This document shows positions 1-64,000 of a DNA stretch of 64,000 nucleotides, one piece after another. The DNA comes from Thermoanaerobaculia bacterium (GTDB taxonomy: Bacteria > Acidobacteriota > Thermoanaerobaculia > Thermoanaerobaculales > Sulfomarinibacteraceae). The first letter of the stretch is position 1. Every line of letters begins with the position of its first letter. The stretch is taken from the NCBI GenBank assembly GCA_027061805.1, contig JAMOWA010000008.1, positions 86-64,085 on the forward strand. The letters run 5' to 3'. A model generated the notes under the pieces. The model had not been told where the DNA came from, ran no database searches, and worked only from the letters and a program-made list of their open reading frames with translations. Both the position numbers and the translations under genes were made by a program.

Positions 1-100
1 GTCGGCGACAGGGAGCGGCGTCAGGGTCCGTGGCCGTGACAGCGCCCGCGTCCGTGAACCTGTCCGTGTCAGGGTCCGTGCCTGCGCCCCTGCCCTCCCC
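1..100. repeat. Window-edge partial copy of the composite intergenic repeat (degenerate 6-bp array followed by a C-run block)
   Basis: Read directly: cagggtccgtggccgtgacag...gtccgtgtcagggtccgtgcc, then tgcgcccctgccctcccctcaccccctc (C-runs 87-108). The same modules recur at 590-1150, 9693-10348, 16709-17110 and 51519-52272. Confidence 0.75.
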
Positions 101-364
101 TCACCCCCTCTGGATCATCCGCCACAGCATGGCGCGCACCTCGTCGAGGAGCGTCAGTGCCTGCCGCGTACGTACCGCATCCACGGAACCGGATGCGAGG
201 AGCAGCCGGAGGTGGACGTCCAGCTCCCTCGCCGAGCCGTACGCCACACGCCAGTGGTAGCGCCGGTCCTTCCCGGCGCGGCCCTCGCCCTCGGCGATGT
301 TGGCGGGAACCGACGCTGCGGCCCGGACCACCTGGTCGGCCAGGGATCGGAACGGCGCCTTCAC
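101..364 (-). CDS. Four-helix-bundle protein (23S rRNA intervening-sequence protein / Avd-like family), possibly N-terminally truncated
   Basis: 87 aa with family-typical VPANIAEGEGR and YGSARELDVHL segments. GTG start. The in-frame upstream codons still read like helix 1 (..IALALAAAV) but have no start codon. The gene is embedded in repeat DNA. Confidence 0.7.
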   Translation of the reverse strand: MKAPFRSLADQVVRAAASVPANIAEGEGRAGKDRRYHWRVAYGSARELDVHLRLLLASGSVDAVRTRQALTLLDEVRAMLWRMIQRG

Positions 365-423
365 CGCAGCGGCCAGTGCGAGCGCGATCCCGGGGGCCTC
401 GATCCGTGGAGCGCGTGGGGCAG

Positions 424-573
424 GGTTTCCTCCCGTTCGTTCATGACATCCAGAAAGCCCCCGGGCCGCCCGGAGTCAGGGGTCGTGCAGCGACCGGCCG
501 CAGGCCGGCGTGCCCTTGACGCCGGGTGGCTCCGGGGGCTACATCCCCATCACAGAACGAACGGGAGGAAACC
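424..573. repeat. 150-bp unit bounded by perfect 19-bp inverted repeats (MITE-like element or long hairpin)
   Basis: GGTTTCCTCCCGTTCGTTC at 424-442 and its exact reverse complement GAACGAACGGGAGGAAACC at 555-573, 112 bp apart. Confidence 0.8.
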
Positions 574-589
574 GGCAACGCGCGGGAAC

Positions 590-1150
590 GAGAGCAGCCA
601 CGATCGTGGCCGTGTCCGCGGCCGTGGCCGTGACAGTGTCCGTGTCGGTGTCCGTGCCTGTGACCGTGCCTGTGACCGTGTCCGGGTCATGGTCGGGGAC
701 GGCAGCGGCATCGGCGCCGGCGGGCGGCGACCGCGAACGGCAGCCGCGGCGGTGTCCGTGTCGGTGTCGGTGTCGGGGTCCGGGTCCGGGTCGATGACCC
801 CCACGTGTCATCCCGACCGAGCGAGCGGAGCGAGCGAGTGGAGGGATCTGCCCCGTCCATGGACGGTATCCAGGACCGGGAAGTGCCGGCTTCGTTCGGA
901 AGATCCCTCGACTCCGCGAGGCAGAGCCTCGCTCCGCTCGGGATGGCAGGGGAGGGCTGCGCACCGTCCGTGACGGTGGCCGTGTCCGTGTCCGTGTCGG
1001 TGTCGGTGTCGGTGTCCGTGTCCGTGTCCGGGTCAGGGCCAGGGTCAGGGCCAGGGCCACAGTCAGGGTCAGCGTCGGTGACCGGGTCCGTGACCGTGTC
1101 CGTGCCAGTGACCGCGACCGTGTCAGTGACCGGGACCGGGTCGGTGACGG
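590..1150. repeat. Composite repeat locus A: 6-bp arrays (GTGTCC/GTGACC/GTGTCG/GGGTCC/CAGGGC), interrupted by a hairpin element at 809-945
   Basis: Arrays at about 606-700, 751-800 and 966-1150. Open in all six frames, giving (TD)n, (VS)n and (RT/RV)n pseudo-translations in the ORF track. Confidence 0.85.
809..945. other. Imperfect long inverted repeat / multi-stem hairpin (candidate structured RNA or DNA cruciform)
   Basis: Pairings read directly: catcccg(809-815)/cgggatg(939-945); agcggagcgag(824-834)/ctcgctccgct(928-938); gagggatct(841-849)/agatccctc(901-909). Inner palindrome ccgtccatggacgg (853-866). Confidence 0.4.
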
Positions 1151-1222
1151 AACCGATGTACGGATGGGCCGGGATCCCTGCCGGCCGGTTCCGGCCGTGG
1201 AGGCGGCGCCGGTCCGGAGCGC

Positions 1223-1630
1223 TCAGGTTCCGAGGGACCGTGGAGTGAATGCCATGGGGAGGAGCTCCTCGCTGCCCGTCACGATTCGCGCTCCCTCGAG
1301 GTTGGCCAGGATCACCGCCATGGGCCCGAACTCGGTGATCACCTGGCGGCACGCCCCGCACGGCGAGGAGGGGGGGGTGGTGGAGGTGACCACGGCGAGA
1401 GCCACCAGCGACCGGTGACCGTTCCCCACGGCCGTACCGATGGCGTGGCGCTCCGCGCAGACGGAGAGCCCGTAGGAGGCGTTCTCCACGTTGGCTCCCG
1501 TGAAGATGGAGCCATCGTCCGTGAGGACGGCGGCACCGACGGCGAACCCCGAGTACGGGGCGTACGCCGCGGCCCGGGCCCTCGAGGCGGCCTCCACCAG
1601 CCGGTCGATCGTCGCGTCCGTGATCTCCAC
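1223..1630 (-). CDS. cdd: Cytidine deaminase
   Basis: 135 aa. Zinc-ligand motifs CAERHA and PCGACRQ. GTG start. Confidence 0.9.
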   Translation of the reverse strand: MEITDATIDRLVEAASRARAAAYAPYSGFAVGAAVLTDDGSIFTGANVENASYGLSVCAERHAIGTAVGNGHRSLVALAVVTSTTPPSSPCGACRQVITEFGPMAVILANLEGARIVTGSEELLPMAFTPRSLGT

Positions 1631-1695
1631 GGTGCGACTCTACATCATCCGGAACCGTGGTCTCCACGCACGGTTCTCCGGGGTCCGGCGCGGTA

Positions 1696-3939
1696 TCACC
1701 TTCTCGAGGACGAGGATGACGAGGGCTTCGAGGGCCGGGAGACAGTGGGTCTCGAGGGCCTCGAGGGCCTGGACCCCGACGAGCGCGAGGGCATCCTGAT
1801 TGACCGGGATGGCGTCCGCGAGGACCGGGAGGACCCCGTCGATCTCCGCGAGGGCCCGGAGGAGCCTCGGGACTGACCCGATGGAATCCGCGGCGACCAG
1901 GACCTCGAGCTTCCCGTGCCTCTCCGTGGCACCACCACCGGCCCCCGCGAGCCGGGCCGCGCGAGCGAGCCGCGGCCTCGCGACGAGGTGGAGGGCGACC
2001 TGGGCGTCCAGCGGGAGTGCCCGGTACTGCCGGGCCTCCAGCGACTGGAGGGGTTCGAAGGGGTGGTTCTCCTTCCACTGCTCTCGGGGGGCCTGGTGGA
2101 GTCTCCCGGGGTCCGGGTGGTGTTGCCGGGCGACCGGACGGTTCCGGTGGACCCGGAGCCGGAACGTCCCGGGAGCGTGCGGCGCGGGTCGGTCGCCGGC
2201 CGGCTGCCCGGGGGCAGGGCTCGCCGGTCCGAAGGAGAGCGGCCCGCCAGCCTGCCGTCCCTGGTCCGCCCCAGCGTGGGCCGGTAGATGTTCGGGAGCC
2301 CCCGTCCCGTGGCGGCCGATCCTCCCGACCTGGGATTCCCGGGGGAGCTGCCGGTCCGCGATGAGATCCGCGTGTCGATGCCGGTATCCCTGGAGGGGAG
2401 ACCCGAGCGCCCGAGCGCCTCCCGGGTGAGTCCGCCGGGGCTCGTCTCGCGGACCAGACCCCTTGCGGTCTCGGGATCGAGGGACCCGTTCCGCGCGAGA
2501 ATCGGTGTCACGTCCGGGAGAGATCGGCCACGGGCCTTCCGGAAGGGCTGCTCGATCACCTCGCCCACGGGCCGTCCGGCGGGGCGCCGGGTCAGCAGGG
2601 GCCCCGTGCGGACCACCGCCCGCACGTCACCGGGGATCTTCGGGAAGACCTCGCGTCCCGGCGACACGAGCCGCGGAAGGTGCGGGCTCGTGAAGTCGCC
2701 GGTCCGGACCACGTTCCACCCGCGGGGATCCACGTCGCGGACGCGGCCCTCGCCCTCGAAGCCCAGGGCGAACCGGTTCGGATCCACGGGGGGACGTGCC
2801 CCCACGCGGCTGACACCGTGGCCGGGAGATGGAACCGTGTCCCGTGCGGGTGGACGTGGCGCGGTGGGAGGACGCCCGCCCGGATGTCCCGGGTGCCCGG
2901 GACCGTGGCCGGGATGGCCCCGGTACGGTGGATAGGCACCCCAGTACCAGTAGTCGTAGTAACCGCGGGGACACCATCCCACGTGGCCGGGCCACCACAT
3001 CCAGTCCACCCAGGCCGGCCCCCAGCACGCCCCCCACGACCAGACCCAGCCGACCGAGACGCTGAAGTACCAGCTGCCGTAGTGGTACGGCAGCCAGCCC
3101 CACGGCTCGTAGGAGACCCAGCACCAGCCGGCGGGGGCCCAGTACCAGTGGCCATAGGTGTAGGGGGACCAGCCCACTCCCACGGAGGGCTGCCAGCCCC
3201 AGGTGTCGAGCTCGTCCACGTAGAGCCATCCGCCGTAGCTGTTGAGGATGGCCTCCTGGCGGGCGTAACGCGTCTCCAGCCGCATGCTGCCCACGTCGGC
3301 AGGAATTCCCCGGCGTTCCTCGACCCACCGGGCGAATGCGTCGTTCGTGGTGAGGATGTCCTCGATGCGCTCCACGGTGCCGGTGCTGACCTCGGCGGCG
3401 GTTCCCTCGAGGATCTGGGTGCCGCCCTCGGGCGTGGCGGCCTGGGCCATGCCCTGCCACACCTCCACCCGCAGGCCTCCGGTGCGAAGGGCCTCGAGTC
3501 GGTACACCCCGGGCCTGTTCAGGTACACGGTGGCACCGGAGGTGTCGACCCGGAGGGGTTCGGTCCCCAGGGCCGTGTCGGGAATCTCGAGGATGGTGAC
3601 GCCGTCCTGGAGGAACAGCACGGTCCGTGTGGACGCGGCGCCGCGGCTGTAGGCCACGGCATCGAAGGAGACCGAGGTGTACTCATCGAGCCACATGGTG
3701 GCGCCGTCGGCGAGCTGGATCTCCATGCGGGCCTGGCGCGCGGTGTCCACGCGGTCACCGGGCACGAGCGGCATGTTGATGACGGCCTCGACGGTCTCGT
3801 CCTGGGCCACCGAACGGATCGTGGCGTACCGCTCCATGTAGGAGATGTAGCTCAGCGAGGTCAGGTCGTCCTCGTCCGAGGCCAGGCCCGTGGTGGCCAT
3901 CAGGGCTCCGAGAGCGATGATGAGCAGCGTCTTCTTCAT
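1696..3939 (-). CDS. Secreted FecR-like domain protein with a Trp/Gly-rich (YxWxxW-type) region and a long Pro/Arg/Ser-rich tail
   Basis: Internal ATG at 3939 with GGAGG 7 nt upstream, followed by signal peptide MKKTLLIIALGALMATTGLA. The upstream part of the 1096-aa track ORF overlaps the next gene and is Arg/Pro junk. Confidence 0.65.
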   Translation of the reverse strand: MKKTLLIIALGALMATTGLASDEDDLTSLSYISYMERYATIRSVAQDETVEAVINMPLVPGDRVDTARQARMEIQLADGATMWLDEYTSVSFDAVAYSRGAASTRTVLFLQDGVTILEIPDTALGTEPLRVDTSGATVYLNRPGVYRLEALRTGGLRVEVWQGMAQAATPEGGTQILEGTAAEVSTGTVERIEDILTTNDAFARWVEERRGIPADVGSMRLETRYARQEAILNSYGGWLYVDELDTWGWQPSVGVGWSPYTYGHWYWAPAGWCWVSYEPWGWLPYHYGSWYFSVSVGWVWSWGACWGPAWVDWMWWPGHVGWCPRGYYDYWYWGAYPPYRGHPGHGPGHPGHPGGRPPTAPRPPARDTVPSPGHGVSRVGARPPVDPNRFALGFEGEGRVRDVDPRGWNVVRTGDFTSPHLPRLVSPGREVFPKIPGDVRAVVRTGPLLTRRPAGRPVGEVIEQPFRKARGRSLPDVTPILARNGSLDPETARGLVRETSPGGLTREALGRSGLPSRDTGIDTRISSRTGSSPGNPRSGGSAATGRGLPNIYRPTLGRTRDGRLAGRSPSDRRALPPGSRPATDPRRTLPGRSGSGSTGTVRSPGNTTRTPGDSTRPPESSGRRTTPSNPSSRWRPGSTGHSRWTPRSPSTSSRGRGSLARPGSRGPVVVPRRGTGSSRSWSPRIPSGQSRGSSGPSRRSTGSSRSSRTPSRSIRMPSRSSGSRPSRPSRPTVSRPSKPSSSSSSRR

Positions 3940-4019
3940 GATCGGCCTCCTGTCGGCCATGTTCCTCGCAAGAGCCGTGCCAGGTGGGACCGGACCGCAG
4001 GGCGCGTGCCGTCCTCCGG

Positions 4020-4739
4020 CTATGGGAGCTGGCCCTGGCTCTGGTCCCGCAGCCGGGTGAGCTCCACCATCTGCTGGGTCTGGCGGACCTTCACCAGGGT
4101 CCCCTCGGGGTAGAAGCCTCCCCTCAGGGAGGCGTTGGGGTAGGTGATGCATCCCCTGCCCATGAGCACACCGGGGTTGAGGACGGTGTTGCACCCCGTC
4201 TTGCAGCCGTCGCCGAGGACCGCGCCGAACTTCCGCAGGCCGGTGTGGATCACCTCGCCCCCATGGGGAAAGGTCACCTCCCGCCCCACGTTCTTCACGT
4301 TGGAGCAGATGGTCCCCGCTCCGAGGTTCACGCGACGGCCCAGGATGGAGTCCCCCACGTAGGCCTGGTGGGGCGCGTGGGCGCCGGGAAGCAGGATGGA
4401 GGCCTTGACCTCGCTGTGGGCACCCACCAGGGATCCCCGGCCCAGGATCACGTTCTGCCGGATGTAGGCTCCGGTCCGGACCTCCACCTCCCCTTCGAGG
4501 ATCGCGGGGCCGACGATCACGGCGCCCGGCTCGACCCGGCAGCCGGGGCCGATGTGGATCCGGTCCCCCAGGATGTGGACACCGGGGTGGAGCTCCCCGT
4601 GGATCGTCCAGTCGTTCCAGCCGTCCAGCCACGAGGCCAGGCGGCCCAGGACCTCCCAGACCGGCCGGCCGGATTCGAACAGCTCGGCGAGGGGCCAGTC
4701 CCCCAGATCGAAGAACGATGCCGGTGTGAACGTTGTCAC
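4020..4739 (-). CDS. Hexapeptide-repeat (left-handed beta-helix) transferase, GlmU C-terminal-like
   Basis: 239 aa with repeated [LIV]G-x4 hexapeptide pattern (IGPGCRVEPGAVIVGPAILEGEVEV...). GTG start overlaps the upstream gene's stop (GTGA). Confidence 0.7.
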   Translation of the reverse strand: MTTFTPASFFDLGDWPLAELFESGRPVWEVLGRLASWLDGWNDWTIHGELHPGVHILGDRIHIGPGCRVEPGAVIVGPAILEGEVEVRTGAYIRQNVILGRGSLVGAHSEVKASILLPGAHAPHQAYVGDSILGRRVNLGAGTICSNVKNVGREVTFPHGGEVIHTGLRKFGAVLGDGCKTGCNTVLNPGVLMGRGCITYPNASLRGGFYPEGTLVKVRQTQQMVELTRLRDQSQGQLP

Positions 4740-5977
4740 GGTGTTCCGCCTCCCTTCGCGTCAGGAAGGTCCCGCTTGAGGATGACCATGGTCTGATCGT
4801 CTGCCGGGTGCTCTCTTCCCGAGAACTCCCGGACGGTGTCGAACACGAGATCCACGAGCTCGTCGGGGGACAGGGTACGGTTCTCCCCGAGAAGGCGGGC
4901 CAGCCGGGAGACGGAGAACTCCTCCTCCTCGGCCCGGCCGCGGGCGGTCTCGGTGATCCCGTCCGTGTAGAGCGCCAGGATGTCACCGGGCTCCATGCGG
5001 ACCAGGTCGATGGAGTAGTGAGTGGTCCGCCGCGGCCCGAGGATCATGCCGCCGGTCCTGAGGTACTCCACAGTGCCGTCCAGCCGGATGAGGATGCCTG
5101 GAGGATGCCCCGCGTTGCAGTACATGACGGTGCCTCTTGTGTCCACCTCGGCCAGGATGAGTGACACGAACTTGGTGGCCAGGCGGCTCCGGTGGATGAT
5201 GCCGTTGAGCCGTTCCAGGGTCCGGGTGAGCTTGTAGTCCCGGGTGAGGCCCATGCGGAGGCCCATGAAGATGTCGCGGACCTGGAGTGCGGCGGGCAGC
5301 CCGTGCCCGGTGGCGTCGGCGACCACCACGTTGAAGGTCTCGTCCGTCAGCGTGATGAAGTCGTAGAAGTCCCCGCCGACGACCTCGGCAGGGATGGACC
5401 GGGCCGCGAGCCGGAAGTCCCCGTAGCTCGGTGTCCGCCGGGGAAGGATGGAGCCCTGGATGCGCCGGGCCTCCTCGAGGATCTCCATCATCTTCTCCTC
5501 GCGCAGCTTCTGGTTGATGGCGAAGCGCACGATGTTCAGCGCGGCGATCAGGTCCTCGGACATGCCGGTACCCGGCACCACGTCGAACGCCAGGGCGTAG
5601 GCGCCATCCGCCACCACGATGGCCGCGAACTGCTCCCCGGTACCCAGCTCGGCCTCCAGCTCCCGGTCCACGCCGGCATCGGAGAGGCTCATGACCACCG
5701 AGCCCTCGTCCAGGAGGCGTTCCATGGCCGGGTAGCTCCGGCCGATCCGCCGCCCGATGGCCTGCCTCCCGGTCCGGCCGAAGGTCGCCACCAGTACGTA
5801 ATTGCTGTCGTCGTCCCTCTCGTAGATCCGCCCTCCCACGAGCCCCAGGTCGGAGGAGAAGTTCTCCACGAGGTGCTCGGCGGTCTCGCGGATCGTCTCC
5901 AGGGGGGTGGAGCCCCTGGCGATGGTCTCGAGCGCCCCTTCGATACGGCGGAAAAGGGAGATGGCGCGGCGCGACAT
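4736..5977 (-). CDS. GAF-domain PP2C-type (SpoIIE/RsbU-like) serine phosphatase
   Basis: 413 aa. The C-terminal half has GGDFYDF ... VADATGHG ... LYTDGITE motifs typical of SpoIIE/PP2C phosphatases. Confidence 0.85.
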   Translation of the reverse strand: MSRRAISLFRRIEGALETIARGSTPLETIRETAEHLVENFSSDLGLVGGRIYERDDDSNYVLVATFGRTGRQAIGRRIGRSYPAMERLLDEGSVVMSLSDAGVDRELEAELGTGEQFAAIVVADGAYALAFDVVPGTGMSEDLIAALNIVRFAINQKLREEKMMEILEEARRIQGSILPRRTPSYGDFRLAARSIPAEVVGGDFYDFITLTDETFNVVVADATGHGLPAALQVRDIFMGLRMGLTRDYKLTRTLERLNGIIHRSRLATKFVSLILAEVDTRGTVMYCNAGHPPGILIRLDGTVEYLRTGGMILGPRRTTHYSIDLVRMEPGDILALYTDGITETARGRAEEEEFSVSRLARLLGENRTLSPDELVDLVFDTVREFSGREHPADDQTMVILKRDLPDAKGGGTP

Positions 5978-6102
5978 GGCCGGAATGATGTCATGGACGA
6001 CCGCGTTTCACAATGCGGGATGGGGGTCGCCGGATGGAAGGCTCATGTATGATGCGCCGCGGCGGGTGGGGGGATGGGGAAGCACACCATGTGGAGGATC
6101 AT

Positions 6103-6597
6103 GTGAAGCGGAGATGGAGATTGGGAACAGTGTTCGTGTCGGGTGCTGCGGTGCTCGTCCTGGCCGGGCTCGCGCCGGGCTGCGGGGGCGGGGGCCCGTC
6201 CGGCGAGCCGGCCGGGAGCGCGGTCCCGGCCGTCGTGTCTCACGACACCCTGGAGATCGACTGGGAGACCGACTGGGACGGGGCGTTCGAGCGTGCCCGG
6301 GGCGAGAAGAAGTTCATCGTGGTGGACTTCTACGCCGACTGGTGCGTCTGGTGCCGGCGGCTGGACACCACCACCTACCGGAACCCCGAGGTCGTGAAGT
6401 TCATGTCGGAGAAGGTGATTCCGGTGAAGATGGACGTGGAGGCGCGTCCGGGCAAGGCGCTGGCCAACAGGTACGGTGTGGACGGCCTGCCCACCATCGT
6501 GATCCTGAGCCCCGAGGGGGAGGAGATCGGGAGGATTCCGGGCTACCTCCGGGCCGACGACTTCCTGGCCACCGTCAGGAAATTCGTGGAGAGCTGA
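6103..6597 (+). CDS. Thioredoxin-fold lipoprotein (CxxC = WCVWC)
   Basis: GTG at 6103 with GGAGGA 6 nt upstream. Lipobox-like LAGLAPGC. Thioredoxin-like FYADWCVWCRRLD. The track ORF starts at 6013, but that extension lacks a signal peptide or RBS. Confidence 0.75.
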   Translation: MKRRWRLGTVFVSGAAVLVLAGLAPGCGGGGPSGEPAGSAVPAVVSHDTLEIDWETDWDGAFERARGEKKFIVVDFYADWCVWCRRLDTTTYRNPEVVKFMSEKVIPVKMDVEARPGKALANRYGVDGLPTIVILSPEGEEIGRIPGYLRADDFLATVRKFVES

Positions 6598-6712
6598 GGG
6601 TCCAGCGGTTCCGGGACGGGTCCGGACTGCCTCCCGGTGGCCTCCTTGCAGATGGTGCCGTGGTGGGAAAGGTGCGTCCGGAGCTCGTTTCCGGGGCCAT
6701 TCTGCCGACCGG

Positions 6713-9136
6713 TCACCGGCCGGTCGTCTCCCCGTGGTCCTTGCCCGTGAGGCGGTCGTCGGCCACGGCGATGGCCTCCGGGGTCGGCATGGGCTCACCG
6801 GGGCGTGGCGTGTAGAAGGGGAGCTGGAACGGCCAGGGCTCCTCGATGATCCGGTGCCACTCGTCGGAGCAGCCCTCGGTGGGCTCGGTCCCCTCCAGGA
6901 ACGACTCCAGGACCACCACGGGGCAGGACGGGATGGCCCGGAGGCCGGTCTTCCAGTCCACCGGCGAGAACACCACACCGGCCGGAACCGGGAAGTCCTC
7001 GTCGCGGGAGGCCTGGTCCAGTCCCTCCAGATACCCCTCCATGAAGCGGATCCAGATGGGCAGCGCCGCCCGGGCACCGGTCATCCTCTTGCCGATCGGC
7101 TGCTTGAGGTCCCGGCCCACCCAGACGCCGAGCGTGAGCCTGGGCGTGAAACCGATGAACCAGGCATCGGTGTAGTCGTCGGTGGTTCCCGTCTTGCCCG
7201 CAACGTGGGCCGGGAGCTTGCGGGCCGCGACCCCCGTGCCCCGCTGGATCACCCCCCGCAGCACGTGCACCATCAGGTAGGTCACGGCCGGCGGGAGCGC
7301 CGGATGGAGGGCAGGGTAGTGCCTCTCGAGGGTGGTGCCGTCCTGGTCCAGGACCTCGGTGACCATCAGGGGGGTGGGGCATTCTCCGAGGTTGGCGATG
7401 CCGGCATAGGCGCTCACCAGGTCCATGAGCCGGACCTCCAGGGCTCCCAGCGCCAGCGTGGCGTAGGGATGCAGCGGAGTGGTGATCCCCAGGTTCCGGG
7501 CGGTCTCCACCACGGCATCGCCGCCCACCAGCTGCTGGAGCTTGACCGCCGTGGCGTTGTAGCTGAGCTCCAGGGCCCGCCTCAGGGTCGTGATCCCGAA
7601 ATACTTCGGGTAGTAGTTCTTGGGACAGTACGTGAGGTTGCCCTCGGCGTCCGGCAGGAGGTAGGGGGCGTCGAAGAGAGTGTCCGCCGGGGTGAACCCC
7701 TGGGAAAAGGCCGTGAGGTACACGAAGGGCTTGAACGCCGAACCGCACTGGCGCTTGGCCTGGGTGGCGCGGTTGAACTCGCTGCGGTGGAAGTCGAAGC
7801 CGCCCACCAGGGCCCGGACGGCTCCCGTCCGGTTGTCCATGGCCACCAGGGCAGCCTCCAGGGCGGGCTCCTGGAGCAGGTCCACCGTGAGCTCGCCCTC
7901 CTCGGGCAGGGGGTCCGGAAGGCGTACCAGCACGAGGTCGCCGGGCCGGAGTATCCGTCGGAGCGAGGAGGTGCGGGTCCACTTCGCGCCCGAGAGGGGG
8001 AGGACCCCCTCGCGGTCGGGCAGCCGGATGCGGGCCGACCGGCGCTCCACCGCCGTGACCACGCCCATGACCATGCCGCCGGGTTCGAGGGTGACGTCGG
8101 CCCAGGAGGGGGGAACGTAGTCCTCGGGGGAGTCCCCGAGCTTCTCGTCCAGAAGGTTGCGCGGGCGGCGGTATCCCAGGGACATGTCCAGGGCCACGAG
8201 ACCCTCGCGGATCGCATTCTCGGCCAGCCGCTGGAGGCCGGGGTCCAGGGTCGTGTGGACCTGGAGCCCGGCGGAGTAGAGGGAGTCGGTTCCGTAGGCC
8301 TGCTCGATGCGCTGCCGGATGGTCTCCACGAAATAGGCCCCCTCCCGGATCTTCTGCCGGTGGAGGCTGACGCCCAGCGGTGCCTCGACGGCCGCGTCGT
8401 ACTGGTCCTTCGTGATGAACCCCAGGTCGAGCATCCGCCTGAGCACGTGGTTGCGCCGACGGAGGGCCCCCTCCGGGTTCCGGATCGGGGACCAGAGGCG
8501 CTCCGGGTTCTGGATCATGCCCGCCAGCAGGGCGGCCTCGGGGAGCGTCAGCTCGCGGGCCGGCTTGCCGAAGTAGAGGCGGGAGGCGGCCTCCACGCCG
8601 TAGGCGCCGTGGCCCAGGTAGATCAGGTTGGCGTAGAGCGTGAGGATCTGATCCTTGGAGAGACGCTTCTCGATGTCGATGGCGAGGAGCCATTCCCGGA
8701 TCTTGCGCTTGACGGTACGTTCCCGCATCTGGAAGAAGTTGCGGGCCAGCTGCTGCGTGAGGGTGGAGGCGCCTCCCCTCGCGCCCAGCTTGCCCTCCTT
8801 GATGCTGTAGAAGACGGCCCGCAGGATCGCCGCGGGGTCCACGCCTCCGTGGGTGTAGAAGTCCGCGTCCTCGATGGCCACGATGGCCAGCTTCAGGTTG
8901 TCCGGGATCTCCTCGGGCTTCAGGACGATGCGCCGCTCGATGGCGAAGCTCGCCAGCGTGGAGCCGTCGGCGGCCAGCACGCTGGTTGCGCTGGCCGGCC
9001 GGAAGGCCGTAAGCTGATCCACCTGTGGGATATGGAGAAACTGGGCGACGATCCATCCCAGGAGGGCACCGGCGATGCAGCCGATGACGACCGCCCAGAC
9101 AAGCCGCGTGAGGAGATGGAGGAGGCGCTCTCGCAT
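6713..9136 (-). CDS. mrcA: Penicillin-binding protein 1A (bifunctional transglycosylase/transpeptidase)
   Basis: Start at MRERLLHLL (ATG 9136) followed by a TM helix. Glycosyltransferase motifs IEDADFYTHGGVD and GASTLTQQ. Transpeptidase motifs SAFKPF and KTGTT. The longer track ORF overlaps folK on the other strand. Confidence 0.9.
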   Translation of the reverse strand: MRERLLHLLTRLVWAVVIGCIAGALLGWIVAQFLHIPQVDQLTAFRPASATSVLAADGSTLASFAIERRIVLKPEEIPDNLKLAIVAIEDADFYTHGGVDPAAILRAVFYSIKEGKLGARGGASTLTQQLARNFFQMRERTVKRKIREWLLAIDIEKRLSKDQILTLYANLIYLGHGAYGVEAASRLYFGKPARELTLPEAALLAGMIQNPERLWSPIRNPEGALRRRNHVLRRMLDLGFITKDQYDAAVEAPLGVSLHRQKIREGAYFVETIRQRIEQAYGTDSLYSAGLQVHTTLDPGLQRLAENAIREGLVALDMSLGYRRPRNLLDEKLGDSPEDYVPPSWADVTLEPGGMVMGVVTAVERRSARIRLPDREGVLPLSGAKWTRTSSLRRILRPGDLVLVRLPDPLPEEGELTVDLLQEPALEAALVAMDNRTGAVRALVGGFDFHRSEFNRATQAKRQCGSAFKPFVYLTAFSQGFTPADTLFDAPYLLPDAEGNLTYCPKNYYPKYFGITTLRRALELSYNATAVKLQQLVGGDAVVETARNLGITTPLHPYATLALGALEVRLMDLVSAYAGIANLGECPTPLMVTEVLDQDGTTLERHYPALHPALPPAVTYLMVHVLRGVIQRGTGVAARKLPAHVAGKTGTTDDYTDAWFIGFTPRLTLGVWVGRDLKQPIGKRMTGARAALPIWIRFMEGYLEGLDQASRDEDFPVPAGVVFSPVDWKTGLRAIPSCPVVVLESFLEGTEPTEGCSDEWHRIIEEPWPFQLPFYTPRPGEPMPTPEAIAVADDRLTGKDHGETTGR

Positions 9137-9187
9137 GATGTCCAGGGTAGCAGACGACGGGGCCGGGGCGGTCCGGCGGGGGGTGCC

Positions 9188-9697
9188 GTGAGGGTGCTCC
9201 TCGGCCTCGGCGGCAACACCGGGGAGGTGCGCCGGGCGTTTGCCCGCGCGCTGGGGGAGCTCGGCGCCTGGCCCGGGGTGGATCGGGTGGTGGGCGCCTC
9301 GGCACTCTACCGCACCAGGGCCGTCGGGCCGGAGCAACCGGATTTCCTGAACATGGCGGCACTGGTCGTCGTGAGCGGGAGTCTCCTGGGGTTCCTGGAG
9401 CTGTGCCAGGAGCTGGAGCGTGGGGCCGGGAGGGACCGGGGGGGCGAGAGCCGGTGGGGGCCGAGGCCGCTGGACCTGGATCTCCTGCTGGCGGAGGAGG
9501 CCGTCCATCGTGGACCCCGGCTCACGCTGCCCCACTCGCACTTCCACGAGCGTGCCTTCGCCCTGGTGCCTGCAGCGGAGCTGGTGCCCGGCTGGAGCCA
9601 CCCCCTCCTGGGCCGCACCGTGGGCGAGCTGGCCGCGGAGGCCCTCGCCCGGGACCCCGGGGCCGTCGAGCGCGCGGCCCGACCCGACCATCCGTGA
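9188..9697 (+). CDS. folK: 2-amino-4-hydroxy-6-hydroxymethyldihydropteridine diphosphokinase (HPPK)
   Basis: The C-terminal 169 codons of the 987-aa track ORF read VLLGLGGNTG ... YRTRAVGPEQPDFLN ... RPLDLDLL ... PHSHFHERAFAL. Start is GTG 9188 or 9194. Confidence 0.85.
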   Translation: MRVLLGLGGNTGEVRRAFARALGELGAWPGVDRVVGASALYRTRAVGPEQPDFLNMAALVVVSGSLLGFLELCQELERGAGRDRGGESRWGPRPLDLDLLLAEEAVHRGPRLTLPHSHFHERAFALVPAAELVPGWSHPLLGRTVGELAAEALARDPGAVERAARPDHP

Positions 9698-10348
9698 AAC
9701 GTGAAATGTGAAACGTGAAACGAATGAGGGTGGGGAGGTTAGGACGTTAGGAAGTTAGGACGTTTGGAGGTTGGGAAGTCAGGGGGCCAGAAGGTCCCTC
9801 CGCCAAACCGTGCGGAGGCGGAATGCGAGATGTGACAGTCCACCCGGACGACACCAACCCACCCGCTCGTGATTGGGATCGCGATTCTGCCCTTGACACC
9901 GACCCTGACCGTGACCGTGTCCGTGTCCGTGACCGTGTCCGTGTCCGTGACCGTGGCCCCGTCCCTGACCCCGCCACCGACACGGACACGGGCGCCGTCA
10001 AGGACGCGGACCCCGACCCTGGCAGCACCCTCGATCCTGATCCAGATCCTGATCCCGGCGTGGCCCGGGAGGGGCCGCGCCCCCTCGCCTCTGCGCCCCT
10101 GGTCCCCGTCCGGTGGGCGGCGGCCGGGTGTGGGAAAACGGTAGCGGCCGATGCCGGCCCCGACGCCGACCTTGACCGTGACCGTGTCAGGGTCCGTGAC
10201 CGTGTCCGTGACGGTGTGCAACGCTCCGCATGCCGGCTGCTGCGTTCTCCCCCTCGCCTCCGCGCCCCTGCGCCCCTGCTCTCCCGGGCGGGCGGGGGAC
10301 GCCTTCACCTCTTCACGCTTCACCTCTTCCCCGGGGGGGGGGGGGGGC
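9693..10348. repeat. Composite repeat locus B, filling the whole folK / response-regulator convergent spacer
   Basis: Left end: 7-bp array (CGTGAAA)x4 starting inside the folK stop codon, then an 8-bp array GTTAGGAC-like. Centre: 6-bp arrays and C-run blocks. Right end: junction motif ccgggcgggcgggggacgccttcac (10284-10308), then a CTTCACSN array and a G15 tract. Confidence 0.85.
10333..10347. repeat. Homopolymeric G15 tract
   Basis: Fifteen consecutive G (10333-10347), ending 1 nt from the response-regulator stop codon (10349-10351). Confidence 0.9.
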
Positions 10349-11083
10349 CTACCCCTCCGGCTCGCTGGTGAAGCGGTAGCCCACGCCGCGGACCGTGTGG
10401 AAGTGTCGCGGGTGGTGGGGGTCGTCCTCGAAGTGGCGGCGGAGGCGGTGGATGAAGGTGTCCAGGGTCCGGGTGGCCGTGTCGAAGGTGTAGCCCCAGA
10501 CCTGCTCCAGCAGCTCGCCCCGGCTCAGCACCCGCCCCTCGTTCTCTGCGAAGAACCGGACGAGCATGAGCTCCCGCTCGGTGAGGCCCACGGTGCCTGC
10601 GATGGTGGTGGCCCTCATGGCGGTGAGGTCCACGGTGTTCGTGCCGAAGCGGATCACGGGCCCGGACCGTGAGGCGCTGCGCGACCATGCGGATCGGCGG
10701 AGGATGCCGCGGATCCTCAGGGTGAGCTCCTCCACGAGGAACGGCTTGGTGAGGTAGTCATCGGCGCCGACCCTGAGACCGAGGATCCTGTCGGCGTCGC
10801 TGCCCCGCGCCGTGAGGAAGAGCACGGGCACGTTGTCGCCGCGTTCCCGGAGGCACCGGCAGACATCGAGGCCGTCCCGGCCGGGGAGCATGATGTCCAG
10901 CACCACCAGGTCCGCCGAGCCGGGGACCGCCTGCAGCAGCTCGAGGGCGTCCTCTCCGGTGGTCACGTGGCGGATGGAGAACCCCTCCAGCTCCAGGTTC
11001 CTGATGAGGCCCCTGGCCAGGAGCTCGTCGTCCTCCACCAGGAGGAGCCGTGGTCCGGGCGTCTTGCGGTCCGTGGTGTCCAT
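10349..11083 (-). CDS. OmpR/PhoB-family response regulator (receiver + winged-helix); no adjacent kinase
   Basis: Start MDTTDRK (ATG 11083). Receiver motifs LLLVEDD and VVLDIMLPGRDG. C-terminal LTERELMLV ... TVRGVGYRF. Confidence 0.9.
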   Translation of the reverse strand: MDTTDRKTPGPRLLLVEDDELLARGLIRNLELEGFSIRHVTTGEDALELLQAVPGSADLVVLDIMLPGRDGLDVCRCLRERGDNVPVLFLTARGSDADRILGLRVGADDYLTKPFLVEELTLRIRGILRRSAWSRSASRSGPVIRFGTNTVDLTAMRATTIAGTVGLTERELMLVRFFAENEGRVLSRGELLEQVWGYTFDTATRTLDTFIHRLRRHFEDDPHHPRHFHTVRGVGYRFTSEPEG

Positions 11084-11210
11084 CGGGTGCAGGTTCCGGA
11101 ACCATGATAGCCCGGATCGCGGCCGGCGGGCTCCGGGAGGGTTGCGGCGCCGCTTCGGGATCGTGGTGATACAATTCGCCGCCCGGGACGACCGGGTGGA
11201 GGACGAGACG

Positions 11211-11738
11211 ATGAGGATTTCCAGGAAGGTGATCGGTGGTGTGGTGGCCTCCCTCCTGCTTGCGGCGGGCCCGGCCCTTGCCGGCAAGGTGGGTTTCGTG
11301 GAGGTGGAACGGGCCGTGACCACGGTCAAGGAGGGGCAGCGGGCCCTCAAGAAGCTGGAGGGCTGGGCCAGGTCAGAGCGCCACGAGGTGACCCGGATCC
11401 AGCTGGAGGCGCAGAAGGCCATGGACCGGGTGAAGAAGGAGGCGTCCGTGGTGGACGAGGCCACCCTCAAGAAGCTCCGGGATCAGGCCATCGAGGCCCA
11501 GCGGCGGGCGCAGGACGCCACCCGCAACTTCAACCGGGACCTCGAAGAGCGGCAGACGAAGGTCATGGCCGAGCTCGCCCAGAAGATGAAGAAGGTGGTG
11601 GAGGAGTACGCCAGGGCCAACGACTTCGACGTGGTCTTCGTCTTCAAGCCGGCCACCGTCATCTACATGAAGGACTCGATCGACCTGACCGATGCGATCA
11701 TCAGGGAGTACGACCGGAGGTTCCCGGACACCCCCTGA
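11211..11738 (+). CDS. skp: OmpH/Skp-family periplasmic chaperone
   Basis: ATG 11211 with GGAGGA upstream. Signal peptide MRISRKVIGGVVASLLLAAGPALA. Charged coiled-coil body typical of Skp/OmpH. Confidence 0.8.
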   Translation: MRISRKVIGGVVASLLLAAGPALAGKVGFVEVERAVTTVKEGQRALKKLEGWARSERHEVTRIQLEAQKAMDRVKKEASVVDEATLKKLRDQAIEAQRRAQDATRNFNRDLEERQTKVMAELAQKMKKVVEEYARANDFDVVFVFKPATVIYMKDSIDLTDAIIREYDRRFPDTP

Positions 11739-11763
11739 TGGGCCGCGGAGGAGGGAACTGACC

Positions 11764-12246
11764 ATGGCAACATCAGTGCAGGAGGGAGATCCCGCGCCGG
11801 GCTTCGCCCTGCCCACGGACGACGGCCGGGAGATCCGCCTCGCCGACCTCCGGGGCCGGTGGGTTGTGGTGTTCTTCTACCCGAAGGCCATGACCCCCGG
11901 TTGTACCACCGAGGCCTGCGAGTTCGACACCGCCTACGGCGAGCTCCAGGAGATGGGGGCCGAGGTCCTTGGAATCAGCCACGACTCGCCGGAGCGGCTC
12001 CAGAGGTTCCGGGCGAAGCACGGGTTCCGCTTCCCCCTCCTGTCCGACCCGGAGCACCGGGTGACCACGGCGTGGGGGGTCTACGGGAAGAAGAAGATGG
12101 CGGGCCGGGAGTACATGGGGATCATCCGCTCCACCTTCCTGGTGGATCCCGGGGGCCGGATCGCCCGGGTGTGGTCGCCCGTGCGGGTGAAGGGTCACGT
12201 GGACCAGGTGGTGGCGGCCCTCCGGGAGCTCATGGAGGGGACGTAG
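11764..12246 (+). CDS. bcp: Thioredoxin-dependent thiol peroxidase (Bcp-type peroxiredoxin)
   Basis: 160 aa. FFYPKAMTPGCTTEAC peroxidatic-Cys motif. RBS GGAGGAGGG upstream of ATG 11764. Confidence 0.9.
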   Translation: MATSVQEGDPAPGFALPTDDGREIRLADLRGRWVVVFFYPKAMTPGCTTEACEFDTAYGELQEMGAEVLGISHDSPERLQRFRAKHGFRFPLLSDPEHRVTTAWGVYGKKKMAGREYMGIIRSTFLVDPGGRIARVWSPVRVKGHVDQVVAALRELMEGT

Positions 12247-12510
12247 GGAGCGGTCGGCGGCCCGCTCCGGCGCCTCGGAGCGTCTGGAGGAACGCGGCCA
12301 CGGCGGCGTTGAACTCCTCCGGGGCCTCCACGTTGGAGAGATGACCCACGCCGGGGATGCGGACGAGCCACGACGAGGCGAGGCAGGCGGCCATGGCCTC
12401 GGCCCGGGGCGCCCGGATCCTCCGGTCGAAGGGGAAGAGGGGTGCGGCAGGAGCACCACCGGTCTGGAGTCGTGGATCTCGTGGGCGGGCGCCGGTCTTG
12501 TGTCACACAT
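12230..12510 (-). pseudogene. C-terminal remnant of an alpha/beta-hydrolase, frameshifted and lacking its N-terminal two-thirds
   Basis: One minus frame reads ..HEIHDSRPVVLL. A second frame continues APLFPFDRRIRAPRAEAMAACLASSWLVRIPGVGHLSNVEAPEEFNAAVAAFLQTL (catalytic-His GH motif), with the stop at 12230-12232 inside the bcp 3' end. Upstream space is occupied by the opposite-strand LtaS-like gene. Confidence 0.55.
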
Positions 12511-12545
12511 GGGTTCCTCCCTGCCGGATACGGTACCCTTTCCCG

Positions 12546-15416
12546 GTGCAAGGGGCTTCTTTCGTACACCGGGTCATCGGTCCGTTCCTGGTGCTGGCGC
12601 TCCTCGCGGGAGGAGCCGGCGCGGAACCGGCGGCCTCTTCCGGGGAGTGCGCCTTCGAGCTGATCCGATCCGGGCTGCCGGAGCACCTGGGTACCGGAGA
12701 GCAGCGCCGTGTGCCCGTGGTCCTGCGGAACACCGGTACCGTCACCTGGGACTCCGGGGAGGGATTCCACCTCTCGTACCACTGGCTGGAGCCCGGGGGA
12801 TCGCCGTTGGTCTGGGACGGGCTGCGCACCACCCTGCCCCGGCCGGTGTCGCCCGGTGAGGAGGTGGAGATCCAGGCTCGCCTGAACGCTCCCACGGTGC
12901 CGGGGCGGTTCCTGCTGCAGTGGGACATGGTCCACGAGAACGTGTGCTGGTTTTCCCGGCGCATGGCGGCCCCGCCACCGGTCCGGGAGGTCGCGGTGGA
13001 GCCGTCCGTGCCCGAGCATGCGTTCTCCATCACCGTGGGGGAGCTCCCCCGTGTGGTGGTGGCCGGCCGTGTCCGCGTGGTCCGGCTGCGCGTGCGGAAT
13101 GACGGCACACTCACCTGGAGACCCGATGACCGCATCAGTGCCGCCTCCCTCTGGGTGCGTCCGGACGGCCGGGTCCTCAAGGAGGGGAAGAGGACCCGGA
13201 TCCCCTGCGAGGTGGGGCCGGGGGGGACGGTGGACGTGGAGCTGTCCATCGTGCCGCCGGTGTGGCCCGGTCTCGCCCGCCTCCAGGTGGATCTGGTCCA
13301 CGATGGGGTGGTCTGGTTCCGGAGGCAGGACCCCACTCCGGAGCCCGCAGTCCTGGTCCTGGTCCTGCCCCACCCCCTCGCCACGCCGTCCTTTCCACTG
13401 GGCCTGGCTGTCGTGCTCGGGCTGGCCGTGTGGATCGCCCGGCGACGTGGTGGTGCGGGTGGGTCGGTGTGGCGGGCACTGCTCTCGCTGTCGGACCTCC
13501 TGTGGCTGCTGGTCTCACTGGAGGTCAAGCAGGGGGCGGTGCTCCGGGCCGCAGGCTCCGTGCCCGCACCGGGCAGCAAGGCCGTGGTGCTCTCGGGTGT
13601 CGCGCTGCTGGCGTTGCTCCTCCTGTGGCTGCCGCGGCGCCTCCGCCCCTGGCTCTCCTGGGCCGTGGTGGCTGCGGGCTCCTTCGTCATCGCGGCGGAT
13701 GTGGTCTACGCCCGGTACTTCGACGACGTGATCTCCGTGGCGGTGCTCGTGGCCGGGCGCCAGGCGGGTCAGGTGGGGGACAGCATACTCTCGCTGTTGC
13801 ACAGGGAGGACCTCTGGCTCGCCGTGGACCTCCTGCCGGGACTCTGGCTGGTTCATGGCTGCTCGCGTCTCGAGGGAGCCCGTCTCCGGCTGGCCAGGGG
13901 GATCGCTGCGGTCCTGTTGTGCGTGGCCCTGGTTCCCGGCCTCCGGATGGGATGGTCGATGGCCCATGCCCGGAAGGGGAAGTTCGTCCAGACCTTCCGG
14001 AACGTCTTCGTGGTCCGGGAGGTGGGGATCCTCAACTTCCACGCCCTGGATCTCTGGAGATCGTTCCGGGCGAGGTTCCTCCGTCCTCCCCTGGGTGCCG
14101 ACGGGTACCACGAGGTGGCGCGGTGGTTCGAGGAGCGGAGGCCGCTCCGGCGGGGGACGGGCCCGTGGTCCGGCGCCGGCCGCGGCATGAACCTGCTCAT
14201 GATCCAGGTGGAGTCCATGCAGGGATGGGTCCCGGGGCTCCGGATCGGCGGGCAGGAGGTCACGCCCAACCTGGATTCCTTCGCCAGGGCCTTCCTCCGC
14301 TTCGAGCGGTGCACCGACCAGACGAGCCTCGGCCGGACCTCCGATGGTGAGCTGACGACCCAGGTGTCCCTGCTTCCGATGGAGGGTGGCGTGGCGGTCT
14401 TCTCGTACGCGGGGAATTCCTGGGTGGGCCTGGCCGATGTCCTCTCGGGGGTGGGGTACCGGACGCTGTCGGCCATTCCCTACGACTCGGCGTTCTGGAA
14501 CCGGAGGATCACGCATCCTGCATTCGGATACGCGGAGAACCTCTTCACGGCCGACTTCCGCCCCGGGGAGAGGATCGGGTGGGGCCTCAACGACCGGGAC
14601 TTCCTGCTCCAGATGGCGGACCGGCTGGCTGGCCTGCCGCGACCATTCTGTGCCTGGCTGATCACCCTGGGTCTCCACCATCCCTTCGAGGGGTTCCCCG
14701 ATCACCTCGAGGAGCTGGACGTGGGAGAGTGGGAGGGTACACCCCTCGGCAACTACATCCACTCCATGCATTTCTTCGACCGGGCCTTCGGGGACATGGT
14801 GGCCCGCCTGGGTGGTGCGGGGCTGCTGGAGAACACGGTGATCGCACTGTGGGGTGACCACGACTCGGGCCTGAAATGGTCGCCGGAGCTGGCGGCGGCC
14901 ATCGGGATCCCCAGTACCACCTCCCACTGGACGCTGGCCGACCGCGTGCCCTTCTGGGTCCACGTGCCCGGGAAGGTGGGACGGCGGATGACCCTGGCCG
15001 CGGGCCAGACGGACGTGGCGCCGACCCTGGCGGCCATCATGGGCGTGGACCCCGGGGACCTGCCGTGGCTGGGACGGAACCTCCTGGGCGAGCCCGGCCC
15101 GGGCCCCGTGGTCCGGCCTCACGGGAGCTGGCTCAGTGACCGGTTCCTCTACGTGAACCGCGGGCCGGAGCTCGAACAGGGTGAGTGCTTCGACGCGCGG
15201 ACGCTCGGGAGGGTGTCCACCGAGGCGTGCCGCGAGGGGAACGAACGGGCCCTGCTCCAGATGGACGTGGCGCGGAAGGTGTTGGTGTACGACCTTCAGG
15301 AGAGGCTGCGGCGCGACCTCGCGGGGGGGCCGCCGGCAGGGCCGATCCCGGGCGGCCCGGAACCGGAGGTGCCTGCAATGGGCTCTTGCGGGCTCTCCCG
15401 GAAGAGGGAGGACTGA
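12546..15416 (+). CDS. LtaS/sulfatase-family phosphoglycerol(-like) transferase with two N-terminal extracytoplasmic beta-sandwich-like repeats and a multi-TM segment
   Basis: GTG 12546 gives signal peptide VQGASFVHRVIGPFLVLALLAGGAGA. Two similar about 110-aa repeats (RNTGTVTWDSGEGFHLSYHW / RNDGTLTWRPDDRISAASLW). TM block. C-terminal sulfatase-like domain (LLMIQVESMQ ... GDHDSG). The start is uncertain. Confidence 0.7.
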   Translation: MQGASFVHRVIGPFLVLALLAGGAGAEPAASSGECAFELIRSGLPEHLGTGEQRRVPVVLRNTGTVTWDSGEGFHLSYHWLEPGGSPLVWDGLRTTLPRPVSPGEEVEIQARLNAPTVPGRFLLQWDMVHENVCWFSRRMAAPPPVREVAVEPSVPEHAFSITVGELPRVVVAGRVRVVRLRVRNDGTLTWRPDDRISAASLWVRPDGRVLKEGKRTRIPCEVGPGGTVDVELSIVPPVWPGLARLQVDLVHDGVVWFRRQDPTPEPAVLVLVLPHPLATPSFPLGLAVVLGLAVWIARRRGGAGGSVWRALLSLSDLLWLLVSLEVKQGAVLRAAGSVPAPGSKAVVLSGVALLALLLLWLPRRLRPWLSWAVVAAGSFVIAADVVYARYFDDVISVAVLVAGRQAGQVGDSILSLLHREDLWLAVDLLPGLWLVHGCSRLEGARLRLARGIAAVLLCVALVPGLRMGWSMAHARKGKFVQTFRNVFVVREVGILNFHALDLWRSFRARFLRPPLGADGYHEVARWFEERRPLRRGTGPWSGAGRGMNLLMIQVESMQGWVPGLRIGGQEVTPNLDSFARAFLRFERCTDQTSLGRTSDGELTTQVSLLPMEGGVAVFSYAGNSWVGLADVLSGVGYRTLSAIPYDSAFWNRRITHPAFGYAENLFTADFRPGERIGWGLNDRDFLLQMADRLAGLPRPFCAWLITLGLHHPFEGFPDHLEELDVGEWEGTPLGNYIHSMHFFDRAFGDMVARLGGAGLLENTVIALWGDHDSGLKWSPELAAAIGIPSTTSHWTLADRVPFWVHVPGKVGRRMTLAAGQTDVAPTLAAIMGVDPGDLPWLGRNLLGEPGPGPVVRPHGSWLSDRFLYVNRGPELEQGECFDARTLGRVSTEACREGNERALLQMDVARKVLVYDLQERLRRDLAGGPPAGPIPGGPEPEVPAMGSCGLSRKRED

Positions 15417-15417
15417 A

Positions 15418-15558
15418 ATGAGTGCCGGCCGACCATTGCCGGGATCCTTCAGTGTGGACCTGGTGGCCGGAGACTGGATCCGGGTTGCCGTCACCATGGT
15501 GACCTCCATCGGGACCCTGATGGTCCTCACGGGACTCGGGATCGGCGCCGCCGGGTGA
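15418..15558 (+). CDS. Possible small membrane protein (46 aa)
   Basis: ATG 2 nt after the LtaS-like stop, preceded by GAGGGAGGA. One predicted TM helix (VAVTMVTSIGTLMVLTGLGIGAA). Mostly G/C at third codon positions. No recognisable family. Confidence 0.3.
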   Translation: MSAGRPLPGSFSVDLVAGDWIRVAVTMVTSIGTLMVLTGLGIGAAG

Positions 15559-15606
15559 CGCCACGGGGGCCGGATCGCGGGTCTGGGATCCGCCAGGCCG
15601 TTCTCC

Positions 15607-15635
15607 TTGACGGGGGAGGGTGCCGGGCCTAGGAT
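15607..15635 (+). promoter_or_regulatory. Candidate sigma70 promoter of recA
   Basis: TTGACG (15607-15612), 17-bp spacer, TAGGAT (15630-15635), 45 bp upstream of the recA ATG. Confidence 0.45.
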
Positions 15636-15679
15636 GGGAGAGCCCACCACGCTGCGGATCTCGCAGAAGGAGAGAACTC

Positions 15680-16708
<1,029 letters not shown>

Positions 16709-17110
16709 CGGCGGGTCCGGCCGCGGAACCCGACGCCGCCACCGTCGCGGACACGGGCGCGGACAGGGTCGGGGGAGCTGAGGCGCAGGGGAGCAGGGGC
16801 GCAGGGGCGAAGGGGGGCATCGGCACGGACACGGTCACGGACACGGTCACGGTCGCGGACGCGGTCACGGACCCCGACCCTGACGCTGATCCCCGCCCTG
16901 TCCCGGACCCCGACGCGGCCGCCGTTCGCCGACGCCGACGCTGCCGCTGCCGCGGTCACTGGCACTGTCACGGACAGGGGTGCAGACACGGACACGGATA
17001 CAGGTACCGTCGCGGGAGCAGGGGAGCAGGGGAGCAGGGGAGCAGGGGAGCGGGGGCGAGGGGGAGCATCGGCACGGTCACGGTCACGGATACAGGGGAG
17101 GTCCCCGACG
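16709..17110. repeat. Composite repeat locus C (two tandem units of G-run block + CATCGG + 6-bp array)
   Basis: G-run blocks at 16771-16817 and 17014-17064 (GGGGAGCA x4-5), each followed by catcggcacggacacggtcacgg-type hexamer arrays. Lies between the recA stop and the dsbA-like start. Confidence 0.85.
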
Positions 17111-17205
17111 CCGTGCCCGGTCGCTGTCCTCCGCCGCCCGCGATCTCCGGGCCCGGTCTCCGGGGACGGGTACTGCTAGACTGTCCGCTGGAGGTTCGAT
17201 CGGGG

Positions 17206-18345
17206 ATGAGACTCAGCCGCTTCATTGCAGTTCTCCCGTTGCTGATGGCCACGTTCGCCGGCGCCCGGGGGGCCGGTCCGGTACCCCGGCCCGAACCGTC
17301 GCCGGTGCCGGACCAGGACCTCAAGATGCTCCGGTTCATCGAGAGGGCGCTTCCCTGGTACCCGGACTCCACCTTCGCGATCGTGGGTGACGACCGGTAC
17401 CAGACACCCTCGGGTGCGTACCGTGTGATCAACGTCAGGCGGGAGTGCGACAGCCGCTTCCTCAGCGGAATCACCACCTGGGTGGTGGACGAGGCGGCCA
17501 GGGTGGTCTGGCAGGGCGCCGTGGGCAGCCTGCCCGGCGAGAAGGTGGCCGCATCGGGGAGCCTGGAGGCGTTCCTCAAGGACTTCCTGCCGCCGGCGCT
17601 GCTCCGGGCCATGCGGTTGAAGACCACGGTGGTGTGGGACGCCGGGAGTGATCCCACGGGGGCGCTCATACCGTTCGGGCTGGAGGTCCGGACGGGGTAC
17701 GGGACCTACCGCATGCCGGCCGCCGTGACCTCGGATGGCGCACGGATGGTGCTGGGGCCCACCCTTCCCCTCGATCAGGACCCCGTGGAGTGGCGGCGCG
17801 CGCTGCTCGCAAGGAGCGACCTGGTGATGTGGGACCATCCCGGTTCCCAGGCGAGGGTGACCATCGTGGAGTTCTCAGACTTCGAGTGCCCCGGATGCAA
17901 GACCAAGTGGCCCGTTGTGGCCTCGGTGCTCGAGGAGCTCTCCACGAAGGTCCGTCACGGCATGGTGAACTTCCCCCTCACCAACATTCACCCCTGGGCC
18001 TTCCGGGCGGCCTCGGCGGCCTGGTGCGTCACGCGTCAGGATCCCACGGCGCTGATTCCCCTCAAGGAGCTGTTCTACTCCATGCAGCGGGACATGGAGA
18101 CCTCCCTGGTGGGTCCCACGGCGAGGGATTTCGTGGCGGGTCGGGGCCTGGACGAGGCGGCCTTCGACGCGTGTTTCCTGGGGAAGGATTCCATTGCCGC
18201 CGTCCACCGGCAGATCGAGCTGGCCCAGCGTCTCCGTGTGGACGCGACCCCCACCTACTTCGTCAACGGCTGGAAGGTCCAGGCGCCGAAGAAGGAGTGG
18301 TTCGGCGACCTCGTCAGGCGACTGGTCTCCGGACAGGAGCCGTAG
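17206..18345 (+). CDS. DsbA-family thiol:disulfide oxidoreductase with an N-terminal extra domain
   Basis: Start MRLSRFIAVLPLLMATFAGARG (signal peptide). Thioredoxin-fold FSDFECPGCK. The upstream part of the 700-aa track ORF is repeat DNA. Confidence 0.8.
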   Translation: MRLSRFIAVLPLLMATFAGARGAGPVPRPEPSPVPDQDLKMLRFIERALPWYPDSTFAIVGDDRYQTPSGAYRVINVRRECDSRFLSGITTWVVDEAARVVWQGAVGSLPGEKVAASGSLEAFLKDFLPPALLRAMRLKTTVVWDAGSDPTGALIPFGLEVRTGYGTYRMPAAVTSDGARMVLGPTLPLDQDPVEWRRALLARSDLVMWDHPGSQARVTIVEFSDFECPGCKTKWPVVASVLEELSTKVRHGMVNFPLTNIHPWAFRAASAAWCVTRQDPTALIPLKELFYSMQRDMETSLVGPTARDFVAGRGLDEAAFDACFLGKDSIAAVHRQIELAQRLRVDATPTYFVNGWKVQAPKKEWFGDLVRRLVSGQEP

Positions 18346-18405
18346 GCCGGGACGGCAGTCCGTGCGGGCTCGTCCTGAGGGGCCGGCGGCCCGGGCCCCC
18401 ATCCC

Positions 18406-18640
18406 GTGGTGGTGCTCGGGGACGACCACGCCTGGATCCTGTGCCGGCCAGGCTTTCCAGCCGGAGTCGCGGTGGACCCGGGGGAGGCAGGACCCGTGGT
18501 GGAGGTCCTGGGGCGCCTCGGCCTCGGTGCGGCCGGAATCCTGCTGACGCACCATCACGCGGACCACATCGTGGGGGCCGGCTCCGTGGCCGGGACCTTC
18601 CGGTGCCCGGTCCGTGGTCCGCCGGGCACAGCGATTGCAA
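18406..18640 (+). pseudogene. N-terminal remnant of hydroxyacylglutathione hydrolase (GloB, MBL fold), about 75 codons only
   Basis: VVVLGDDHAWIL..AVDPGEAGPVVEVLGRLGLGAAGILLTHHHADHIVG..CPVRGPPGT matches the first third of GloB, including THHHxDH. Similarity stops where the sigma54 promoter begins, and the remaining about 170 codons are absent. Confidence 0.6.
18624..18639 (+). promoter_or_regulatory. Candidate sigma54 (-24/-12) promoter P1
   Basis: GGGCACagcgaTTGCA: GG and GC at canonical spacing versus TGGCACG-N4-TTGCW. 25 bp upstream of ATG 18664. Confidence 0.55.
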
Positions 18641-18663
18641 GGAGCCGGACCGGGTGGTGCGAC

Positions 18664-18921
18664 ATGAAGCGATTTGCCAACAACGGCCGTTCCGGTGTTC
18701 CGACCTGCTCCTCGTGCCGGCACTTCTGTGACGATCCCCAGCGGTTGGAGAAGATGTTTGCGGGCATTCTGGTTCTCTCCTCCACCTACGGCTCCACGAG
18801 GGGAAGGGCCGGGGTCTGCGGCATCCACCAGAGGTTCCACGATCCCGAGCCGGCATGTTCCGATTTCGTACCACGAACCGGGTGTTTCCAGGAGGTGGCT
18901 CAGGATGTTACTGATCAGTAA
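18664..18921 (+). CDS. Small Cys-rich protein of unknown function (85 aa, six Cys)
   Basis: MKRFANNGRSGVPTCSSCRHFCDDPQRLEKMF...LSSTYGSTRGRAGVCGIHQRFHDPEPACSDF. First ORF after P1. In frame with the gloB remnant but unrelated to it. Confidence 0.5.
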   Translation: MKRFANNGRSGVPTCSSCRHFCDDPQRLEKMFAGILVLSSTYGSTRGRAGVCGIHQRFHDPEPACSDFVPRTGCFQEVAQDVTDQ

Positions 18922-18922
18922 C
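18907..18922. promoter_or_regulatory. GTTAC-N6-GTAAC palindrome (copy 1)
   Basis: GTTACtgatcaGTAAC. Overlaps the stop codon of the small Cys-rich ORF, 53 bp upstream of ATG 18975. Confidence 0.6.
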
Positions 18923-18974
18923 GTTGGGAACCCCGTGAAACCGTCCTTGTGCCCCGATTCACGAGGAGGACGCC

Positions 18975-21107
18975 ATGGCTGAACCCGCCGTGCGGCCGGT
19001 TTCGCCCGTCGAGTGGCACCCCCTGGGTCTTCCGGAGGGGCGGGAGCGCCCCGTGGAACGCCTCGCCCGGGAGATCCTCGAACGGTGCCGGGGTGAGGGT
19101 CCGGCCAACTGTGTCGCGCGCTGTCCGCTCCACGTGGACGCTCGGGGCTACGTCCAGCTGACGGCACAGGGGAAGTACCGGGAGGCCCTGCAGCTGGTCC
19201 GGGAGAGGCTGCCCTTTCCCGGCGTGCTGGGCTATGTCTGCGCCCATCCCTGTGAGGCCCACTGCAAGCGGATCGACGAGGACGAGCCTGTCAGGATCCG
19301 TGACATCAAGCGGTTTCTCGCCGAATGGGAGCCGGGCGAGCCGCAGCACCTCGTGGACTGCGAGCCCGACCGGGGACGCAGCGTGGCCGTGGTGGGGGCC
19401 GGTCCCGCCGGGCTCCTGGCGGCCCACGACCTCCGCCGGAGGGGATATGCGGTCACGGTGTTCGAACGGACCGACCGGATCGGTGGATGCCTCGTGTGGA
19501 AGATTCCGCCCTACCGTCTCCCCAGGAAGGTCGTGGAGCGGGACCTCTCGGTGATCGCGGCCCTGGGGATCCCCGTGGAGACGGGGGTCGAGGTGGGGGC
19601 AGACGTGGCGCTGGAGGAGCTCAGGGAACGCTTCGATGCGGTGCTCCTCCTGGTGGGGCGGGAGGGAGCCGTCCGGATCCTGTCCCACACCGACCCCGGA
19701 CTGGTGACGCCCGAGGGCCGTCTCCGCGTGGATCCCCTCACCTGTTCCACGGCGCTGGAGGGCGTGTTCGCGGGCGGTGACGCGGTGAGTGGCCCCGGGA
19801 CCGTGATCTCCGCGCTGGCGCTGGGCCGCAGGGCGGCCGGGTCCGCCATGAGGTTCCTCGAGGGGCGAGACCTCCAGGAGGATCGCGAGCCTCTGCTGCC
19901 CCCGAGACTGCTCTGGACGCTGGAGATCCCCGAGAGCGAACGGAAGCGCCGCCAGCGGACTCCGGTGATGCTCACGCCACCGCCACCTCCGCTCGACGAG
20001 GCTGCGGCGCGGGAGGAGGCGGAACGGTGCCTGGACTGCACCTGTGGCCTCTGCGTCCGGGACTGCGAGTTCCTCGAGGACCACTGCGACTCGCCGAAGG
20101 ACATCGCTCGGCGGGTGCTGGAGGATCCCGACGATCCCGGGGTGCTCAGGACCACCTATTCGTGCAACATCTGCTCGCTGTGCGCCGCGGTGTGTCCCGA
20201 GGGACTCGACACCGGGGCGCTCCTGCTGGAGGCCCGCCGGGAGGCCGTCCGCAGGGGCACGGGCCCCCTCCCGGTGCACAAGGGGATCGTGAGCTACTGG
20301 AAGGCCGGTGTGGGGAACACCTTCACCACCGTCATGCCGGAGCCCGGCCGCAGGACCAGCCGGCGGCTCTTCTTCACCGGGTGCGCGCTCCCCGCGGTCT
20401 CGCCGGCGAACACGCTCCGGATCTACGACGAGCTCAGGAAGCACTACCCGGGGACCGGCGTGATGATGTACTGCTGCGGGGCTCCGGTGGAGCTCCTGGG
20501 CATGGATGCGGAGTTCGACCGGACCCGCGAGGACATCCTCAGGCTTGCGGACCAGGTGGGTGCCGACGAGCTGGTGGCGGCATGCCCCGACTGTGCCCAC
20601 ACGCTGAAGGAGGCGGTCCCGGAGCTCACCATCACCACGGCATGGGAGCTGCTGGCTGGAAGGTGGCAGCCGCCGCGGCGCGAGGGTTCTCCGGCCGTCG
20701 CCATCCACGACTCGTGCAAGGCGCGGCACGCCCCGGAGATCACCAGCTCCGTCCGGAGGATCCTCCAGGACGGTGGCGCGGCCATCGAGGAGATCGAGTA
20801 CAACGGCGAGCTCGCGCGGTGCTGCGGCTTCGGCGGCATGATCTACCCGGTGGATCCCGAGCTCTCCCGGAGGGTCAGCCGCCGGAGGGCCGGGGAGACT
20901 CCCCTGCCCCAGGTGACCTACTGTGCGGGCTGCCGGATGGCCATCGCCGGGGTCGGGAAGCCGGCGGTCCACATCCTGGACTTCCTGATGAGCGATGACT
21001 GGGAGAAGGCGGCGGCGAAGAAGGCGCCGGGCTCCGTGACGCGGTATGCCAACCGTCTGAGAACCAAGTGGGCGTTCAGGCGGCTGAAGCCCCTCGCGAC
21101 GGACTGA
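18975..21107 (+). CDS. Fusion protein: GltD-like FAD oxidoreductase lacking the second (NAD(P)H) Rossmann domain + HdrC-like 2x[4Fe-4S] + HdrB/HdrD-like CCG domains
   Basis: N-terminus CVARCP..VCAHPCEAHC and VAVVGAGPAGL...GVFAGGDA. Centre CLDCTCGLCVRDC and CNICSLCAAVCP. C-terminus has CCG motifs MMYCCGAP and LARCCGFGG. Confidence 0.8.
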   Translation: MAEPAVRPVSPVEWHPLGLPEGRERPVERLAREILERCRGEGPANCVARCPLHVDARGYVQLTAQGKYREALQLVRERLPFPGVLGYVCAHPCEAHCKRIDEDEPVRIRDIKRFLAEWEPGEPQHLVDCEPDRGRSVAVVGAGPAGLLAAHDLRRRGYAVTVFERTDRIGGCLVWKIPPYRLPRKVVERDLSVIAALGIPVETGVEVGADVALEELRERFDAVLLLVGREGAVRILSHTDPGLVTPEGRLRVDPLTCSTALEGVFAGGDAVSGPGTVISALALGRRAAGSAMRFLEGRDLQEDREPLLPPRLLWTLEIPESERKRRQRTPVMLTPPPPPLDEAAAREEAERCLDCTCGLCVRDCEFLEDHCDSPKDIARRVLEDPDDPGVLRTTYSCNICSLCAAVCPEGLDTGALLLEARREAVRRGTGPLPVHKGIVSYWKAGVGNTFTTVMPEPGRRTSRRLFFTGCALPAVSPANTLRIYDELRKHYPGTGVMMYCCGAPVELLGMDAEFDRTREDILRLADQVGADELVAACPDCAHTLKEAVPELTITTAWELLAGRWQPPRREGSPAVAIHDSCKARHAPEITSSVRRILQDGGAAIEEIEYNGELARCCGFGGMIYPVDPELSRRVSRRRAGETPLPQVTYCAGCRMAIAGVGKPAVHILDFLMSDDWEKAAAKKAPGSVTRYANRLRTKWAFRRLKPLATD

Positions 21108-21118
21108 GGGAGGCGGGA

Positions 21119-23566
21119 ATGGGAGGTACGGTGACCATCACGGTGGACGGGCGGGAGGTGGAGGTGACACCGGGCAGGCTCCTGCTCGACGTCCTGAGGG
21201 AGCAGGGCATCCGGGTCCCGACACTCTGCCACGACGACCGCCTCAAACCCTACGGGGGATGCCGGCTCTGTGTGGTGGAGCGCAGGGACGGGCGTCCGGG
21301 GCTCGTGACGGCGTGCTCCACACCGGTCCAGCGGGGCATGATCATCGAGACATCGACCCCCGCCATCGACGAGGCGCGCCGACGCCAGCTCCAGCTGCTG
21401 GTGCTGGATCACCGCATGGAGTGCCCCACCTGCGAGCGGACGGGGGACTGCCGCTTCCAGGAGCTGATCTACGAGTACGGGATCCCGGAAGAACGCCTGC
21501 CCTTCGAGCGCCGGACCAGGCCGCGGGACGAGGGCTCCGCCGTGATCATCCGCGATCCGGAGAAGTGCATTCTCTGCGGCCGGTGCGTCCGGCTCTGCGA
21601 GGAGGTGCAGGGAGTGGCGGAGATCGGCATGGTGGGACGGGGCCTCGAGGCCCGGGTGGCCACGCTCCTCGACAGTCCGCTGGACTGCGAGTTCTGCGGC
21701 CAGTGCGTGAACGCCTGCCCCGTGGGGGCCCTGGTGGCCAGGCCCCACGCCACCGAGGTGCCCGCGTGGCTCCGCACGAGGGCCACCACCACCTGCTCCT
21801 TCTGCAGCTCGGGCTGCCAGGTGGAGGTGGAGACCTGGGATGGCCGGCTCCAGAACGTCACCGCCGACCCGGCGGCCGAGCCCAACCGGGGCAAGCTCTG
21901 CGCCAGGGGCTGGCTCGGATGGGACATCCTGGAACATCCCGAGAGGCTGACGACACCCCTGGTGCGCCGTGAAGGGCGCCTCGAGGAGGCCACCTGGGAG
22001 GAGGCGCTCGAGAGGGTCGCGGAGGCCCTCGGGGCGGCCCGTGACGGCGGCGGTGCGATCGCGGGCGTGGGGACGGCCCGCATGACCTGCGAGGACGCCG
22101 CCCTCTTCGGGCGGCTGCTGGCCGGGGAGCTGGGCGCCGCCACGGTGGAGGTGGGACCAACGGGTGGTGCGACGGCTCTGGCGGCCGGCATGGGGGCCGC
22201 CGTGGGTGCCGCGGCCTCCACCGCCACCTTCGAGGATCTTCGGGAGGCCGACCTGGTGCTGGTGCTGCGGGCCGACCCGGGCCGCACCCACCCCCTCGTC
22301 AAGACCGAGCTGGTCCAGGGGGCCGTCCAGAGGGGCCGTCCCTTCGTCCTGGCCCACTGTCTCTCGGGAGGTCTGGAGCGCCATGCGGCCGTTCACCTGT
22401 GCCTCCAGCCGGGGACCGACCACGTGCTTCTCCACGGAATGGCGCGTCTTGTGCTGGATCATCTCGACCGGACCCCCTCCGAGGGCACCGATGGCTTCGG
22501 GGCCTGGAGCGAGGCTCTCGGGGCCTACACACCCGATGTGATCGAACGGGTGACCGGGGTTGTCGAGGATGACCTCCGGGAGCTCGTGGACCGTCTTCTC
22601 GGGGCGGAACGCCCCCTGGTGGTGGTTCCCACCGGCCTCGGCATCCCCGGTGACGAGGCCCGGGTGGCCCGGGCCGCGGCGGAGCTCATGGGCCTGCTGG
22701 GCTGGAACGGAGCGCCCGGGGGCCGTGTGCTCGTGCTGGGGGAGAAGGCCAACCTGCAGGGCGTCCTGGCCTCCGGCCTGGGTCCCTCCCTCGGGGATGG
22801 GGAGCGCCGTCACCTCGAGGAGACCATGGCGGCGGCGGGCCTCGGACAGGTCCAGGTCCTCTACCTGGTGGGGGAGGACCCCGTGGGATCCTGGCCCCGG
22901 CGGTTCGCAGGGCGGGCCGCGGTCCGCGGAGCGCGTTTCGTGGTGGTGCAGGACGCCTTCGCCACGGCCACCACCCGCCTGGCGGACGTGGTGCTCCCCG
23001 TGGCGATCCTCGGGGAGCGCCGGGGGACGGTCGTGGGAGCGGACGGGGTCCCCAGGCGCCTCGAGAGGGTCCTGGAGCCGCCCGAGGGGCTGCCGCAGGA
23101 CGGCGAGCTCCTGGCCGCGCTGGCCGGGCGCCTGGGTGTGGATGTGGGGGACTGGCGGACCGCCGGGGCACCCGCGGCGACGGGGACCGATGCCCGCCCC
23201 GTGATCCGGTTCACACCGCCCGATCCGCCGGAGGAGATGCCACGCCACTCGGGCATGCTGCTGGACGCCTCCCCGCAACTGTTCCACTCGGGCCTGGTGA
23301 CGGCGTTCAGCGAGAGACTCCAGGAGCTGGCGCCCACCGTGGCCGCCCGCCTGGCGCCACGGGACGGACGGGAGGCCGGCATCTCCAACGGGGAGCAGGT
23401 CCGCGTGGCGGTGGACGGCAGGGAGCTCCTGCTCCGGGCCCGGTACGACCGGCGCGTCCGCCCCGGAACGGTGCTGGTGTCCTGGTCCGGTCTCGAAGAC
23501 GGTGCGGCCGGCGTCATGGACCACGATGCCGCTGCCACGCCTGCAGCCATCCGGAGGATGTCATGA
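21119..23566 (+). CDS. NuoG-like / HydA-FdhA-scaffold Fe-S subunit (2Fe-2S + 4Fe-4S clusters + degenerate molybdopterin-oxidoreductase fold)
   Basis: ATG 21119 (RBS GAGGGAGG). N-terminus ITVDGREV..CHDDRL..GGCRLC. Also HRMECPTCERTGDC, CILCGRCVRLC and CEFCGQCVNACP. Mo-domain cluster CSFCSSGC..KLCARG, but no recognisable Cys/Sec-His catalytic dyad. Confidence 0.8.
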   Translation: MGGTVTITVDGREVEVTPGRLLLDVLREQGIRVPTLCHDDRLKPYGGCRLCVVERRDGRPGLVTACSTPVQRGMIIETSTPAIDEARRRQLQLLVLDHRMECPTCERTGDCRFQELIYEYGIPEERLPFERRTRPRDEGSAVIIRDPEKCILCGRCVRLCEEVQGVAEIGMVGRGLEARVATLLDSPLDCEFCGQCVNACPVGALVARPHATEVPAWLRTRATTTCSFCSSGCQVEVETWDGRLQNVTADPAAEPNRGKLCARGWLGWDILEHPERLTTPLVRREGRLEEATWEEALERVAEALGAARDGGGAIAGVGTARMTCEDAALFGRLLAGELGAATVEVGPTGGATALAAGMGAAVGAAASTATFEDLREADLVLVLRADPGRTHPLVKTELVQGAVQRGRPFVLAHCLSGGLERHAAVHLCLQPGTDHVLLHGMARLVLDHLDRTPSEGTDGFGAWSEALGAYTPDVIERVTGVVEDDLRELVDRLLGAERPLVVVPTGLGIPGDEARVARAAAELMGLLGWNGAPGGRVLVLGEKANLQGVLASGLGPSLGDGERRHLEETMAAAGLGQVQVLYLVGEDPVGSWPRRFAGRAAVRGARFVVVQDAFATATTRLADVVLPVAILGERRGTVVGADGVPRRLERVLEPPEGLPQDGELLAALAGRLGVDVGDWRTAGAPAATGTDARPVIRFTPPDPPEEMPRHSGMLLDASPQLFHSGLVTAFSERLQELAPTVAARLAPRDGREAGISNGEQVRVAVDGRELLLRARYDRRVRPGTVLVSWSGLEDGAAGVMDHDAAATPAAIRRMS

Positions 23567-24174
23567 GCGAGCAGGTTCTGGAGCGGGCTCCGGCCCCGGC
23601 GGATCTCCCGGGCTTCTTCGGGGCCCACGAGCCGCTGCCCCGTGAGGATGTGGATCCGGCCATCTGGCCCTTCATCGACCGGTGGGTCGCGACCCATCGG
23701 GGTGGTCGGGAGCGCCTCATCCCGCTGCTTCACGCCATCCAGGAGCAGCTGGGATACCTGCCGTTCCCCGTCCAGGAGTACGTGGCGGAGAAGCTGGGCC
23801 TCTCGCCCATCCAGGTCTACGGGGTGGTGAGCTTCTACCACTTCTTCACCACCACGCCGCGGGGGAGGTACCAGCTCAAGGTGTGCATGGGAACGGCCTG
23901 CTTCGTCCGGCATGCCCAGAGCATCGTGGAGACCCTGAACGACGTGCTGGGGATCGGTGTGGGAGAGGTGACGGAGGACCGGATGTTCAGCCTGGAACAG
24001 GTGCGGTGCATCGGGGCCTGCGGCCTGGCACCCGCCATGATGGTCAACGACGAGGTGCACGGCAACCTGACGAGGAACGACGTGAGGCGGCTGGTCCGCC
24101 GCCTCCGGGCGAAGGAGCGCAAGGCGGCTGCGAAGGCTGCCGGGGAGGCCGACGGTGGCACGGACGAGCAGTGA
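23563..24174 (+). CDS. nuoE: NuoE/HydC-like thioredoxin-fold [2Fe-2S] subunit
   Basis: 203 aa. YQLKVCMGTACFVRH ... VRCIGACGLAPAMMVND, typical of the NuoE/HoxE/HydC family. Family-level call only. Confidence 0.85.
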   Translation: MSEQVLERAPAPADLPGFFGAHEPLPREDVDPAIWPFIDRWVATHRGGRERLIPLLHAIQEQLGYLPFPVQEYVAEKLGLSPIQVYGVVSFYHFFTTTPRGRYQLKVCMGTACFVRHAQSIVETLNDVLGIGVGEVTEDRMFSLEQVRCIGACGLAPAMMVNDEVHGNLTRNDVRRLVRRLRAKERKAAAKAAGEADGGTDEQ

Positions 24175-26065
24175 TCCGGCGGTGGCTCCGCGGCTGACAC
24201 CGGGGGACCTGGGACGGCTCCGGGAACGGATCCGGCCGGCGGTCCAGGAACGGCTGAGGTCGGAGCGCGGTGCCGTGCCCGCACGGCGGGAGGTGCTCGT
24301 CTGTGCCGGTGGGGCCTGTCTCTCCTGCCGGTCGGGGACGGTGGCCGAGGCCTTTGCCGCCGCCATCTGCGAGCGTGGCCTCGGCGAGCGGGTCCGCGTG
24401 GTGAACGTGGGGTGCATGGGCCTGTGCGAGGCGGGTCCCCTGGTGCTGGTCTCGCCGGACGGGGTCTACTACCCCAGGCTCGAGCCGGAGCAGGTGCCGC
24501 GCGTCGTCGAGGAGCACCTGGAGGGGAACACCCCCGTGGAGGAGCTGGAGCTGACATGGGAGGGGCCCGACGGGGAGGTCCTCCGGAGCCGGGACGTGCC
24601 CTTCTTCGCACGTCAGCTCAAGATCGCCCTGAGGAACTGCGGTGTCATCGATCCGGGGAGCCTGGAGGAGTACATCGCCATGGACGGCTACGCCGCGCTG
24701 GCGAGGGTGCTCCACGAGATGGAGCCGCAGGAGGTCCTGGACACGCTCAAGCGCTCGGGGCTCCGGGGCCGTGGCGGGGCCGGGTTCCCCGCCGGGCTGA
24801 AGTGGCAGTTCGTCCGCGACGCTCCCGGTGGCGTGAAGTACGTGGTGTGCAACGCCGACGAGGGGGACCCCGGCGCCTTCATGGACCGCAGCATCCTGGA
24901 GGGTGACCCGCACTCGGTCATCGAGGCCATGGCCATCGCGGGCCGCGTGGTGGGTTCGCGGAACGGCTACGTCTACGTGCGGGCCGAGTACCCCCTGGCC
25001 ATCGAGCGCCTGGAGAACGCGCTGGAGGCGGCCCGATCGGCCGGCCTGCTGGGCGAGGACATCCTGGGGTCGGGCTTCGGCTTCGACCTGGAGATCCGGA
25101 TCGGGGCGGGGGCGTTCGTCTGCGGGGAGGAGACGGCGCTGATGCACTCCATCGAGGGGCGCCGGGGCATGCCGAGGCCGCGCCCCCCGTTTCCGGCGCA
25201 GCAGGGGCTGTGGGGCAAGCCCACCCTGCTGAACAACGTGGAGACCTGGGCCAACGTCCCACCGATCCTCCTCCGGGGGGCCGAGTGGTACGCCGCCATC
25301 GGAACCCGCAGGAGCACGGGAACGAAGGTCTTCGCCCTGGCCGGAGACATCCGGAACACGGGGCTCGTCGAGGTCCCCATGGGCATCACCCTCAACGAGG
25401 TGGTGCACGAGATCGGCGGCGGAATCCGGACCGGCCTCCCGTTCAAGGCGGCCCAGAGCGGCGGACCGTCTGGGGGGTGCATCCCCTCGGACAGGGCCGA
25501 TGTCCCCATCGACTACGAGTCGCTCCAGGAGCTGGGCTCCATCATGGGTTCGGGCGGGCTGATCATCATGGACTCCACCACGTGCATGGTGGAGCTCTCG
25601 CGGTTCTTCCTGGACTTCCTGGTGGACGAGTCGTGCGGCAAGTGCCCACCCTGCCGGATCGGGACGCGGGTGATGCTGAACATCCTGGAGCGCATCACCC
25701 GGGGCGAGGCCTCGGAGGATGACCTGGATACCCTGGAGTCGCTGGGGCACCACATCCGGACCAGCTCGCTCTGCGGCCTGGGCCAGACGGCTCCCAACGC
25801 CGTGCTCTCCACGCTCACCCACTACCGGGAGGAGTACCTGGCCCACATCAGGGATGGGAAGTGCCCGGCCGGCAAGTGCAAGGCGCTGCTGACCTACACT
25901 ATCCTGGAAGAGGTGTGCAACGGCTGTGGTCTGTGCGCCAGGGCGTGCCCTGCGTCGGCGATCACGGGTGAGATCAAGCACGTCCACGTGATCGACCAGG
26001 ATCTCTGCATCCACTGCGGCGCGTGCCTCGGGGCCTGTCCCAGCGATGCCATCCTTGCGGAGTAG
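24155..26065 (+). CDS. nuoF: NuoF/HydB-like FMN/NADH-binding subunit with N-terminal [2Fe-2S] thioredoxin-like domain and C-terminal 2x[4Fe-4S] ferredoxin domain
   Basis: GLRGRGGAGFP, NADEGDPGAF, ESCGKCPPCR and SLCGLG core motifs. N-terminal VLVCAGGACLSC..VGCMGLCEAGP. C-terminal CNGCGLCARACP and CIHCGACLGACP. Exact start (GTG 24155) is uncertain. Confidence 0.85.
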   Translation: MARTSSDPAVAPRLTPGDLGRLRERIRPAVQERLRSERGAVPARREVLVCAGGACLSCRSGTVAEAFAAAICERGLGERVRVVNVGCMGLCEAGPLVLVSPDGVYYPRLEPEQVPRVVEEHLEGNTPVEELELTWEGPDGEVLRSRDVPFFARQLKIALRNCGVIDPGSLEEYIAMDGYAALARVLHEMEPQEVLDTLKRSGLRGRGGAGFPAGLKWQFVRDAPGGVKYVVCNADEGDPGAFMDRSILEGDPHSVIEAMAIAGRVVGSRNGYVYVRAEYPLAIERLENALEAARSAGLLGEDILGSGFGFDLEIRIGAGAFVCGEETALMHSIEGRRGMPRPRPPFPAQQGLWGKPTLLNNVETWANVPPILLRGAEWYAAIGTRRSTGTKVFALAGDIRNTGLVEVPMGITLNEVVHEIGGGIRTGLPFKAAQSGGPSGGCIPSDRADVPIDYESLQELGSIMGSGGLIIMDSTTCMVELSRFFLDFLVDESCGKCPPCRIGTRVMLNILERITRGEASEDDLDTLESLGHHIRTSSLCGLGQTAPNAVLSTLTHYREEYLAHIRDGKCPAGKCKALLTYTILEEVCNGCGLCARACPASAITGEIKHVHVIDQDLCIHCGACLGACPSDAILAE

Positions 26066-26074
26066 GGGGGGACC

Positions 26075-26455
26075 ATGGCGACCAAGACGATCCTGCTGGT
26101 GGACGACGACGAGATCTTCGTGGAGGCCGTCTCGGCGGTTCTCGAGGGACGGTACCGCGTGATCACGGCGGCAAACGGGACCGAGGGCCTGGCGAGGGTG
26201 CGGGAGGACCGTCCCGACCTCATCGTGCTCGACGTGATGATGGATCACCTCTCCGAGGGGTTCGACGTGGCGCGGAGCCTCAGGAACGACCCGGACCTGG
26301 CCGGGATTCCCATCATCATGCTGACGGGCGTGGACCAGGTGTACAACGTCCGCATGGAGGTGGACGAGTCCTGGGTGCCGTGCGAGAAGTATCTGGAGAA
26401 GCCCATCGCCCCCGATGAGCTCCTGGCGCACGTGGCCGAGCTGATCGGGGAGTGA
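26075..26455 (+). CDS. Stand-alone CheY-like receiver protein (no output domain)
   Basis: 126 aa. ILLVDDDE ... LIVLDVMM ... KP motifs. Confidence 0.85.
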   Translation: MATKTILLVDDDEIFVEAVSAVLEGRYRVITAANGTEGLARVREDRPDLIVLDVMMDHLSEGFDVARSLRNDPDLAGIPIIMLTGVDQVYNVRMEVDESWVPCEKYLEKPIAPDELLAHVAELIGE

Positions 26456-27903
26456 CAGTGGCCGCGGACGACCACTTCGCCTACATCTTTGCGGCCGAGC
26501 TCCACGAGCGCCTCCGCTGGTTCATCACGCTGCGCTGGATGGCCGTGGCCGGTCTGGCGGTGGGCTCGCTGGTCGGTCCCCGGATGGGTCTGGAGTCGGT
26601 CTGGCCGAGCCTCTTCGTGGTGGCCCTCTTCGTGGCGGCCTACAACCTGTACTTCAGCTGGCGCCTGGGGGGGCGGTCGGGCCAGGAGCGTCCGCTCGGG
26701 GGCCTGAGGCACTGCGCCATCCGGCAGATGGTGATGGACCTGGCGGCGCTGATCGTGGGCGTCCACTTCACCGGGGGCCTCCAGAGCCCCCTGCTGCCGT
26801 TCTTCGCCTTCCACATGGCCATCGGGACCATCGTGCTGTCCACGCGCCTCATGTACCTCATCGCGGGGTGCACCTCGCTGGCCATGCTCCTGCTCTACAT
26901 TCTCGAAGAGAACGGGGTCCTCCGGTACCATCCGCTCGATCCCCTCCACGGCATCTGCAGCCGGGCCTGCTACCTCAACATGGTCAGCTTCGTCATGGCG
27001 CTCTTCGGGATCGTCTATCTCACGGATTCGGTCACCGGCCGGTTCAAGGAGCGGAACATCAAGCTCCACGAGGCCAAGGCGGCGCTCCAGGAACGGACCG
27101 AGGAGCTCCAGCAGCTGCTGGACGAGATCGCGGAGGTGGAGGAGCGGAAGTCCCACTACATGAGGATCTCCGCCCACCAGCTGCGTTCCCCCCTGGGTAC
27201 GGTGAAGACCTCCCTCATGGTCCTGACCCAGGGTTACGTGGACCCGGGATCGGAGCGGGGCCGCAAGCTCCTGGAGGGTGCCATCGAGCGCGTGGACGGG
27301 CTCCTGCGGATCGTCAACGATCTGCTGGAGCTCGCCAAGATCCGGGAGGGGCGGAACCGGGCACCGTGGGCACGCGGCGTCAACCTGAACCAGCTCGTGG
27401 CGGACATCTTCGACGCGGTATCGCCCCTGGCCGACGAGCGGGAAATCCGGCTGGTCCCCCTGGTGGAGGGGGTGGCCGTCCTGGACTGGGGGATCCCTCC
27501 CGACCTGGTCTTCGCCCTCGAGAACCTGGTCCAGAACGCCATCAAGTACTCGCTCCCCGGCGGACAGGTGACGGTGGGGCTCCGGGTGACCGGGGGCGGG
27601 GAGGCCGTGCTCACCGTGGAGGACCAGGGAATTGGCATTCCCGAAGAGTTCGTGGAGCAGGTGATGGACGAGTTCGTCCGGGCCCCCAATGCGAAGGCCC
27701 ACGCCGCAGAGGGGACCGGACTCGGGCTCTCCATCGTGCGGGAGGTGGTGGAGGCCCACGGGGGGCGGATCACCGTCCGGAGCGTGGAAGGCGAGGGCAG
27801 CACCTTCACTGTTACGCTGCCGTTGCATCACCGTCCCCCGGAGGTGGAAGCCTTGTTACACGACGGTAACGATGGCGGTTACCAGACACCTACGGGGTCG
27901 TGA
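26452..27903 (+). CDS. Membrane sensor histidine kinase (multi-TM N-terminus, HisKA + HATPase_c)
   Basis: H-box ISAHQLRSPLG. N/G boxes NLVQNAIKYS, DQGIGIP and GTGLGLSIV. About 5-6 TM helices at the N-terminus. GTGA overlap with the receiver gene. Confidence 0.85.
   Translation: MTVAADDHFAYIFAAELHERLRWFITLRWMAVAGLAVGSLVGPRMGLESVWPSLFVVALFVAAYNLYFSWRLGGRSGQERPLGGLRHCAIRQMVMDLAALIVGVHFTGGLQSPLLPFFAFHMAIGTIVLSTRLMYLIAGCTSLAMLLLYILEENGVLRYHPLDPLHGICSRACYLNMVSFVMALFGIVYLTDSVTGRFKERNIKLHEAKAALQERTEELQQLLDEIAEVEERKSHYMRISAHQLRSPLGTVKTSLMVLTQGYVDPGSERGRKLLEGAIERVDGLLRIVNDLLELAKIREGRNRAPWARGVNLNQLVADIFDAVSPLADEREIRLVPLVEGVAVLDWGIPPDLVFALENLVQNAIKYSLPGGQVTVGLRVTGGGEAVLTVEDQGIGIPEEFVEQVMDEFVRAPNAKAHAAEGTGLGLSIVREVVEAHGGRITVRSVEGEGSTFTVTLPLHHRPPEVEALLHDGNDGGYQTPTGS
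27855..27882. promoter_or_regulatory. GTTAC-N6-GTAAC palindrome (copy 2) plus an extra GTTAC half-site
   Basis: GTTACacgacgGTAAC (27855-27870), then gatggcgGTTAC (to 27882). Inside the 3' end of the kinase gene, about 106 bp upstream of P2. Confidence 0.6.
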
Positions 27904-27975
27904 GGCGCCCGCCAGCATTCACTCCTGGATACTCCTAATCCATTGAGGATCAGTTGGTTGCCGCTGCGAATGGAG

Positions 27976-27991
27976 TGGTATGTCCCTTGCA
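27976..27991 (+). promoter_or_regulatory. Candidate sigma54 promoter P2
   Basis: TGGTATGtcccTTGCA, canonical GG-N10-GC spacing, 62 bp upstream of the rhodanese ATG. Confidence 0.65.
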
Positions 27992-28052
27992 ACCGGGTGG
28001 AACAAGCGGAGGGTTCCTCCGCCGTGTGGGAAACCAGCAAAGGAGGACGGAC

Positions 28053-29033
28053 ATGAAGCATGGATCGAGTTCGAGGTTGGTGACGGTCGTGGCACTGCTG
28101 CTCGTGGTCGGGCTTGCGATGCCGGCCCTGGCGGGCAACGGCTACAAGGGGTTTGCCAGGGGCGAGGCCCTGATCACGGTCAAGGAGCTGAAGTCACTCA
28201 TGGACGCCAAGGATCCGAAGCTCGTGATCCTGGCGGTGGCGAAGACCACGGACTACCGGCTGGGCCACATCCCCGGGGCGTTCCAGATCTGGCGGCCGGA
28301 CTACGAGCCCAAGGAGGGGGTGGAGTTCCCCTACGAGGGCATGGCCCTGGACCGCGAGGACTTCCAGGCCTTCGTGCGGAAGTTCGGGATCGACAACGAC
28401 TCCAAGGTCGTGATCTACGACCACAAGTACGACGCCACGCGCGTGTGGTGGATGTTCTACCTCTACGGGAAGACCGACTGCCGGGTCCTCGACGGTGGCT
28501 ACCAGGCCTGGAAGAAGGCGGGCTACGACACCGACATCCTGGCGCCGGATCTCCCCAAGGAGCCCGGCACCTTCACGGCCTCCGCCGCTCTCCCGGGCTG
28601 GTCCGTCAGCGTCACCACCATCTGGCGCTGCAAGACCTCGGACGACTACCAGCTCTGGGACACCCGGGGCACGAAGGAGTGGACGGGCGAGAAGCTCAAG
28701 AAGGGGGCCTATGCCAAGGGCCGTATCCCCTGGGCCAAGCACTGCAACTGGCCCAACTTCAAGAAGCCCGTCACCGAGGGCGGCAAGGCCACCGAGTTCA
28801 AGACCGCCGCGGAGATCCAGAAGGTCATCGAGAAGTTCGGCATGGACAAGAACAAGCACCAGGTCTTCTACTGCCAGTCGGGCGTGCGGACCACCACCGA
28901 GATGTTCGCTCTCTACCTGATGGGCTGGGATCCGGCCCAGCTCCACAACTACGACGGGTCCTGGATCGAGTGGAGCTACTACCACAAGAACCTGCCGGAC
29001 TCCGGTGCGATCCTGTGCGAGGCCTGCAAGTGA
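28053..29033 (+). CDS. Secreted tandem-rhodanese sulfurtransferase (thiosulfate/3-mercaptopyruvate sulfurtransferase family) with C-terminal CEAC tail
   Basis: ATG 28053 after AGGAGG. Signal peptide MKHGSSSRLVTVVALLLVVGLAMPALA. Two rhodanese repeats. Active-site loop YCQSGVRT. Ends ..AILCEACK. Confidence 0.85.
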   Translation: MKHGSSSRLVTVVALLLVVGLAMPALAGNGYKGFARGEALITVKELKSLMDAKDPKLVILAVAKTTDYRLGHIPGAFQIWRPDYEPKEGVEFPYEGMALDREDFQAFVRKFGIDNDSKVVIYDHKYDATRVWWMFYLYGKTDCRVLDGGYQAWKKAGYDTDILAPDLPKEPGTFTASAALPGWSVSVTTIWRCKTSDDYQLWDTRGTKEWTGEKLKKGAYAKGRIPWAKHCNWPNFKKPVTEGGKATEFKTAAEIQKVIEKFGMDKNKHQVFYCQSGVRTTTEMFALYLMGWDPAQLHNYDGSWIEWSYYHKNLPDSGAILCEACK

Positions 29034-29123
29034 CCACATGATCTCCGATCCCCCGGGGCCCGGCCGGGTCCCGGGGGGCCGTGCCTCCCGGCCGCCGGGG
29101 GGCGGATTTCGAGGGGGCGAAGC

Positions 29124-29882
29124 ATGAACAACGACGAAGTCACCGGGACAACTCCATCCAAGGGCAGGCCCTGGGTGAAGCTTGTGGTGGTCGTGGCGGC
29201 CATCGTGGTGCTGATCCTTCTGGCCAACCATTTCGGCGTGTTCGACATGCTCAAGGAGGGCACGCTCAAGGAGCGGGTGGAACGGCTGGACGCCTTCTTC
29301 CAGGGGATGGGGCCGTGGGCACCCGTGGCGTTCATCCTCATCTGGATCGTGGCCTGCGTCCTGCTGCTGCCGGGATTGCCCATCTCCATCGTCGGCGGCC
29401 TGATCTTCGGTGCCCTGTGGGGGTCCGTCTGGACCACGGTCGGGGCGAACCTCGGAGCCGCCGCGGCGTTTCTCATCGGGAGGTACGCGGCCAGGGACAT
29501 GGTGGCAGGATGGGTTCGGAAGAACCCGACCCTGAGGAAGATCGACGAGGGGGTGAAGAAGCAGGGCTGGCGGATGCTCATGATCACCCGGCTGGTGCCC
29601 ATCTTCCCCTTCAACATCCAGAACTACGTCTACGGGCTCACGGACATCCCCTTCAGGACCTACGTCCTGGTGACCTTTCCCTGCATGATTCCGGCCACCA
29701 TCGCCTTCAACTTCGCGGCGGGGTCGGCCCGGGAGGTGATCCTCTCGGGAGGGCAGCCGGACGCGGTCAAGAAGACCATGATCTACCTGGCCATTGCGGC
29801 CGTCTTCTTCGTCCTGCTGTCCCTCATCCCCAACTGGGTGAAGAAGCGGTACGCCAAGGAGGACCTGCTCCAGGAGCAGTAG
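29124..29882 (+). CDS. TVP38/TMEM64 (DedA-related) family membrane protein
   Basis: 252 aa, multi-TM. GANLGAAAAFLIGRY and RLVPIFPFNIQNY segments, typical of the TVP38/SNARE-associated family. Confidence 0.75.
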   Translation: MNNDEVTGTTPSKGRPWVKLVVVVAAIVVLILLANHFGVFDMLKEGTLKERVERLDAFFQGMGPWAPVAFILIWIVACVLLLPGLPISIVGGLIFGALWGSVWTTVGANLGAAAAFLIGRYAARDMVAGWVRKNPTLRKIDEGVKKQGWRMLMITRLVPIFPFNIQNYVYGLTDIPFRTYVLVTFPCMIPATIAFNFAAGSAREVILSGGQPDAVKKTMIYLAIAAVFFVLLSLIPNWVKKRYAKEDLLQEQ

Positions 29883-29910
29883 GCCGGCGAACAACGTGGA
29901 GAGGCCATCC

Positions 29911-29942
29911 GGGGGGACGCCGAGGCGTCCCCCCCTTGTTGT
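29911..29942 (+). terminator. Rho-independent terminator after the rhodanese/TVP38 unit
   Basis: 10-bp perfect stem ggggggacgc/gcgtcccccc, loop cgag, followed by cTTGTTGT. Confidence 0.7.
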
Positions 29943-29976
29943 CCGGGTCGCGCCGGTGGTCCTGGGATCATGCCGG

Positions 29977-29992
29977 GTTACGATCCGGTAAC
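29977..29992. promoter_or_regulatory. GTTAC-N6-GTAAC palindrome (copy 3)
   Basis: GTTACgatccgGTAAC, within a direct repeat ACGATCCGGT x2, about 129 bp upstream of P3. Confidence 0.6.
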
Positions 29993-30120
29993 GATCCGGT
30001 GGACGGGTGGTGTTGCCGGCGTGGCCTCGCCGACGTGTGAACGTCGCTCAACCCCCTGACATCACGCGGGATCCGCCACCGGGTCGATCTCGTGATACGG
30101 GAACCGGTCCGGTGTCGTGA

Positions 30121-30136
30121 CGGCACGAATCTTGCT
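30121..30136 (+). promoter_or_regulatory. Candidate sigma54 promoter P3
   Basis: CGGCACGaatcTTGCT, 54 bp upstream of ATG 30190. Confidence 0.65.
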
Positions 30137-30189
30137 CAAGTGTTCTGTGGAGCACTGGAACAAGACCCGTATCGGGCGAGGGAGGTGCG

Positions 30190-31089
30190 ATGACGAGCAC
30201 GCTGGTACTCCCATGGGTGGCGCTGGTCCTGGTGGTCTTCGTGGCCGGGTCGATCTGGCGGGCCTGGCGGTACGCTCGGGCCCCCATGCACCTCAGGTGG
30301 GACCTCTATCCGGTGGCCCACGAGCCGGCTCCCCGGAGGGACCACGGGGGCTCCTACCTCGAGGAGAGGGAATGGTGGACCAGGCCCCGTGAGAGAAGCC
30401 TCCTGGGAGAGGCCGTCTTCATGGCCGAGGAGATCCTCTTCCTGAAGGGGGTCCGGGCCAACAACCGCCGCCTCTGGTGGGGCTCGTTTCCATTCCACTG
30501 GGGGCTCTACCTCCTGGTGCTCACCACGGTGGGGATCTTCCTGGGTGTGGCCGGCTGGCGGCTGCCCCTGGATTCGGGCCTCCTCTCCCTCGGGGCGCTC
30601 ACGGGTGGCGGCCTGGTGCTGGCGGGGTCGGTGATCCTGCTCGTCCTCAGGAGCACCGATCCGAAGCTCAGGCCCTACACCGCACCGGTGGACCGGCTCA
30701 ACCTGCTGTTCCTCGCCCTCTTCGGGGCCCTGTGCGTCGGGGTGGCCGTCCGGTACGGCCTGGGGCACGTGGTGACCGTCCTGTCGGGGGTCCTGCGGGG
30801 TCACGAGGTCCGGGTGGGCCGGCTGCTGGCGGCCCAGATGGCGGTGGGTGGCCTGTTCCTCATGTACATGCCGTTCACGCGGATGGTGCACTTCTTCGCC
30901 AAGTACTTCACCTATCACGATGTCCGGTGGGACGACACGCCCATGGAGCCGGGGAGCCCGCTGGCCGACCGGCTCGCCGCGGCCCTGAACTACGGCGTCG
31001 ACTGGTCCGCCGGGCACGTGAGGACCGGGAAGACCTGGGCCGAGGTGGCGACCACGCTGCCCGATGAGGAGAAGGGGGGGAAGGCCTGA
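30190..31089 (+). CDS. DsrM-like (NarI/HdrE-type) membrane heme-b subunit, module 1
   Basis: 299 aa, multi-TM. NarI-like pattern with conserved His in TM helices (FPFHWGLY, MVHFFAKY). TGATG overlap with the following DsrK-like gene. Confidence 0.75.
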   Translation: MTSTLVLPWVALVLVVFVAGSIWRAWRYARAPMHLRWDLYPVAHEPAPRRDHGGSYLEEREWWTRPRERSLLGEAVFMAEEILFLKGVRANNRRLWWGSFPFHWGLYLLVLTTVGIFLGVAGWRLPLDSGLLSLGALTGGGLVLAGSVILLVLRSTDPKLRPYTAPVDRLNLLFLALFGALCVGVAVRYGLGHVVTVLSGVLRGHEVRVGRLLAAQMAVGGLFLMYMPFTRMVHFFAKYFTYHDVRWDDTPMEPGSPLADRLAAALNYGVDWSAGHVRTGKTWAEVATTLPDEEKGGKA

Positions 31090-32702
31090 TGGAGAACGCT
31101 CCGAGACCTGCGAGCCGGGAGGAGCTCAACCGTTTCCTGACCGAGCACGAGGGCGTGGACCCGAGGCGGCTGGTGCCGTTGCCCTTTCCCTACGAGGACT
31201 GGGAGGACGCTCCCATTCCCGAGCTGAGCGAGGACAAGCGGAGCCGCATCGAGGTGGGGCCGGACGGGGTCGCGGCGGCCCAGATCAAGGTGCCCGCGGA
31301 CGACGAGGAGAGGGACCGGCGGGTGGCGGCGTTCCTGGAGGGGCTGGCCAAGCTCTTCACGAAGGAGAACAACTGGACCTTCCTCCAGCCGCTCATGCTC
31401 TCCATGGAGAACTGCGTCAAGTGCCAGACCTGCGCCGAGGCCTGTCCCATCTACACGGGGTCCGGCAGGATGGAGGCCTATCGCCCCACCTTCAGGGCGG
31501 AGGTGCTCCGCAAGATCGTCAACCGGTACCTGAAGCCCGGCGGCCGGATCCTTCCCGGGCTCCGCGGCAACGACGTGGAGCTCAGCTGGGACGTGCTGGT
31601 CAGCCTGGCCGAGCTGTCCTACCGCTGCACCCTGTGCCGGCGCTGTGCCCAGACCTGTCCCGTGGGAGTGGACAACGCCCTCATCACGCGGGAGATCCGC
31701 AAGCTGTTCAGCCAGGAGCTCGGCATCGCCATGCCGGAGCTCCACGAGACCGGGACCATCAAGCAGCTCACCGTGGGTTCCTCCACCGGGCTCAACCCGG
31801 CGGGCCTGGCCGACATCATGGAGTTCGCCGAGGAGGACATCCAGGAGAAGACCGGCCTGGACATCACCATGCCCTTCGACGTGGAGGGTGCCGAGTACCT
31901 GGTGATGCACAATGCCGGCGAGTTCCTGTCCTGGCCCGAGAACCTCCAGGCCTTCGCCATCATCCTGGAGCTCGCGGGGGTGAGCTGGACCCTCTCCTCC
32001 GAGCTGGTGGGCTACGACTCGGTGAACTACGGCCTGTTCTACGACGACGTGCAGTACTCCCGCATCGCGCTGAAGCACTACGAGGTGGCCAGGAAGCTGG
32101 GGGTCAGGAAGATGATGGTGGGCGAGTGCGGCCACGCCCACAAGGCGCTGATGCCCATCGCCGACCGGCTGATTCCCGAGCAGCTCAGGGTCCGGACGGA
32201 GAGCTGCCTGGTGGTGCTCGAGGACATCGTGGTCAACGAGAAGATCCTGCTCGACCCCTCGCGGAACGACTTCCCGGTGACCCTCCACGATCCCTGCAAC
32301 ATCACCCGGTCCATGGGGATCGTCGAGCCCCAGAGGAAGATCCTCCGCAAGATCGCCCCGAGGTTCCGGGAGATGGAGCCGCACGGGGTCCACAACTACT
32401 GCTGCGGCGGGGGCTCGGGATTCGCCATCTGCCAGTCGATGAACTTCCCGGACTGGAGGACGAGGGTCTCGGGCCGCCTCAAGTTCCGCCAGATCCTCGA
32501 GGCGTTCTCGGACTGCATCGAGCCGGAGACGCCCAAGTACGTGTGCGCACCGTGCTCCAACTGCAAGGGGCAGATGCGGGATCTCCTCAACTACTACGAG
32601 GCCTGGGACCGCTGCGGGATCCTCTACGGCGGCCTGGTGGAGCTCATCGTCAACGCCATGGTGGACGTGCGCGAGGGCTTCGTGGAATGGGAGATGCACT
32701 GA
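31089..32702 (+). CDS. DsrK-like (HdrD-type) Fe-S/CCG-domain subunit, module 1
   Basis: CVKCQTCAEACP and CTLCRRCAQTCP ferredoxin motifs. CCG domain HNYCCGGGSG. About 95-aa N-terminal extension. Confidence 0.8.
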   Translation: MENAPRPASREELNRFLTEHEGVDPRRLVPLPFPYEDWEDAPIPELSEDKRSRIEVGPDGVAAAQIKVPADDEERDRRVAAFLEGLAKLFTKENNWTFLQPLMLSMENCVKCQTCAEACPIYTGSGRMEAYRPTFRAEVLRKIVNRYLKPGGRILPGLRGNDVELSWDVLVSLAELSYRCTLCRRCAQTCPVGVDNALITREIRKLFSQELGIAMPELHETGTIKQLTVGSSTGLNPAGLADIMEFAEEDIQEKTGLDITMPFDVEGAEYLVMHNAGEFLSWPENLQAFAIILELAGVSWTLSSELVGYDSVNYGLFYDDVQYSRIALKHYEVARKLGVRKMMVGECGHAHKALMPIADRLIPEQLRVRTESCLVVLEDIVVNEKILLDPSRNDFPVTLHDPCNITRSMGIVEPQRKILRKIAPRFREMEPHGVHNYCCGGGSGFAICQSMNFPDWRTRVSGRLKFRQILEAFSDCIEPETPKYVCAPCSNCKGQMRDLLNYYEAWDRCGILYGGLVELIVNAMVDVREGFVEWEMH

Positions 32703-32715
32703 GAAGGGGGTTGCC

Positions 32716-33558
32716 ATGGGCCTGGCCGACCTGTTGAAGCGACGTCGTGGGGGGGAGCGCCCCACGAGCCGGCGGGCGCCGGAGAGGGTGCGGGGTGAGG
32801 AGGAGCTCGTCCGGATCGCCATGGAGGACCCCGAGCTGGAGCACCGCCTCCTCGCGGTGGACCGCCTGGGGAGCCAGGACGCCCTCGAGCGGGTGGCGCT
32901 CGACGGTTCCCACCTGGACGCGAGGCTCAAGGCGGTCCGCAGGATCACGGACCAGCGGGTGCTGGCCCGCATCATGCGGGAGCGGAAGCAGCCGGACCTG
33001 ATGATGGCGTGCTTCGAGGGAATCCGCGATCCCGCGGTGCTGGAGGAGGTGGCCAGGGACACCCGGCAGAGCCTCACCGCGCGGAGGATCGCCATCGACA
33101 TGTTCGCCGACCGGGACGCGCTCCTGGACATCCTCAGGTCGGTGAACGCTCCGGTGCTCAGGAGGGCGGCGGTGGAGAGGATCGGGGACCAGGACCTCCG
33201 GGCGCAGCTGGAGGCCGAGCTCGCGGCGCACCGGCCCGACGAGAACCTGGACAGGATCCTCGAGACCTACGACGCGGACGTGCTCGTGGAGTTCCTGGGG
33301 GCCTTCCGGGACTCGCCCTCCGCGGTCCGTGCGCTGGGACGGCTCGCCGGGCGTGGCGGGGAGGCCGGCGAGCACGCGGCGGTGATCCTCACCCGCCTCC
33401 TCAAGCACGCCCGTGCGGAGATCCGCAGGATCGCACTCGAGGGGCTCGCCGACACGGAGGCGTTCCCCGCGGACGTGGTGGAAGAGATGGCCGGGTCCGA
33501 TCCGGACCCCGAGGTGAGACGGCTCGCGCAGGCGGCCCTGGAGAAGGCCGACGCCTGA
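32716..33558 (+). CDS. HEAT-repeat protein
   Basis: 280 aa of repeated about 30-aa helical units (..RLLAVDRLG.., ..RRAAVERIGD.., ..RRIALEGLAD.., DPEVRRLAQAAL). Confidence 0.65.
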   Translation: MGLADLLKRRRGGERPTSRRAPERVRGEEELVRIAMEDPELEHRLLAVDRLGSQDALERVALDGSHLDARLKAVRRITDQRVLARIMRERKQPDLMMACFEGIRDPAVLEEVARDTRQSLTARRIAIDMFADRDALLDILRSVNAPVLRRAAVERIGDQDLRAQLEAELAAHRPDENLDRILETYDADVLVEFLGAFRDSPSAVRALGRLAGRGGEAGEHAAVILTRLLKHARAEIRRIALEGLADTEAFPADVVEEMAGSDPDPEVRRLAQAALEKADA

Positions 33559-33580
33559 GCGCAGGGAACAGGGAGGCACC

Positions 33581-33970
33581 ATGGGCGCCACGATTCTGGT
33601 TGTGGACGACGAGCAGGATGTCAGGACCTATCTGAGGACGCTCCTGACCAAACAGGGGTACGAGGTGGTCGCGGCCGCCGACGGGGAGGAGGGCCTGGAG
33701 GTGGCAAGAGCCCGGCGCCCGGACCTCGTCTTCCTGGACATCATGATGCCCAGGAAGACCGGGATCATGCTCTACCGGCGCCTGAAGAAGGACCCCGATC
33801 TCGGAGGGGTGCCCGTGGTGATCCTCACGGGGCTCTCCCAGTACCGGACCTTCTTCGCCCAGGACTTCGAGGAGGTTCCCCGGCCGGAGGCGTTCGTGGA
33901 GAAGCCGCCCAACCGGGAGGAGCTGCTCCGGCTGGTGGAGGAGCTGGTCTCCACCCCGGCCGGCGGCTGA
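33581..33970 (+). CDS. Stand-alone CheY-like receiver protein (no output domain)
   Basis: 129 aa. ILVVDDEQD ... LVFLDIMMP ... KP motifs. Confidence 0.85.
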   Translation: MGATILVVDDEQDVRTYLRTLLTKQGYEVVAAADGEEGLEVARARRPDLVFLDIMMPRKTGIMLYRRLKKDPDLGGVPVVILTGLSQYRTFFAQDFEEVPRPEAFVEKPPNREELLRLVEELVSTPAGG

Positions 33971-33991
33971 TCCGGCTCCGAGGGGGGAGGC

Positions 33992-35122
33992 ATGGACAGG
34001 GCCGGGGACGACGGGACCACCGTCCGGTGGAACGGACCCACGGGGGGTGAGCTGAGGGTCCAGGCCGACCGGCTCTTCGACCTGGTGCCGAGCGCCATCT
34101 CGATCCAGGACAGGAACTACAGGATCCGGAAGGTCAACGCCGCCTTCCGGCGGATGTTCGGCGAGGGCGTGGGCGAGTACTGCTACTCGGCCTACAAGGG
34201 GAGGTCCAGGGTGTGCCTGGACTGCCCCATGGCGCGCACCTTCGCCGACGGCGGCGTGCACTCCTCGGAGGAGGTGGTCCAGACCGCCGCCGGGGAGGTG
34301 CTCCACGTGACCGTCCAGACCTCGCCGATCCTGGGGCCGGACGGGAGCGTGGTGGGGGGGATGGAGGTGATGACCGACCTCTCGGGGTCCACGGCGGTGC
34401 GGCAGGAGCTGGTCCTCCTGGGTCAGGCCATGGCCGGCATGGCGCACTACATCAAGAACCTGCTCACCGGGCTCGAGGGCGGGGTCTACGTGGTGGAGGA
34501 GGCCCTCGAGGACGGTGACGAGGGGCTTCTCCAGGAGGGATGGGAGATGGTGCGCCGGAATGTGGAGCGCGTCGCCCGCCTTTCCAGGGACCAGCTGTAC
34601 TGTTCGCGCGACCGGATGCCGGAGATCCAGCTCGTGGAGGTGAACCGGCTGGTCTGCCAGTCCGCCGAGCTCTACCGGGCCCGGGCGGAGCGGGAGGGCA
34701 TCGGGCTCCACGTGGAGCTGGACGAACGGATCGGGGCGGGGTGGCTGGACCCGGAGGGCTTCGACAACCTTCTCACCAACCTGCTGTCCAACGCCCTGGA
34801 TGCCTGCCGCTTCGACACCTCGAAGGAGCGTCACTGGGTCTCGGTGAAGACCCTCCTCGAGAGTGGCGGCCAGCTCCACCTGGAGGTGGCGGACAACGGC
34901 CAGGGGATCCCCGAGAAGCTCTGCGGCGCCGTCTTCTCCGAGATGTTCACCACGAAGGGGGGCGGAGGGACCGGCCTGGGGCTCCTGGTGGTCTACAGGG
35001 TGGTCTGTGCCCACAATGGCCGGATCACCGTGATGTCCGAGGATGGCGTGGGGACGGTGTTCACCGTGATCCTCCCCCTGGCGCCCCCGGGCGAGCGGTC
35101 GATGAATGTTACCGTGGAGTAA
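33992..35122 (+). CDS. Cytoplasmic PAS-domain sensor histidine kinase
   Basis: N-terminal PAS-like region (IQDRNYRIRKVNAAF..). H-box GMAHYIKNLL. ATPase boxes NLLSNALDA, DNGQGIP and GTGLGLLVV. Confidence 0.8.
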   Translation: MDRAGDDGTTVRWNGPTGGELRVQADRLFDLVPSAISIQDRNYRIRKVNAAFRRMFGEGVGEYCYSAYKGRSRVCLDCPMARTFADGGVHSSEEVVQTAAGEVLHVTVQTSPILGPDGSVVGGMEVMTDLSGSTAVRQELVLLGQAMAGMAHYIKNLLTGLEGGVYVVEEALEDGDEGLLQEGWEMVRRNVERVARLSRDQLYCSRDRMPEIQLVEVNRLVCQSAELYRARAEREGIGLHVELDERIGAGWLDPEGFDNLLTNLLSNALDACRFDTSKERHWVSVKTLLESGGQLHLEVADNGQGIPEKLCGAVFSEMFTTKGGGGTGLGLLVVYRVVCAHNGRITVMSEDGVGTVFTVILPLAPPGERSMNVTVE

Positions 35123-35123
35123 C
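35108..35123. promoter_or_regulatory. GTTAC-N6-GTAAC palindrome (copy 4)
   Basis: GTTACcgtggaGTAAC, overlapping the kinase stop codon, about 82 bp upstream of P4. Followed by an AT-rich stretch with overlapping palindromes caatcgattg/ttgaaattcaa (35147-35164). Confidence 0.6.
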
Positions 35124-35204
35124 GCTCGATCGTTGTATTGTCTGCGCAATCGATTGAAATTCAATGGTTTTCAGGGCTTGGGCGGGGTCCGTGATCCGTG
35201 GAGA

Positions 35205-35220
35205 TGGCACGGACATTGCT
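35205..35220 (+). promoter_or_regulatory. Candidate sigma54 promoter P4
   Basis: TGGCACGgacaTTGCT, an exact match to the TGGCACG-N4-TTGCW consensus, 44 bp upstream of ATG 35264. Confidence 0.75.
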
Positions 35221-35263
35221 GATTTCTTCACCGGCGGTCCCCTGTGGGACCGGGGGAGGGAGC

Positions 35264-36697
35264 ATGGAGGCGGAGATCCGTACCTTGCCGGAGGTTTCCC
35301 AGGATGTGCTGGCGTCTCTTCGGCCGCCGAGCCTGACACCGGAGAAGATCCAGGAGCGCCTCAGCTACATCATCGAGAAGGACCGCGTGGTGGGGGATCT
35401 GCCCCGGCGGTTCCTCGAGGCGTTCGCGGCGGTGCTCAAGCACACCAACTACCGCCAGGTGATCGACAACTATGCCAGGATACCGGCCCGCTGCGCCAAC
35501 TGCGCCTGTGCGTGCCAGATCTACCAGCAGACCCACGATCCGAAGGACGTGCCGTGCTACCGGTCGAACCTCCTCCTGGAGGTGTACCGGCGCCACTTCA
35601 CGCTCCGTGGGATCGTGGAGGGTCACCTGAGCGGGGCGCCGTTCCTGACGGACGACCTCATCCTGGAGATGGCCGAGACCTACTACCACTGTACGGCCTG
35701 CCGCCGGTGCACTCTCGAGTGCCCCCTGGGGATCGATCACGGCCTGGTCACCCACCTCGCCCGGTACGTGCTCTCGGAGATCGGGCTGGTTCCACGGGCC
35801 CTCGTGATCTCCACCAGGGAGCAGCTGGAGGGCCAGACCCGGAACACCTCGGCGATCCCGTGGCCGGCCATCGCCGACACCCTGGAGTTCCTGGAGGAGG
35901 AGATCAAGGACGACAAGGGTGTGGACGTGAAGTTCCCGGTGGACCAGCCGGGCCGGGAGTTCATCTTCTTCGCCCCCGTGTCCGACTACCTCATGGAGGC
36001 CGAGACGCTCATGGGGATCGCCGTGGTGTTCTACGCCACGGGGGCGATGGACTCCTGGACCATCTCCACCGAGTTCCTCGACGGCATCAACTACGGGCTC
36101 TTCTACAGCGACTGGATCCTGGAACGGTGCCTCAGGGAGGAGCTCGAGCAGCTCAGGAGACTCGAGGCCAGGAAGATCCTCATCGGGGAGTGCGGCCACG
36201 CCTCGCGGTCCGCCAAGGCGTTCATGCGGACCTTCGGCGGAGGGGAGAAGGCACCTCCGGTGGTGAACATCATGGAGTACACCTACCGGGCGCTCAAGGA
36301 GGGGAAGCTCAGGCTCGATCCCGACGTGATCAGCGAGCGGGTCACCTACCACGACCCCTGCAACCTGGCCCGGACGGGCTGGATCATCGACGAACCCCGG
36401 GAGATCCTGCGGTCCTTCTGCAGGGACTACGTGGAGATGGAGCCGCGGGGACAGTGGAACCTGTGCTGCGGCGGTGGTGGCGGGACCGTCTCGGTGGACG
36501 AGATCCGCCCCTACCGGACGGGGGTGACAGGCGTGAAGAAGGCGGAGCAGATCCGGGCCACGGGGGCCCACTACGTGGTGGCACCCTGTGCGAACTGCAA
36601 GAAGCAGCTCCGCGAGGTGTGCGAGGACAACGGCCTGGACGACGTGGAGGTGGTGGGCCTCCACGACCTCATCTACAAGGCCATCGTCCTGGAATGA
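35264..36697 (+). CDS. DsrK/HmcF-like (HdrD-type) Fe-S/CCG-domain subunit, module 2
   Basis: ATG 35264 (RBS GGGAGGGAG); the track ATG 35198 lies upstream of the predicted promoter elements (-24 element starts at 35205). CANCACACQ and CTACRRCTLECP motifs. CCG motif NLCCGGGGG. Confidence 0.8.
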   Translation: MEAEIRTLPEVSQDVLASLRPPSLTPEKIQERLSYIIEKDRVVGDLPRRFLEAFAAVLKHTNYRQVIDNYARIPARCANCACACQIYQQTHDPKDVPCYRSNLLLEVYRRHFTLRGIVEGHLSGAPFLTDDLILEMAETYYHCTACRRCTLECPLGIDHGLVTHLARYVLSEIGLVPRALVISTREQLEGQTRNTSAIPWPAIADTLEFLEEEIKDDKGVDVKFPVDQPGREFIFFAPVSDYLMEAETLMGIAVVFYATGAMDSWTISTEFLDGINYGLFYSDWILERCLREELEQLRRLEARKILIGECGHASRSAKAFMRTFGGGEKAPPVVNIMEYTYRALKEGKLRLDPDVISERVTYHDPCNLARTGWIIDEPREILRSFCRDYVEMEPRGQWNLCCGGGGGTVSVDEIRPYRTGVTGVKKAEQIRATGAHYVVAPCANCKKQLREVCEDNGLDDVEVVGLHDLIYKAIVLE

Positions 36698-36707
36698 GGA
36701 GGGCGTG

Positions 36708-37418
36708 ATGCTTGAGAGCTGGATCGAGCTGGCCCGCGGCCCCCTGCTGAGACTGGCCCTGCTGGCCATGGCGGTGGGACTGCTGCGTCAGGTGCTGCTC
36801 CAGGTCTGGGAGATCTCCTGGGCCTTCCACAGGGCGGGGGATCAGGTGGTGCCGTGGAGGGTGGCCCTCAGGAGAAACCTGGAGTGGCTGCTTCCCTGGC
36901 GCTATCTCCAGAGGAAGGAGCGGCGTGCCTACAACTTCACCTCCTTCCTGTTTCACGTCGGGGTGATCGCCGTTCCCCTGTTCCTGGCCGGGCACGTGGC
37001 CATCTGGAACCAGGAGCTGGGCCTGTCCTGGTGGACGCTGCCTCCCGCGGTGGCCGACTGGCTGACGGCGATCACCGTGGTGGCGGCGCTGGGGCTCCTG
37101 CTGGGGCGGATGGTGAACTCCGCCTCCAGGGTCATCAGCAAGTTCCAGGACTGGGCGCTTCCCGTGCTGTGCATCCTGCCGTTCGTGACGGGGTTCTGGG
37201 TGGCCCACCCCCTCTGGAGCCCCTTCGACGCGCAGGTGGTCTACCTGGTCCACCTGCTGTCCGCCGAGCTGCTCCTGATCCTGGTGCCGTTCTCCAAGCT
37301 CGTCCACATGGTCCTGTTCTGGGTGAGCCAGACCTCCAGCGAGCTCGGGTGGAGGTTCCCACCCGGCTCCGGTGAGCGGGTCAGGGTCACGCTCGGGAAG
37401 GAGACGGAGGGGATATGA
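36708..37418 (+). CDS. DsrM/HmcE-like (NarI-type) membrane heme-b subunit, module 2
   Basis: ATG 36708 (RBS GAGGAGGG). 236 aa, about 5 TM, with His in helices (FLFHVG, AGHVAIW, YLVHLL, KLVHMV). Confidence 0.7.
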   Translation: MLESWIELARGPLLRLALLAMAVGLLRQVLLQVWEISWAFHRAGDQVVPWRVALRRNLEWLLPWRYLQRKERRAYNFTSFLFHVGVIAVPLFLAGHVAIWNQELGLSWWTLPPAVADWLTAITVVAALGLLLGRMVNSASRVISKFQDWALPVLCILPFVTGFWVAHPLWSPFDAQVVYLVHLLSAELLLILVPFSKLVHMVLFWVSQTSSELGWRFPPGSGERVRVTLGKETEGI

Positions 37419-38245
37419 TCACGGATCCCTGCATCCTCAACGATGTCACCCGGTGTATCGGCTGCGAGGAGTGTGTGGCGGCGTGCAAGCGGATCAACGG
37501 ACTTCCGGAAGAGGACCCGCCGCCCAGGGTCGGCCAGTCGAAGGACGGCCTGTCCTCCACGAGGTGGACGAGCATCCTCCGGAGGACCGGGGGGGTCAAC
37601 GTTCGCAAGCAGTGCCGCCACTGCCTGGAGCCCGCCTGTGTCTCCGTGTGCCCCGTGGGCGCCCTGAAGAAGACGCCCGAGGGCCCGGTGGTCTACGACA
37701 AGAGCGTCTGCATGGGGTGCCGCTACTGCATGATGGGCTGCCCGTACGGCATCCCGCACTACGAGTGGAACACCGTCAATCCCTCCATCCGGAAGTGCAT
37801 CCTCTGCCACGAGAAGCTGAAGTCCGGGGAGATCGACCGTCCCGCGTGCGTGACGGCCTGCCCGAAGGAGGCCACGGTCTTCGGAAGCCGAGACGAGATG
37901 CTGGCCGAGGCCCGCCGCCGACTCGAGGCGGAGCCGGGCACGTACCTCCAGCACATCTGGGGGGAGCACGAGGTGGGCGGCACCTCGGTGCTGTACATCT
38001 CCCACGTGGACCTCGGTTTCCTGGCCTGGCAGGATCCGAAGTTCCTGGGGGTGGAACCCCTGCCCGAGCGGACGTGGAGCGCCCTGAAGAAGGTCCCCTT
38101 CGAGTTCGTGGGCATGGCCACCTTCATGACCGCGGCCTGGTGGATCATCGACCGCAGGATGCGGCTCCAGGGAGAGGAAGGTGCCGGTGGGGACCGTGAC
38201 CACGACGAGCCCGGCGGCTCCGCAGACGAGGGAGGCGAACAATGA
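37415..38245 (+). CDS. DsrO/HybA/FdnH-like 4x[4Fe-4S] ferredoxin subunit with C-terminal TM anchor and no N-terminal signal peptide
   Basis: The first cluster motif CIGCEECVAAC begins at residue 14. Further motifs CRHCLEPACVSVCP, CMGCRYCMMGCP and CILCHEK..ACVTACP. C-terminal helix FEFVGMATFMTAAWWII. ATGA overlaps on both sides. Confidence 0.8.
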   Translation: MITDPCILNDVTRCIGCEECVAACKRINGLPEEDPPPRVGQSKDGLSSTRWTSILRRTGGVNVRKQCRHCLEPACVSVCPVGALKKTPEGPVVYDKSVCMGCRYCMMGCPYGIPHYEWNTVNPSIRKCILCHEKLKSGEIDRPACVTACPKEATVFGSRDEMLAEARRRLEAEPGTYLQHIWGEHEVGGTSVLYISHVDLGFLAWQDPKFLGVEPLPERTWSALKKVPFEFVGMATFMTAAWWIIDRRMRLQGEEGAGGDRDHDEPGGSADEGGEQ

Positions 38246-40083
38246 CCCGGCGGGTCCAGATCACCAAGGGGATCCTGTGGTTCATCTCGGGGCTGGCGGC
38301 GGCCGTGACCATCGTCCGGTTCACCCGGGGCCTCGGTACCACCACCGCGCTCTCGGACACCACGCCGTGGGGACTCTGGGTCGGTTTCGACGTGATGGGC
38401 GGCGTGGCCCTGGCGGCGGGCGGATTCGTCATCGGCGCCATCGCCCACGTCTTTCAGAGGGAGCGCTACCACCACGCGGTGCGGCCGGCGATCCTCACCG
38501 CGCTGCTGGGCTATGCTGCGGTGGCGGTGGGGCTGATCTACGATCTCGGTCTCCCGTGGAACATCTGGCATCCGCTGATCTTCTGGAACCCCCACTCGCC
38601 GCTCTTCGAGGTGGCCTGGTGCGTGATGACCTACCTGGGGATCCTGTTCCTGGAGTTCCTGCCGGTGTTCCTGGAGAGGACCCGTTTCCAGGCGCTGTAC
38701 CGGACCCTGCTGCGCCTCCAGCTGCCGCTGATCATCCTGGGAATCTCGGTATCCACGCTCCACCAGTCGAGCCTGGGGACCCTCCTGCTCATCATGCCCT
38801 TCCGGCTGCACCCGCTCTGGTACACGCCCCACCTGCCGGAGCTGTTCTTCGTCTCCGCCATCTGCCTGGGGCTGGTGATGGTGATCTTCGAGTCCTCGGT
38901 GACGGCCTGGCTGTACGAGCGGGAGCCCCACACCGACATGCTCGCGGGGCTCTCCCGCTTTGCGGCGGGTGCCCTGGCCTTCTACCTGGCCTTCCGGTTC
39001 TTCGACCTGTGGCACCACGGCAAGCTGGGCCTGGCCTTCGAGAACACCTTCGAGGTGCGCCTCTTCTGGTTCGAGATCGCCATCAGCGCGGTGATCCCGC
39101 TGGTCCTGTTCCTGATTCCCCGCGTTCGCAGGAGCCACACGGGGGTGTTCATCGCGGCAGCCCTCGGCGTGATGGGCTTCCTGCTCAACCGCATCGACGC
39201 CTCGGGTCTGGCCCAGGTGTGGGCCACCGGCGCCGACTACTTCCCCGAGTGGACCGAGTTCGTGGTCAGCTTCGGGATCGTGTCGTTCTTCGCACTGATC
39301 TACCTCTTCATCCAGGAACACTTCCCGGTGGAGAAGGAGATCGTGGACGAGGAGGAGAGGTGGCTGCAACGCCAGCTCTTCGTGCTGCCCCGTTTCGACA
39401 GGGGCTCCCAGGTCTGGCTCGGTGATGCGACCTTCGCCTCCCGCAGGGTGTACTCGGCTCTCTTCGTGGTGGCGCTGGTGGTGGGGCTGGCGCTCACGCC
39501 GTGGCAGCCGCTCGTGAAGGCCTCGCCGGTGCAGCGGGCCCGGGGCGGCGAGATGCTCCGTGTGGGCTACCCCCTCGGCACCGTCATGTTCCCCCACGGG
39601 GAGCACATCACGCGGCTGGGGAAGGAGGCCTGCGGGACCTGCCACCACCTCCACAAGCCCGGCGACGTGGGGACCCCGTGCTCCGAGTGCCACGCGGACC
39701 TCTACCTGGACACCACGATCTTCGATCACGTGCGGCACGTGGCGGTCCTGGAGGGCAACGCCTCCTGTGCGAAGTGCCACCCGGAGGGGCAACCCAAGGT
39801 CCGTGCCACGGCCAGGAAGTGCTCCTCGTGCCACGAGAAGGACATGATGGCCGCCAACACCGTGGCGACCCGGTTCGAGAGCCTCGCGGCCCCGGGCCTG
39901 CGGCGGGCGGCCCACGGGATCTGCATCGAGTGCCACCGGAGGGAGGCGGCCAACCCCGAGTGGAAGAAGCCGGACCTCTTCCGCTGCGCCACCTGCCACA
40001 AGACCCCCGTGCCCCACGTGCAGGAGCTCCGGCTCCTCCGGGCGGAGGGCGGGGAGACCGCTCCGGTCGCAGCGGGTTCGTGA
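38242..40083 (+). CDS. Fusion: DsrP/HmcC-like NrfD-family membrane subunit (about 10 TM) + linker TM + C-terminal hexaheme cytochrome c domain
   Basis: 613 aa. NrfD/PsrC-like N-terminal 400 aa. Extra TM VYSALFVVALVVGLALTPW. Six CxxCH motifs: CGTCH, CSECH, CAKCH, CSSCH, CIECH and CATCH. Confidence 0.8.
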   Translation: MTRRVQITKGILWFISGLAAAVTIVRFTRGLGTTTALSDTTPWGLWVGFDVMGGVALAAGGFVIGAIAHVFQRERYHHAVRPAILTALLGYAAVAVGLIYDLGLPWNIWHPLIFWNPHSPLFEVAWCVMTYLGILFLEFLPVFLERTRFQALYRTLLRLQLPLIILGISVSTLHQSSLGTLLLIMPFRLHPLWYTPHLPELFFVSAICLGLVMVIFESSVTAWLYEREPHTDMLAGLSRFAAGALAFYLAFRFFDLWHHGKLGLAFENTFEVRLFWFEIAISAVIPLVLFLIPRVRRSHTGVFIAAALGVMGFLLNRIDASGLAQVWATGADYFPEWTEFVVSFGIVSFFALIYLFIQEHFPVEKEIVDEEERWLQRQLFVLPRFDRGSQVWLGDATFASRRVYSALFVVALVVGLALTPWQPLVKASPVQRARGGEMLRVGYPLGTVMFPHGEHITRLGKEACGTCHHLHKPGDVGTPCSECHADLYLDTTIFDHVRHVAVLEGNASCAKCHPEGQPKVRATARKCSSCHEKDMMAANTVATRFESLAAPGLRRAAHGICIECHRREAANPEWKKPDLFRCATCHKTPVPHVQELRLLRAEGGETAPVAAGS

Positions 40084-40165
40084 CACCTCCGGTGGCTGCC
40101 GTCCCCGGGTCCGCCGGGGACGGCTCCGCGGACCCGGGGACGGTGGGGAGCCGGCCACTCCGGGT

Positions 40166-40181
40166 GTTACGTATCGGTAAC
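40166..40181. promoter_or_regulatory. GTTAC-N6-GTAAC palindrome (copy 5)
   Basis: GTTACgtatcgGTAAC, about 204 bp upstream of P5. Confidence 0.6.
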
Positions 40182-40274
40182 CATGCCGGGAGAATCGGCG
40201 TCCCGGGGCGGACCCCCGAAGCCAGAGGAGCCTGTGTCAACAACTCACCTGTTTTGAGATAGTTGGACTTCACT

Positions 40275-40290
40275 GTTCCGATCTCGTAAC
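40275..40290. promoter_or_regulatory. Degenerate copy of the palindrome (GTTCC-N6-GTAAC)
   Basis: GTTCCgatctcGTAAC, one mismatch, about 95 bp upstream of P5. Confidence 0.4.
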
Positions 40291-40384
40291 ACCCTGCGGT
40301 GAGCCCACTTTCCCCGTCCGGAACATGTCAGCTCAAATCTTGCTCTGTCAACCATATAGGAGTGCATATCCGGGGCCGGGGCAC

Positions 40385-40400
40385 TGGCACATGGGTTGCA
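40385..40400 (+). promoter_or_regulatory. Candidate sigma54 promoter P5 (YeiH-like/dsrABD unit)
   Basis: TGGCACatgggTTGCA, exact TGGCAC-N5-TTGC, 50 bp upstream of ATG 40450. The track ATG 40396 lies inside the promoter. Confidence 0.75.
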
Positions 40401-40449
40401 CCTCTCCCGGGCCGGGAGAGCTGGGACCAGGGGGGAGAAGGAGGACGCG

Positions 40450-42096
40450 ATGGGCGAAGGAATCAAGCAACTGTGGAAGAAGGAAGACTGGTGGGCCGTG
40501 TGGCTCGGGCTCGGCATCGTCGTGATGGCGCTGTCCGTCTACCTGAGCGGCGGCACGATCAAGGGCTGGGCCGTGACGCCCGGGAAGTGGTCGAGCCTCT
40601 CGCAGCTCGGCGCCGACCTGGCGAAGCACGGCATGGGGTACCTGACGATCTTTCTGCTGTTCGGGATCGTCTTCACCGTCTCCATTGCCATCATGGGCCG
40701 GAAGGTCAAGGAGTACATCCCGGGCTACACGATGCTCTTCGTGGGCTCCCTGATCATCTTCTATCTGGCCTCCAACAAGTTTGTGAAGGGGACGCTTCAT
40801 CTGGGTGCCCCGCTGCTCGCCCTGATCATCGGGCTCATCATCGGAAACATCAAGAAGATGCCGGAGTGGTTCCAGACGAGCCTGCGGACCGAGTACTACA
40901 TCAAGACCGGAATCGTGCTGCTGGGCGCCACCCTGCCCCTGACGCTGATCTTCTCGGCGGGACCGGTGGCCTTCATCCAGGCGACGATCGTCTCGGTCTG
41001 CACCTGGCTGACGATCTTCCTGGCCGCCACCAAGATCTTCAAGCTCGAGCCGCAGTTCGGGGCGGTCCTGGGTGCCGGCGGGGCGGTCTGCGGCGTCTCG
41101 GCCTCCATCGCAGTGGGCGGTGCGGTCAAGGCCCACAAGGACCACATCGCCATCGGCATCGCCATCGTCTCGGTGTGGGCGATCGTCATGATCCTGATCC
41201 TGAGCGTGGTGGTGAAGTTCATGGTGCCCGCAGCCATCTCTCCCGGTGAGGCGGGGGCCTGGGTGGGGACCTCGGAGTTCGCCGACGCGGCGGGGTTCGC
41301 CGTGGTGGCAGAGCTGGCCGACGTGATCGAGTCCGGTGCGCTCACCGGCCCCGGTGGCGCCCCCCTCAACCCGGACGATCCCATCAACACCTTCACCCTC
41401 ATGAAGGTGATCGGTCGGGACATCTGGATCGGCATCTGGTGCCTGATCCTGGCCATCGTCTCGGTGGTCTTCTGGGAGAAGAAGGACGCGTCACAGAGGG
41501 CAGTGGGAGCCGGGATCATCTGGGAGCGGTTTCCCAAGTTCGTGCTGGGGTTCTTCGCCGCGTCCATCATCATGACCGCCGTCACCGCCAACCCGCCCGG
41601 GGACTGGGTGGGGAAGGCCAAGCTGAAGGGGACCTTCAAGTCCAAGGCCGAGAAGATCGTCTACGCGGCCGACTTCTCCAACTACGTGGTGCCGCAGGAG
41701 CTCGCGGACAAGTTCGCCATCGAGGGTGACACCATCACCTTCAAGGGCAAGATGAGCATCCACGAGTTCGAGATCCTCAAGGCGGCGATCCCGCAGGACG
41801 ATCCGAACCGCAAGGACAAGATCGGCGCGCTCAAGCAGCTGCGGCATTCTTCGGACTGGTTCTTCTCCGATCTGAAGCCGAAGCTGATCAACCCGATCAA
41901 GAAACTCAGGTCGTGGGCCTTCGTCCTGTGCTTCCTCTGCATCGGGCTGTCCACGCGCTTCGCCGACCTGCTGACCTTCGGCCTGAAGCCGTTCTGGGCG
42001 TTCACCATCGGTGTGCTGGTCAATGTGCCCCTCGGGTACTTCCTGTCCACCGTGGTGTTCTCGAAGTTCTGGTCGAACATTTCGAGCCTCATGTGA
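40450..42096 (+). CDS. YeiH/UPF0324 (putative sulfate-exporter, PSE) family transporter with large hydrophilic insertions
   Basis: ATG 40450 after AGGAGG. 548 aa. Multi-TM core typical of YeiH ([15 protein letters not shown]). About 110-aa soluble insert ([19 protein letters not shown]...KLRSWAF) before the last TM helices. Confidence 0.65.
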
Positions 42097-42151
42097 GGCA
42101 CGGGGGGAAAACAGGACCTGCGGGTCTGGGGAGACAAGGAAAGGAGTTGCC

Positions 42152-43345
42152 ATGAGTGAGAAGAATCGAGCAACACCGCTGCTTGACGAGCTCGAGAAGG
42201 GGCCGTGGCCGAGCTTCGTCAAGGAGATCAAGAAGGAGTCCGAACGGCCCATGGTCAGGGACCTGCTCGGGTTGCTGGAGCGGTCCTACGAGGAGCACAT
42301 CGGACACTGGAAGCACGGCGGCCTCGTGGGCGTCATGGGGTACGGCGGCGGTGTCATCGGGCGGTACTCCGACCTGCCCGAGGAGTTCCCGGAGATCGCG
42401 GAGTTCCACACCTACCGCGTGAACCAGCCCTCCGCCTGGTTCTACACCTCCGACGCACTCAGGACCCTGTGCGACATCTGGGACAGGCACGGGTCGGGCC
42501 TGACGAACATGCACGGGTCCACGGGTGACATCATCTTCCTCGGGTCCAAGACCGAGGCGCTCGAGCCCTGCTTCGCCGACCTGACCGAGGCGGGCTTCGA
42601 CCTGGGCGGCTCGGGTTCCGACGTGCGGACGCCGAGCTGCTGCGTGGGACCCGCCCGGTGCGAGTGGGCCTGCTACGACACGCTGGAGGCCTGCTACGAC
42701 ATCACGCAGACCTACCAGGACGAGCTGCACCGGCCGGCCTTCCCCTACAAGTACAAGTTCAAGTTCGCCGGGTGCCCCAACGACTGCGTGGCCTCCATTG
42801 CACGGTCGGACATGTCGGTGATCGGCACATGGAAGGACAACATCCAGATCGACCAGGAGCAGGTCCGCGAGTATGCGGCGGGCGGCACGGACATCGAGGC
42901 CGAGATCTGCGAGATGTGCCCCACCGGCTGCATCACCTGGAACGGCGAGCAGCTGGTCATCGACAACTCGGAGTGCGTCAAGTGCATGCACTGCATCAAC
43001 GTGATGCCCAGGGCGCTCAAGCCGGGCAAGGAACGCGGCGCGACGATCCTCATCGGCGCCAAGGCGCCCATCATCGGAGGGGCGCTGCTGTCCTCCGTCT
43101 TCGTTCCGTTCCTCGAGATGGAGCCCCCGTACGAGGACCTCAAGGAGCTGGCCGAGGCCATCTGGGACTTCTGGGGCGAGTACGGCAAGAACCGCGAGCG
43201 CGTGGGCGAGTTCATCCAGCGCGTCGGTCTGGGCAACTTCCTGGAGGAGATCGGCCTGGATCCCGTTCCCGAGATGGTGGCCCATCCCAGGACGAACCCG
43301 TACATCTTCTTCGACGAAGAGCTCGAAGAGGACGAGGACGAGTAG
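42152..43345 (+). CDS. dsrA: Dissimilatory sulfite reductase alpha subunit
   Basis: N-terminus [20 protein letters not shown]. Siroheme/cluster Cys [12 protein letters not shown]. Ferredoxin insert [14 protein letters not shown] and CPTGC..CVKCMHC. Confidence 0.95.
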
Positions 43346-43354
43346 GAGGTATCC

Positions 43355-44431
43355 ATGGCTGTGGCAACCAGAAAGACGGACATCGGACCGCCGAATTACA
43401 AGCAGTTCCTTCCGCCCATCATCCAGAAGAACTACGGCAAGTGGGCGTACCACGAGATCCCCGAGCCGGGCGTCATGGTGCACGTGGCCGAGTCGGGCGA
43501 CAAGCTCTACACGGTCCGGGCGGGCACGCCTCGCCTGCTGGCCATCACCACCATCCGGGCGTTCGCGGACCTGGCGGACAGGTACTGTGACGGGTACATC
43601 CGCTGGACCAGCCGGCACAACGTGGAGTTCCTCCTGACCGATCCCTCGAAGATTCCGGCGCTCAAGAAGGACCTGGAGGAGCTGGGATTCCCGGTGGGCG
43701 GTACGGGCAACGCCATCTCCTCCATCGTCCACACCCAGGGGTGGGTCCACTGCCACTCCGCGGCCACGGACGCCTCCGGGGTGGTGAAGAGCCTCATGGA
43801 CGAGCTCTTCCCTCACTTCGTCAACATGGACCTGCCCGCCAAGCTCCGGGTGGCCTTTGCCTGCTGCCTGAACATGTGCGGCGCGGTGCACTGCTCCGAC
43901 ATCGCGGTCCTGGGCGTCCACACCAGGGCACCCACCATCGACCACGACGAGCTGCCCAAGGTCTGCGAGGTGCCGACCCTGGTCTCCTCCTGCCCCACCG
44001 GCGCCATCCGGCCGGCCACCGTGGACGGCAACGCCTCGGTGGAGATCGAGGAGGAGCAGTGCATGTACTGCGGCAACTGCTACACTGTCTGCCCCTCGGT
44101 GAAGATCAACAACGCCGAGACCGACGGCATCTCCATCTGGGTGGGCGGCAAGGTCTCCAACGCCCGCTCGGAGCCCAAGTTCTCCAAGCTCGCCATCCCG
44201 TACCTCCCCAACAATCCGCCGCGCTGGCCGGAGGTTGTGGAGGCGGTGGTCAACATCGTCAACGTCTACGCCCAGAACGCCCGGAAGCACGAGCGCCTGG
44301 GAGAGTGGATCGACCGCATCGGCTGGCCGCGCTTCTTCGAGCTCACCGGCATTCCGTTCACCAAGTACCACATCGACGACTTCAAGCACGCCGGCGAGAC
44401 CTACAAGCGGTCCGTCCAGCTGAAGCACTAG
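43355..44431 (+). CDS. dsrB: Dissimilatory sulfite reductase beta subunit
   Basis: [43 protein letters not shown], and ferredoxin domain [18 protein letters not shown]. Confidence 0.95.
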
Positions 44432-44440
44432 GAGGCGATC

Positions 44441-44689
44441 ATGAGTCAACCCACCGTGGAAGAGGTCGCCGACGCCATGTATGACCTGGTGAAGGCCACC
44501 CATGGCAAGAAGAACCTCAAGGCCATGGACCTCACCAAGGCCATGATCGAGAAGTTCGGCGACGACGCCGTGGACAAGAAACTGTGCAAGCTCGCGATCC
44601 GCCAGCTCATCGACTCGGGCCGGTGCATCTACAGCTACTTCGGTGGGTCGTTCATCACCCTGCCACCGGACGAGGATTCCGGGGGCTGA
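44441..44689 (+). CDS. dsrD: DsrD (small winged-helix protein of reductive-type dsr operons)
   Basis: 82 aa directly after dsrB. Lys-rich N-terminal part and a C-terminal ..LIDSGRCIYSYFGGSFITL segment comparable to the DsrD ..LEYWSSGSTTMYGL region. Call rests on size, position and pattern. Confidence 0.7.
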   Translation: MSQPTVEEVADAMYDLVKATHGKKNLKAMDLTKAMIEKFGDDAVDKKLCKLAIRQLIDSGRCIYSYFGGSFITLPPDEDSGG

Positions 44690-44698
44690 TGTCGAACC

Positions 44699-44733
44699 GT
44701 ACGGGGGCCGGGGTGCCCGGCCCCCGTACTTTT
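44699..44733 (+). terminator. Very strong hairpin + T-tract after dsrD (terminator/attenuator or mRNA-stabilising element)
   Basis: 14-bp perfect GC-rich stem gtacgggggccggg/cccggcccccgtac, 3-nt loop, then TTTTCC. Only 18 nt before the next ATG. Confidence 0.7.
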
Positions 44734-44751
44734 CCTACCAGGAGGCACAGC

Positions 44752-45195
44752 ATGGCCAAGGACAAGATGAGCGGTCCGGAACGCGTGGAACATACGATCC
44801 AGGTGCTTCGCGACTGGCAGAAGCTGGAGCGGGAAGCCATCGAGAACACCGCCGAGATCATGGAGAAGACCGGCAACCCGCTGATCCGGCAGTTCATGGA
44901 GATCATCCGCAACGACTCGGTGCAGCACCACCGGGTGCAGCAGTTCATCATCGACAGTCTCACCACCACGCCGGTGAAGCTGACGCCCGACGATCTCGCC
45001 GAGGTCTGGGACGCCATCGCGGCCCATGACGAGGTGGAGCGCAGGACCATCGAGATCGCCAAGGAGCTCAAGGAGGAGTGCCGCTTCTTCGTGCAGAAGG
45101 CCCTCCTGGAGTACCTGATCATCGACGAGGAGAAGCACGACCACCTCCTCGGCATGCTCGAGGAGTTCAAGAAGAAACTGTATCCCTACGGCTGA
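44752..45195 (+). CDS. Ferritin-like/rubrerythrin-like four-helix protein of unknown function
   Basis: 147 aa, all-helical. AGGAGG RBS. Paired acidic/His segments (EAIENTAE, VQHH, DEVE, EEKHDH). Family assignment is tentative. Confidence 0.5.
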   Translation: MAKDKMSGPERVEHTIQVLRDWQKLEREAIENTAEIMEKTGNPLIRQFMEIIRNDSVQHHRVQQFIIDSLTTTPVKLTPDDLAEVWDAIAAHDEVERRTIEIAKELKEECRFFVQKALLEYLIIDEEKHDHLLGMLEEFKKKLYPYG

Positions 45196-45232
45196 CCGTT
45201 CCGGCAGGGAGTGGGACGGGGGAGGCGTTCAG

Positions 45233-46975
45233 ATGGGTCTGTTGAAGAAGAAGGACACGAAGAAATCCAAGAGCCGCATGGCCCGGCTGGCGGGCGGCGG
45301 GGGTGGTTCGGGATCCGAGATCTCGCCGCTGAGGCCACAGTACGTGGAGAAGCTGCCCCCCTGCGTGGGGCACTGCCCCTCGGGGAACGACATCCGTGGC
45401 TGGCTGACCATCGTCGCCCAGCGTGACAAGCTCGGGCTCTCCATGGAGGAGGCCTGGGACCGCGCCTGGAGGATCGAGGTGGAGACCAACCCGTTCCCCG
45501 CCGTGATGGGGCGGGTGTGTCCCCATCCCTGCGAGGGCGAGTGCAACCGCAAGGTCAAGGACGGCGCGGTGGCCATCAACTCGGTGGAGCGCCTTGTGGG
45601 GGACTGGGGCCTCGAGCGGGGCCTCGCGCTTCCCACGCTGGACGTGGGAGGGCCCTTCGCCGAGAAGATCGCCGTGATCGGCGCCGGCCCCTCGGGGCTC
45701 TCGGTGGCGTACCAGCTGGCCCGCCGCGGCTACGGCGTGACCGTCTTCGAGGCCCTGCCCCATCCCGGCGGCATGCTCCGGTACGGGATCCCGGTCTACC
45801 GGCTGCCCCGGGAGGTCCTGGACGCCGAGATCCAGAAGATCCTCGACCTCGGCGTGGAGCTCCGCTGCGGTGTCAGGGTGGGTGAGGACATTCCCCTGGA
45901 CGAGCTGCGCAAGGAGTTCTCGGCCATCTACCTGGGCATCGGCGCCCACCAGGGCCGGAAGATGGGCATCCCGGGCGAGGACGGCGAGGGCGTCTACACC
46001 GGGACCGAGTTCCTCAGGCGGGCCAACGCCGGGGAACCTGTGACCGCGGGTGAGCGGGTGGTCATCATCGGTGGCGGCGACACGGCCGTGGATGCCGCCC
46101 GCGTCTCCAAGCGCCTCACCGCCGACTCGGCGGCCGTCTCGAAGCGGGCGGGCGCCCAGGTGACGATCCTGTACCGCCGGACCCGGGCCGAGATGCCGGC
46201 CATCGAACGCGAGATCGAGGAAGCCCTGGAGGAGGGAATTGAGATCGAGTTCCTTGCGGCACCCATCAAGATCGAGCGGGACGCCGACGGGAAGGTGACG
46301 AAGATGATCGTCCAGCGGATGGAGCTCGGGGAACCCGACGAGTCGGGCCGCCGGCGCCCGGTTCCCGTGGAGGGCGACACCTTCGAGCTGGAATGCGACA
46401 CGGTGATCATGGCCGTCAGCCAGCAGCCCGAGCTGGCACCGCTGGCCAGGGCCCTCGGCGTGGAGGGTTCCTGGCTGGACTCCGACGAGTGGGGCCGCAC
46501 CGGCATCGACGGCATCTGGGCCGGTGGCGATGCCCTGGGCCTGGGCCTGGCCACCATCTCCATCGGCCAGGGCCGCAAGGCGGCCGAGTCCATCCACGCC
46601 ACGCTCCGCGGGGAGGAGCTGCCCGAGGGCGACACGCGGCCGCCCATCGGGCCCGACGGCCTCAAGATCGACTGGTACCCGCCCCTCGAGCGGAACGAGA
46701 GGACCGTGCTCTCCCCCGAGGAGAGGCTGGCCCGGCCGCTCGACGAGATCGATCTGGGGATCACCAGGGAGCAGGGCCTGGACGAGGTGATGCGCTGCTT
46801 CTCCTGCGGCCTGTGCTTCAACTGCGAGAACTGCTGGATGTACTGCCAGAACTCGTGCTTCAAGAAGGTGCCCGATCCCAGCCCCGGCAACTACTACACC
46901 ATCAGCCTCGGCACCTGTGACGGGTGCAAGAAGTGCTGGGAGGAGTGCCCCTGCGGGTACCTCGAGGGGCACTAG
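45233..46975 (+). CDS. dsrL: DsrL (GltD-like NAD(P)H:acceptor oxidoreductase with C-terminal ferredoxin domain)
   Basis: CVGHCP..VCPHPCEGEC. Two Rossmann motifs, VIGAGPSG and VVIIGGGDTAVDAA. C-terminal CFSCGLCFNCENC and CDGCKKCWEECP. Confidence 0.85.
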   Translation: MGLLKKKDTKKSKSRMARLAGGGGGSGSEISPLRPQYVEKLPPCVGHCPSGNDIRGWLTIVAQRDKLGLSMEEAWDRAWRIEVETNPFPAVMGRVCPHPCEGECNRKVKDGAVAINSVERLVGDWGLERGLALPTLDVGGPFAEKIAVIGAGPSGLSVAYQLARRGYGVTVFEALPHPGGMLRYGIPVYRLPREVLDAEIQKILDLGVELRCGVRVGEDIPLDELRKEFSAIYLGIGAHQGRKMGIPGEDGEGVYTGTEFLRRANAGEPVTAGERVVIIGGGDTAVDAARVSKRLTADSAAVSKRAGAQVTILYRRTRAEMPAIEREIEEALEEGIEIEFLAAPIKIERDADGKVTKMIVQRMELGEPDESGRRRPVPVEGDTFELECDTVIMAVSQQPELAPLARALGVEGSWLDSDEWGRTGIDGIWAGGDALGLGLATISIGQGRKAAESIHATLRGEELPEGDTRPPIGPDGLKIDWYPPLERNERTVLSPEERLARPLDEIDLGITREQGLDEVMRCFSCGLCFNCENCWMYCQNSCFKKVPDPSPGNYYTISLGTCDGCKKCWEECPCGYLEGH

Positions 46976-46996
46976 GGCAGGGTCCGGGGGAAGGCG

Positions 46997-48400
46997 ATGC
47001 AACTCGAGACACCCCGCGTGGTGGTGGCCGGTCTGGCCGGGGACAGCGGCAAGACGCTGGTGACCCTCGGCCTGGCCCGGGCCCTCACCGTGAGGGGTGT
47101 CCGTGTTGCACCGTTCAAGAAGGGGCCCGACTTCATCGACACGGGCTGGCTTTCCGCCGCTGCGGGAACCGTGGCCCGGAACCTGGACACCTTCCTGATG
47201 CCGCCGGAGGGGATCGGCGAGGCCGTGGCCCGGTCGCTGCCCGCCGACCTGGTCCTCGTGGAGGGCAACCGCGGGCTCTACGACGGCATGGATGCTGCGG
47301 GCAGCTGCTCCACGGCCGAGCTGGCGGTGCTCCTGGGGGCGCCGGTGCTCCTGGTGGTCGATGTCACCAAGAGCACACGGACCGTGGCGGCCCTGGTGAA
47401 GGGGTGCCAGGTGCTGGATCCCCGGGTGGACCTGGCCGGCGTGATCCTCAACCGGGTGGGGACCGCCCGCCAGGAGCGTGTGATCCGCGACGCCATCGCC
47501 GCCGCGGGCGGTCCGCCGGTGGTGGGCGCCATCCCCCGGATGCGGGGAGAGGATCCCCTGCCGGGACGGCACCTGGGTCTCGTCACGGCCGTGGAGCGAC
47601 CGGACAGCGAGGCGGCCGTGGAACGGGCCGCTGCCGTGGTGGCGGAGCACGTGGACCTGGAGGCCGTGCTGGCCGTCGCCCGCACCGCGGGGCGGGTGGA
47701 GCTTCCGGAGATGTCCATGACCACCGGACGGAGGGCCACCCGCGTGGCGGTCTTCAGGGACGAGACCTTCAGCTTCTTCTACCCCGAGAACCTGGAGGCC
47801 CTGGAGGCGGGGGGGGCGGAGCTGCTCTGGGTCTCGCCCCGGCAGGACCGGCCGCTGCCCCCGGACGTGGATGCCGTCTACATCGGTGGAGGCTTCCCCG
47901 AGCTGGCGGTGCGGGAGCTGTCCGCGACCTCCGAGCTCAGGGACTCCCTGGCCGGGGCGTGTTCACGGGGGCTGCCGGTCTTCGCCGAGTGCGGCGGCCT
48001 GATGCTCCTCGCCCGCGAGCTGGTGGTGGACGGGACCGCCTGGCCCATGCTCGGGGTCCTGGACCTGGTGGTGGAGCACACGGACAGGCCCCGGGGACAC
48101 GGGTACGTCCTGGGGACGGTGGACCGCCCCAACCCCTTCTTCCCCGTCGGACAGGAGATCAGGGGCCACGAGTTCCACTACTCTCGGGTGGTGGGCGGGA
48201 GTGACCGGAACACCACGGTGATGACGCTCCAGCGCGGGACCGGTGTGGAGGCGGGACGTGACGGTGTGGTGCGGGGCAACATCTGGGCCTCCTACACCCA
48301 CCTCCACGCCCTGGGAACGGTCATCTGGGCCGGAGGCTTCCTCGAGGCCGCGGTGTCGTGGCACAACGACGGGCCGGGGACGGCCGTGGCATGGGCCTGA
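46997..48400 (+). CDS. dsrN: DsrN (cobyrinate a,c-diamide synthase family; siroheme amidase in dsr context)
   Basis: 467 aa. CbiA-type N-terminus VVVAGLAGDSGKT and a C-terminal glutamine amidotransferase domain (ECGGLM). Confidence 0.85.
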   Translation: MQLETPRVVVAGLAGDSGKTLVTLGLARALTVRGVRVAPFKKGPDFIDTGWLSAAAGTVARNLDTFLMPPEGIGEAVARSLPADLVLVEGNRGLYDGMDAAGSCSTAELAVLLGAPVLLVVDVTKSTRTVAALVKGCQVLDPRVDLAGVILNRVGTARQERVIRDAIAAAGGPPVVGAIPRMRGEDPLPGRHLGLVTAVERPDSEAAVERAAAVVAEHVDLEAVLAVARTAGRVELPEMSMTTGRRATRVAVFRDETFSFFYPENLEALEAGGAELLWVSPRQDRPLPPDVDAVYIGGGFPELAVRELSATSELRDSLAGACSRGLPVFAECGGLMLLARELVVDGTAWPMLGVLDLVVEHTDRPRGHGYVLGTVDRPNPFFPVGQEIRGHEFHYSRVVGGSDRNTTVMTLQRGTGVEAGRDGVVRGNIWASYTHLHALGTVIWAGGFLEAAVSWHNDGPGTAVAWA

Positions 48401-48909
48401 AGGAGCAGGTCATGGAGCTTCTCGCGGCAGGGCGCCAGGACGAGCTCGCCGGGCTTGCCGCCGGGAACCGGAGGGTGGTCCGTCACCTGGTGGGACGCCT
48501 GTGGGATCCGGACCCCGTGGTCCGGCGGGCGGCGGCCCGGGCCCTTGGCGAGGCGGCGGCCCTCCATCCGGACCTGGGCCGCGACGTGGTGCGGCGCCTG
48601 CTGTGGGCGCTCAACGACGAGTCCGGGGCGGACGGCAGGGATGGCCTGCTGGGCCTGGGCTGGATCGGCCGCGCCGCACCGGGGCTGCTGGCCCCGCACG
48701 TGGGTGCCCTGGTGGAGATGGCCTGGGACGACGGGCTCAGGGTCCGCCTCCTGGAGGCCCTGTGCGTGGCGGCGGAGGGTGCACCGGAGCTGCTCGAGCC
48801 GCACGTGGATCGGCTCGGGGAATGGATCGACGAATCCAATGACGACGAGGTCCGCCTGTGGCAGCGGCTCAGGGCCCTCGTCGAAGGGGGGGGCACACAT
48901 GCCAGCTGA
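48391..48909 (+). CDS. HEAT-repeat protein
   Basis: ATG 48391 overlaps the dsrN stop. DPDPVVRRAAARALGEAA-type repeats. Confidence 0.6.
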   Translation: MGLKEQVMELLAAGRQDELAGLAAGNRRVVRHLVGRLWDPDPVVRRAAARALGEAAALHPDLGRDVVRRLLWALNDESGADGRDGLLGLGWIGRAAPGLLAPHVGALVEMAWDDGLRVRLLEALCVAAEGAPELLEPHVDRLGEWIDESNDDEVRLWQRLRALVEGGGTHAS

Positions 48910-49489
48910 GAGCCTGAAGGAACGGATCGAACGGTGCCGGGCCCGGGTGGAGGAGAAACCGGACTCCGCCGTGGCCCACTACAACCTGGGTCTTGCCTAC
49001 ACCCAGCGGGGCTACGTGGACCGGGCGGAGGCCGAGTACCTCAGGGCCGTGGAGCTGGACCCGTCGCTGGGGGAGGCCTGGATCAACCTCGGGGGCGCCC
49101 GGCTGCTCAAGTGGGACTTCGAGGGGGCGCTGGAGGCCGTGAAGCGGGGCGTGGAGCTCCGGGACGACCACCCCGTGGCCCACTACAACCTCGGGCAGGC
49201 GTGCCTCTACCTGGGCGATGCCGAGGGCCTCGTGGCGGCCAACCGGCGGGTCATCGAGCTGGAGCCGGAGAACGGCGCCGCCCACTACTTCCTGGCAGTG
49301 GGGCTCCTGGCCCTGGAACGCCGGCAGGAGGCCGAGGCCGCGCTGTCCCGGGCCATGGCCCTGGGGCACCGGCCGTCACCCGAGTTTCTGAAGAAGCTCA
49401 ACCGGCCTCCCGCGCAGGGGCCGGCAACCCTGACTCTGAACGAACAATCGGGAGCCGCCGAGGCCCCAGGAACAGAAAAGGAGGTTTGA
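48899..49489 (+). CDS. TPR-repeat protein
   Basis: ATG 48899. Repeated AHYNLGLAY / AWINLGGA / AHYNLGQA / AHYFLAVG TPR signatures. Confidence 0.75.
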   Translation: MPAESLKERIERCRARVEEKPDSAVAHYNLGLAYTQRGYVDRAEAEYLRAVELDPSLGEAWINLGGARLLKWDFEGALEAVKRGVELRDDHPVAHYNLGQACLYLGDAEGLVAANRRVIELEPENGAAHYFLAVGLLALERRQEAEAALSRAMALGHRPSPEFLKKLNRPPAQGPATLTLNEQSGAAEAPGTEKEV

Positions 49490-49490
49490 G

Positions 49491-49808
49491 ATGCCCACAT
49501 TCACGTACGGAGATCTCTCGATCGAGGTGGACGAGGACGGCTTCATGCAGGAGCCGGAGCAGTGGAACGAGGAGGTGGCCAAGGCACTGGCGACGACGGA
49601 AGGTGTCGATGAGCTCACCGACGAGCACTGGAAGGTCGTCAACTACCTTCGGGAATACTACCTCCAGTTTGGCGTGGCTCCCATGATCCGCAAGCTCTGC
49701 AAGGAGACCGGCTTCAACCTGAAGAAGATCTACGAGCTCTTCCCCTCCGGTCCGGCCAAGGGCGCCTGCAAGGTGGCGGGGCTGCCCAAGCCCACCGGCT
49801 GCGTCTGA
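49491..49808 (+). CDS. dsrC: DsrC (TusE/DsrC/DsvC family) with both conserved C-terminal cysteines
   Basis: 105 aa. Ends CKVAGLPKPTGCV (Cys-x10-Cys-Val). Strong RBS AAAGGAGG. Confidence 0.95.
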   Translation: MPTFTYGDLSIEVDEDGFMQEPEQWNEEVAKALATTEGVDELTDEHWKVVNYLREYYLQFGVAPMIRKLCKETGFNLKKIYELFPSGPAKGACKVAGLPKPTGCV

Positions 49809-49833
49809 CGGCCACGCATTCGCCGAACGGGAG

Positions 49834-49860
49834 CCGCGGCCTCCGGGCCGCGGTTTTCTT
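49834..49860 (+). terminator. Rho-independent terminator after dsrC
   Basis: Stem ccgcggcc/ggccgcgg, loop tccg, followed by TTTTCTT. Confidence 0.75.
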
Positions 49861-49939
49861 GGTGAAGAGGTGAGGCTGTGAAGGACGAGACGGCCTCAAC
49901 CTCGCTGCTGCTTCGTGTCCGATCGGAGGTGTGGGAGCC

Positions 49940-50135
49940 ACTCCGGCGGCGGCCGTACAGGAGGTCGTCCATCCAGAGGGCGGCGTGCGGCAAGAGGGCC
50001 GAGTTGCGGATCCCCGCCCGCACCAGGTTGTGGAGCAGCGAGTCCGGGTGGGAGTAGGGGCAGGCGCGGACGCACTGGCCGCAGTTGGTACCCGGCGAGC
50101 TCCCTTCCGGTGGAACGGTCCACCGCCTCCACGGT
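49940..50135 (-). pseudogene. C-terminal remnant of a reductive-dehalogenase-family (RdhA-like) Fe-S protein
   Basis: The minus frame reads WTVPPEGSSPGTNCGQCVRACPYSHPDSLLHNLVRAGIRNSALLPHAALWMDDLLYGRR. This is a CxxCxxxCP second-cluster motif plus a MDD..YG tail. No upstream first-cluster or catalytic domain. Bounded by the dsrC terminator and the next plus-strand gene. Confidence 0.45.
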
Positions 50136-50264
50136 AGCGGTATCGAGCCATGGTCGGCAAGGGAACACGAGCGCTGAGTGGCCCTTCGGGGGATCGCCCT
50201 GTGATGGCGGTACACTCGTGGTGGGGTGGACGACGGAGGGTATCTGATCTCTGGAGGAGCTCTC

Positions 50265-50786
50265 ATGAACAGGATCGTGACCGTGGCGGCAGCTGGGGCG
50301 GTGGTGGCGATCCTTCTGGCGTGTGGCGGCGGAGCGGGAAGAGGCCCGGAAGGCGAGGTGGTAGAGGTGCTGCCTGCGGAGGGTTTCGCTCCGGGCTGGA
50401 GTTGCAGCGGGCAACCCGAGGTGGTCGGTCCGGAGGAGCTCTACCAGCGGATCGACGGCGGGGCCGAGGTCTTCCTCCAGGAGGGTTTCAGGAGGCTCGT
50501 CGTGGCCACCTACACCGGCGGTTCCAGCGAGCTGGAGGCCTCGCTCTACATCATGGACGACGCGGAGGCGGCCCGGAGGGTATGGGAACGCCAGCGGCGG
50601 GGCGACGGGATCGTGGAGGGACTTCCCGGGCCGGCCAGCGTGGACCGCTGGCAGCTCGCGGTCCTCCTGGACTGTGCCATCCTGGTGGTGGACAGCCTCT
50701 CGGCCAGCGAGGACGCCGTTGGCGCCATGAAATCCCTGGCCCGGACCGTCGCCGAGGGCGTCTCCGGCCCTTGCGGGGGTGCATGA
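50265..50786 (+). CDS. Lipoprotein of unknown function
   Basis: ATG 50265 after GGAGGAG. Lipobox AILLACGGG. 173 aa. Confidence 0.6.
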   Translation: MNRIVTVAAAGAVVAILLACGGGAGRGPEGEVVEVLPAEGFAPGWSCSGQPEVVGPEELYQRIDGGAEVFLQEGFRRLVVATYTGGSSELEASLYIMDDAEAARRVWERQRRGDGIVEGLPGPASVDRWQLAVLLDCAILVVDSLSASEDAVGAMKSLARTVAEGVSGPCGGA

Positions 50787-50792
50787 GGGGGA

Positions 50793-51500
50793 TCAGAGCC
50801 CCAGGAAGATCATGGCCAGGCCGGAGGCGGCGATGACGGCGCCGGCCATGGCGTGGGCCCAGCGTTCGAGGCCGCCGAGGGGGAGGCGCCTGAGCCCCTC
50901 CGTTCCCAGCAGAACCAGGGCAACCATGATGGCGATGGTGACCACCCCGAACAGCCCGCCCGTGAGGGCGGCGAGGCCCCATCGTCCCCGGGCTGCCGGG
51001 AGCATGAACAGCGGGATCAGGGGCTCGCAGGGGCCGAGCACGAAGACGATGAACAGGGTCCAGAAGGTGGTGTCCGCGGTCACGCGGTGGTCGTGCCCGT
51101 GGGCGTGGCTGCCATGGGCGTGCACGTGGACAGCTCCGTCATGGGCATGGAGCGCGAGGTCCCGCTGCTGGCGAAGGGCCCGCCGTGTGCCCCACACCAG
51201 GTAGGCCAGGCCGAAGCCCACGAGGAGCCAGGCCGCGATCCCACCGCGGACGCCCTCGAAGGCCTCCACCCTCGCCAGGGCCACGCCGGCCGCCACACCC
51301 ACCAGCCCCAGGAGGATGGAGCTGGCCACGTGCCCCACGCCGCAGGCGGCGGTGATGGCAGCGGTCCGTGTCCGGCTCCATCCGCGGACCCGGGCCAGCA
51401 TGATGAAAGGCAGGTAGTGGTCGGGGCCCATGGCGGTGTGGGCCACCGCGATTCCCACCGTGGCGATGAGCACGTCCAGGGAAAAGGTGTCGAGGCTCAT
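50793..51500 (-). CDS. NicO/RcnA-like nickel/cobalt transporter-family membrane protein with a His-rich loop
   Basis: Start MSLDTFSL (ATG 51500). AHTAMGPDH motif. Loop HAHDGAVHVHAHGSHAHGHDH. 6 TM. The upstream part of the track ORF is repeat DNA. Confidence 0.55.
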   Translation of the reverse strand: MSLDTFSLDVLIATVGIAVAHTAMGPDHYLPFIMLARVRGWSRTRTAAITAACGVGHVASSILLGLVGVAAGVALARVEAFEGVRGGIAAWLLVGFGLAYLVWGTRRALRQQRDLALHAHDGAVHVHAHGSHAHGHDHRVTADTTFWTLFIVFVLGPCEPLIPLFMLPAARGRWGLAALTGGLFGVVTIAIMVALVLLGTEGLRRLPLGGLERWAHAMAGAVIAASGLAMIFLGL

Positions 51501-51518
51501 GGCATGCTCATGGTAGCA

Positions 51519-52272
51519 GGGGAGGGACGGGAGGTGAGGCGGTGAGGGTGTGAGGGCGTGAGGGCGGGAAGTGGAGGGGACATGGGCGGGAGCGCAGGGG
51601 CGAGGGGGAGCAGGGGAGCAGGGGAGCAGGGGAGCAGGGGGGTCGATCGCCGTCGGGGTCACGGACACGGACACGGATACGGACACGGCCACGGTCACGG
51701 CCACGGTCACGGCCACGGACACGGCCACGGTCACGGCCACGGACCCGAACCCGGACACGGGCACGGACGGGGGCGCAGGGGAGCCGATCCCGGACACGGG
51801 CACGGACCCCGACACGAACACAGGCACGGACATCGTCACCGACAGGGACACCGATACGGACACGGTCACGGACACGGACGCGGACACGGACGCGGACACG
51901 GACGCGGACACGGTCACGGGCACGGACGGGGGCGCAGGGGAGTCGATCACGGACACGGTCGCCGACCCGGATCCCGACGCGGGCGCCGTTCCCGATCACC
52001 GCCCACGGCCGCCGCTCCCGTCCGCCGTCCACCGCCCCGGCTGTCCTTGACCCTGTCCCTGATCCCGGCCCCGACCCTGACGCCGACACCGACACGGACA
52101 CCGCCACGGGCACGGCCACGGGCACGGACACGGGCACGGCCACGGGCACGGTCACGGTCACGGACACGGGCAGGGTCACCGTCACGGACACGGGTCCTTC
52201 TCCGGGTGGGCGGGGGACGCCTTCACGTCTTCACGCCCTCACGCCCTCACGCCCTCACGTCCTGACCTCCCC
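51519..52272. repeat. Composite repeat locus D with inverted terminal 8-bp arrays
   Basis: Left GTGAGGNN array (51531-51568). G-run block (51597-51642). Three hexamer arrays separated by gggggcgcaggggagNcgatc junctions. Junction motif ccgggtgggcgggggacgccttcac (52202-52226). Right array CTTCACGT/CCTCACGC (52221-52265), the reverse complement of the left array. Confidence 0.85.
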
Positions 52273-52312
52273 ACCGGGCGGTGCTGTACCCTGACGGGCG
52301 CGGGAGGTGTCC

Positions 52313-53080
52313 ATGGTGCGAAGGGCGCTGCTCATGGCCTCGGGTGCGAACCGCGGGGCATACTATGCGGGGTTCATGGGTCCGATCCGGGAGGCGGGCC
52401 TGGACTTCGGGATCCTGGCCGGGGTGTCGGCGGGGGGCATCGCCGCGGCCTGGTTCGCTGCGGGGAGCGAGGAGGCGTTGCTGGCCTCCTGGCGGGAGGC
52501 CGGAAGGTGGCGCATCGCGCTCCACCCCTGGCTCCAGGCCGGGCGTTTCCGCACGGTGGACCGGCTGATCCAGGAGATCACCCTGAAGATCATGGATCTC
52601 GAGGCCGTCCTCGGGTCCCCTGCCGAGGTGCGGCTGGTGGCGTCGAGGATCGCAGGGCCGGGTTTCCCACTGCCACGGCTCGAACGGCGTGTCTTCTCCA
52701 GCCGGGAGATCGGAGACACGACGGAGCTGGGCCTTGTGCTGCGGGCCACGGCCTTCGTGCCGTGGATCAACGGTTTCAGGGCCTCCGTCCGGATCGGCGG
52801 GGAACGCTACCTGGATGGCGGGCTCACGGGAAGGGTGCCGCTCGAGCTGATCCGTCCGGGAGAGGTGGACGAGATCTGGGTGGCCGCGTGCTCGCCCAAC
52901 GGCCGGAGGGAGCTCGACAGCGAGCTCGAGCGGTTCTCGGGCCGGCCGGAGCGCCTGGTGGTGATCACCCCCTCACGGCCTCTGCCGGTGGAACGCTGGA
53001 CCACGGAGGAGAGCAAGATCTTCGAGGCCATCGAACTGGGACGGAGGGACATGGAGGAGGCCATCGCCAGAGCTTCATGA
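52313..53080 (+). CDS. Patatin-like phospholipase
   Basis: Oxyanion region ASGANRGAYYAG, GxSxG motif GVSAGG, catalytic Asp in YLDGGL. ATG 52313 is 6 nt after GGGAGG. Confidence 0.8.
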   Translation: MVRRALLMASGANRGAYYAGFMGPIREAGLDFGILAGVSAGGIAAAWFAAGSEEALLASWREAGRWRIALHPWLQAGRFRTVDRLIQEITLKIMDLEAVLGSPAEVRLVASRIAGPGFPLPRLERRVFSSREIGDTTELGLVLRATAFVPWINGFRASVRIGGERYLDGGLTGRVPLELIRPGEVDEIWVAACSPNGRRELDSELERFSGRPERLVVITPSRPLPVERWTTEESKIFEAIELGRRDMEEAIARAS

Positions 53081-53087
53081 GCGGGAG

Positions 53088-54203
53088 TCAACTCCCGTGG
53101 GAGACCAGGAAATTTCTGTAGGCCTCCAGGGTGCCCTCCACCATGGCGTCGGCCGAGAAGTGCTTCAGGGCCCGGCGCCGGCCGGCTGCAGCGAGACGGG
53201 TGCGGAGCCCCCCGTCCTCCAGCATCCGGAAGAGGCGCCCGGCAAGCCCGGCGGGGTCCCGGGGTTCGGCCAGGAGCCCGGTCTCGCCGTCGAGGACGAT
53301 CTCGGGGATGCCGCCGGCCCGTGTGGCCACCACGGGGAGGCCCGCCATCTGGGCGTCCACGATGGCCGTGCCCAGCCCCTCCATGTGGGAGGGAAGGACG
53401 AAGAGATCCAGGCTGCCGAGAATGGAGGGGACATCCTCCCGGTGGCCCAGGAAGCGGAGGTGCTCCGGACCGAGGCCCAGGGTGCGTGCCCGCGCCTCCA
53501 GGTCGCCGCGAAGCTCCCCGTCCCCCACCAGGAGGAAGAGCGCTTCCGGGTGGCGCTCCACCACGGCCGGGATGGCCTCCAGGAGGTAGCGGTGGCCCTT
53601 GTGATCGGTGAGGGCGGCCACCGTTCCCACGAGGACGCGGTCTCCGGCCACACCCAGCTCCTCCCGAAACCTCTCCCGGCCACCGGACGGGATCTCCGGG
53701 GGCTCCACGCCGGAATGGACCACATGGATCCGCTGGCGGGGGAGCCCGGCATCCACGAGCACGCGAGCCACGGCCTCCGAGATGGCGATGACCCCACCGG
53801 CTGCGCGCCGGTACTTCCACCGGCTGAATGGATCGCGGCCGGGGGCGAAGTCCACCCGGCGCGTGGGCACCAGGAGCGTCCGCCAGCTGCCCGGGAGCAG
53901 ACCCGCCAGAGCCCCCAGCCCGTGGGAACGGGCCGAGTGGAGGCCCACCACGGCGGGGCGGCGCTCCCTCATGAGGCGGGCCAGTGCCAGGACGGTCGCC
54001 GGGTCCGCCTCGCCCCGTCCCGGTACCTCCACGATGGGGACGTCCGCCTCCACCAGCCGGCGGGCCAGCTCCCCATCCCTCCGGACCACGGCGGTGACGG
54101 GGTGTCCCCGCCGCGCCAGGCCGGTGCAGAGCAGGAAGACCTGGCGCTGCCCGCCGCGCCATCCGGGCTCCACGTCCACCTGGAGTGTGGGGAGGGGCTC
54201 CAT
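53088..54203 (-). CDS. Glycosyltransferase family 4 (GT-B fold)
   Basis: 371 aa. N-terminal GGQRQVFLLCTGLARRGH. C-terminal EGLGTAIVDAQMAGLPVVATRAGGIPE motif. Confidence 0.85.
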   Translation of the reverse strand: MEPLPTLQVDVEPGWRGGQRQVFLLCTGLARRGHPVTAVVRRDGELARRLVEADVPIVEVPGRGEADPATVLALARLMRERRPAVVGLHSARSHGLGALAGLLPGSWRTLLVPTRRVDFAPGRDPFSRWKYRRAAGGVIAISEAVARVLVDAGLPRQRIHVVHSGVEPPEIPSGGRERFREELGVAGDRVLVGTVAALTDHKGHRYLLEAIPAVVERHPEALFLLVGDGELRGDLEARARTLGLGPEHLRFLGHREDVPSILGSLDLFVLPSHMEGLGTAIVDAQMAGLPVVATRAGGIPEIVLDGETGLLAEPRDPAGLAGRLFRMLEDGGLRTRLAAAGRRRALKHFSADAMVEGTLEAYRNFLVSHGS

Positions 54204-54437
54204 GGCTGGAGTGTATCCGGCGATGGCGTGGCCGGTCCACCGTGATTCCGGGCCGGAGACCCCTTGGCCACCGCTCCCGGACCCGGTGCCACCCTGTCAG
54301 GTGGTCCCCGGCATTGCCGGTGGGCATCGGGGAGCCGCTTCCCCCAGCCAGACGGGCGGCCCTGGGGTCCACGGTTTCGTGAATGTGGGGCGGAGATACC
54401 GCCGGCCACGGGCTCCGGGCACCTCCCTGCCAGGGCG

Positions 54438-55244
54438 TCACTGTGTCCGCGAAGTTGCAGAACCCGGCCGGGACGGCGTCAGGGCCAGGTGCCTGACGAT
54501 GGGTCGCCGCAGGAACGGGAACAGCCAGAAGGTGAACACCAGGGCGTGCGTCAGGAAGTGGATCCTCCAGTGGAGCCTGTGGCGGTGCGCCGCCTTCCAC
54601 ACCAGGGCTGCGACCTGTTCCGGGACCAGGTTGATGCCGGTCTTCTGGACGCTGTAGGCCTGGCGCCCGGCCTCGGTGACGAGGGGCGTCCTGACGTACG
54701 GCGCCAGAATGTCGCTGACCGCGATCCCGTGGGGCTCGAGCTCGAGGTCGAGAGCCTCCGTGAAGCTGCAGATGGCGTGCTTCGTGGCCGAGTAGACCGC
54801 CAGCTCCGGGACACCGTAGACCGCCGAGGTGGAGGCCATGGAGATGATGCGTGAGCCCGGTGTGGCCTTCAACAGGGGCAGTGCGGTGTAGGTCACCGTG
54901 ACCACGCCCTTGAGGTTCACATCGACGATCCCGAGCTGGTCCCCGAGCGCGATCTCGTCGAAGGGGCCCATCCGTGCGATCCCGGCGTTGTTGAAGAGGA
55001 CGTCGAGGCGTCCTTCCGTGCGTCCGGCAAAACCGTCCAGGGCCCTCCGGACCGTCTCCGGCCGCGTGACATCCATGACGGCGGTGAAACACCGGTCCTC
55101 CCCGATCTCCCCGGCGAGCGTGGCCAGGCCACCCTCGTTGACATCCGTGGCACCGACGAACCAGCCCTTCTGCGCGAAGAGCCGTGCGGTCTCGAGGCCG
55201 ATCCCCGACGCCGCACCGGTGATGAAGATCGTGTTCCGGTTCAT
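54438..55244 (-). CDS. SDR-family oxidoreductase
   Basis: Start MNRNTIFITGAASGIG (ATG 55244). NNAG, and the YSATK catalytic motif. Confidence 0.85.
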   Translation of the reverse strand: MNRNTIFITGAASGIGLETARLFAQKGWFVGATDVNEGGLATLAGEIGEDRCFTAVMDVTRPETVRRALDGFAGRTEGRLDVLFNNAGIARMGPFDEIALGDQLGIVDVNLKGVVTVTYTALPLLKATPGSRIISMASTSAVYGVPELAVYSATKHAICSFTEALDLELEPHGIAVSDILAPYVRTPLVTEAGRQAYSVQKTGINLVPEQVAALVWKAAHRHRLHWRIHFLTHALVFTFWLFPFLRRPIVRHLALTPSRPGSATSRTQ

Positions 55245-55428
55245 GGTTTCTCCCGTGCGTTCGTGATGGTTCGCGTCATCCGGGGCCATCGTGGCGATCG
55301 ATGGAGTTTCGTGTGGTCGCGGGTCGGACCACCAGGGACGCAGATCATTGGGGGCGACCCCCTCGGTGGCGATGTTGCCGCCGCCCACTCCCGCGGAGGC
55401 AGGGCCGGGGAGCCCATCCGGTGTGGCC

Positions 55429-56265
55429 TCAGGACTCCAACCGGGCCCTGTCACGCCACGTGGCGAAGTCCTTGCGCGCCAGTGTCATCATGAGCGTCGG
55501 GCTGATGCGGGCGATCCACCACATGATCCTGGCCAGGCCCGTCACCGTGATGATCCGCTTCTTCCGGGCCACGCCGCGGAGCATCACGCGGGCGCACTCC
55601 TCCGGCGAGACGCCAAGACGGATCCACAGCCTGACGGCCTTGAGGACGCAATCGCGGTCCATGTTGACGAACCTGGCGCCCGTGACGATGTTGGTCCTGA
55701 TCCATCCGGGACAGACGACGCTGACATCGACCCCGAGATCCTTGCCCTCGACCCACAGACCCTCGGAGAGTCCCACGACGCCGAACTTCGTCGTGACGTA
55801 GGACACGGTGGCGGGGAAGGGTATGAGTCCCTCCACCGAGGCGACGTTGACGATGTGGCCGTGGCCCTGCCTCACCATCTGCTTGTAGGCCAGCAGCGAA
55901 CCGTGAACGACCCCGTCCAGGTTCACCGAGAGGACCTTCCGCCAGTCCTCGATCTCCGTGTCGCGGACCTCGCCGACGATGGCGAGACCGGCGTTGTTGA
56001 AGATGTAGTCCAGTCGTCCGTGGTGGGCGACGGTCCCGTCCACGACCTGTTTGAATGCGTCGTGGTCGCTGACGTCCAGCTTCATGGTGGTCACGGCCCT
56101 GCCCTGCTCCACGAGGGGCGCCATGGCCTCCTCGAGCAGGGTTTCGTTGATGTCGGTGGCGACGACACGGGCGCCGAATCCGGCCAGCTGTTCGGACACG
56201 GCCCTGCCGATGCCGGACGCCGCCCCCGTGATGAGGCAGACCTTGTCGCGGTACACGTTCTTCAT
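55429..56265 (-). CDS. SDR-family oxidoreductase
   Basis: CLITGAASGIG, NNAG, and YVTTK catalytic motif. 278 aa with a C-terminal extension. Confidence 0.85.
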   Translation of the reverse strand: MKNVYRDKVCLITGAASGIGRAVSEQLAGFGARVVATDINETLLEEAMAPLVEQGRAVTTMKLDVSDHDAFKQVVDGTVAHHGRLDYIFNNAGLAIVGEVRDTEIEDWRKVLSVNLDGVVHGSLLAYKQMVRQGHGHIVNVASVEGLIPFPATVSYVTTKFGVVGLSEGLWVEGKDLGVDVSVVCPGWIRTNIVTGARFVNMDRDCVLKAVRLWIRLGVSPEECARVMLRGVARKKRIITVTGLARIMWWIARISPTLMMTLARKDFATWRDRARLES

Positions 56266-56278
56266 GCGCGTCCTTCCC

Positions 56279-57544
56279 TCACCGTTCCAGGATGTGGATC
56301 ACCAGGGTGGCCTCCTCGTTGCCGATGTTGCCCCCGCCGTTCTCGGCCAGGGCCAGCCGGGCGCCCTCCACCTGGCGTGATCCGGCCTCGCCGCGGAGCT
56401 GCAGCACGAGCTCGTGGATCTGGGCCAGTCCCGAGGCGCCGATGGGGTGCCCACGGCACTCCAGGCCACCCGACGTGTTGATGGGGAGCCTCCCCCCGAT
56501 GGTGGAGTGGCCCTCCATGGCGAAGACGCCGCCCTCGCCGGGGGGGGCGAAGCCCAGGGCCTCCGCCTGGTGCAGCTCCCCGAAGGCCGTGGCGTCATGG
56601 ATCTCCGCCACGTGAAGATCGTCCGGTCCCAGGCCGGCGGCCTCATAGGCCGCCCTGGCCGTCCGGACGGCGATGTCGCCCTCGAAATCGTCGATCCCCC
56701 GGTTGGTCCCGGTCCGGAGCTCCGAGGCCCGGATCCTCACGGCCCTGGAGTTTCCGGAGCGGCGGACCACCTGGTCGGGCACGACGATGGCCGCGGCGGC
56801 CCCGTCCCCGATGGGCGCACACATGGATCGTGTCAGGGGCCAGGAGACGAGACGGTCTTCCAGGACCTCCTCCGGCGTCATGGGGATGCGGATCTGGGCC
56901 CTGGGGTTGTCGACGGCGTGGTTGTGGTTCTTGGCGGCGATGACGGCGAGCTGCTCGGGCGTGGAGCCGAGCTCGGCCATGTGCCACAGGGCGAAGGCCG
57001 CATAGACGTCCATGAACACCGTGCGCTGGCCGCCGTCGTCGGCCGGCATGCGGGAGGCCAGCTCGGGGCGTTGCTCCCGGAGCCGGGCAACGGCTCCCTG
57101 GCGCAGACCGATCAGGCGGCCCAGGTGCTCCTCGGCGTGGGCCACGTCCAGGGCCGTGAGGAAGGCGCCGAACATCTTGCCCGTGTCCGCGTTGAAGATC
57201 TTCTCGGCACCCAGGGCGAGGACGATGCCGTACTGGCCCGCCGCCACGGCGGTCCGGGCCAGGTGCAGCGCCGTGGAGGCGCCGGAGCAGGCATTCTCCA
57301 CGTTGACCATGGGCCTGCCGGCAAGCGGTGTTCCCTGGAGGGCCACCTGAGCACGGATGCAGTGCTGGTCGTCGAAGTAGCCCCAGGTGGAGTTGGAGAA
57401 GAAGACGGCGTCGATGGCGTCCAGGGAGAACCCGGCGTCCCCGGCGGCCTCCGTGGCCGCCTCCATCGCCAGGTCGGCGAGACTCCGTTCGGGGTGCCGG
57501 GCGAAGACCGTCTGCCCGACGCCGGCGATCCACGCGTCGTGCAT
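56279..57544 (-). CDS. Thiolase-family protein (SCP-x/lipid-transfer-type 3-ketoacyl-CoA thiolase-like)
   Basis: Start MHDAWIAGVG (ATG 57544). Active-site Cys in VENACSGAS. C-terminal NTSGGLECRGHPIGASG. Confidence 0.8.
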   Translation of the reverse strand: MHDAWIAGVGQTVFARHPERSLADLAMEAATEAAGDAGFSLDAIDAVFFSNSTWGYFDDQHCIRAQVALQGTPLAGRPMVNVENACSGASTALHLARTAVAAGQYGIVLALGAEKIFNADTGKMFGAFLTALDVAHAEEHLGRLIGLRQGAVARLREQRPELASRMPADDGGQRTVFMDVYAAFALWHMAELGSTPEQLAVIAAKNHNHAVDNPRAQIRIPMTPEEVLEDRLVSWPLTRSMCAPIGDGAAAAIVVPDQVVRRSGNSRAVRIRASELRTGTNRGIDDFEGDIAVRTARAAYEAAGLGPDDLHVAEIHDATAFGELHQAEALGFAPPGEGGVFAMEGHSTIGGRLPINTSGGLECRGHPIGASGLAQIHELVLQLRGEAGSRQVEGARLALAENGGGNIGNEEATLVIHILER

Positions 57545-58407
57545 CACGAGTCTCCGTCGCCCGCGGCACGCTCCTGGAGCCACTGCTCGTACTCCAGGGT
57601 GACCTCGCCGGCCTTCTCCAGGATCTGGGGAAGGATCTCCACGGCTTCCGGCATGGGGCCGGTTCCGGCCTTGAAGGGTTCCCAGAACCAGTCGTCGGTG
57701 TTCTTGATCATGGGGATACCGTCGCCGGAGAACGCACCGAAGTGGTAGGCGAAGGTGGCGATCAGCATCTCGTAGATCTTGTCCATGCTGAACGAGCCCT
57801 TCATCTCCGGGCGGTTGTACCACTCCTGGAAGATGCCCCGGTTCAGGGGGCCGACGGAGTTGGCGATGATGGCATCCATGCCCGGCATCATCCCGAGAAT
57901 CAGGGCTGCCGCACCGTAGGAGCCCTGCTGGCGGGAGTCGACGTTCTTGGCGTAGATGGCCGCCGAGGCCTGTGCCAGGGCGATGCCGAAGTCCATCATC
58001 AGCCAGTTGCAGGCCGGACCGTAGCCGAACATCCCGGCCGACTTGTTCTCGTTGGCGAAGCGGTTGAACTCGCCGCAGGTGGGGAAGCCGCAGGCCCCGC
58101 AGTCCCAGGCCAGGGGCGAGGGCGAGGTCTTGGCGCCGATCAACAGGATGGCGTAGGGCTGGTTCTGTTCGAGGAACCGCTTGCCCATGAGGTAGTCGCC
58201 GTAGATGAACTGGGAGTAGGCTCCCTCGGGACCGGCGAAGATCTCCAGGAGGCGGACCATGAAACCGATCTCCTCGCCATGGACGATCCGGGTCTCCAGC
58301 TCGAGGCTGGGGGTCAGCCGGGGTGCGCCGAGGGCCGCCGCGGCACCATCCTTGGCAGCCTGCAGGATCAGTTCGAACGTGTAGTCCTTCTCAGTGAGAA
58401 TCGGCAT
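57544..58407 (-). CDS. DUF2148-like ferredoxin-domain protein (paralog B)
   Basis: 287 aa. LAWDCGACGFPTCGEF motif and GPACNWLMMDFGIALAQA segment, matching the DUF2148/COG4739 pattern as I recall it. TGATG overlap with the thiolase gene. Confidence 0.55.
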   Translation of the reverse strand: MPILTEKDYTFELILQAAKDGAAAALGAPRLTPSLELETRIVHGEEIGFMVRLLEIFAGPEGAYSQFIYGDYLMGKRFLEQNQPYAILLIGAKTSPSPLAWDCGACGFPTCGEFNRFANENKSAGMFGYGPACNWLMMDFGIALAQASAAIYAKNVDSRQQGSYGAAALILGMMPGMDAIIANSVGPLNRGIFQEWYNRPEMKGSFSMDKIYEMLIATFAYHFGAFSGDGIPMIKNTDDWFWEPFKAGTGPMPEAVEILPQILEKAGEVTLEYEQWLQERAAGDGDS

Positions 58408-58410
58408 GGC

Positions 58411-59190
58411 TCACTCCTTCTCCGGGTCGTCGCCGGACCCCTTGGTCCACCTGGGATACCAGGTCTTGTAGTCGTACCAGTAGACCCCGCGAAGCGTGAC
58501 GAACATCTTGCGGAGGTCGTCCTCCATGGTGGCCAGGTTGTGGAGGTGGTAGTCCGGCAGGACATCGACGTAGGGGTTCTTCTGACGGGACGACATCAGG
58601 ATGGCGACCTTGATCCAGGAACGGGGCAGGATGCCCATCCGCTGGGCGGCCACGGAGACCGTGTAGAAGGGCATGGCGTCCACCAGGAGCCGCTGGGTGA
58701 TGACCATGGCCGACCCGACGGCGATCCCGAGGTCGAGGTTTCTCGGCACGCACATGGGCCCGTGGAAGGGGACCTTCGCCCGCTCCTCCGGGGAGACGGC
58801 GGTCAGGTCGATCACGCCGTGCTCGGTCTTCCTGGCGTTGTAGACGAAGGAGCAGTCCATCCGGCCGGCGCAGAAGCCGCACCCCGCGTCCAGGGGTGTC
58901 CCGGCCGACCGGTAGTGGCCGATGACCAGGCAGACGTCGGACTCGCGGGCCATGACGGTCTCGTAGAGGAAACGGCGCTTGACGTGGCCGGAGAACTTGT
59001 GGGACTCGCGCTCCATGACGTCGGCCAGCGCCAGGAGATCGTCCCCCGTCAGGATCTCGCACTCGACGCCGTCCACACCGCCGGCCTTGGGCGCCGTCAG
59101 GGCGGCGTTGGCCGCGAGCCGGGCCACCTCGAGGGTGTGATTCTTCTGCGCCCGGTTGTAGGGCTCGAACTCGTAGATCTTTTCTCTCAT
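58411..59190 (-). CDS. DUF2148-like ferredoxin-domain protein (paralog A)
   Basis: 259 aa. AALTAPKAGGVD, DAGCGFCAGRMDC, GPMCVPRNLDLGIAVGSA and SRQKNPYVD segments, typical of DUF2148. Confidence 0.6.
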   Translation of the reverse strand: MREKIYEFEPYNRAQKNHTLEVARLAANAALTAPKAGGVDGVECEILTGDDLLALADVMERESHKFSGHVKRRFLYETVMARESDVCLVIGHYRSAGTPLDAGCGFCAGRMDCSFVYNARKTEHGVIDLTAVSPEERAKVPFHGPMCVPRNLDLGIAVGSAMVITQRLLVDAMPFYTVSVAAQRMGILPRSWIKVAILMSSRQKNPYVDVLPDYHLHNLATMEDDLRKMFVTLRGVYWYDYKTWYPRWTKGSGDDPEKE

Positions 59191-60749
59191 GGTGTGTTCC
59201 TCGCGATGTCTGCGACGTTGATCTTGACGGCGCCCTCGGTCAGGTCACCCCCGGCCTTGAGCACCGCCTTCTTCACCCGTCCCGTCGGTGTGGTCGGCAG
59301 CTCCTCCACGAAGCGGTACCACTCGGGCACCTTGAAGGCCGCCAGCCGTTCCAGGCAGTAGGCGGCGAGCTCCTCGGGATCCACGGGTGCCAGGGGGACG
59401 ATGAAGGCCAGGACCTCCTCCTCGCCGAGCTCGGACGGAACGCCCAGGACGGCCGCCAGGGCCACCTTGGGGTGACTGAGGAGGACGTGCTCCACCTGCT
59501 GGGAGGCGATGTTCTCGCCCCGGCGCCGGATGACGTCCTTCTTGCGGTCGAGGAAGGTGAAGAAGCCCTCCTCGTCCATGACGCCCTCGTCCCCGGTGTG
59601 GAGCCAGCCGCCGCGCCACAGCCTGGCCGTGGCCTCGGGATCGCCGATGTACTCGATCCGCTGCATCAGCCCGTCGGAGAGTTCCGTGGGCCGCACGCAG
59701 ATCTCGCCCGGTTGCCCCGGCGGGAGCTCCTGGAGGTCATCGTCCAGGATCGCCACCTCGTTGTAGGGCAGGGCCAGCCCGATGCTGCCCACCTTCCGCC
59801 GGGCTGGATCGAGCGGGTTTGCCGTGTTGATGCCGGTCTCGGTCAGACCGTAGGCCTCCACCACCGTCAGGCCGAAACGTCGCTCGAAGGCCTCGTGGAT
59901 CGGGGCCGGGGTCGCCGCGGAGAAGGCCACGCGGATGGGGTTGTCGGCGTCGTCTTCCGAGGGCGGCTGGTTGTGGAGCATGGTGACCAGGGGGCCGAGG
60001 AAGTTGACCTCCGTGGCGCCCCCCTGCCGTACGGTCTCCCAGAACTGGGAGGTGGAGAATCGTGGCACGAGCAGCATGGAGCCGCCGCACATGATGGTCA
60101 TGGCCGTGCTCAGCTGGGCGTTGCCGTGGAAGAGGGGCAGGACCACCATGAGACGGTCCGTGGCATCCAGGCCCAGGTGCTTGGCCAGGACCTCCGCGAT
60201 CATGGACATCAGGCCAAAGCGCCAGACCACGCCCTTGGGCCGGCTGGTGGTGCCCGAGGTGTAGATGATCTCCATGATCTCCCCGTCCCGGAGCCGATCG
60301 CTGAGGCTCCCCGGCTCCGACGAGGCCACCTCGGCCCACGGTGTCGTGCCGACGGGCGCCTCGCCCCCCACCGCCACCACCCTCAGGTTCCCGCGTCCCT
60401 GGAGGACGCCGGCCGCTGCCGGGAGGAGGGCGGATTCGATGAAGAGAACCTCGGTCTTCGAGTGGTGGAGCTGGTAGTCGAGGTCGTCACCCCTCAGGGC
60501 GGCGTTGTAGGGCACCAGGGTCATGCCGGCCGCGTTGGCGCCGAACCAGGCGGCCAGGAACTCGGGCCGGTTCATCAGCATGGCGCCGATCCTCGCGCCC
60601 TCTTCGAGCCCGAGGCCACGGAGGAAGCCCGCGACCCTGAGGGCGGCCGTGGCCAGTGCACCGCGGCTCAGCTCGTTTCCTTCGAAGAGGAGGAAGACCT
60701 CCTCCGGCCGGTCGTCCGCCATCTCGAAGAATCGTCGTGGCAGCGGCAC
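59187..60749 (-). CDS. AMP-dependent acyl-CoA synthetase/ligase
   Basis: 520 aa. AMP-binding motif IIYTSGTTSRPKGV. TGDEG..DRKKD and PTTPTGRVKK. Confidence 0.9.
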   Translation of the reverse strand: MPLPRRFFEMADDRPEEVFLLFEGNELSRGALATAALRVAGFLRGLGLEEGARIGAMLMNRPEFLAAWFGANAAGMTLVPYNAALRGDDLDYQLHHSKTEVLFIESALLPAAAGVLQGRGNLRVVAVGGEAPVGTTPWAEVASSEPGSLSDRLRDGEIMEIIYTSGTTSRPKGVVWRFGLMSMIAEVLAKHLGLDATDRLMVVLPLFHGNAQLSTAMTIMCGGSMLLVPRFSTSQFWETVRQGGATEVNFLGPLVTMLHNQPPSEDDADNPIRVAFSAATPAPIHEAFERRFGLTVVEAYGLTETGINTANPLDPARRKVGSIGLALPYNEVAILDDDLQELPPGQPGEICVRPTELSDGLMQRIEYIGDPEATARLWRGGWLHTGDEGVMDEEGFFTFLDRKKDVIRRRGENIASQQVEHVLLSHPKVALAAVLGVPSELGEEEVLAFIVPLAPVDPEELAAYCLERLAAFKVPEWYRFVEELPTTPTGRVKKAVLKAGGDLTEGAVKINVADIARNTP

Positions 60750-60752
60750 GGC

Positions 60753-61994
60753 CTACTCTCCTTCCATGGATCGCAGCAGGTGCCCGGCGGTGAGTGCGAG
60801 GGACTCGTTGACACCGTCCTCCACCTGGGCCATGCGGGCATCGCGAAAGATCATCTCGATGTCCGATTCCTTGCTGAGGCCCATCCCGCCGAGGATCTGG
60901 ATTGCCATGTGGGAGACCTTGACCGCCGCATCGGTGCAGAACACCTTGGCGGCGATGGCGTGCTGGAGGCTCGGCGTGATGGTCTGGTAGTTGTACAGCA
61001 TCACCCTGCGGGAGAGCGCCCGGGCGGCCTCGACCAGCTTGAACATCTCGAAGAGGTTGACCTGGATCGTCGGGTGCTCGATGAGAAGACGTCCACCCTG
61101 AACCCGCTCCTTCGCGTACCGCATGGCCTCGTCGAAGGCCGCCTGGGCGACGCCGGTGAAGAGGGCGCTCATGGCCGTGTTGGCGATGGACAGCGTGGCG
61201 TCGATGGCGAAGGGGTACAGCTCGGTGTCCGAGATCAGGTTGTTGTCCGGCACGAAGACGTCGTCGAAGTAGATCTCGCCCTGGGGCAGTGCACGCTGGC
61301 CCATCTTCTCCCAGGCCTTCCCGCGGCTGATGCCCTTGGAGGACAGGTCCACCAGGGCGATACCGTTGCCCCGCAGGCCCTGGGCGGGATCGAGGTTGAG
61401 GAAGAGGTAGGCGTGGTGGGCCACGGGGGCGTTGGAGACCCATGCGGCCTTCTGGCCGTTGAGGAGCCACCCGCCATCGACCTTCCTGGCCCTGAGGTTT
61501 GGCACGATCTTCTCCGCCCCCGCCATGTCCGGCTGCATGAGCCAGTCGGAGCCGTGGTCCGGCTCGGTGATGGCCCAGCAGCCGATGAGGGAGGCGTCAC
61601 GGTTTTCCACGAAGGGCGTGGTGAACTCGCCGATCAGCTCGTCGTTGTCGGTGGCCAGCAGGCAGGCGCCGAAGGCCGGGAACTGGGAGACGGCGATGGA
61701 GATGGCGAAGCCCGCCGAGCCCCAGGCGAGCTCCTCCAGCACGATGTGGGTGGCCAGCGGGTCGAGGCCCATGCCGCCGAAGCCCTCCGGAACGAGGATC
61801 GTGTGGAGGTTGAGCTCGTAGGCCTGCTGCATGGCCTCCCTGTACGCCGGATGCGTGCCAACCTCGTCGGCCGGAAGAGCGTCCAGTATCTTCGCATTGG
61901 GCCGCAGGACGTCCCGGGCAAAGGAATGCACCATGGACCTGATCTGTTCGTGCTCGTCACTGATGTCCGGAGTGAGTTCGAAGTACATGGTCAC
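60753..61994 (-). CDS. Acyl-CoA dehydrogenase family protein
   Basis: 413 aa with the three-domain ACAD pattern (ITEPDHGSD, GQKAWVSNA, IQILGGMG). Confidence 0.85.
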   Translation of the reverse strand: MTMYFELTPDISDEHEQIRSMVHSFARDVLRPNAKILDALPADEVGTHPAYREAMQQAYELNLHTILVPEGFGGMGLDPLATHIVLEELAWGSAGFAISIAVSQFPAFGACLLATDNDELIGEFTTPFVENRDASLIGCWAITEPDHGSDWLMQPDMAGAEKIVPNLRARKVDGGWLLNGQKAAWVSNAPVAHHAYLFLNLDPAQGLRGNGIALVDLSSKGISRGKAWEKMGQRALPQGEIYFDDVFVPDNNLISDTELYPFAIDATLSIANTAMSALFTGVAQAAFDEAMRYAKERVQGGRLLIEHPTIQVNLFEMFKLVEAARALSRRVMLYNYQTITPSLQHAIAAKVFCTDAAVKVSHMAIQILGGMGLSKESDIEMIFRDARMAQVEDGVNESLALTAGHLLRSMEGE

Positions 61995-61998
61995 CCCC

Positions 61999-62406
61999 CT
62001 AGACCTCGAGATTCACGCCGTTGGCCCTGGCGATCTCGGGGTAGTACTTCTTGGCGGGCTTGATGACGGGAAGCAGGCTGAAGATCTTGGAGACCGGTCC
62101 CTTGGCCTTGATGTCACCCTTGGCGGTGGCCATGGGGACGTTGAGCCTGTCCATCCAGAACTTGTGGGCGATGTCGGCCTTCATCTCCATGCGGACCTCC
62201 GGCCTGTCCGGCGTGCCGTCCCAGGCCCCCTCGTGGACCGTGGCGTCCGGCATCAGCCACAGCTCACCCTCGGGCTCGTGGACGATGAAATGGACGTAGA
62301 TCCCCAGGGACTTGAACTTCCTGGCGATGTCCTCCTGCTCGAAGGCCTTCCTCCAGGTGTTTCCCAGGACGGCGTACAACTGTTCGGTGCTCTCATACTT
62401 AGGCAT
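61999..62406 (-). CDS. SCP2 sterol-carrier domain protein
   Basis: Start MPKYESTEQLY (ATG 62406, RBS GGAAAGGGGGA). 135 aa. C-terminal ..ATAKGDIKAKGPVSKIFSL, typical of the SCP2 fold. Confidence 0.7.
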   Translation of the reverse strand: MPKYESTEQLYAVLGNTWRKAFEQEDIARKFKSLGIYVHFIVHEPEGELWLMPDATVHEGAWDGTPDRPEVRMEMKADIAHKFWMDRLNVPMATAKGDIKAKGPVSKIFSLLPVIKPAKKYYPEIARANGVNLEV

Positions 62407-62449
62407 CAGGCGATCCCCCTTTCCTTTCGAAGTCTGTCGGGAGGTCGAG

Positions 62450-62465
62450 AGCAAGAAGCGTTCCA
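62450..62465 (-). promoter_or_regulatory. Candidate sigma54 promoter P6 of the SCP2-ACAD-ligase-DUF2148-thiolase operon
   Basis: The minus strand reads TGGAACGcttcTTGCT with canonical spacing, 44 bp upstream of ATG 62406, facing away from the divergent sigma54 activator gene. Confidence 0.65.
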
Positions 62466-62612
62466 CGGTCCCTCGCTTCACCGGGCTCTGGCTAAGGTCC
62501 CTTTTCTATGGAACTTGTGGAAGGGGACGATCCGAAGGGGGCACGCCGGGCAAGGGGTTCTGTTTGCACGATTGCGATCAATGGCCACGAAATCTGTGGT
62601 AGATTCTTTTTC

Positions 62613-63959
62613 ATGAGTAAGTTGCAGGAACGCAATCGAATTGCAGCATTGCAACTCGTGGAGCGGCGCCTCTTCGAGTCGTTGCCGTTGGGCATCTTCG
62701 TCCTCGACCATCGGGGCGTGGTACTGGCGATCAACGGCCAGCAGGAGATCAACTCGGGGATCACCCGCGAGGAGGTGGAGGGCCGGTCCATCACCGAGCT
62801 CTTCGGCAGCGTGTTGCAGAAGTACGGACTCGTGGAACCCCTGGAGCGGCTCCTGGCGGACGGGACGCCCTTCCAGACCGAGATCGAACGGTACGAACCG
62901 CAGTTCCTCCGCACGATGGTGCGGTTCCGTCTCTGGGGCTACAGCCTGGTCCCGGATGAGCTGTACGTGGTCCTGACGGACGGCGTCGACACGGAACACC
63001 CTGGTGTGCCGGAAATCGTCGGCGAGAGCGATGCCATGGAACGGGTCTTCTGGCTCATCGAGCGGGCGGCGCGGGTGGATGCCACCGCCCTGATCCTCGG
63101 CGAGACCGGCACCGGCAAGGAGCTCGTCGCCCGCGCCATCCACAGCCGGAGCGCACGGCGCAGGGGGCCCTTCCTGGCGGTCAACTGCGGTGCGCTGCCC
63201 GAACAGCTCCTGGAATCCGCACTCTTCGGCCATGAGCGGGGCGCCTTCACGGGGGCGGAGCGGCGGGTCAAGGGCTATTTCGAGGCCGCCCACGGGGGGA
63301 CGCTCCTGCTGGACGAGATCGGCGAGACGAGCCCGGCCTTCCAGGTCAAGCTCCTGCGCGTGCTCGAATCGGGGAGGGTGACCCGGCTGGGGGGCACGGT
63401 GCCCATCGAGACGGACGTCCGGGTGCTCTGCGCCACCAACAGGGAGCTCGGAGACGAGGTCCAAACGGGGCGGTTTCGCAAGGACCTCTACTACCGGATC
63501 AACGTTCTCCAGATCCGCCTTCCGGCACTCCGGGAGCGGATCGAGGACCTGCCCCTCCTGGTGACCCGCTTCCTGCAGGAGGCGATCCAGAAGCATGGAC
63601 TTGGGGAGAAGACCATCTCACAGCCCGCACTGGAGCGTCTCCGGACCCATGCATGGCCGGGCAACGTGCGGGAGCTGGCCAACGTCATCGAATCGGCCTA
63701 CATCGTGGCGCCCGGCAGGGTCCTTCAGGAGCACCACCTCCCCCGGCGGATCCTGGAGGCCACGGAGGCTGGCGAGGCCTCGGGTGGGGGAACGGGGGTG
63801 CCCACCCCCTACGAGGAGGCCCGGCGCCGTTTCCAGCGGGAGTACCTGGAGCAGGTCCTGCGGCTCGCTGGTGGCGACATGAAGGCCGCCGCCCGCCTGG
63901 CCGGCGTGCACCCCTCCACGCTCTACAGGATCCAGATGAGGTCGGCACGGAAGGGGTAG
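62613..63959 (+). CDS. Sigma54-dependent transcriptional activator (PAS sensor + AAA+ + Fis-type HTH)
   Basis: ATG 62613. Walker A GETGTGKE. Sigma54-contact loop ESALFGHERGAFTGA. C-terminal HTH AAARLAGVHPSTLYRI. Confidence 0.9.
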   Translation: MSKLQERNRIAALQLVERRLFESLPLGIFVLDHRGVVLAINGQQEINSGITREEVEGRSITELFGSVLQKYGLVEPLERLLADGTPFQTEIERYEPQFLRTMVRFRLWGYSLVPDELYVVLTDGVDTEHPGVPEIVGESDAMERVFWLIERAARVDATALILGETGTGKELVARAIHSRSARRRGPFLAVNCGALPEQLLESALFGHERGAFTGAERRVKGYFEAAHGGTLLLDEIGETSPAFQVKLLRVLESGRVTRLGGTVPIETDVRVLCATNRELGDEVQTGRFRKDLYYRINVLQIRLPALRERIEDLPLLVTRFLQEAIQKHGLGEKTISQPALERLRTHAWPGNVRELANVIESAYIVAPGRVLQEHHLPRRILEATEAGEASGGGTGVPTPYEEARRRFQREYLEQVLRLAGGDMKAAARLAGVHPSTLYRIQMRSARKG

Positions 63960-64000
63960 CCAGGGTGAGGACGTGAGGATGGCCCCCGCCCGCCCGGGGG
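63960..64000. repeat. Window-edge start of another composite repeat copy (inverted orientation)
   Basis: gtgaggacgtgaggatggcccccgcccgcccggggg is an 8-bp GTGAGGNN array plus the reverse complement of the junction motif seen at 10284-10308 and 52202-52226. Confidence 0.7.

Follow-up and report, generated by a model that had tools for sequence, protein, structure and literature searches.

Intergenic mosaic repeats linked to PF05635 (Avd-like) gene cassettes, a probable lineage-specific family in an uncultured member of the Acidobacteriota

A handful of cultured bacteria are known to carry interspersed mosaic repeats, and the manner of their spread is for the most part unsolved. In heterocystous cyanobacteria, tandem arrays of 7-nt units occupy many intergenic loci and are lineage-specific. 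Genes of the PF05635 family, which encode four-helix-bundle, Avd-like proteins, are very common in bacterial genomes; outside diversity-generating retroelements (DGRs), we know of no role for them since their discovery in 23S rRNA intervening sequences (IVSs). The cyanobacterial arrays go by the term short tandemly repeated repetitive (STRR), which appears in PMC2670836. The 23S rRNA IVS has been described as a selfish element of unknown mechanism (PMC4990558), and PF05635 resembles Avd, the DGR accessory protein (PMC10053308).

Here, we analyze a 64,000-nt stretch of contig JAMOWA010000008.1 (hereafter the window) from an uncultured, soil-type organism whose RecA neighbors place it in the Acidobacteriota. 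We favor, at a probability of about 60%, the reading that six repeat loci in this window form one lineage-specific family of non-coding mosaic repeats, derived from and partly attached to PF05635 cassettes. The tie to such cassettes, one of which lies in the window itself, is the new point of this analysis. As the initial annotation of the window had supposed, the repeats are not of the REP/BIME or CRISPR type: they have no palindromic REP structure, no CRISPR spacing and no Rfam match, and a gathering-threshold Rfam search of the window returned no rRNA and no other family.

Modules and layout of the repeat loci

The annotation had described six loci assembled from common building blocks, and all six do share the same modules, far above chance. 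The set comprises 6-bp CACGGN/GACCCY arrays, (GGGGAGCA)n blocks, 7-8-bp GTGAA-type end arrays and a G-block junction. Tandem Repeats Finder (TRF) calls arrays of 6-, 7- and 8-bp units at 605-1148, 9693-10329, 16772-17089 and 51534-52263. The sequence CACGGNCACGGNCACGG, with at most one mismatch, occurs 67 times against 0.03 expected, always within the named loci, and GGGGNGCNGGGGNGCNGGGG occurs 15 times against 0.12 expected; the CGAT/ATCG linkers between G blocks and hexamer arrays were also found. Together the repeats make up 3.9% of the window. They fill spacers of any gene orientation: the recA/DsbA-like pair is tandem, and the pair flanking locus E, with a patatin-like gene on the right, is divergent. 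The gene context of locus B is as claimed, with the TGA stop of folK (HPPK; 9695-9697) inside the first CGTGAAA unit and the response-regulator stop (10349-10351) at the right edge.

A 25-nt junction (J) had been reported in two exact copies and a third, near-identical one. The exact copies, at 10284-10308 and 52202-52226, are present, with 0 expected. The third (63974-63997, reverse strand) is exact only in its 15-nt G-block and was missed by a search allowing three mismatches because the remainder carries a 1-nt deletion and three mismatches; it is related to J, though not near-identical. The census of J that had been proposed yields 17 copies in the ~146 kb covered of the source organism's genome. 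Two further non-repetitive modules recur: N matches contig L003 (12498-12563) at 95% identity over 66 nt and L029 (8286-8324) at 95% over 39 nt, and M, which folds into a long stem, has copies at L044 821-968 and L028 3076-3198, three in all and too few to show covariation. In PF05635 genes of the 'WRLLHPPAR' subfamily, the last ~30 nt align with a supermodule, S. Junction and S modules fold no more stably than shuffled sequences (z-scores -0.8 to +2.1), and consensus scans found neither promoter nor terminator in loci B, D and E; the junction as a hairpin or terminator was rejected on these grounds.

Table 1. Repeat and cassette features of the 64,000-nt window
Feature	Position	Strand	Description or basis
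3' flank of PF05635 copy 1	1..100	-	short G-unit block, then CACGGN/GACCCY hexamer array
PF05635 gene copy 1 (23S_rRNA_IVP, Avd-like four-helix-bundle)	101..451	-	Pfam E=3.1e-15
Leader of PF05635 gene, extended hairpin ~160 nt	413..580	-	alignment of 10 leaders
Hexamer arrays 605-688 and 750-792 around non-repetitive module N (685-752)	590..797	-	TRF
Module M, palindromic, ~150 bp, GTCATCCCGA...TCGGGATGAC	800..960	.	copies elsewhere, long-stem fold
Hexamer arrays, CACGGN and GACCCT types	966..1150	-	TRF
Locus B left end arrays: (CGTGAAA)4 from folK stop codon, then (GTTAGGAC)n	9693..9776	+	TRF
Locus B interior: CACGGN arrays 9901-9970 and 10168-10217, GC-rich between	9901..10217	-	TRF
Supermodule S adjoining regulator stop codon	10250..10348	-	junction search, assembly comparison, PF05635-end alignment
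Locus D, recA to DsbA-like gene	16709..17110	+	TRF; empty in relatives
Locus E left terminal inverted repeat, (GTGAGGNN)n array	51529..51571	+	complementarity, stops in 3 frames
Locus E interior	51594..52194	+	TRF, unit searches
J (52202-52226) and right (NNCCTCAC)n array, right terminal inverted repeat of locus E	52202..52271	+	
Locus F start: GTGAGGAC GTGAGGAT, then C-block CCCCCGCCCGCCCGG	63964..64000	+	

The mosaics at the two edges continue outside the window (Table 1): the leftmost flank extends into a second cassette (L003 11520-11780), and locus F runs ~520 bp further (L002 4915-5480) through G and hexamer arrays, module U, J and an end array. On the minus strand, S consists of a C-block (10330-10348, G15 in the window), (GTGAAGNN)n (10303-10329), J and (GGGGCGCA)n (10250-10283). 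Locus D is ordered as G array (16772-16819), ATCG linker, hexamers with N-like sequence (16824-16953), G array (17014-17068) and hexamers (17073-17089). In locus E, the terminal inverted repeat pairs 51529-51571 with 52229-52271 (88% over 43 nt); the interior begins with (GGGGAGCA)6, a TCGATCG linker and ~44 CACGGN units with locally homogenized 12-bp subpatterns, and ends with an N-like segment (~51965-52030) followed by GACCCY and CACGGG arrays. Locus B ends in inverted GTGAA-type arrays of period 7 and period 8, respectively, with no BLAST-level match between them. Its left end is found again in two minimal elements, L034 and L027, which keep the part order of locus B.

Within the hexamer, C1 and G5 are 94% conserved and position 6 is nearly free, a pattern to be read with the caveat that the search itself picked up only units resembling the CACGG core; C3 and G4 are as variable as A2. 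Unit variants alternate in blocks that are locally homogenized. Elements occur in both orientations along a strand whose GC skew is uniform, and the orientation of hexamer arrays relative to G arrays and to the PF05635 gene is not fixed; a fixed orientation relative to replication or to this gene was therefore rejected. Where arrays lie downstream of a PF05635 gene, reading the sequences by eye places CACGGN on the gene sense strand in ~6 of 8 cases.

Elements end in inverted arrays whose units, 7 or 8 bp long, each contain a TGA or TAG when read inward; the arrays at the left end of locus B stop all three frames. In 16 of 18 end arrays, the inward strand has stops in all three frames and the opposite strand has none, and interior arrays have stops in zero or one frame. 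A ribosome entering from a neighboring gene would therefore be stopped in every frame, which may be beneficial. These stop arrays are one of the reasons for which we rejected a coding role for the loci, in low-complexity proteins such as Asp-Thr or Asp-Pro repeats. The GAC-ACG frame shows G-N-C periodicity like that of codons, with high GC3, C1/G5 conservation could be that of GNC codons, several frames are open across whole loci, and an ORF of 370 aa was called over locus A. However, inside loci A, D and E the register of the hexamers changes modulo 3, a frame cannot persist through modules of period 7 or 8, and ORFs across the loci match no Pfam family. Most loci are left uncalled by the gene caller, they have no common start codon or ribosome-binding site, and elements adjoin convergent genes at their stop codons on either side. 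Translation of these loci is exceedingly improbable.

Assembly support and distribution among relatives

The loci do not stem from assembly artefacts: they also appear in contigs of ENA ERZ27262658, JGI Ga0256835 and Logan SRR7968104, built by different assemblers from reads that may be common to them. Differences are limited to 6- and 18-bp changes in unit number within arrays (6 bp at 980-985 and 18 bp, or three units, at 9909-9926, both relative to the ENA contig) and to the G15 run at 10333-10347. Here the ENA copy reads ACCGGGCGGGAGGGCGGGC, the usual second G-block of the family; G15 in the window is thus most likely an assembly error. That probable error would suit an origin of the loci in misassembled low-complexity reads, as would the frequent ending of contigs inside arrays (Logan at window 1095; L044, L048-L053). 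Such an origin is nevertheless exceedingly improbable: three assemblers gave one complex, non-periodic module order with identical unique modules, and related arrays lie beside the same gene family in other samples and species. Because all of the data come from short-read metagenome assemblies, the lengths of the arrays are uncertain.

Searches with J suggest that the family is specific to the source lineage. Among 185,579 GTDB reference genomes, J outside the source organism gave 14 chance matches, all in coding sequence without nearby arrays; other JGI metagenomes gave 11 foreign matches, again within coding sequence with no arrays nearby; and viral contigs gave one, on the same contig as one of the JGI matches, in coding sequence with no arrays nearby. 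Comparison of orthologous spacers, as the annotation had advised, shows short, repeat-free spacers in the closest available genomes. In sister genomes whose RecA is 95-96% identical to that of the source organism, the folK-regulator spacer measures 22 bp, versus 655 bp in the window, and the recA-dsbA spacer 118 or 211 bp, versus ~500 bp; these two sites are empty in L019, L020 and L021. TRF found no such arrays in ~39 kb of distinct non-cassette DNA of relatives. The sister spacers are too diverged to place boundaries, and thus neither a target-site duplication nor a sharp insertion boundary could be defined.

In relatives, hairpins are carried by the short spacers in whose place the elements stand. 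The repeat-free recA-dsbA spacer of one relative contains GGAGCAGGAGCGG-like and CACGG-like strings.

Such strings could seed arrays, and one might imagine microsatellites that arose in situ in each spacer through a slippage or repair bias of the lineage, with convergent units and no mobility. Arrays do change by unit multiples and are locally homogenized. Convergence, however, cannot account for 17 copies of J, for N at 95% over 66 nt or for M, and it leaves unexplained both the module order common to L034, L027 and locus B and the alignment of S with PF05635 gene ends; we regard growth in place as quite improbable. Recurrence of the non-repetitive modules (17 J, N and M), empty orthologous spacers and the specificity of J all support a propagating family over random microsatellites, as the annotation had argued.

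PF05635 cassettes and the origin of the mosaics

All six PF05635 copies of the source organism lie in or beside arrays, a count that is biased because four of the six came from loci retrieved with the J motif. Unbiased support for the link comes from the window copy and from four loci of other organisms: in the Acidobacteriota L044, L046, L048 and L053, period-6 arrays directly abut the PF05635 gene or its leader. On a sister contig with a PF05635 gene, 17 kb of sequence away from the gene is free of arrays. The protein search matched PDB 2GSC, and a search of a plasmid collection for a PF05635 homologue gave no match. Copies 1 and 2 are 82% identical (tblastn); copy 1 has CTG in place of the canonical ATG and an internal deletion relative to copy 2, and may therefore be decaying.

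Each PF05635 gene is preceded by a leader hairpin of ~160 nt. An alignment of 10 leaders supports 53 pairs, 23 of them with compensatory double changes, and the outer 3' arm bears the Shine-Dalgarno sequence and start codon. An E-value search of the cassette region against Rfam returned nothing but one spurious microRNA match. Loci B, D and E contain no PF05635 ORF and would be gene-less derivatives of cassettes.

In the reading that we favor, a full cassette would consist of the leader hairpin, the PF05635 gene and flanking short-period arrays, and other intergenic spacers would have received copies of its pieces: the C-block of the gene's 3' end with GTGAA-type arrays, the gene's duplicated block (the 'junction'), G arrays, and hexamer arrays with an N core. 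We infer copying from presence/absence relative to sister genomes and from the shared non-repetitive modules. The 6-8-bp arrays may then grow and shrink locally by slipped-strand mispairing, as suggested by unit-multiple length differences confined to arrays and by locally homogenized subpatterns. On the simplest view, gene-less loci would be 'solo' remnants from which the gene was deleted by recombination between the direct arrays flanking a cassette. The elements would act as selfish or neutral DNA that is tolerated nowhere but between genes; they are probably selfish. Against this reading, the flanks retrieved show no transposase, recombinase or reverse transcriptase close to any copy, insertion boundaries could not be placed, and hexamer arrays have no fixed orientation.

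Alternatively, the arrays could be cis elements useful to the host, either platforms for a binding protein (candidates are the pentameric Avd-like protein or a nucleoid protein) or G-quadruplex insulators or terminators of transcription. The C1/G5 pattern of the hexamer, which the search for CACGG similarity may exaggerate, resembles a constrained core. The small repeat fraction contains all three of the window's four-tetrad G4 motifs (two of them in locus D) and 8 of its 20 three-tetrad motifs; repeats stand where relatives have short hairpin-bearing spacers, and arrays directly adjoin the PF05635 leader in several lineages. Yet sister species do without arrays at the same spacers, orientation and module order differ between loci, and array length varies within a population. 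Scans of loci B, D and E found no sigma-70-like promoter or intrinsic terminator consensus, and the junction module folds no better than its shuffles. On balance, a host function appears unlikely.

It is conceivable, but doubtful, that PF05635 cassettes are an unrecognized mobile or self-copying element, of which the arrays would be an obligatory cis part and the gene-less mosaics the non-autonomous offspring. Arrays could then form a binding lattice for the pentameric PF05635 protein, or could result from a polymerase or reverse transcriptase that acts in trans and copies a short template over and over.

The family is unusually legible, with defined ends and a core, visible length polymorphism, empty sister sites and a candidate parent cassette. 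The covarying hairpin and period-6 arrays are concrete, testable partners for a PF05635 protein and offer a first handle on such genes. In practical terms, repeat loci of this kind break short-read assemblies, draw false gene calls and make G-quadruplex hot spots.

Comparison with described repeats and mobile elements

Like the REP/BIME sequences of enterobacteria, the window elements are non-coding intergenic mosaics of a few short motifs in variable order and orientation, present in many copies. Unlike the REP unit, an imperfect, hairpin-forming palindrome of ~35 nt that is handled by RAYT transposases, their units of 6-8 bp stand in head-to-tail arrays, and the modules fold no better than shuffles; no palindromic stem-loop unit of ~20-40 nt was found, and no RAYT (TnpA-REP) is among the genes called in ~146 kb of the incomplete genome. 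CRISPR arrays have 23-50-bp repeats and unique spacers of similar length. TRF reports head-to-tail periods of 6, 7 and 8 with no spacers, and the Pfam annotation of genes up to 10 kb from the loci includes no cas gene.

Foldback transposons and MITEs resemble the window elements in their inverted end arrays of short tandem units (as in locus E) and in presence/absence between relatives, but no partner transposase is known for the window elements, and foldback elements are eukaryotic. With DGRs, the cassettes share an Avd-like PF05635 protein, and in DGRs a non-coding repeat comes after avd. Unlike DGRs, they have no RT family among the genes called around any PF05635 copy and no template/variable repeat pair, and their units also vary at positions other than adenine. 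We rejected DGR-style adenine mutagenesis as the origin of the variation in CACGGN: positions other than A vary to the same degree, and the arrays of (GGCAGC)n are perfect although the unit contains A.

BOX elements of Streptococcus pneumoniae (boxA-boxB(n)-boxC) are similarly modular, with distinct conserved ends, variable tandem internal units and restriction to one lineage, and for neither is a mobility enzyme known. BOX modules differ in being 45-59 bp long with stable RNA structures, in lacking sequence similarity to the window elements and in having no associated gene. The STRRs share tandem heptanucleotide arrays at multiple intergenic loci and lineage specificity; (CGTGAAA)n occurs at window 9693, L027 6739 and 6836, L002 8389-8418 and L003 12761-12787. 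The units differ from STRR consensus sequences (e.g. CCCCAGT), the host belongs to the Acidobacteriota rather than the cyanobacteria, and a conserved junction, G-blocks, inverted end arrays and a PF05635 gene are not described for STRRs. Finally, the 23S rRNA IVSs with an S23p/PF05635 ORF (Leptospira, Coxiella) lie within rRNA, at helix 25 or 45, whereas the window cassettes sit among ordinary protein genes; short-period flanking arrays are not reported for IVSs, and the window hairpin stands 5' of the ORF instead of enclosing it. Both, however, combine the same protein family with an extended helix beside or around the ORF.

Distribution and homology of the repeat loci

TRF places arrays of period 6, 7 and 8 exactly at the loci named in the initial annotation. 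Runs of three CACGGN units (at most one mismatch) number 67, where 0.03 would be expected, and none lies outside those loci; paired G-blocks number 15 (0.12 expected). The repeats cover 2,514 bp (3.9%) of the window, whose G+C content is ~69%. As had been proposed, they fill spacers whatever the gene orientation, convergent (locus B), tandem (D) or divergent (E). The 25-nt junction J, described as conserved, is exact at 10284 and 52202, whereas its supposed near-identical reverse-strand copy at 63974-63997 is exact over the 15-nt G-block only. Register shifts modulo 3, together with the lack of any Pfam family match, rule out the loci as one reading frame.

Every sequence analysed comes from a short-read metagenome assembly. 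The window DNA is also found in ENA ERZ27262658 contigs k141_683705 and k141_5780, JGI Ga0256835 and the Logan assembly of SRR7968104, and the assembly-artefact reading fails on this recurrence. Over 37 kb, the window and the ENA contigs differ, besides four substitutions in a G15 run, only by indels of 18 bp (three units) and 6 bp, both within hexamer arrays. Across the G15 run the ENA contig reads ACCGGGCGGGAGGGCGGGC, the regular second G-block of the family; the homopolymer in the window's assembly is thus probably erroneous, through poly-G sequencing or consensus calling. At the sequence level, comparison shows the loci to be homologous mosaics whose length changes by whole units.

The census seeded with J, suggested in the initial annotation, turned up 17 copies in this organism's non-redundant sequence set of 146 kb (window, flanks and Ga0256835 loci). 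Outside this organism we found chance matches only: across 185,579 GTDB representative genomes a degenerate J pattern matched solely by chance, within coding sequence, and viral contigs gave one chance match; in JGI metagenomes 10 matches are genuine, all in Ga0256835 (the same organism), and the remaining 11 are chance. RecA neighbours carry the names Acidobacteria or Thermoanaerobaculales bacteria. In the closest genomes compared (MAGs GCA_054020435.1 and GCA_054027355.1 and an ENA contig; RecA identity 95-96%), gene order in the recA region is kept. Between folK and the regulator they have 22 bp where the window has 655 bp, and between recA and dsbA 118 or 211 bp against ~500 bp. TRF detects no such arrays in those regions, and a more distant relative likewise lacks them. 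Judged from these orthologous regions, the elements are gains in this organism's lineage. Independent in-situ microsatellite growth fails as an explanation, as it does not account for unique modules common to different loci; these modules and the array-free orthologous sites bear out the earlier proposal of a propagating family.

Anatomy of the element

An uninflated basic element, its eight parts listed in the table, is seen as short copies in two fetched sequences (L034, L027); locus B is this element plus a ~440-bp insert of hexamer arrays and GC-rich sequence. Both ends are GTGAA-type arrays, mutually inverted, forming in locus E a 43-nt terminal inverted repeat (88% identity). The J-side end array sits between two G-block copies. 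Hexamer and G arrays occur in both relative orientations, and hexamer arrays often enclose a non-repetitive core, module N (95% identity over 66 nt between loci). C1 and G5 show 94% conservation in a set of 788 hexamer units, and A2, C3 and G4 72-81%; position 6 is nearly free. Alternating variant runs (CACGGC/CACGGT, CACGGA/CGCGGA, CACGGG/CACGGC) suggest that higher-order units of 12-18 bp were amplified locally.

Module U carries CCTTCTCCGGG at both borders and, internally, the stem CCGGCGAGGC...GCCTCGCCGG; it also has a hairpin, GCCCGGCACGCGCYGCCGGGC, immediately ahead of J. A further GTGAAG-type array of three units (GGTGAAGAGGTGAGGCTGTGAAGG), absent from the initial annotation, comes directly after a hairpin and T-run resembling an intrinsic terminator, downstream of the gene that ends at 49808; it could be a chance occurrence or an end array in rudimentary form.

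Coordinates and parts of the repeat family (window positions unless a fetched sequence, L, is named)
Feature	Position	Description
Locus B	9693-10348	folK stop to response-regulator stop; convergent genes
Locus D	16709-17110	recA/DsbA-like gene spacer; tandem pair
Locus E	51519-52272	spacer of divergent genes
Basic element part 1		(CGTGAAA)n
Basic element part 2		CGAAWGAGG
Basic element part 3		(GGTYAGGAC)n
Basic element part 4		CTCCGCAYGCCGG
Basic element part 5		(CCCCTGCK)n
Basic element part 6		CCGGGYGGGYGGGGGACRYCTTCAC (junction J)
Basic element part 7		(NYCTTCAC)n
Basic element part 8		second G-block
Indel 1	9909-9926	18 bp
Indel 2	980-985	6 bp
G15 run	10333-10347	homopolymer
Three-unit array	49861-49884	GTGAAG type
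PF05635 ORF	101-451	
Tandem PF05635 cassettes	1-590; L003 11624-12300	
PF05635 leader hairpins	413-580 (-); L003 11795-11960; L041 4400-4575; L028 2578-2752; L023 4652-4812; L046, L048, L053	
Arrays after remnant leaders	L039 4560-4653; L043 285-330	(CCGCCGCCTTCCG)n, (CTGCCGCACCCCG)n
Module M	800-960; L044 821-968; L028 3076-3198	palindromic, ~150 bp
Module U	L002 5225-5430; L023 ~5150-5400 (reverse); L039 4100-4290	~200 bp, non-repetitive, outside window

PF05635 cassettes and their leaders

One window ORF belongs to PF05635, the '23S rRNA intervening sequence protein' family, which has been likened to the DGR accessory protein Avd (PMC10053308), a likeness also found by a match to PDB 2GSC. 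All six distinct copies recovered by tblastn in the 146 kb lie within or adjoin arrays, a count partly biased since some loci were retrieved by J. PF05635 is a multi-copy family: it forms at least 13 clusters at 84-92% identity, and contigs <1 kb carry many of them. In a sister MAG, a PF05635 stop is followed by ~180 bp of tandem CACGGN, looser hexamer repeats and module M, with no arrays in the other 17 kb fetched of that contig. CACSGA arrays flank two divergent copies in a second lineage. Two further lineages have contigs, one of them 343 kb long, that terminate in perfect (GGCAGC)n arrays adjoining a PF05635 leader. By these sequences, the association holds beyond this organism. The supermodule of C-block, end array and J aligns with the last ~30 nt of 'WRLLHPPAR'-subfamily genes and the array downstream; on this alignment J is a duplicate of a PF05635 cassette end.

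The tandem cassettes share 82% protein identity. The window copy has CTG where the start ATG is expected, and an internal deletion, and may thus be a decaying duplicate.

An extended hairpin of ~160 nt lies upstream of each PF05635 gene, its outer 3' arm containing the Shine-Dalgarno and ATG. Compensatory double changes affect 23 of 53 pairs across 10 leaders, and the inner helix GTCAAGGG...CCCTTGAC is invariant. The outer helix is predicted to sequester the Shine-Dalgarno and start codon. Rfam matched no family to the hairpin, which may represent a new type of structured leader or a processing site. Remnant leaders followed by arrays also occur without a PF05635 gene, and leader remnants may also be scattered. 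Module M (GTCATCCCGA...GGGATCT...AGATCCC...TCGGGATGAC) recurs beside cassettes in two species, its three copies being too few for covariation; it is a candidate MITE-like element or structured RNA.

Proposed spread and comparison with known systems

Most probably, copies of PF05635 cassette pieces enter spacers, where the arrays subsequently lengthen through slippage; recombination between direct flanking arrays may remove the gene, leaving solo arrays. We found no mobility enzyme in the flanks fetched and no insertion boundary in the comparison with relatives. Read inward, 16 of the 18 end arrays have stop codons in all three frames, with none on the opposite strand, and most frames of interior arrays are open. 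The first CGTGAAA unit contains the TGA stop of folK (9695-9697) and of one PF05635 gene (L002 8414-8416). We read the end arrays as putative three-frame stops, which would render insertion beside gene ends harmless. The sister genome reads ATCCGTGA at the folK stop, and the array may therefore have joined at CGTGA microhomology.

The window contains three four-tetrad G-quadruplex sequence motifs, each supplied by a G array. Consensus scans of the loci gave no recognisable promoter or terminator, and no stable fold was found. A host function, as a protein-binding lattice or G4 insulator, is a candidate we consider unlikely.

We rate the family, from its sequences, as lineage-specific mosaic intergenic repeats, and our literature search found no description of it. 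It lacks the palindromic unit of REP/BIME and the defining features of CRISPR, in keeping with the first assessment; the reverse transcriptase and A-specific variation of DGRs and the location of true rRNA IVSs are likewise absent. Its behaviour is similar to that of BIME, BOX and STRR repeats, and its ends to those of foldback-type elements. The feature that appears new, without earlier report, is the way in which short-period arrays accompany cassettes of Avd-like genes.

What the first reader, a model, noticed from the sequence alone, without database searches (positions are those of the whole stretch)
18624..49860. A 31-kb self-contained dissimilatory sulfur island bracketed by gene stumps, with no mobility genes
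The island lies between the gloB stump (18406-18640) and an RdhA-like stump (49940-50135, minus strand). All 29 ORFs between them are on the plus strand and relate to sulfur or electron transfer: Bfu/Hdr-like complex, rhodanese, two DsrMK modules, DsrOP/cytochrome, transporter, dsrABD, dsrL, dsrN and dsrC. Repeat-family loci lie just outside (16.7-17.1 kb and 51.5-52.3 kb). No integrase, transposase, tRNA or direct-repeat att sites were seen, so the acquisition mechanism is unclear. No sat/aprAB/qmo genes are in the window. The encoded metabolism could therefore be sulfite, thiosulfate or sulfur reduction, or disproportionation, rather than complete sulfate reduction, unless those genes lie elsewhere.
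Basis: partly seen in the sequence, partly recalled or inferred. Interest (0 to 1): 0.65.

Follow-up and report, generated by a model that had tools for sequence, protein, structure and literature searches.

The report
Conserved acidobacterial sulfite-reduction gene cluster, not island
The 31-kb block is a real, one-strand cluster of dissimilatory sulfite-reduction (dsr) genes, but relatives carry it at the same chromosomal spot beside recA, so it is an inherited locus whose two bordering gene stumps are small local deletions, not scars of an acquired island.

Summary
About 28 plus-strand genes (18664-49808) run from a NuoEFG-like/GltD-HdrD complex to dsrC. They lie between an N-terminal gloB fragment and a C-terminal RdhA-like fragment. 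No mobility genes, real tRNA or sat/apr/qmo genes are in the window.

The island interpretation fails. A sister MAG (94-95% nucleotide identity) has the same order on both sides: DsbA-like, intact gloB, cluster, dsrC, intact RdhA-like gene, DUF6599, membrane protein. Relatives at 86%, 71% and 69% identity of the first cluster protein also place the cluster after recA and the DsbA-like gene.

The stumps are deletions in this lineage. One removed 594 bp between imperfect ~26-bp direct repeats. The other removed 1,154 bp with a 5-bp microhomology. A third stump of the same kind (alpha/beta hydrolase, 12278-12486) lies 6 kb outside the cluster.

Codon usage of cluster and flanks is indistinguishable (r = 0.995). 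The "flanking" repeat family occurs at six intergenic loci in the window.

The gene set (dsrAB, DsrD-like, dsrL type 2, dsrN, dsrC, two dsrMK modules) matches published acidobacterial dsr clusters.

Verdict: an ordinary new member of a known kind. The conserved upstream NADH-linked Hdr-like module is the only mildly novel part.

The parts
15680..16708 (+). recA, the conserved left-hand landmark of the locus
   Evidence: Pfam RecA E 1e-140. recA precedes the DsbA-like gene and the cluster in L084, L086 and L090/L091.
16772..17114 (.). Intergenic repeat array (hexamer-period CACGGN runs plus GGGGAGCA octamers). One of six such loci in the window.
   Evidence: The orthologous recA-DsbA spacer in L084 is only 119 bp and lacks the array.
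17206..18345 (+). DsbA-like exported thioredoxin-fold protein, a conserved left neighbour
   Evidence: Pfam Thioredoxin_4/DSBA. Identity is 94% in L082, 83% in L084 and 56% in L086, always upstream of the cluster.
18406..18640 (+). gloB pseudogene: only the N-terminal ~77 codons remain. The deletion junction is at 18602-18626.
   Evidence: TIGR03413 profile positions 6-80/248. Intact 251-aa and 269-aa gloB genes occupy this position in L082 and L084. The 594 bp of L082 1613-2206 is missing, and the junction lies in a ~26-bp imperfect direct repeat that is present twice in L082.
18664..18921 (+). Conserved 85-aa Cys-rich small ORF, the first gene of the cluster. Here it is in frame with the gloB remnant.
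   Evidence: tblastn identity: 94% L082, 65% L084, 54% L086, 51% L006. It is called as an 85-aa gene in L090. No Pfam hit.
18975..26065 (+). Soluble NuoEFG-like NADH module plus a GltD-like flavoprotein fused to an HdrD-type CCG domain (four genes: 18975-21107, 21119-23566, 23563-24174, 24155-26065)
   Evidence: Pfam and NCBIfam hits: NF045663 at 527 bits, NuoG, NuoE and NuoF domains. CCG Cys motif present. The module is conserved in L082, L084, L086, L090 and L092.
26075..27903 (+). Two-component system 1 (response regulator and PilS-type membrane histidine kinase)
   Evidence: It always follows the NuoF-like gene in relatives.
27954..29882 (+). Exported double-rhodanese sulfurtransferase (27954-29033) and DedA/VTT membrane protein (29124-29882)
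   Evidence: Pfam, NCBIfam sulfurtransferase hits, N-terminal hydrophobic signal/anchor and a CQSGVR active-site motif.
30190..32702 (+). DsrM1-DsrK1 module
   Evidence: Nitrate_red_gam fold. The DsrK model NF045796 is the best hit at 344 bits (cut-off 400). CCG motif present.
32716..40083 (+). Variable inner module: HEAT protein, response regulator, PAS histidine kinase, DsrK2, DsrM2, DsrO-like protein, and DsrP fused to a six-haem cytochrome c domain
   Evidence: The module is present in L007, partly present in L002, and absent in L003 and L005, where DsrK1 is followed directly by the YeiH-like gene.
40450..49808 (+). Conserved core operon: YeiH-like transporter, dsrA, dsrB, 82-aa DsrD-like gene, 147-aa unknown, dsrL (type 2 features), dsrN, HEAT protein, TPR protein, dsrC
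   Evidence: TIGR02064 at 595 bits and TIGR02066 at 515 bits, both above cut-off. Same gene order in L002-L013. DsrC ends CKVAGLPKPTGCV and DsrL carries a YRR motif. The DsrD-like model is a winged helix.
49829..49860 (+). Strong GC-rich hairpin followed by a T-run after dsrC, read as an intrinsic-terminator-like end of the operon
   Evidence: Fold energy -39 kcal/mol, z = -5.4. The consensus scan did not list it.
49899..50162 (-). RdhA-like pseudogene. The 3' end (residues ~371-457, with a frameshift) is joined directly to the gene's 5' leader. The junction is at 50090-50094.
   Evidence: TIGR02486 C-terminal match. An intact 457-aa gene lies at the same place in L087 (TIGR02486 E 5e-41). L087 10648-11801 is missing, with a 5-bp ACCCG overlap. 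tblastn confirms the retained residues.
50265..51500 (.). Conserved right-hand neighbours: DUF6599 protein (+, 50265-50786) and a membrane protein (-, 50793-51500)
   Evidence: Same order after the RdhA-like gene in L087, at 76% and 94% identity. An independent Logan contig, L088, is 100% identical over 49682-51631.
12278..12486 (-). Third deletion stump (alpha/beta hydrolase remnant) in the left flank, 6 kb from the cluster
   Evidence: An intact 256-aa gene lies at this position in L084. Only residues 9-54 and 214-256 are recovered in the window.

Best explanation
This is a vertically inherited chromosomal dsr 'supercluster' of a high-GC Acidobacteriota lineage. It sits at a fixed position downstream of recA and a DsbA-like gene.

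Proposed mechanism, inferred from the families involved:
- DsrAB, with siroheme amidated by DsrN, reduces sulfite together with DsrC to a DsrC trisulfide.
- The small winged-helix DsrD-like protein acts as the allosteric activator of DsrAB.
- DsrL, which has type-2 features, feeds NAD(P)H electrons to DsrAB.
- The two DsrMK-type modules regenerate DsrC at their CCG sites using the quinone pool. One of them is extended by a DsrO-like protein and a DsrP-hexahaem fusion.
- The NuoEFG-like/GltD-HdrD complex probably links NADH to a cytoplasmic disulfide or trisulfide substrate.
- The exported rhodanese, DedA and YeiH-like proteins handle sulfur-compound transfer or transport.
- Two two-component systems regulate the cluster.

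The two bordering stumps are unrelated to acquisition. They are short deletions inside neighbouring genes (gloB and an RdhA-like gene), mediated by short repeats or microhomology, in this particular population. They are part of a wider pattern of small deletions in the region.
For: Shared flanks:
- The sister MAG GCA_053998595.1 has DsbA-like, intact gloB, small ORF, then the cluster (L082).
- The same MAG has dsrC, intact RdhA-like(-), two SLH genes, DUF6599 and the membrane protein(-) (L087).
- L084 (86% identity of the first cluster protein) has OmpR, OmpH, AhpC, hydrolase, sulfatase-like, recA, DsbA, gloB, then the cluster.
- L086 and L090/L091 (69-71%) have recA, ADH, DsbA, (small ORF), then the cluster through to DsrM. 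L086 is the same contig as L005, which continues to dsrC.

Co-divergence:
- Sister MAG: flank proteins 94%, cluster proteins 94-100%.
- L084: RecA 95%, DsbA 83%, cluster 82-86%.
- L086/L005: RecA 88%, DsbA 56%, cluster 56-91%.

Composition: synonymous codon usage of cluster versus flanks r = 0.995; GC3 0.919 versus 0.897.

Deletion anatomy. A third stump lies at 12278-12486.

Taxonomy: the 13 best DsrA matches are all Acidobacteriota (72-89%), and other phyla reach at most 76%.

Conservation and function:
- The core gene order is conserved in L002-L013.
- Published acidobacterial clusters carry the same genes, including dsrL with dsrD and dsrM2K2 (10.1101/197269, PMC8528874, PMC10591310). DsrD is described as an activator in PMC8794893.
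Against: - Only one very close relative is available, and it is split over two contigs, so continuity of its cluster is inferred.
- More distant relatives differ downstream of dsrC. Most have dsrT-dsrMK(J) there and L005 has unrelated genes. The right flank is therefore conserved only at short evolutionary range.
- The inner module 32716-40083 is present in some relatives and absent in others, so some module gain or loss has occurred.
- An ancient transfer of dsr genes into this phylum is not excluded.
- The DsrD assignment rests on position, size and fold class, not on a significant sequence match.
- All functional steps are inferred from homology. The direction of the pathway (reductive or oxidative) cannot be read from the sequence.
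Confidence: 0.85

Rival explanations
1. Recently acquired genomic island. A 31-kb block inserted between gloB and an rdhA-like gene and truncated both.
For: Both border genes are truncated. All genes are co-oriented. GC dips to 0.64 at 40-45 kb. Repeat arrays lie near both ends.
Against: - The sister genome has both border genes intact with the cluster already between them.
- The missing pieces are internal deletions of 594 and 1,154 bp at short repeats.
- The left flank is conserved down to about 70% identity.
- Codon usage is identical to the flanks. The GC dip is in codon positions 1 and 2 only; GC3 there is 0.93-0.94.
- There are no mobility genes, tRNA or att repeats.
- The repeats are dispersed and lie outside conserved neighbour genes.
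Confidence: 0.03
2. Mosaic locus. The position next to recA is ancestral, but the present 31-kb content was assembled by gain or exchange of modules among related Acidobacteriota. Candidate modules are the 7.4-kb HEAT/RR/PAS-HK/DsrK2M2OP block and the loss of a downstream dsrT-dsrMKJ block. The dsr core itself may have entered the phylum by ancient lateral transfer.
For: - L003 and L005 lack 32716-40083. L002 lacks DsrM1K1 but has DsrK2M2OP. L007 has HEAT-RR-HK-DsrK2M2OP.
- Most relatives carry dsrT-dsrMK(J) after dsrC, while the window and L005 do not.
- DsrA homologues at 66-76% identity occur in Myxococcota, Gemmatimonadota, Zixibacteria, Ignavibacteria and Planctomycetota.
- The Nuo/Hdr-like module occurs without dsr neighbours in L092.
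Against: The direction of change (gain versus loss) cannot be determined from the loci in hand. No junction scars or mobility genes are seen at the module borders. Composition is uniform.
Confidence: 0.35
3. The stumps are assembly artefacts: collapsed or chimeric joins in a metagenome contig.
For: The sequence is metagenome-derived. The left junction is seen only in the window and in an ENA contig of the same organism.
Against: - The right junction is reproduced exactly in an independent Logan assembly of another run (L088, 100% over 1,950 bp).
- The junction repeats (26 bp imperfect, 5 bp) are far shorter than the assembly k-mer implied by the contig name (k141).
- The RdhA-like remnant also carries an extra frameshifting indel, which is typical of decay.
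Confidence: 0.04

Closest known systems
dsr gene clusters of DsrAB-encoding Acidobacteriota: peatland SbA MAGs (Hausmann et al., 10.1101/197269); Ca. Sulfomarinibacter, Thermoanaerobaculia (Flieder et al., PMC8528874); survey by Diao et al. (PMC10591310)
   Same: Reductive-type dsrAB is followed by dsrD. dsrL co-occurs with dsrD, and the DsrL has the YRR motif of type 2. dsrN and a dsrC with both cysteines are present, as are dsrMK(JOP) and a second dsrM2K2 pair. All best DsrA matches are acidobacterial MAGs.
   Different: - This cluster is larger (28 genes).
- It is preceded by a NuoEFG-like/GltD-HdrD complex, a Cys-rich small ORF, an exported rhodanese and DedA.
- It carries two two-component systems.
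- DsrP is fused to a six-haem domain.
- It has no dsrT-dsrMKJ block after dsrC, unlike most relatives.
- I did not find this upstream module described in the papers I read.
FlxABCD-HdrABC and other NuoEF-containing flavin-based (Bfu-type) complexes of sulfate reducers. This comparison rests on my own knowledge and was not tested here.
   Same: A NuoE/NuoF-type NADH-binding module is combined with an Hdr-type CCG disulfide-reductase domain and encoded with dsr genes. This suggests NADH-dependent reduction of DsrC or a related disulfide or trisulfide.
   Different: There is no HdrA. The CCG domain is fused to a GltD/NfnB-like flavoprotein (NF045663 family, 527 bits against a cut-off of 530). A NuoG/FdhA-like molybdopterin-fold subunit is present. 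Bifurcation and substrate are untested.
Genomic islands (integrase- or tRNA-associated acquired blocks)
   Same: A large co-oriented block devoted to one function, with truncated genes at both borders.
   Different: The block is present at the same site in relatives. It has native composition, no mobility genes and no att repeats. The border truncations are internal deletions of neighbour genes.

Membership tests
Acquired genomic island | Absent from, or differently located in, close relatives (empty site) | tested here: not met
   The cluster has the same neighbours on both sides in the sister MAG. The left flank is the same in relatives at 86%, 71% and 69% identity.
Acquired genomic island | Atypical base composition or codon usage relative to the flanks | tested here: not met
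   Codon-usage r = 0.995. GC3 is 0.919 against 0.897. Tetranucleotide correlation is 0.93-0.98 across the window.
Acquired genomic island | Integrase, transposase or other mobility genes, a tRNA target, and flanking direct repeats | tested here: not met
   No such Pfam family was found in any supported ORF. Rfam finds no tRNA. The only long repeats are a dispersed intergenic family at six loci.
Dissimilatory sulfite reductase pathway (reductive-type Dsr cluster) | DsrA and DsrB | tested here: met
   TIGR02064 at 595 bits (cut-off 393) and TIGR02066 at 515 bits (cut-off 341.5).
Dissimilatory sulfite reductase pathway (reductive-type Dsr cluster) | DsrC with the two C-terminal cysteines | tested here: met
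   PF04358 E 6e-41. The C-terminus is ...CKVAGLPKPTGCV.
Dissimilatory sulfite reductase pathway (reductive-type Dsr cluster) | DsrMK membrane module with a CCG catalytic domain | tested here: inconclusive
   DsrK (NF045796) is the best model for both copies, but they score 344 and 278 bits, below the cut-off of 400. The CCG motif is present. The partner proteins have the NarI-like fold of DsrM.
Dissimilatory sulfite reductase pathway (reductive-type Dsr cluster) | DsrD (marker of reductive operation) | tested here: inconclusive
   The 82-aa ORF sits directly after dsrB and is conserved in 14 loci. It has no significant hit to Pfam DsrD, to PDB DsrD or in hhalign. The AF2 model (pLDDT 82) is a winged helix that matches MarR, Fur and Z-alpha domains. 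This is the fold class reported for DsrD (PMC8794893).
Dissimilatory sulfite reductase pathway (reductive-type Dsr cluster) | DsrL of type 2 (NADP(H)-type YRR motif) | tested here: met
   NF009410 at 587 bits (cut-off 516). A YRR motif is at residue 314 and a C-terminal ferredoxin-like Cys cluster is present. The motif criterion is taken from PMC8528874. No DsrL phylogeny was made.
Complete dissimilatory sulfate reduction | sat, aprAB, qmoABC | not testable with these tools
   None of these genes is in the 64-kb window. Published acidobacterial MAGs include both sulfite-only and full sulfate-reduction gene sets, and in most peatland MAGs sat/apr/qmo lie on scaffolds other than dsr (10.1101/197269, PMC8528874).
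gloB (hydroxyacylglutathione hydrolase) | Full-length MBL fold with the HAGH C-terminal domain | tested here: not met
   Only profile positions 6-80 of 248 are present, at 52.9 bits against a cut-off of 200.8. The sister's orthologue scores 270.7 bits. The window copy is a pseudogene.
Reductive dehalogenase family (RdhA-like) | Full-length catalytic domain with two Fe-S motifs | tested here: not met
   Only profile positions 266-311 of 314 are present. The sister's 457-aa orthologue scores 141 bits, below the cut-off of 160, so it is RdhA-like rather than a proven dehalogenase.
NuoEF-type (Bfu/Flx-like) NADH-dependent Hdr complex | NuoE, NuoF and NuoG-like subunits plus a CCG-domain subunit encoded together | tested here: met
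   The four genes are conserved together in six independent relatives.
NuoEF-type (Bfu/Flx-like) NADH-dependent Hdr complex | Electron bifurcation, or DsrC as the substrate | not testable with these tools
   This needs biochemistry.

The most novel reading that the evidence does not exclude
The most novel reading concerns the upstream unit: the 85-aa Cys-rich protein, the GltD-HdrD fusion, the NuoG/E/F-like subunits and their dedicated two-component system, usually with an exported rhodanese and a YeiH/DedA-type membrane protein. It could be a previously undescribed soluble NADH-dependent, possibly electron-bifurcating, reductase for DsrC trisulfide or another sulfane carrier. That would give these Acidobacteriota a membrane-independent route from NADH into the Dsr pathway. 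The unit travels as a block and also occurs without adjacent dsr genes (L092).
Probability: 0.25. Interest if true: 0.55.

Novelty: new member of a known kind. Interest (0 to 1): 0.22.

Why it matters
It removes a false lead. There is no cryptic mobility mechanism to explain, because the dsr cluster is a stable, inherited locus beside recA in this acidobacterial lineage. That fits dissimilatory sulfur metabolism being an inherited trait of this group rather than a recent acquisition.

The comparison also shows how truncated genes arise here. Small deletions at short repeats left at least three stumps in 64 kb.

Finally, it flags a conserved NADH-linked Hdr-like module next to dsr genes that has not, to my knowledge, been characterised. 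It could bear on how DsrL-containing, DsrD-containing bacteria couple NAD(P)H to sulfite reduction.

Tried and rejected
- The ARAGORN tRNA-Pro at 46673-46748(-) was considered as a possible integration target. It was rejected because it lies inside dsrL and Rfam gives no hit at gathering threshold.
- The repeat arrays at 16.8-17.1 kb and 51.5-52.3 kb were considered as att-like island ends. They were rejected because the family occurs at six intergenic loci, lies outside conserved neighbour genes, and is absent from the orthologous spacers of L084.
- The GC dip at 40-45 kb was considered as a transfer signal. It was rejected because GC3 stays at 0.93-0.94 and codon usage is native.
Only the fold class is supportive.
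A single-sequence model was used instead.
- The look-up of the right-most window gene found nothing on record, so the window could not be extended to search for sat/apr/qmo.
- The consensus terminator scan missed the hairpin after dsrC, but folding supports it.
- One Pfam call failed on a wrong frame. The needed identifications came from NCBIfam instead.

Full report
**What is in the sequence**

The window is about 70% G+C, so raw ORF lists are dominated by spurious frames. Filtering ORFs by third-position GC gave a clean gene set, which I annotated with Pfam and NCBIfam.

Between 18664 and 49808 there are 28 genes, all on the plus strand, in this order:
- a conserved 85-aa Cys-rich ORF;
- a GltD-like flavoprotein fused to an HdrD-type CCG domain (NF045663, 527 bits), then NuoG/FdhA-like, NuoE-like and NuoF-like subunits;
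- a response regulator and a histidine kinase;
- an exported double rhodanese and a DedA protein;
- DsrM and DsrK;
- a HEAT protein, a second response regulator and a PAS kinase;
- a second DsrK and DsrM, a DsrO-like protein, and a DsrP with a C-terminal six-haem domain;
- a YeiH-like transporter;
- DsrA and DsrB, both above their equivalog cut-offs;
- an 82-aa DsrD-like protein and a conserved 147-aa unknown;
- DsrL, DsrN, a HEAT protein, a TPR protein and DsrC.

DsrC has both functional cysteines and DsrL carries the YRR motif. A strong hairpin with a T-run follows dsrC. No sat, aprAB or qmo gene and no integrase or transposase is present in the window. The one tRNA called by ARAGORN lies inside dsrL. 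Rfam does not support it.

**The stumps are real**

- Residues encoded at 18406-18640 match only positions 6-80 of the 248-position gloB model.
- The minus-strand stretch around 49946-50125 matches only the last 46 positions of the reductive-dehalogenase model.

The factual part of the finding is therefore confirmed, with 28 genes rather than 29.

**Origin of the window**

Exact-protein look-ups place the window in an ENA metagenome assembly (ERZ27262658). DsrA's 13 best matches among GTDB species representatives are all Acidobacteriota MAGs at 72-89% identity. They include Vicinamibacterales, Thermoanaerobaculales and Ca. Sulfomarinibacteraceae. Other phyla reach at most 76%.

**Test of the island idea: the left side**

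I searched homologues of the first large cluster protein and fetched their contigs.
- A sister MAG (GCA_053998595.1, 96% identity) shows DsbA-like, an intact 251-aa gloB, the small ORF, then the cluster (L082).
- A relative at 86% (GCA_054027355.1) shows OmpR, OmpH, AhpC, hydrolase, sulfatase-like, recA, DsbA-like, a 269-aa gloB, then the cluster (L084). This is the window's own left flank.
- Relatives at 69-71% show recA, ADH, DsbA-like, (small ORF), then the cluster as far as DsrM (L086, L090/L091). L086 is the same contig as L005, where the cluster continues to dsrC.

**Test of the island idea: the right side**

The window's DsrC is identical to that of the sister MAG. The sister contig reads dsrC, an intact 457-aa RdhA-like gene on the minus strand, two SLH-domain genes, DUF6599, a membrane protein, then a four-helix-bundle gene within repeat arrays (L087). 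The RdhA-like gene matches TIGR02486 at E 5e-41.

The window has the same order without the middle of the RdhA-like gene and without the SLH genes. Both flanks are therefore shared with relatives that already carry the cluster.

**Anatomy of the stumps**

Left stump:
- Nucleotide alignment shows that L082 1613-2206 (594 bp, the C-terminal two-thirds of gloB) is missing from the window.
- The junction at 18602-18626 falls in a ~26-bp imperfect repeat that is present on both sides of the lost segment in L082.

Right stump:
- L087 10648-11801 (1,154 bp) is missing, with a 5-bp overlap (ACCCG) at 50090-50094.
- This joins the 3' end of the RdhA-like gene to its own 5' leader.
- The remnant also carries a frameshifting indel.

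Further changes:
- L087 from about 11875 to 14861, holding the two SLH genes, is replaced by 215 bp in the window. The direction of that change cannot be determined.
- A third stump of the same kind lies 6 kb left of the cluster. It is an alpha/beta hydrolase that is intact in L084 and reduced in the window to residues 9-54 and 214-256 at 12278-12486.

Stumps are thus a regional pattern of small deletions, not markers of the cluster's borders.

An independent Logan assembly of another run reproduces the right junction exactly (L088). This argues against an assembly artefact there. The left junction is supported only by the window and the ENA contig.

**Composition and divergence**

Synonymous codon usage of cluster genes against flank genes correlates at r = 0.995. 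The two flanks correlate with each other at r = 0.990. GC3 is 0.919 in the cluster and 0.897 in the flanks. The GC dip at 40-45 kb comes from codon positions 1 and 2 of the YeiH-like, DsrA and DsrB genes.

Protein identities to each relative are of the same order inside and outside the cluster:
- sister MAG: 94% for DsbA and the membrane protein, 94-100% for cluster proteins;
- L084: RecA 95%, DsbA 83%, cluster 82-86%;
- L086/L005: RecA 88%, DsbA 56%, cluster 56-91%.

**The repeats**

The hexamer-period arrays occur at six intergenic loci in the window: 7-92, 577-790, 947-1164, 9858-10228, 16772-17114 and 51.5-52.3 kb. They consist of CACGGN runs, with GGGGAGCA octamers and GTGAGGG/CCCTCAC runs.

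The orthologous spacers in L084 are 23 and 119 bp and lack the arrays. The arrays also lie outside conserved neighbour genes of the cluster. They are a dispersed, lineage-specific repeat family and do not bracket the cluster in any specific sense.

**What varies among relatives**

The core order is identical in L002-L013: YeiH-like, dsrA, dsrB, DsrD-like, 147-aa unknown, dsrL, dsrN, HEAT, TPR, dsrC.

Upstream content is modular:
- L003 and L005 go from DsrK1 straight to the YeiH-like gene.
- L002 has DsrK2M2OP but not DsrM1K1.
- L007 has HEAT-RR-HK-DsrK2M2OP.
- The window has both modules.

Most relatives carry dsrT-dsrM-dsrK(-J) after dsrC, whereas the window and L005 do not. Some module gain or loss within the phylum has therefore happened, but I cannot determine its direction.

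The Nuo/Hdr-like unit, with its two-component system, a rhodanese and a YeiH-like gene, also occurs without dsr neighbours in a more distant genome (L092).

**Function**

The gene set matches what has been published for DsrAB-encoding Acidobacteriota: reductive-type dsrAB with dsrD, dsrL of type 2, dsrN, dsrC, dsrMK(JOP) and a second dsrM2K2 (10.1101/197269; PMC8528874; PMC10591310).

The mechanistic outline follows the literature on these families and is inferred here, not shown:
- DsrAB and DsrC form a trisulfide.
- DsrK-type CCG sites regenerate DsrC.
- DsrL supplies NAD(P)H electrons.
- DsrD acts as an allosteric activator (PMC8794893).

The DsrD assignment is the weakest link. No sequence method linked the 82-aa protein to DsrD. 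Its position, size and conservation and its predicted winged-helix fold agree with DsrD.

Whether the organism reduces sulfate cannot be decided from the window. In published acidobacterial MAGs both sulfite-only and full sulfate-reduction gene sets occur.

**Verdict**

This is an ordinary, if large, member of the known acidobacterial dsr clusters. It is inherited at a fixed locus beside recA, and the neighbouring genes were eroded by small deletions.

The only part with some novelty is the conserved NuoEFG-like/GltD-HdrD unit with its Cys-rich small protein. I did not find it described in the papers read. It could be an NADH-linked route to DsrC reduction, but that is a hypothesis.

Noticed in passing
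window 7-92, 577-790, 947-1164, 9858-10228, 16772-17114, 51530-52270: A dispersed intergenic repeat family. It consists of hexamer-period CACGGN runs, GGGGAGCA octamer runs and, at 51.5/52.2 kb, inverted GTGAGGG/CCCTCAC heptamer runs. The orthologous spacers in the 86% relative L084 are only 23 and 119 bp, so the arrays are lineage-specific expansions. Their nature is unknown.
   Followed up: partly
window 110-448 (-); L087 16638-16988: A four-helix-bundle ('23S rRNA intervening sequence protein', TIGR02436) gene sits between repeat arrays at the window's left end. In the sister MAG a 73%-identical paralogue sits inside the arrays at the position that corresponds to window 51.5-52.3 kb, where the window has arrays only. 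The gene and the arrays may move or be lost together.
   Followed up: partly
window 12278-12486 (-): Remnant of an alpha/beta hydrolase gene between the AhpC and sulfatase-like genes. The gene is intact (256 aa) in L084. This is a third deletion stump in the window.
   Followed up: yes
window 18664-18921 (+): A conserved 85-aa Cys-rich ORF (TC..CRHF.DDP..LEK.F...LSS.YGSTRG..G.C...F.DPE..C.DF) heads the cluster in five relatives and precedes the YeiH-like gene and dsrAB in L006. It matches no known family. In the window the gloB deletion puts it in frame with the gloB remnant (ORF 18406-18921).
   Followed up: partly
window 44752-45195 (+): A conserved 147-aa protein lies between the DsrD-like gene and dsrL in nearly all acidobacterial relatives (47-79% identity). 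It gives only a weak rubrerythrin-like hit (E 0.01). Its function is unknown.
   Followed up: partly
window 37415-40083 (+): The DsrO-like protein starts directly at its first Fe-S motif, with no signal peptide visible. DsrP (10 predicted transmembrane segments) is fused to a C-terminal domain with six CxxCH motifs, in place of a separate three-haem DsrJ.
   Followed up: partly
window 49861-49880; L087 10370-10410: The octamer GTGAAGAG just after the dsrC hairpin is present once in the window but four times in tandem in the sister MAG. This is a small variable-number repeat.
   Followed up: no
L092 1-22133 (contig_7436, 1.9 Mb): The GltD-HdrD/NuoGEF-like genes with their response regulator and kinase occur with a rhodanese, a YeiH-like gene and a radical-SAM/methyltransferase gene, next to a siroheme synthase gene. 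No dsr genes lie within 10 kb. The unit is therefore separable from dsr.
   Followed up: no
window 46673-46748 (-): ARAGORN calls a tRNA-Pro(CGG) inside the dsrL coding sequence. Rfam gives no tRNA hit, so it is probably a false positive caused by high GC.
   Followed up: yes
window 57544-59190 (-): Two adjacent DUF2148 ferredoxin-domain genes lie within an acyl-CoA ligase, acyl-CoA dehydrogenase, thiolase and SDR cluster next to a sigma-54 activator in the right flank. I did not examine this further.
   Followed up: no

Follow-up and report, generated by a model that had tools for sequence, protein, structure and literature searches.

Does sigma-54, together with an enhancer-binding protein (EBP), control dissimilatory sulfite reduction (dsr) in this bacterium? 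The window analyzed here, a stretch of 64,000 nucleotides, comes from an uncultured, Thermoanaerobaculia-like Acidobacteriota genome of about 69% G+C that carries a dsr cluster, and the original prediction held that every transcription unit of the dsr island is fronted by a sigma-54 promoter. Our reading, to which we give a probability of about 0.75, is that five units have sigma-54 promoters (P1-P5) and a shared palindrome, and that they form one regulon driven by an EBP encoded elsewhere in the genome. All five predicted -24/-12 elements are present on the coding strand, each with exact GG-N10-GC spacing:

18624-18639, plus strand: P1, GGGCACAGCGATTGCA, 14.0 bits
27976-27991, plus strand: P2, TGGTATGTCCCTTGCA, 18.0 bits
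30121-30136, plus strand: P3, CGGCACGAATCTTGCT, 14.3 bits
35205-35220, plus strand: P4, TGGCACGGACATTGCT, exact consensus, 18.7 bits
40385-40400, plus strand: P5, TGGCACATGGGTTGCA, exact consensus, 18.6 bits

As had been claimed, P4 and P5 match TGGCAC-N5-TTGC exactly; against TGGCAC-N5-TTGC(W) they have no mismatch, P1 and P3 have one and P2 has two. The start codon follows the end of the element by 24 nt at P1 (ATG 18664), 61 nt at P2 (ATG 28053), 53 nt at P3 (30190), 43 nt at P4 (35264) and 49 nt at P5 (40450). These distances (24-61 nt) agree with the predicted ones, and the good Shine-Dalgarno sequences predicted for all five are found at P2-P5, that of P1 being weak. The promoters had also been used to choose between start codons: the "ATGs" at 35198 and 40396 are actually GTG and TTG, mechanical ORF starts, and the choice itself stands, given that homologues of the 35264 gene product are 477 aa long and that genes of 477 and 548 aa were called independently on the ENA contig for P4 and P5.

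How much of this could be chance depends on the pattern used. Bare GG-N10-GC is uninformative here because its count is close to expectation (1463 matches versus 1496 expected in the window), and consensus matches with up to two mismatches are not enriched either (47 versus 49), so P2 is not supportable by mismatch count alone. Exact TGGCAC-N5-TTGC occurs three times in the window for 0.07 expected, in line with the earlier estimate of well under one chance match. With a position-weighted matrix, which approximates the published consensus and is not a trained model, seven matches score at least 14 bits (0.67 expected) and three at least 18 bits (0.02 expected). P1-P5 all lie within the top eight matrix matches on both window strands, and seven of these eight are intergenic and oriented toward a gene start. 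P1-P5 combine the GG/GC spacing of sigma-54 promoters with a sense placement shortly before a gene start. Besides P1-P5, the window holds two more high-scoring sigma-54 sites. The eighth match, at 32683, is coding sequence without conservation.

The units of the island, whose transcript boundaries are predicted from sequence, are as follows:

18664-18921, plus strand: small, Cys-rich ORF of 85 aa directly 3' of P1 (ATG 18664)
18975-27903, plus strand: operon of GltD/HdrD-like flavoprotein, NuoG-like, NuoE-like and NuoF-like proteins, REC protein and PilS-like histidine kinase (Pfam)
28053-29882, plus strand: operon of secreted rhodanese and DedA/VTT membrane protein, followed by a hairpin at 29911-29934
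30190-35122, plus strand: operon of DsrM-like, DsrK-like and HEAT proteins, receiver domain and PAS histidine kinase
35264-40083, plus strand: operon of second DsrK-like, second DsrM-like and DsrO-like proteins and DsrP fused to a multihaem cytochrome c
40450-44689, plus strand: operon of YeiH-family membrane protein, dsrA (42152-43345), dsrB and dsrD-like gene
44699-44729, plus strand: intrinsic-terminator-like hairpin (14-bp stem and T run) that closes the P5 unit
44752-49808, plus strand: unit of 147-aa gene, dsrL-like, dsrN-like, HEAT, TPR and dsrC genes, without sigma-54 site

The island contains dsrA, dsrB, dsrC, dsrD, a DsrMK(J)OP-type complex, dsrL and dsrN. DsrA has NIR_SIR domains and DsrC matches PF04358; dsrB was identified by the gene call at ENA and by tblastn, in which its orthologues are 73-84% identical, dsrL is GltD-like and dsrN CobB-like. 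The DsrK-like proteins are so named because their scores (278 and 344 bits) fall under the NCBIfam cut-off of 400 bits. In the membrane complex with the DsrO- and DsrP-like proteins, the place of DsrJ is taken by the cytochrome c fusion. The dsrD-like gene has no Pfam match, and its assignment, by synteny and homology, is putative. REC and histidine kinase genes terminate two operons, giving the island two REC/kinase pairs without output domain.

The claim about every transcription unit goes too far: the 44752-49808 unit behind the strong terminator, whose gene order is identical in the related locus L207, has no sigma-54 site in the window or in relatives. Control of the pathway is therefore not exclusively by sigma-54, because the dsrL-dsrC unit has no such site. 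It is possible that further sigma-70-type promoters exist beside P1-P5; a scan with an E. coli-type sigma-70 model, which is uninformative for this phylum, found no promoter.

Conservation in relatives speaks for function. Across 32 orthologous promoter sites from at least 12 related Acidobacteriota genomes, information is confined to TGGCAC..TTGCA and the spacer and flanks carry about 0 bits, a footprint of selection on the -24/-12 bases only. Class-specific variants are inherited: TGGTAC/T at P2 and a non-T first position at P1. P1 is kept 39-42 nt 5' of the small-ORF orthologue or leader in five genomes (L085, L086, L087, L002 and L003), the TGGTAC variant of P2 in L002 and L005 5' of the rhodanese gene, a P3 orthologue with its palindrome 5' of a dsrM-like gene in L001, and P4, with variable spacer, in L001-L009. 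P5 is kept 5' of yeiH or dsrA in L001-L003, L005, L006, L009, L018-L022 and L207, and a P5-type site occurs in 27 metagenome loci as well. We infer from these data that sigma-54 binds at P1-P5.

A second element, the 16-bp palindrome GTTAC-N6-GTAAC, accompanies each of the five promoters, with copies 88-144 nt upstream of P2-P5; this pairing is a new observation. The window has five exact copies (0.0 expected in 300 simulations) and two degenerate ones:

18857-18872, unstranded: degenerate palindrome GTTCCGATTTCGTACC, 2 mismatches
18907-18922, unstranded: exact palindrome GTTACTGATCAGTAAC, 283 nt downstream of P1 and 53 nt before ATG 18975
27855-27870, unstranded: exact palindrome GTTACACGACGGTAAC, 121 nt upstream of P2, inside the kinase gene 3' end
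29977-29992, unstranded: exact palindrome GTTACGATCCGGTAAC, 144 nt upstream of P3
35108-35123, unstranded: exact palindrome GTTACCGTGGAGTAAC, 97 nt upstream of P4
40166-40181, unstranded: exact palindrome GTTACGTATCGGTAAC, 219 nt upstream of P5
40275-40290, unstranded: palindrome GTTCCGATCTCGTAAC, 1 mismatch, 110 nt upstream of P5

A palindrome with at most one mismatch lies within 330 nt in 31 of the 32 promoter regions (expected per region: 0.0005 exact, 0.007 with one mismatch), and the remaining one, P4 of L006, has a 2-mismatch copy at -103. Offsets are also kept: -88 to -103 in 9 of 10 relatives for the P4 palindrome, -109 to -113 in 9 of 9 genomes compared for GTTCCGATCTCGTAAC, and -218 to -228 in relatives for the counterpart of GTTACGTATCGGTAAC. 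Such conservation of position fits an upstream activating sequence (UAS), as it is expected of an enhancer, and suggests that the palindrome is the binding site of a single EBP; the UAS of a sigma-54 promoter typically stands about 80-150 bp from it. AT-rich 30-nt tracts (at least 60% A+T, exceeding the 99th percentile of the window) separate palindrome and -24 element at P2, P4 and P5; their absence at P1 and P3 counts against the reading, as do the scores of about 14 bits at these two; the promoter regions show no clear match to the IHF consensus. A scan of metagenomes for the composite palindrome-N70-100-TGGCAC-N5-TTGC gave 120 matches, 28 of them directly 5' of yeiH, dsrA or dsrK-like genes.

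P1 calls for caution. It fronts the 85-aa ORF (18664-18921), for which Pfam and NCBIfam searches returned no family, and transcription from P1 could enter the GltD/HdrD-NuoGEF-like operon only by passing through this ORF. A palindrome downstream of the promoter (+283) is unusual among natural sigma-54 promoters. EBP sites that work from downstream are known, namely the ftr enhancers that FlbD uses at flagellar genes of Caulobacter, and NtrC/NifA sites that were engineered; GTTACTGATCAGTAAC, a candidate downstream enhancer of P1, would resemble the FlbD case in position, with a different EBP and regulon. Because the palindrome is downstream, the flavoprotein operon may have another, unrecognized promoter, and P1 might then serve the 85-aa ORF or leader only, the GltD/HdrD-NuoGEF-REC-kinase operon having its own promoter of another class near 18922-18974. 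We consider this unlikely, albeit the most probable of the alternatives; if true, some units in 18624-40400 would not be sigma-54 dependent. In its favor, the palindrome is 53 nt from ATG 18975 with no sigma-54 match between, and L087 keeps P1 and palindrome and not the small ORF. Homologues of the small ORF in L002 and L003 (68-69% identity) lie at another locus with a sigma-54 site of their own, which makes the ORF a separable unit. Against a separate promoter, no terminator-like hairpin is found within 18921-18975, no sigma-70-like site emerged from the admittedly weak scan, and the order P1, about 270 nt, palindrome, ATG is kept in four genomes with 66-96% protein identity, suggesting one functional module. 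The palindrome lies at +270 to +283 in L085, L086 and L087; GTTCCGATTTCGTACC recurs in L085 with identical sequence and offset, L086 has a gene call of 85 aa as counterpart of the small ORF, and the flavoprotein-NuoGEF-like operon is syntenic in L085-L087, L002 and L005.

Which protein would bind the palindrome? The island itself (18.6-49.8 kb) encodes no EBP, as had been stated. The sole EBP of the window (62613-63959) is a complete sigma-54 activator (PF00158, GAFTGA), whose target is most likely its own divergent promoter. No RpoN box was found in the window, and rpoN is absent also from about 12 kb of extra flank; use of sigma-54 by this genome is supported indirectly, by the complete activator and the two further sites in the window. 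In sister lineages the order is EBP gene, palindrome, promoter, dsrAB: in 11 of the dsr loci from the metagenome scan and in L207, the end of an EBP gene lies 17-375 nt ahead of the palindrome, its product having the architecture PAS(C-x8-C-x3-C)-AAA+(GAFTDA)-HTH_8. The cysteine motif occurs in these EBPs and in 118 of their best 120 homologues, and with its acidic residue at +2 it corresponds to C52/C61/C65 and D/E54, the [4Fe-4S] ligands of OrpR. Members of this family are also encoded beside dsrKMOP-like operons that have sigma-54 sites, in Zixibacteria, Ignavibacteria and further Acidobacteriota, where the UAS repeats (GTTGCA/TGCAAC) are related to GTTAC-N6-GTAAC. By analogy, the cognate EBP is probably an OrpR-like, Cys-PAS protein and a candidate Fe-S redox sensor. 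The 62613-63959 EBP was rejected as a member: it lacks the PAS cysteines, is 38% identical and belongs to another family. Composite matches outside dsr loci adjoin other EBPs, with GAFTGA.

The promoters might also be real and the palindrome the operator of another protein (a repressor, a response regulator driven by the kinases of the island, a CRP/FNR- or Rex-like redox regulator), with an EBP acting from elsewhere or from solution; we judge this improbable. The P1 palindrome, between small ORF and flavoprotein ATG, would suit an operator or a class I/II site at an unrecognized sigma-70 promoter, the island has two REC/kinase pairs without output domain, and Desulfovibrio dsrABD and dsrMKJOP have predicted Rex repressor sites (PMC4045070). 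Yet at 26 P2-P5-type promoters the palindrome keeps a constant distance to the -24 element (about -90 to -145), as in classical EBP geometry, the Cys-PAS EBP gene stands beside the palindrome at dsr loci specifically, and the related EBPs of clade B adjoin the related GTTGCA/TGCAAC repeats. A sigma-54 promoter, to our knowledge, needs an EBP in order to fire, and the palindrome is the one conserved block seen upstream. Finally, that the five matches are chance or relics without promoter function is hardly credible: the unenriched class with up to two mismatches and the plain, unconserved coding sequence at 32683 would fit, but exact and high-scoring matches are 10- to 100-fold above expectation, for all five sites many genomes have an orthologous counterpart in which the functional bases alone are kept, every one has the palindrome, and the blind metagenome scan returned 28 dsr promoters.

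The control that we propose can be set beside known systems. Classical sigma-54 promoters such as NtrC/glnAp2 and NifA/nifH have the consensus mrNrYTGGCACG-N4-TTGCW, with a UAS some 100-150 bp further upstream, an AT-rich tract in between that can bend, and absolute dependence on an AAA+ activator. The promoters here share the GG/GC 10 nt apart and the extended consensus and, as predicted, an upstream UAS, the AT-rich tract and the dependence on an AAA+ activator; they differ in their targets (respiratory sulfite reduction in Acidobacteriota), in a new putative UAS sequence and in the P1 palindrome about 280 nt downstream. In Desulfovibrio vulgaris Hildenborough, OrpR, sigma-54 and IHF control the divergent orp operons, the only targets of OrpR, which binds GGGCGYRTTTTGCGCCC (PMC8359166). 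The dsr-linked EBPs of relatives resemble OrpR in their PAS-AAA+-HTH_8 architecture with C-x8-C-x3-C and acidic +2, in a candidate palindromic UAS common to divergent sigma-54 operons (L018-L022, L002, L003) and, judging from the motif, in a putative redox-gated on/off switch of an anaerobe. The differences are (i), the binding sequence, GGGCGYRTTTTGCGCCC versus GTTAC-N6-GTAAC; (ii), the targets, orp versus dsr; (iii), GAFTDA in the dsr-linked EBPs and an EBP gene that is not at this window's locus; and (iv), Fe-S cluster and redox sensing, here predicted from the motif only. NrfS-NrfR, cited in PMC8359166, places nitrite reduction of D. vulgaris under sigma-54 and is similar in that an anaerobe's terminal respiratory reductase is under an EBP with two-component input; NrfR is a REC-type EBP beside its target, whereas here the REC proteins lack an output domain and the relatives' EBP is PAS-type. 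Desulfovibrio has the same dsrAB, dsrD and DsrMK(J)OP-type genes and a redox-linked logic, with sigma-70 promoters and predicted Rex operators at dsrABD and dsrMKJOP (PMC4045070), and the main text of the D. vulgaris sigma-54 regulome paper does not mention dsr or sulfite reductase (PMC4641369); repression of sigma-70 promoters there would contrast with obligatory sigma-54 activation here, and the DNA motifs differ. The system would be a new regulon of the sigma-54/EBP type, that of the dsr pathway.

Comparative evidence (promoters, palindrome and EBP adjacency) supports the view, raised by the original prediction, that transcription of dsrAB and of its electron-transfer partners depends on sigma-54 and is gated by an EBP. 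We hypothesize that the sigma-54 holoenzyme waits at -24/-12 as a closed complex, that an EBP hexamer on the palindrome loops over to the promoter, perhaps aided by the AT-rich tract at P2, P4 and P5, and that its ATP hydrolysis opens the promoter; the REC and histidine-kinase genes of the island may give the EBP extra input. The five units would then act as one on/off regulon, and a single ATP-dependent activator, probably a redox sensor, would switch the sulfite-respiration pathway on.

Within the window, whose G+C content is ~69%, a dissimilatory sulfite-reduction (dsr) cluster fills the central 31 kb, with every gene on the + strand, as identified by domain searches. The homologues of its proteins are from Acidobacteriota (Thermoanaerobaculia, Vicinamibacterales), and independent gene calls on a near-identical contig in ENA assembly ERZ27262658 match the start codons used here. 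The predicted units and hairpins of this island are as follows, functional names being those given by domain searches:

18664-18921, + strand, 85-aa Cys-rich ORF (the small ORF)
18975-27903, + strand, GltD/HdrD-like flavoprotein, NuoG-, NuoE- and NuoF-like proteins, receiver, PilS-like kinase
28053-29882, + strand, secreted rhodanese and DedA protein
29911-29934, hairpin ending the rhodanese-dedA unit
30190-35122, + strand, DsrM-like, DsrK-like, HEAT, receiver, PAS kinase
35264-40083, + strand, second DsrK-like/DsrM-like pair, DsrO-like, DsrP-multihaem cytochrome c fusion
40450-44689, + strand, YeiH-family membrane protein, dsrA, dsrB, dsrD-like
44699-44729, hairpin (14-bp stem and T run) after dsrD
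44752-49808, + strand, 147-aa gene, dsrL-like, dsrN-like, HEAT, TPR, dsrC

The island has two DsrMK-like pairs and lacks a separate dsrJ; its DsrP-like NrfD protein (38242-40083) is fused at the C-terminus to a multihaem cytochrome c with six CxxCH motifs. At 18975-26065, a GltD-like flavoprotein fused to HdrD-type CCG domains is followed by NuoG-, NuoE- and NuoF-like subunits, a module that is widely conserved across Acidobacteriota and looks like an NADH-linked (possibly bifurcating) disulfide reductase co-regulated with dsr. Rfam gave no match in the window, and the leaders are therefore not known riboswitches. The tRNA-Pro(CGG) called by ARAGORN at 46673-46748 (-), on the strand opposite the dsrL-like coding region and without an Rfam match, is probably spurious, given the high G+C content. 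Tandem arrays of hexanucleotides, (GTCCGT)n or (CACGGA)n with up to 44 copies, occupy 606-1148, 9909-9970 and 51660-52194 and create low-complexity reading frames of VTVSVS/GHGHGH type on both strands.

The original prediction placed a sigma-54 (-24/-12) promoter before every transcription unit of the island. Five units are indeed fronted in this way: 16-mers with exact GG-N10-GC spacing begin at 18624 (P1), 27976 (P2), 30121 (P3), 35205 (P4) and 40385 (P5), all on the + strand, and end 24, 61, 53, 43 and 49 nt before the ATGs at 18664, 28053, 30190, 35264 and 40450, respectively. The generalization fails for the dsrL/dsrN/dsrC unit behind the 44699-44729 hairpin, for which a weighted-score scan found no sigma-54 site in the window; a site is likewise absent from the region before dsrL in relatives. 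The codons at 35198 and 40396, taken for ATGs, are in fact GTG and TTG, but the conclusion that the later starts are right holds, because homologues of the protein starting at 35264 are 477 aa long and the ENA gene calls give 477 and 548 aa.

The expectation of well under one such match by chance is borne out by the exact pattern TGGCAC-N5-TTGC, which occurs three times versus 0.07 expected. Looser patterns are not enriched in the window, neither bare GG-N10-GC (1463 matches, 1496 expected) nor the consensus with two mismatches allowed (47 versus 49), and therefore neither can be used as evidence. With a weighted score that approximates the published sigma-54 consensus, and with expectations from 300 first-order Markov simulations, seven sites reach 14 bits (0.67 expected) and three reach 18 bits (0.02 expected). 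P1-P5 are all within the top eight sites on both strands of the window. Two of the other three are intergenic and face genes: the exact-consensus site TGGCACGGCTCTTGCG at 3967-3982 (-), 27 nt before the gene for a 747-aa secreted FecR/DUF6600 protein (1696-3939, -), and TGGAACGCTTCTTGCT at 62450-62465 (-), before an operon of a 135-aa ORF, an acyl-CoA dehydrogenase and an AMP-ligase. The third, at 32683, was rejected as an internal promoter of the HEAT gene, as it lies in coding sequence and its GG is absent in orthologues. Scanning for the sigma-70 consensus, which is not informative for this phylum, returned no sites. Judged on sequence, P1-P5 have every feature of the RpoN class; the observation behind the original prediction is confirmed and its sigma-54 interpretation is supported, with the caveats described here.

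Conservation in relatives argues for functional promoters. The comparison drew on 80 loci with relatives of the DsrK-like protein that starts at 35264, three for the GltD/HdrD-like protein (found by homologue look-ups, as this protein alone gave no match as a metagenome query) and more by DNA pattern scan. In the closest clade (loci L001-L009; protein identity 70-84%), the orthologue of the 35264 gene has a sigma-54 site ahead of it, with differing spacers (GGAGA, GGGTG, GTCGC, ATCTC, AGCAG, GACGG, CCCGC). A P5 site lies ahead of yeiH or dsrA in L001-L003, L005, L006, L009 and L018-L022; L002 and L005 have the TGGTAC variant seen in P2 before their rhodanese gene; L001 has a counterpart of P3, and P1 recurs in L002, L003, L085, L086 and L087, 39-42 nt before the small ORF or a leader. 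Across 32 orthologous sites, information is confined to TGGCAC and TTGCA, with the spacer and 30 nt on each side near zero. A functional -24/-12 promoter should leave just such a footprint, whereas sites derived from a repeat or mobile element would not. In lineages without yeiH, a remnant of its N-terminus persists between the P5-type promoter and dsrA (L207 9525-9800; also L153 and L191), hence their 180-290-nt dsrA leaders.

The promoters share a second element, the palindrome GTTAC-N6-GTAAC. Five exact copies (18907, 27855, 29977, 35108, 40166) and one with a single mismatch (40275) all lie inside the island, and none arose in the 300 simulations. Start to start, they are offset by -121 from P2, -144 from P3, -97 from P4, and -110 and -219 from P5; in relatives the offsets are -109 to -113 at 9/9 P5-type promoters and -88 to -103 at 9/10 P4-type promoters. 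Allowing one mismatch, the palindrome is found in 31 of 32 promoter regions (0.0005 expected per region for exact copies, 0.007 with one mismatch), the exception being the P4 of L006, with a two-mismatch copy at -103. Between palindrome and promoter, P2, P4 and P5 have a 30-nt tract of at least 60% A+T, exceeding the window's 99th percentile; these are AT-rich tracts only, as the IHF consensus WATCAANNNNTTR had no convincing match. The sigma-54 sites outside the island at 3967-3982 and 62450-62465 have no GTTAC palindrome and are thus presumably served by other activators.

P1 differs in that its palindrome comes after the promoter, by 283 nt, where the small ORF ends, leaving 53 nt to the flavoprotein ATG. 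This geometry (+270 to +283) is kept in L085, L086 and L087, the small ORF itself not being conserved in L087. In L002 and L003 the small ORF is elsewhere, divergent from yeiH, with the palindrome upstream (-87 and -168). Of two readings, one is that the palindrome is a natural downstream enhancer of P1, with read-through into the 9-kb flavoprotein operon, a reading favoured by the absence of any terminator-like hairpin between the small ORF and that operon. The other is that the operon has a second, unrecognised promoter served by the same DNA-binding protein. Upstream of P1, 18403-18621 holds a truncated gloB-like metallo-beta-lactamase gene, of which only the stretch matching residues 18-90 of the 269-aa L085 orthologue aligns; the alignment stops 3 nt before P1, a deletion having left the remnant abutting the promoter.

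Which enhancer-binding protein (EBP) could act on these palindromes is suggested by relatives. Scanning metagenome contigs for the composite pattern GTTAC-N6-GTAAC-N70-100-TGGCAC-N5-TTGC gave at least 120 matches; among the matches listed, 28 directly precede yeiH (18), dsrA (9) or a DsrK-like gene (1). A same-orientation EBP gene ends 17-375 nt before the palindrome in 11 listed dsr loci with readable upstream DNA. The same arrangement is found in L207, an Acidobacteriota contig of 66% G+C, where dsrK-J-O-P, REC, HEAT, REC, a kinase (opposite strand) and the EBP lead to the palindrome and, 110 nt on, the promoter, followed by dsrABD, x, dsrL, dsrN, x, TPR and dsrC (x, unnamed gene). The dsr-linked EBPs are ~453-aa PAS-AAA+-HTH_8 proteins with an invariant RCC[DE]VF-x3-IC-x3-C motif (C-x8-C-x3-C), and they read GAFTDA where GAFTGA is usual; the cysteine motif is present in 118 of the best 120 database homologues and GAFTDA in 117, whereas the non-dsr loci among the matches listed have ordinary GAFTGA EBPs. 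This Cys-PAS family also flanks DsrKMOP-like operons with sigma-54 sites in other Acidobacteriota, Zixibacteria, Ignavibacteria and Kryptonia, where the upstream repeats are GTTGCA/TGCAAC, one base from GTTAC/GTAAC. In clade B loci (L011 9441-9878, L038 9077-9844), the promoter beside the Cys-PAS EBP drives an extra gene before the dsrK-like gene, encoding an HTH_17/MerR-like protein with a Cys-rich tail in L011 and an unrelated 255-aa protein in L038. The composite pattern also precedes genes for ~175-aa twin-arginine-signal proteins (L090, L092, L100, L104, L122, L124, L134, L148, L155, L168, L170, L175, L179, L180, L188, L199, L203), NrfH-like cytochromes (L133, L166, L204) and DsrO-like/molybdopterin operons; these loci have GAFTGA EBPs or no EBP and may be unrelated regulons or chance matches.

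The island itself encodes no EBP, as originally predicted: a six-frame motif search of the window found one, at 62613-63959 (+), outside the island, and no RpoN box. That protein (PAS-AAA+(GAFTGA)-HTH_8) is divergent from its own sigma-54 promoter; we rejected it as the dsr regulator, since it lacks the PAS cysteines, has GAFTGA rather than GAFTDA, shares only 38% identity with the dsr-linked family and has no GTTAC palindrome nearby. A TTGCA-N4-TGCAA inverted repeat lies at ~62637-62650. Outside the window, neither an EBP nor rpoN turned up in ~8 kb of left flank (L083) or ~4 kb of right flank (L082); the right flank includes hypCDE. Amino-acid composition did not pick out the window's own dsr-type EBP among the best 120 homologues; the two homologue contexts read were from other genomes, with the EBP adjacent to dsrAB.

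The dsr-linked EBPs share their cysteine spacing, and an acidic residue two after the first cysteine, with Desulfovibrio vulgaris OrpR, which works as a sigma-54 activator and has a redox-sensitive [4Fe-4S] cluster in its PAS domain (PMC8359166). Most likely, sigma-54 holoenzyme would sit on the five elements as closed complexes, and one EBP would bind the palindromes, loop to the promoter and open it by ATP hydrolysis; a single EBP on all palindromes would make the five units one regulon. This EBP would be encoded elsewhere in the genome, probably belongs to the Cys-PAS/GAFTDA family and, by analogy with OrpR, would respond to low redox potential; the receiver and kinase genes ending two operons may add feedback.

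Rex is predicted to target dsrABD and dsrMKJOP at sigma-70 promoters in Desulfovibrio (PMC4045070). The main text of the D. vulgaris sigma-54 regulome paper does not mention dsr or sulfite reductase (PMC4641369), Acidobacteria and dsr both go unmentioned in a 2025 survey of sigma-54 regulons across phyla (PMC12316311), and neither promoters nor sigma factors are discussed in the genomic papers on Acidobacteriota that carry dsr (PMC6018796, PMC8528874). No paper linking sigma-54 to dsr was found within the searchable literature, and sigma-54/EBP control of dsr is therefore undescribed within it. What is new is the regulon, the enhancer word and the candidate activator family; the class of mechanism is textbook, with no new principle.

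The broadest reading, to which we give roughly one chance in three, is that, beyond the classical Desulfobacterota (in Acidobacteriota classes, Zixibacteria, Ignavibacteria and Kryptonia), dissimilatory sulfite reduction is turned on and off by one master switch, an OrpR-type Fe-S-PAS EBP acting with sigma-54. Through a single enhancer word, GTTAC-N6-GTAAC (other lineages using GTTGCA/TGCAAC), the switch would coordinate dsrAB, two DsrMK-type complexes, the rhodanese and the NADH-linked flavoprotein complex; at P1 the word would serve as a naturally conserved enhancer placed downstream. If true, this would explain the silence of the pathway under oxidising conditions in these facultative organisms. 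A sigma-54/EBP architecture would imply strict all-or-none control and next to no basal expression. The Thermoanaerobaculia dsr lineage accounts for a large share of unclassified marine-sediment dsrAB sequences (PMC8528874), and regulation of its pathway is undescribed. The result is useful for sulfur-cycle microbiology: the parts it supplies can be tested concretely (the five promoters, the 16-bp enhancer word and a family of candidate redox-sensing activators), and the composite DNA pattern offers a means of finding co-regulated genes in metagenomes and predicts when sulfite is respired by these organisms, a point relevant to interpreting dsrAB transcripts from sediments and peat.
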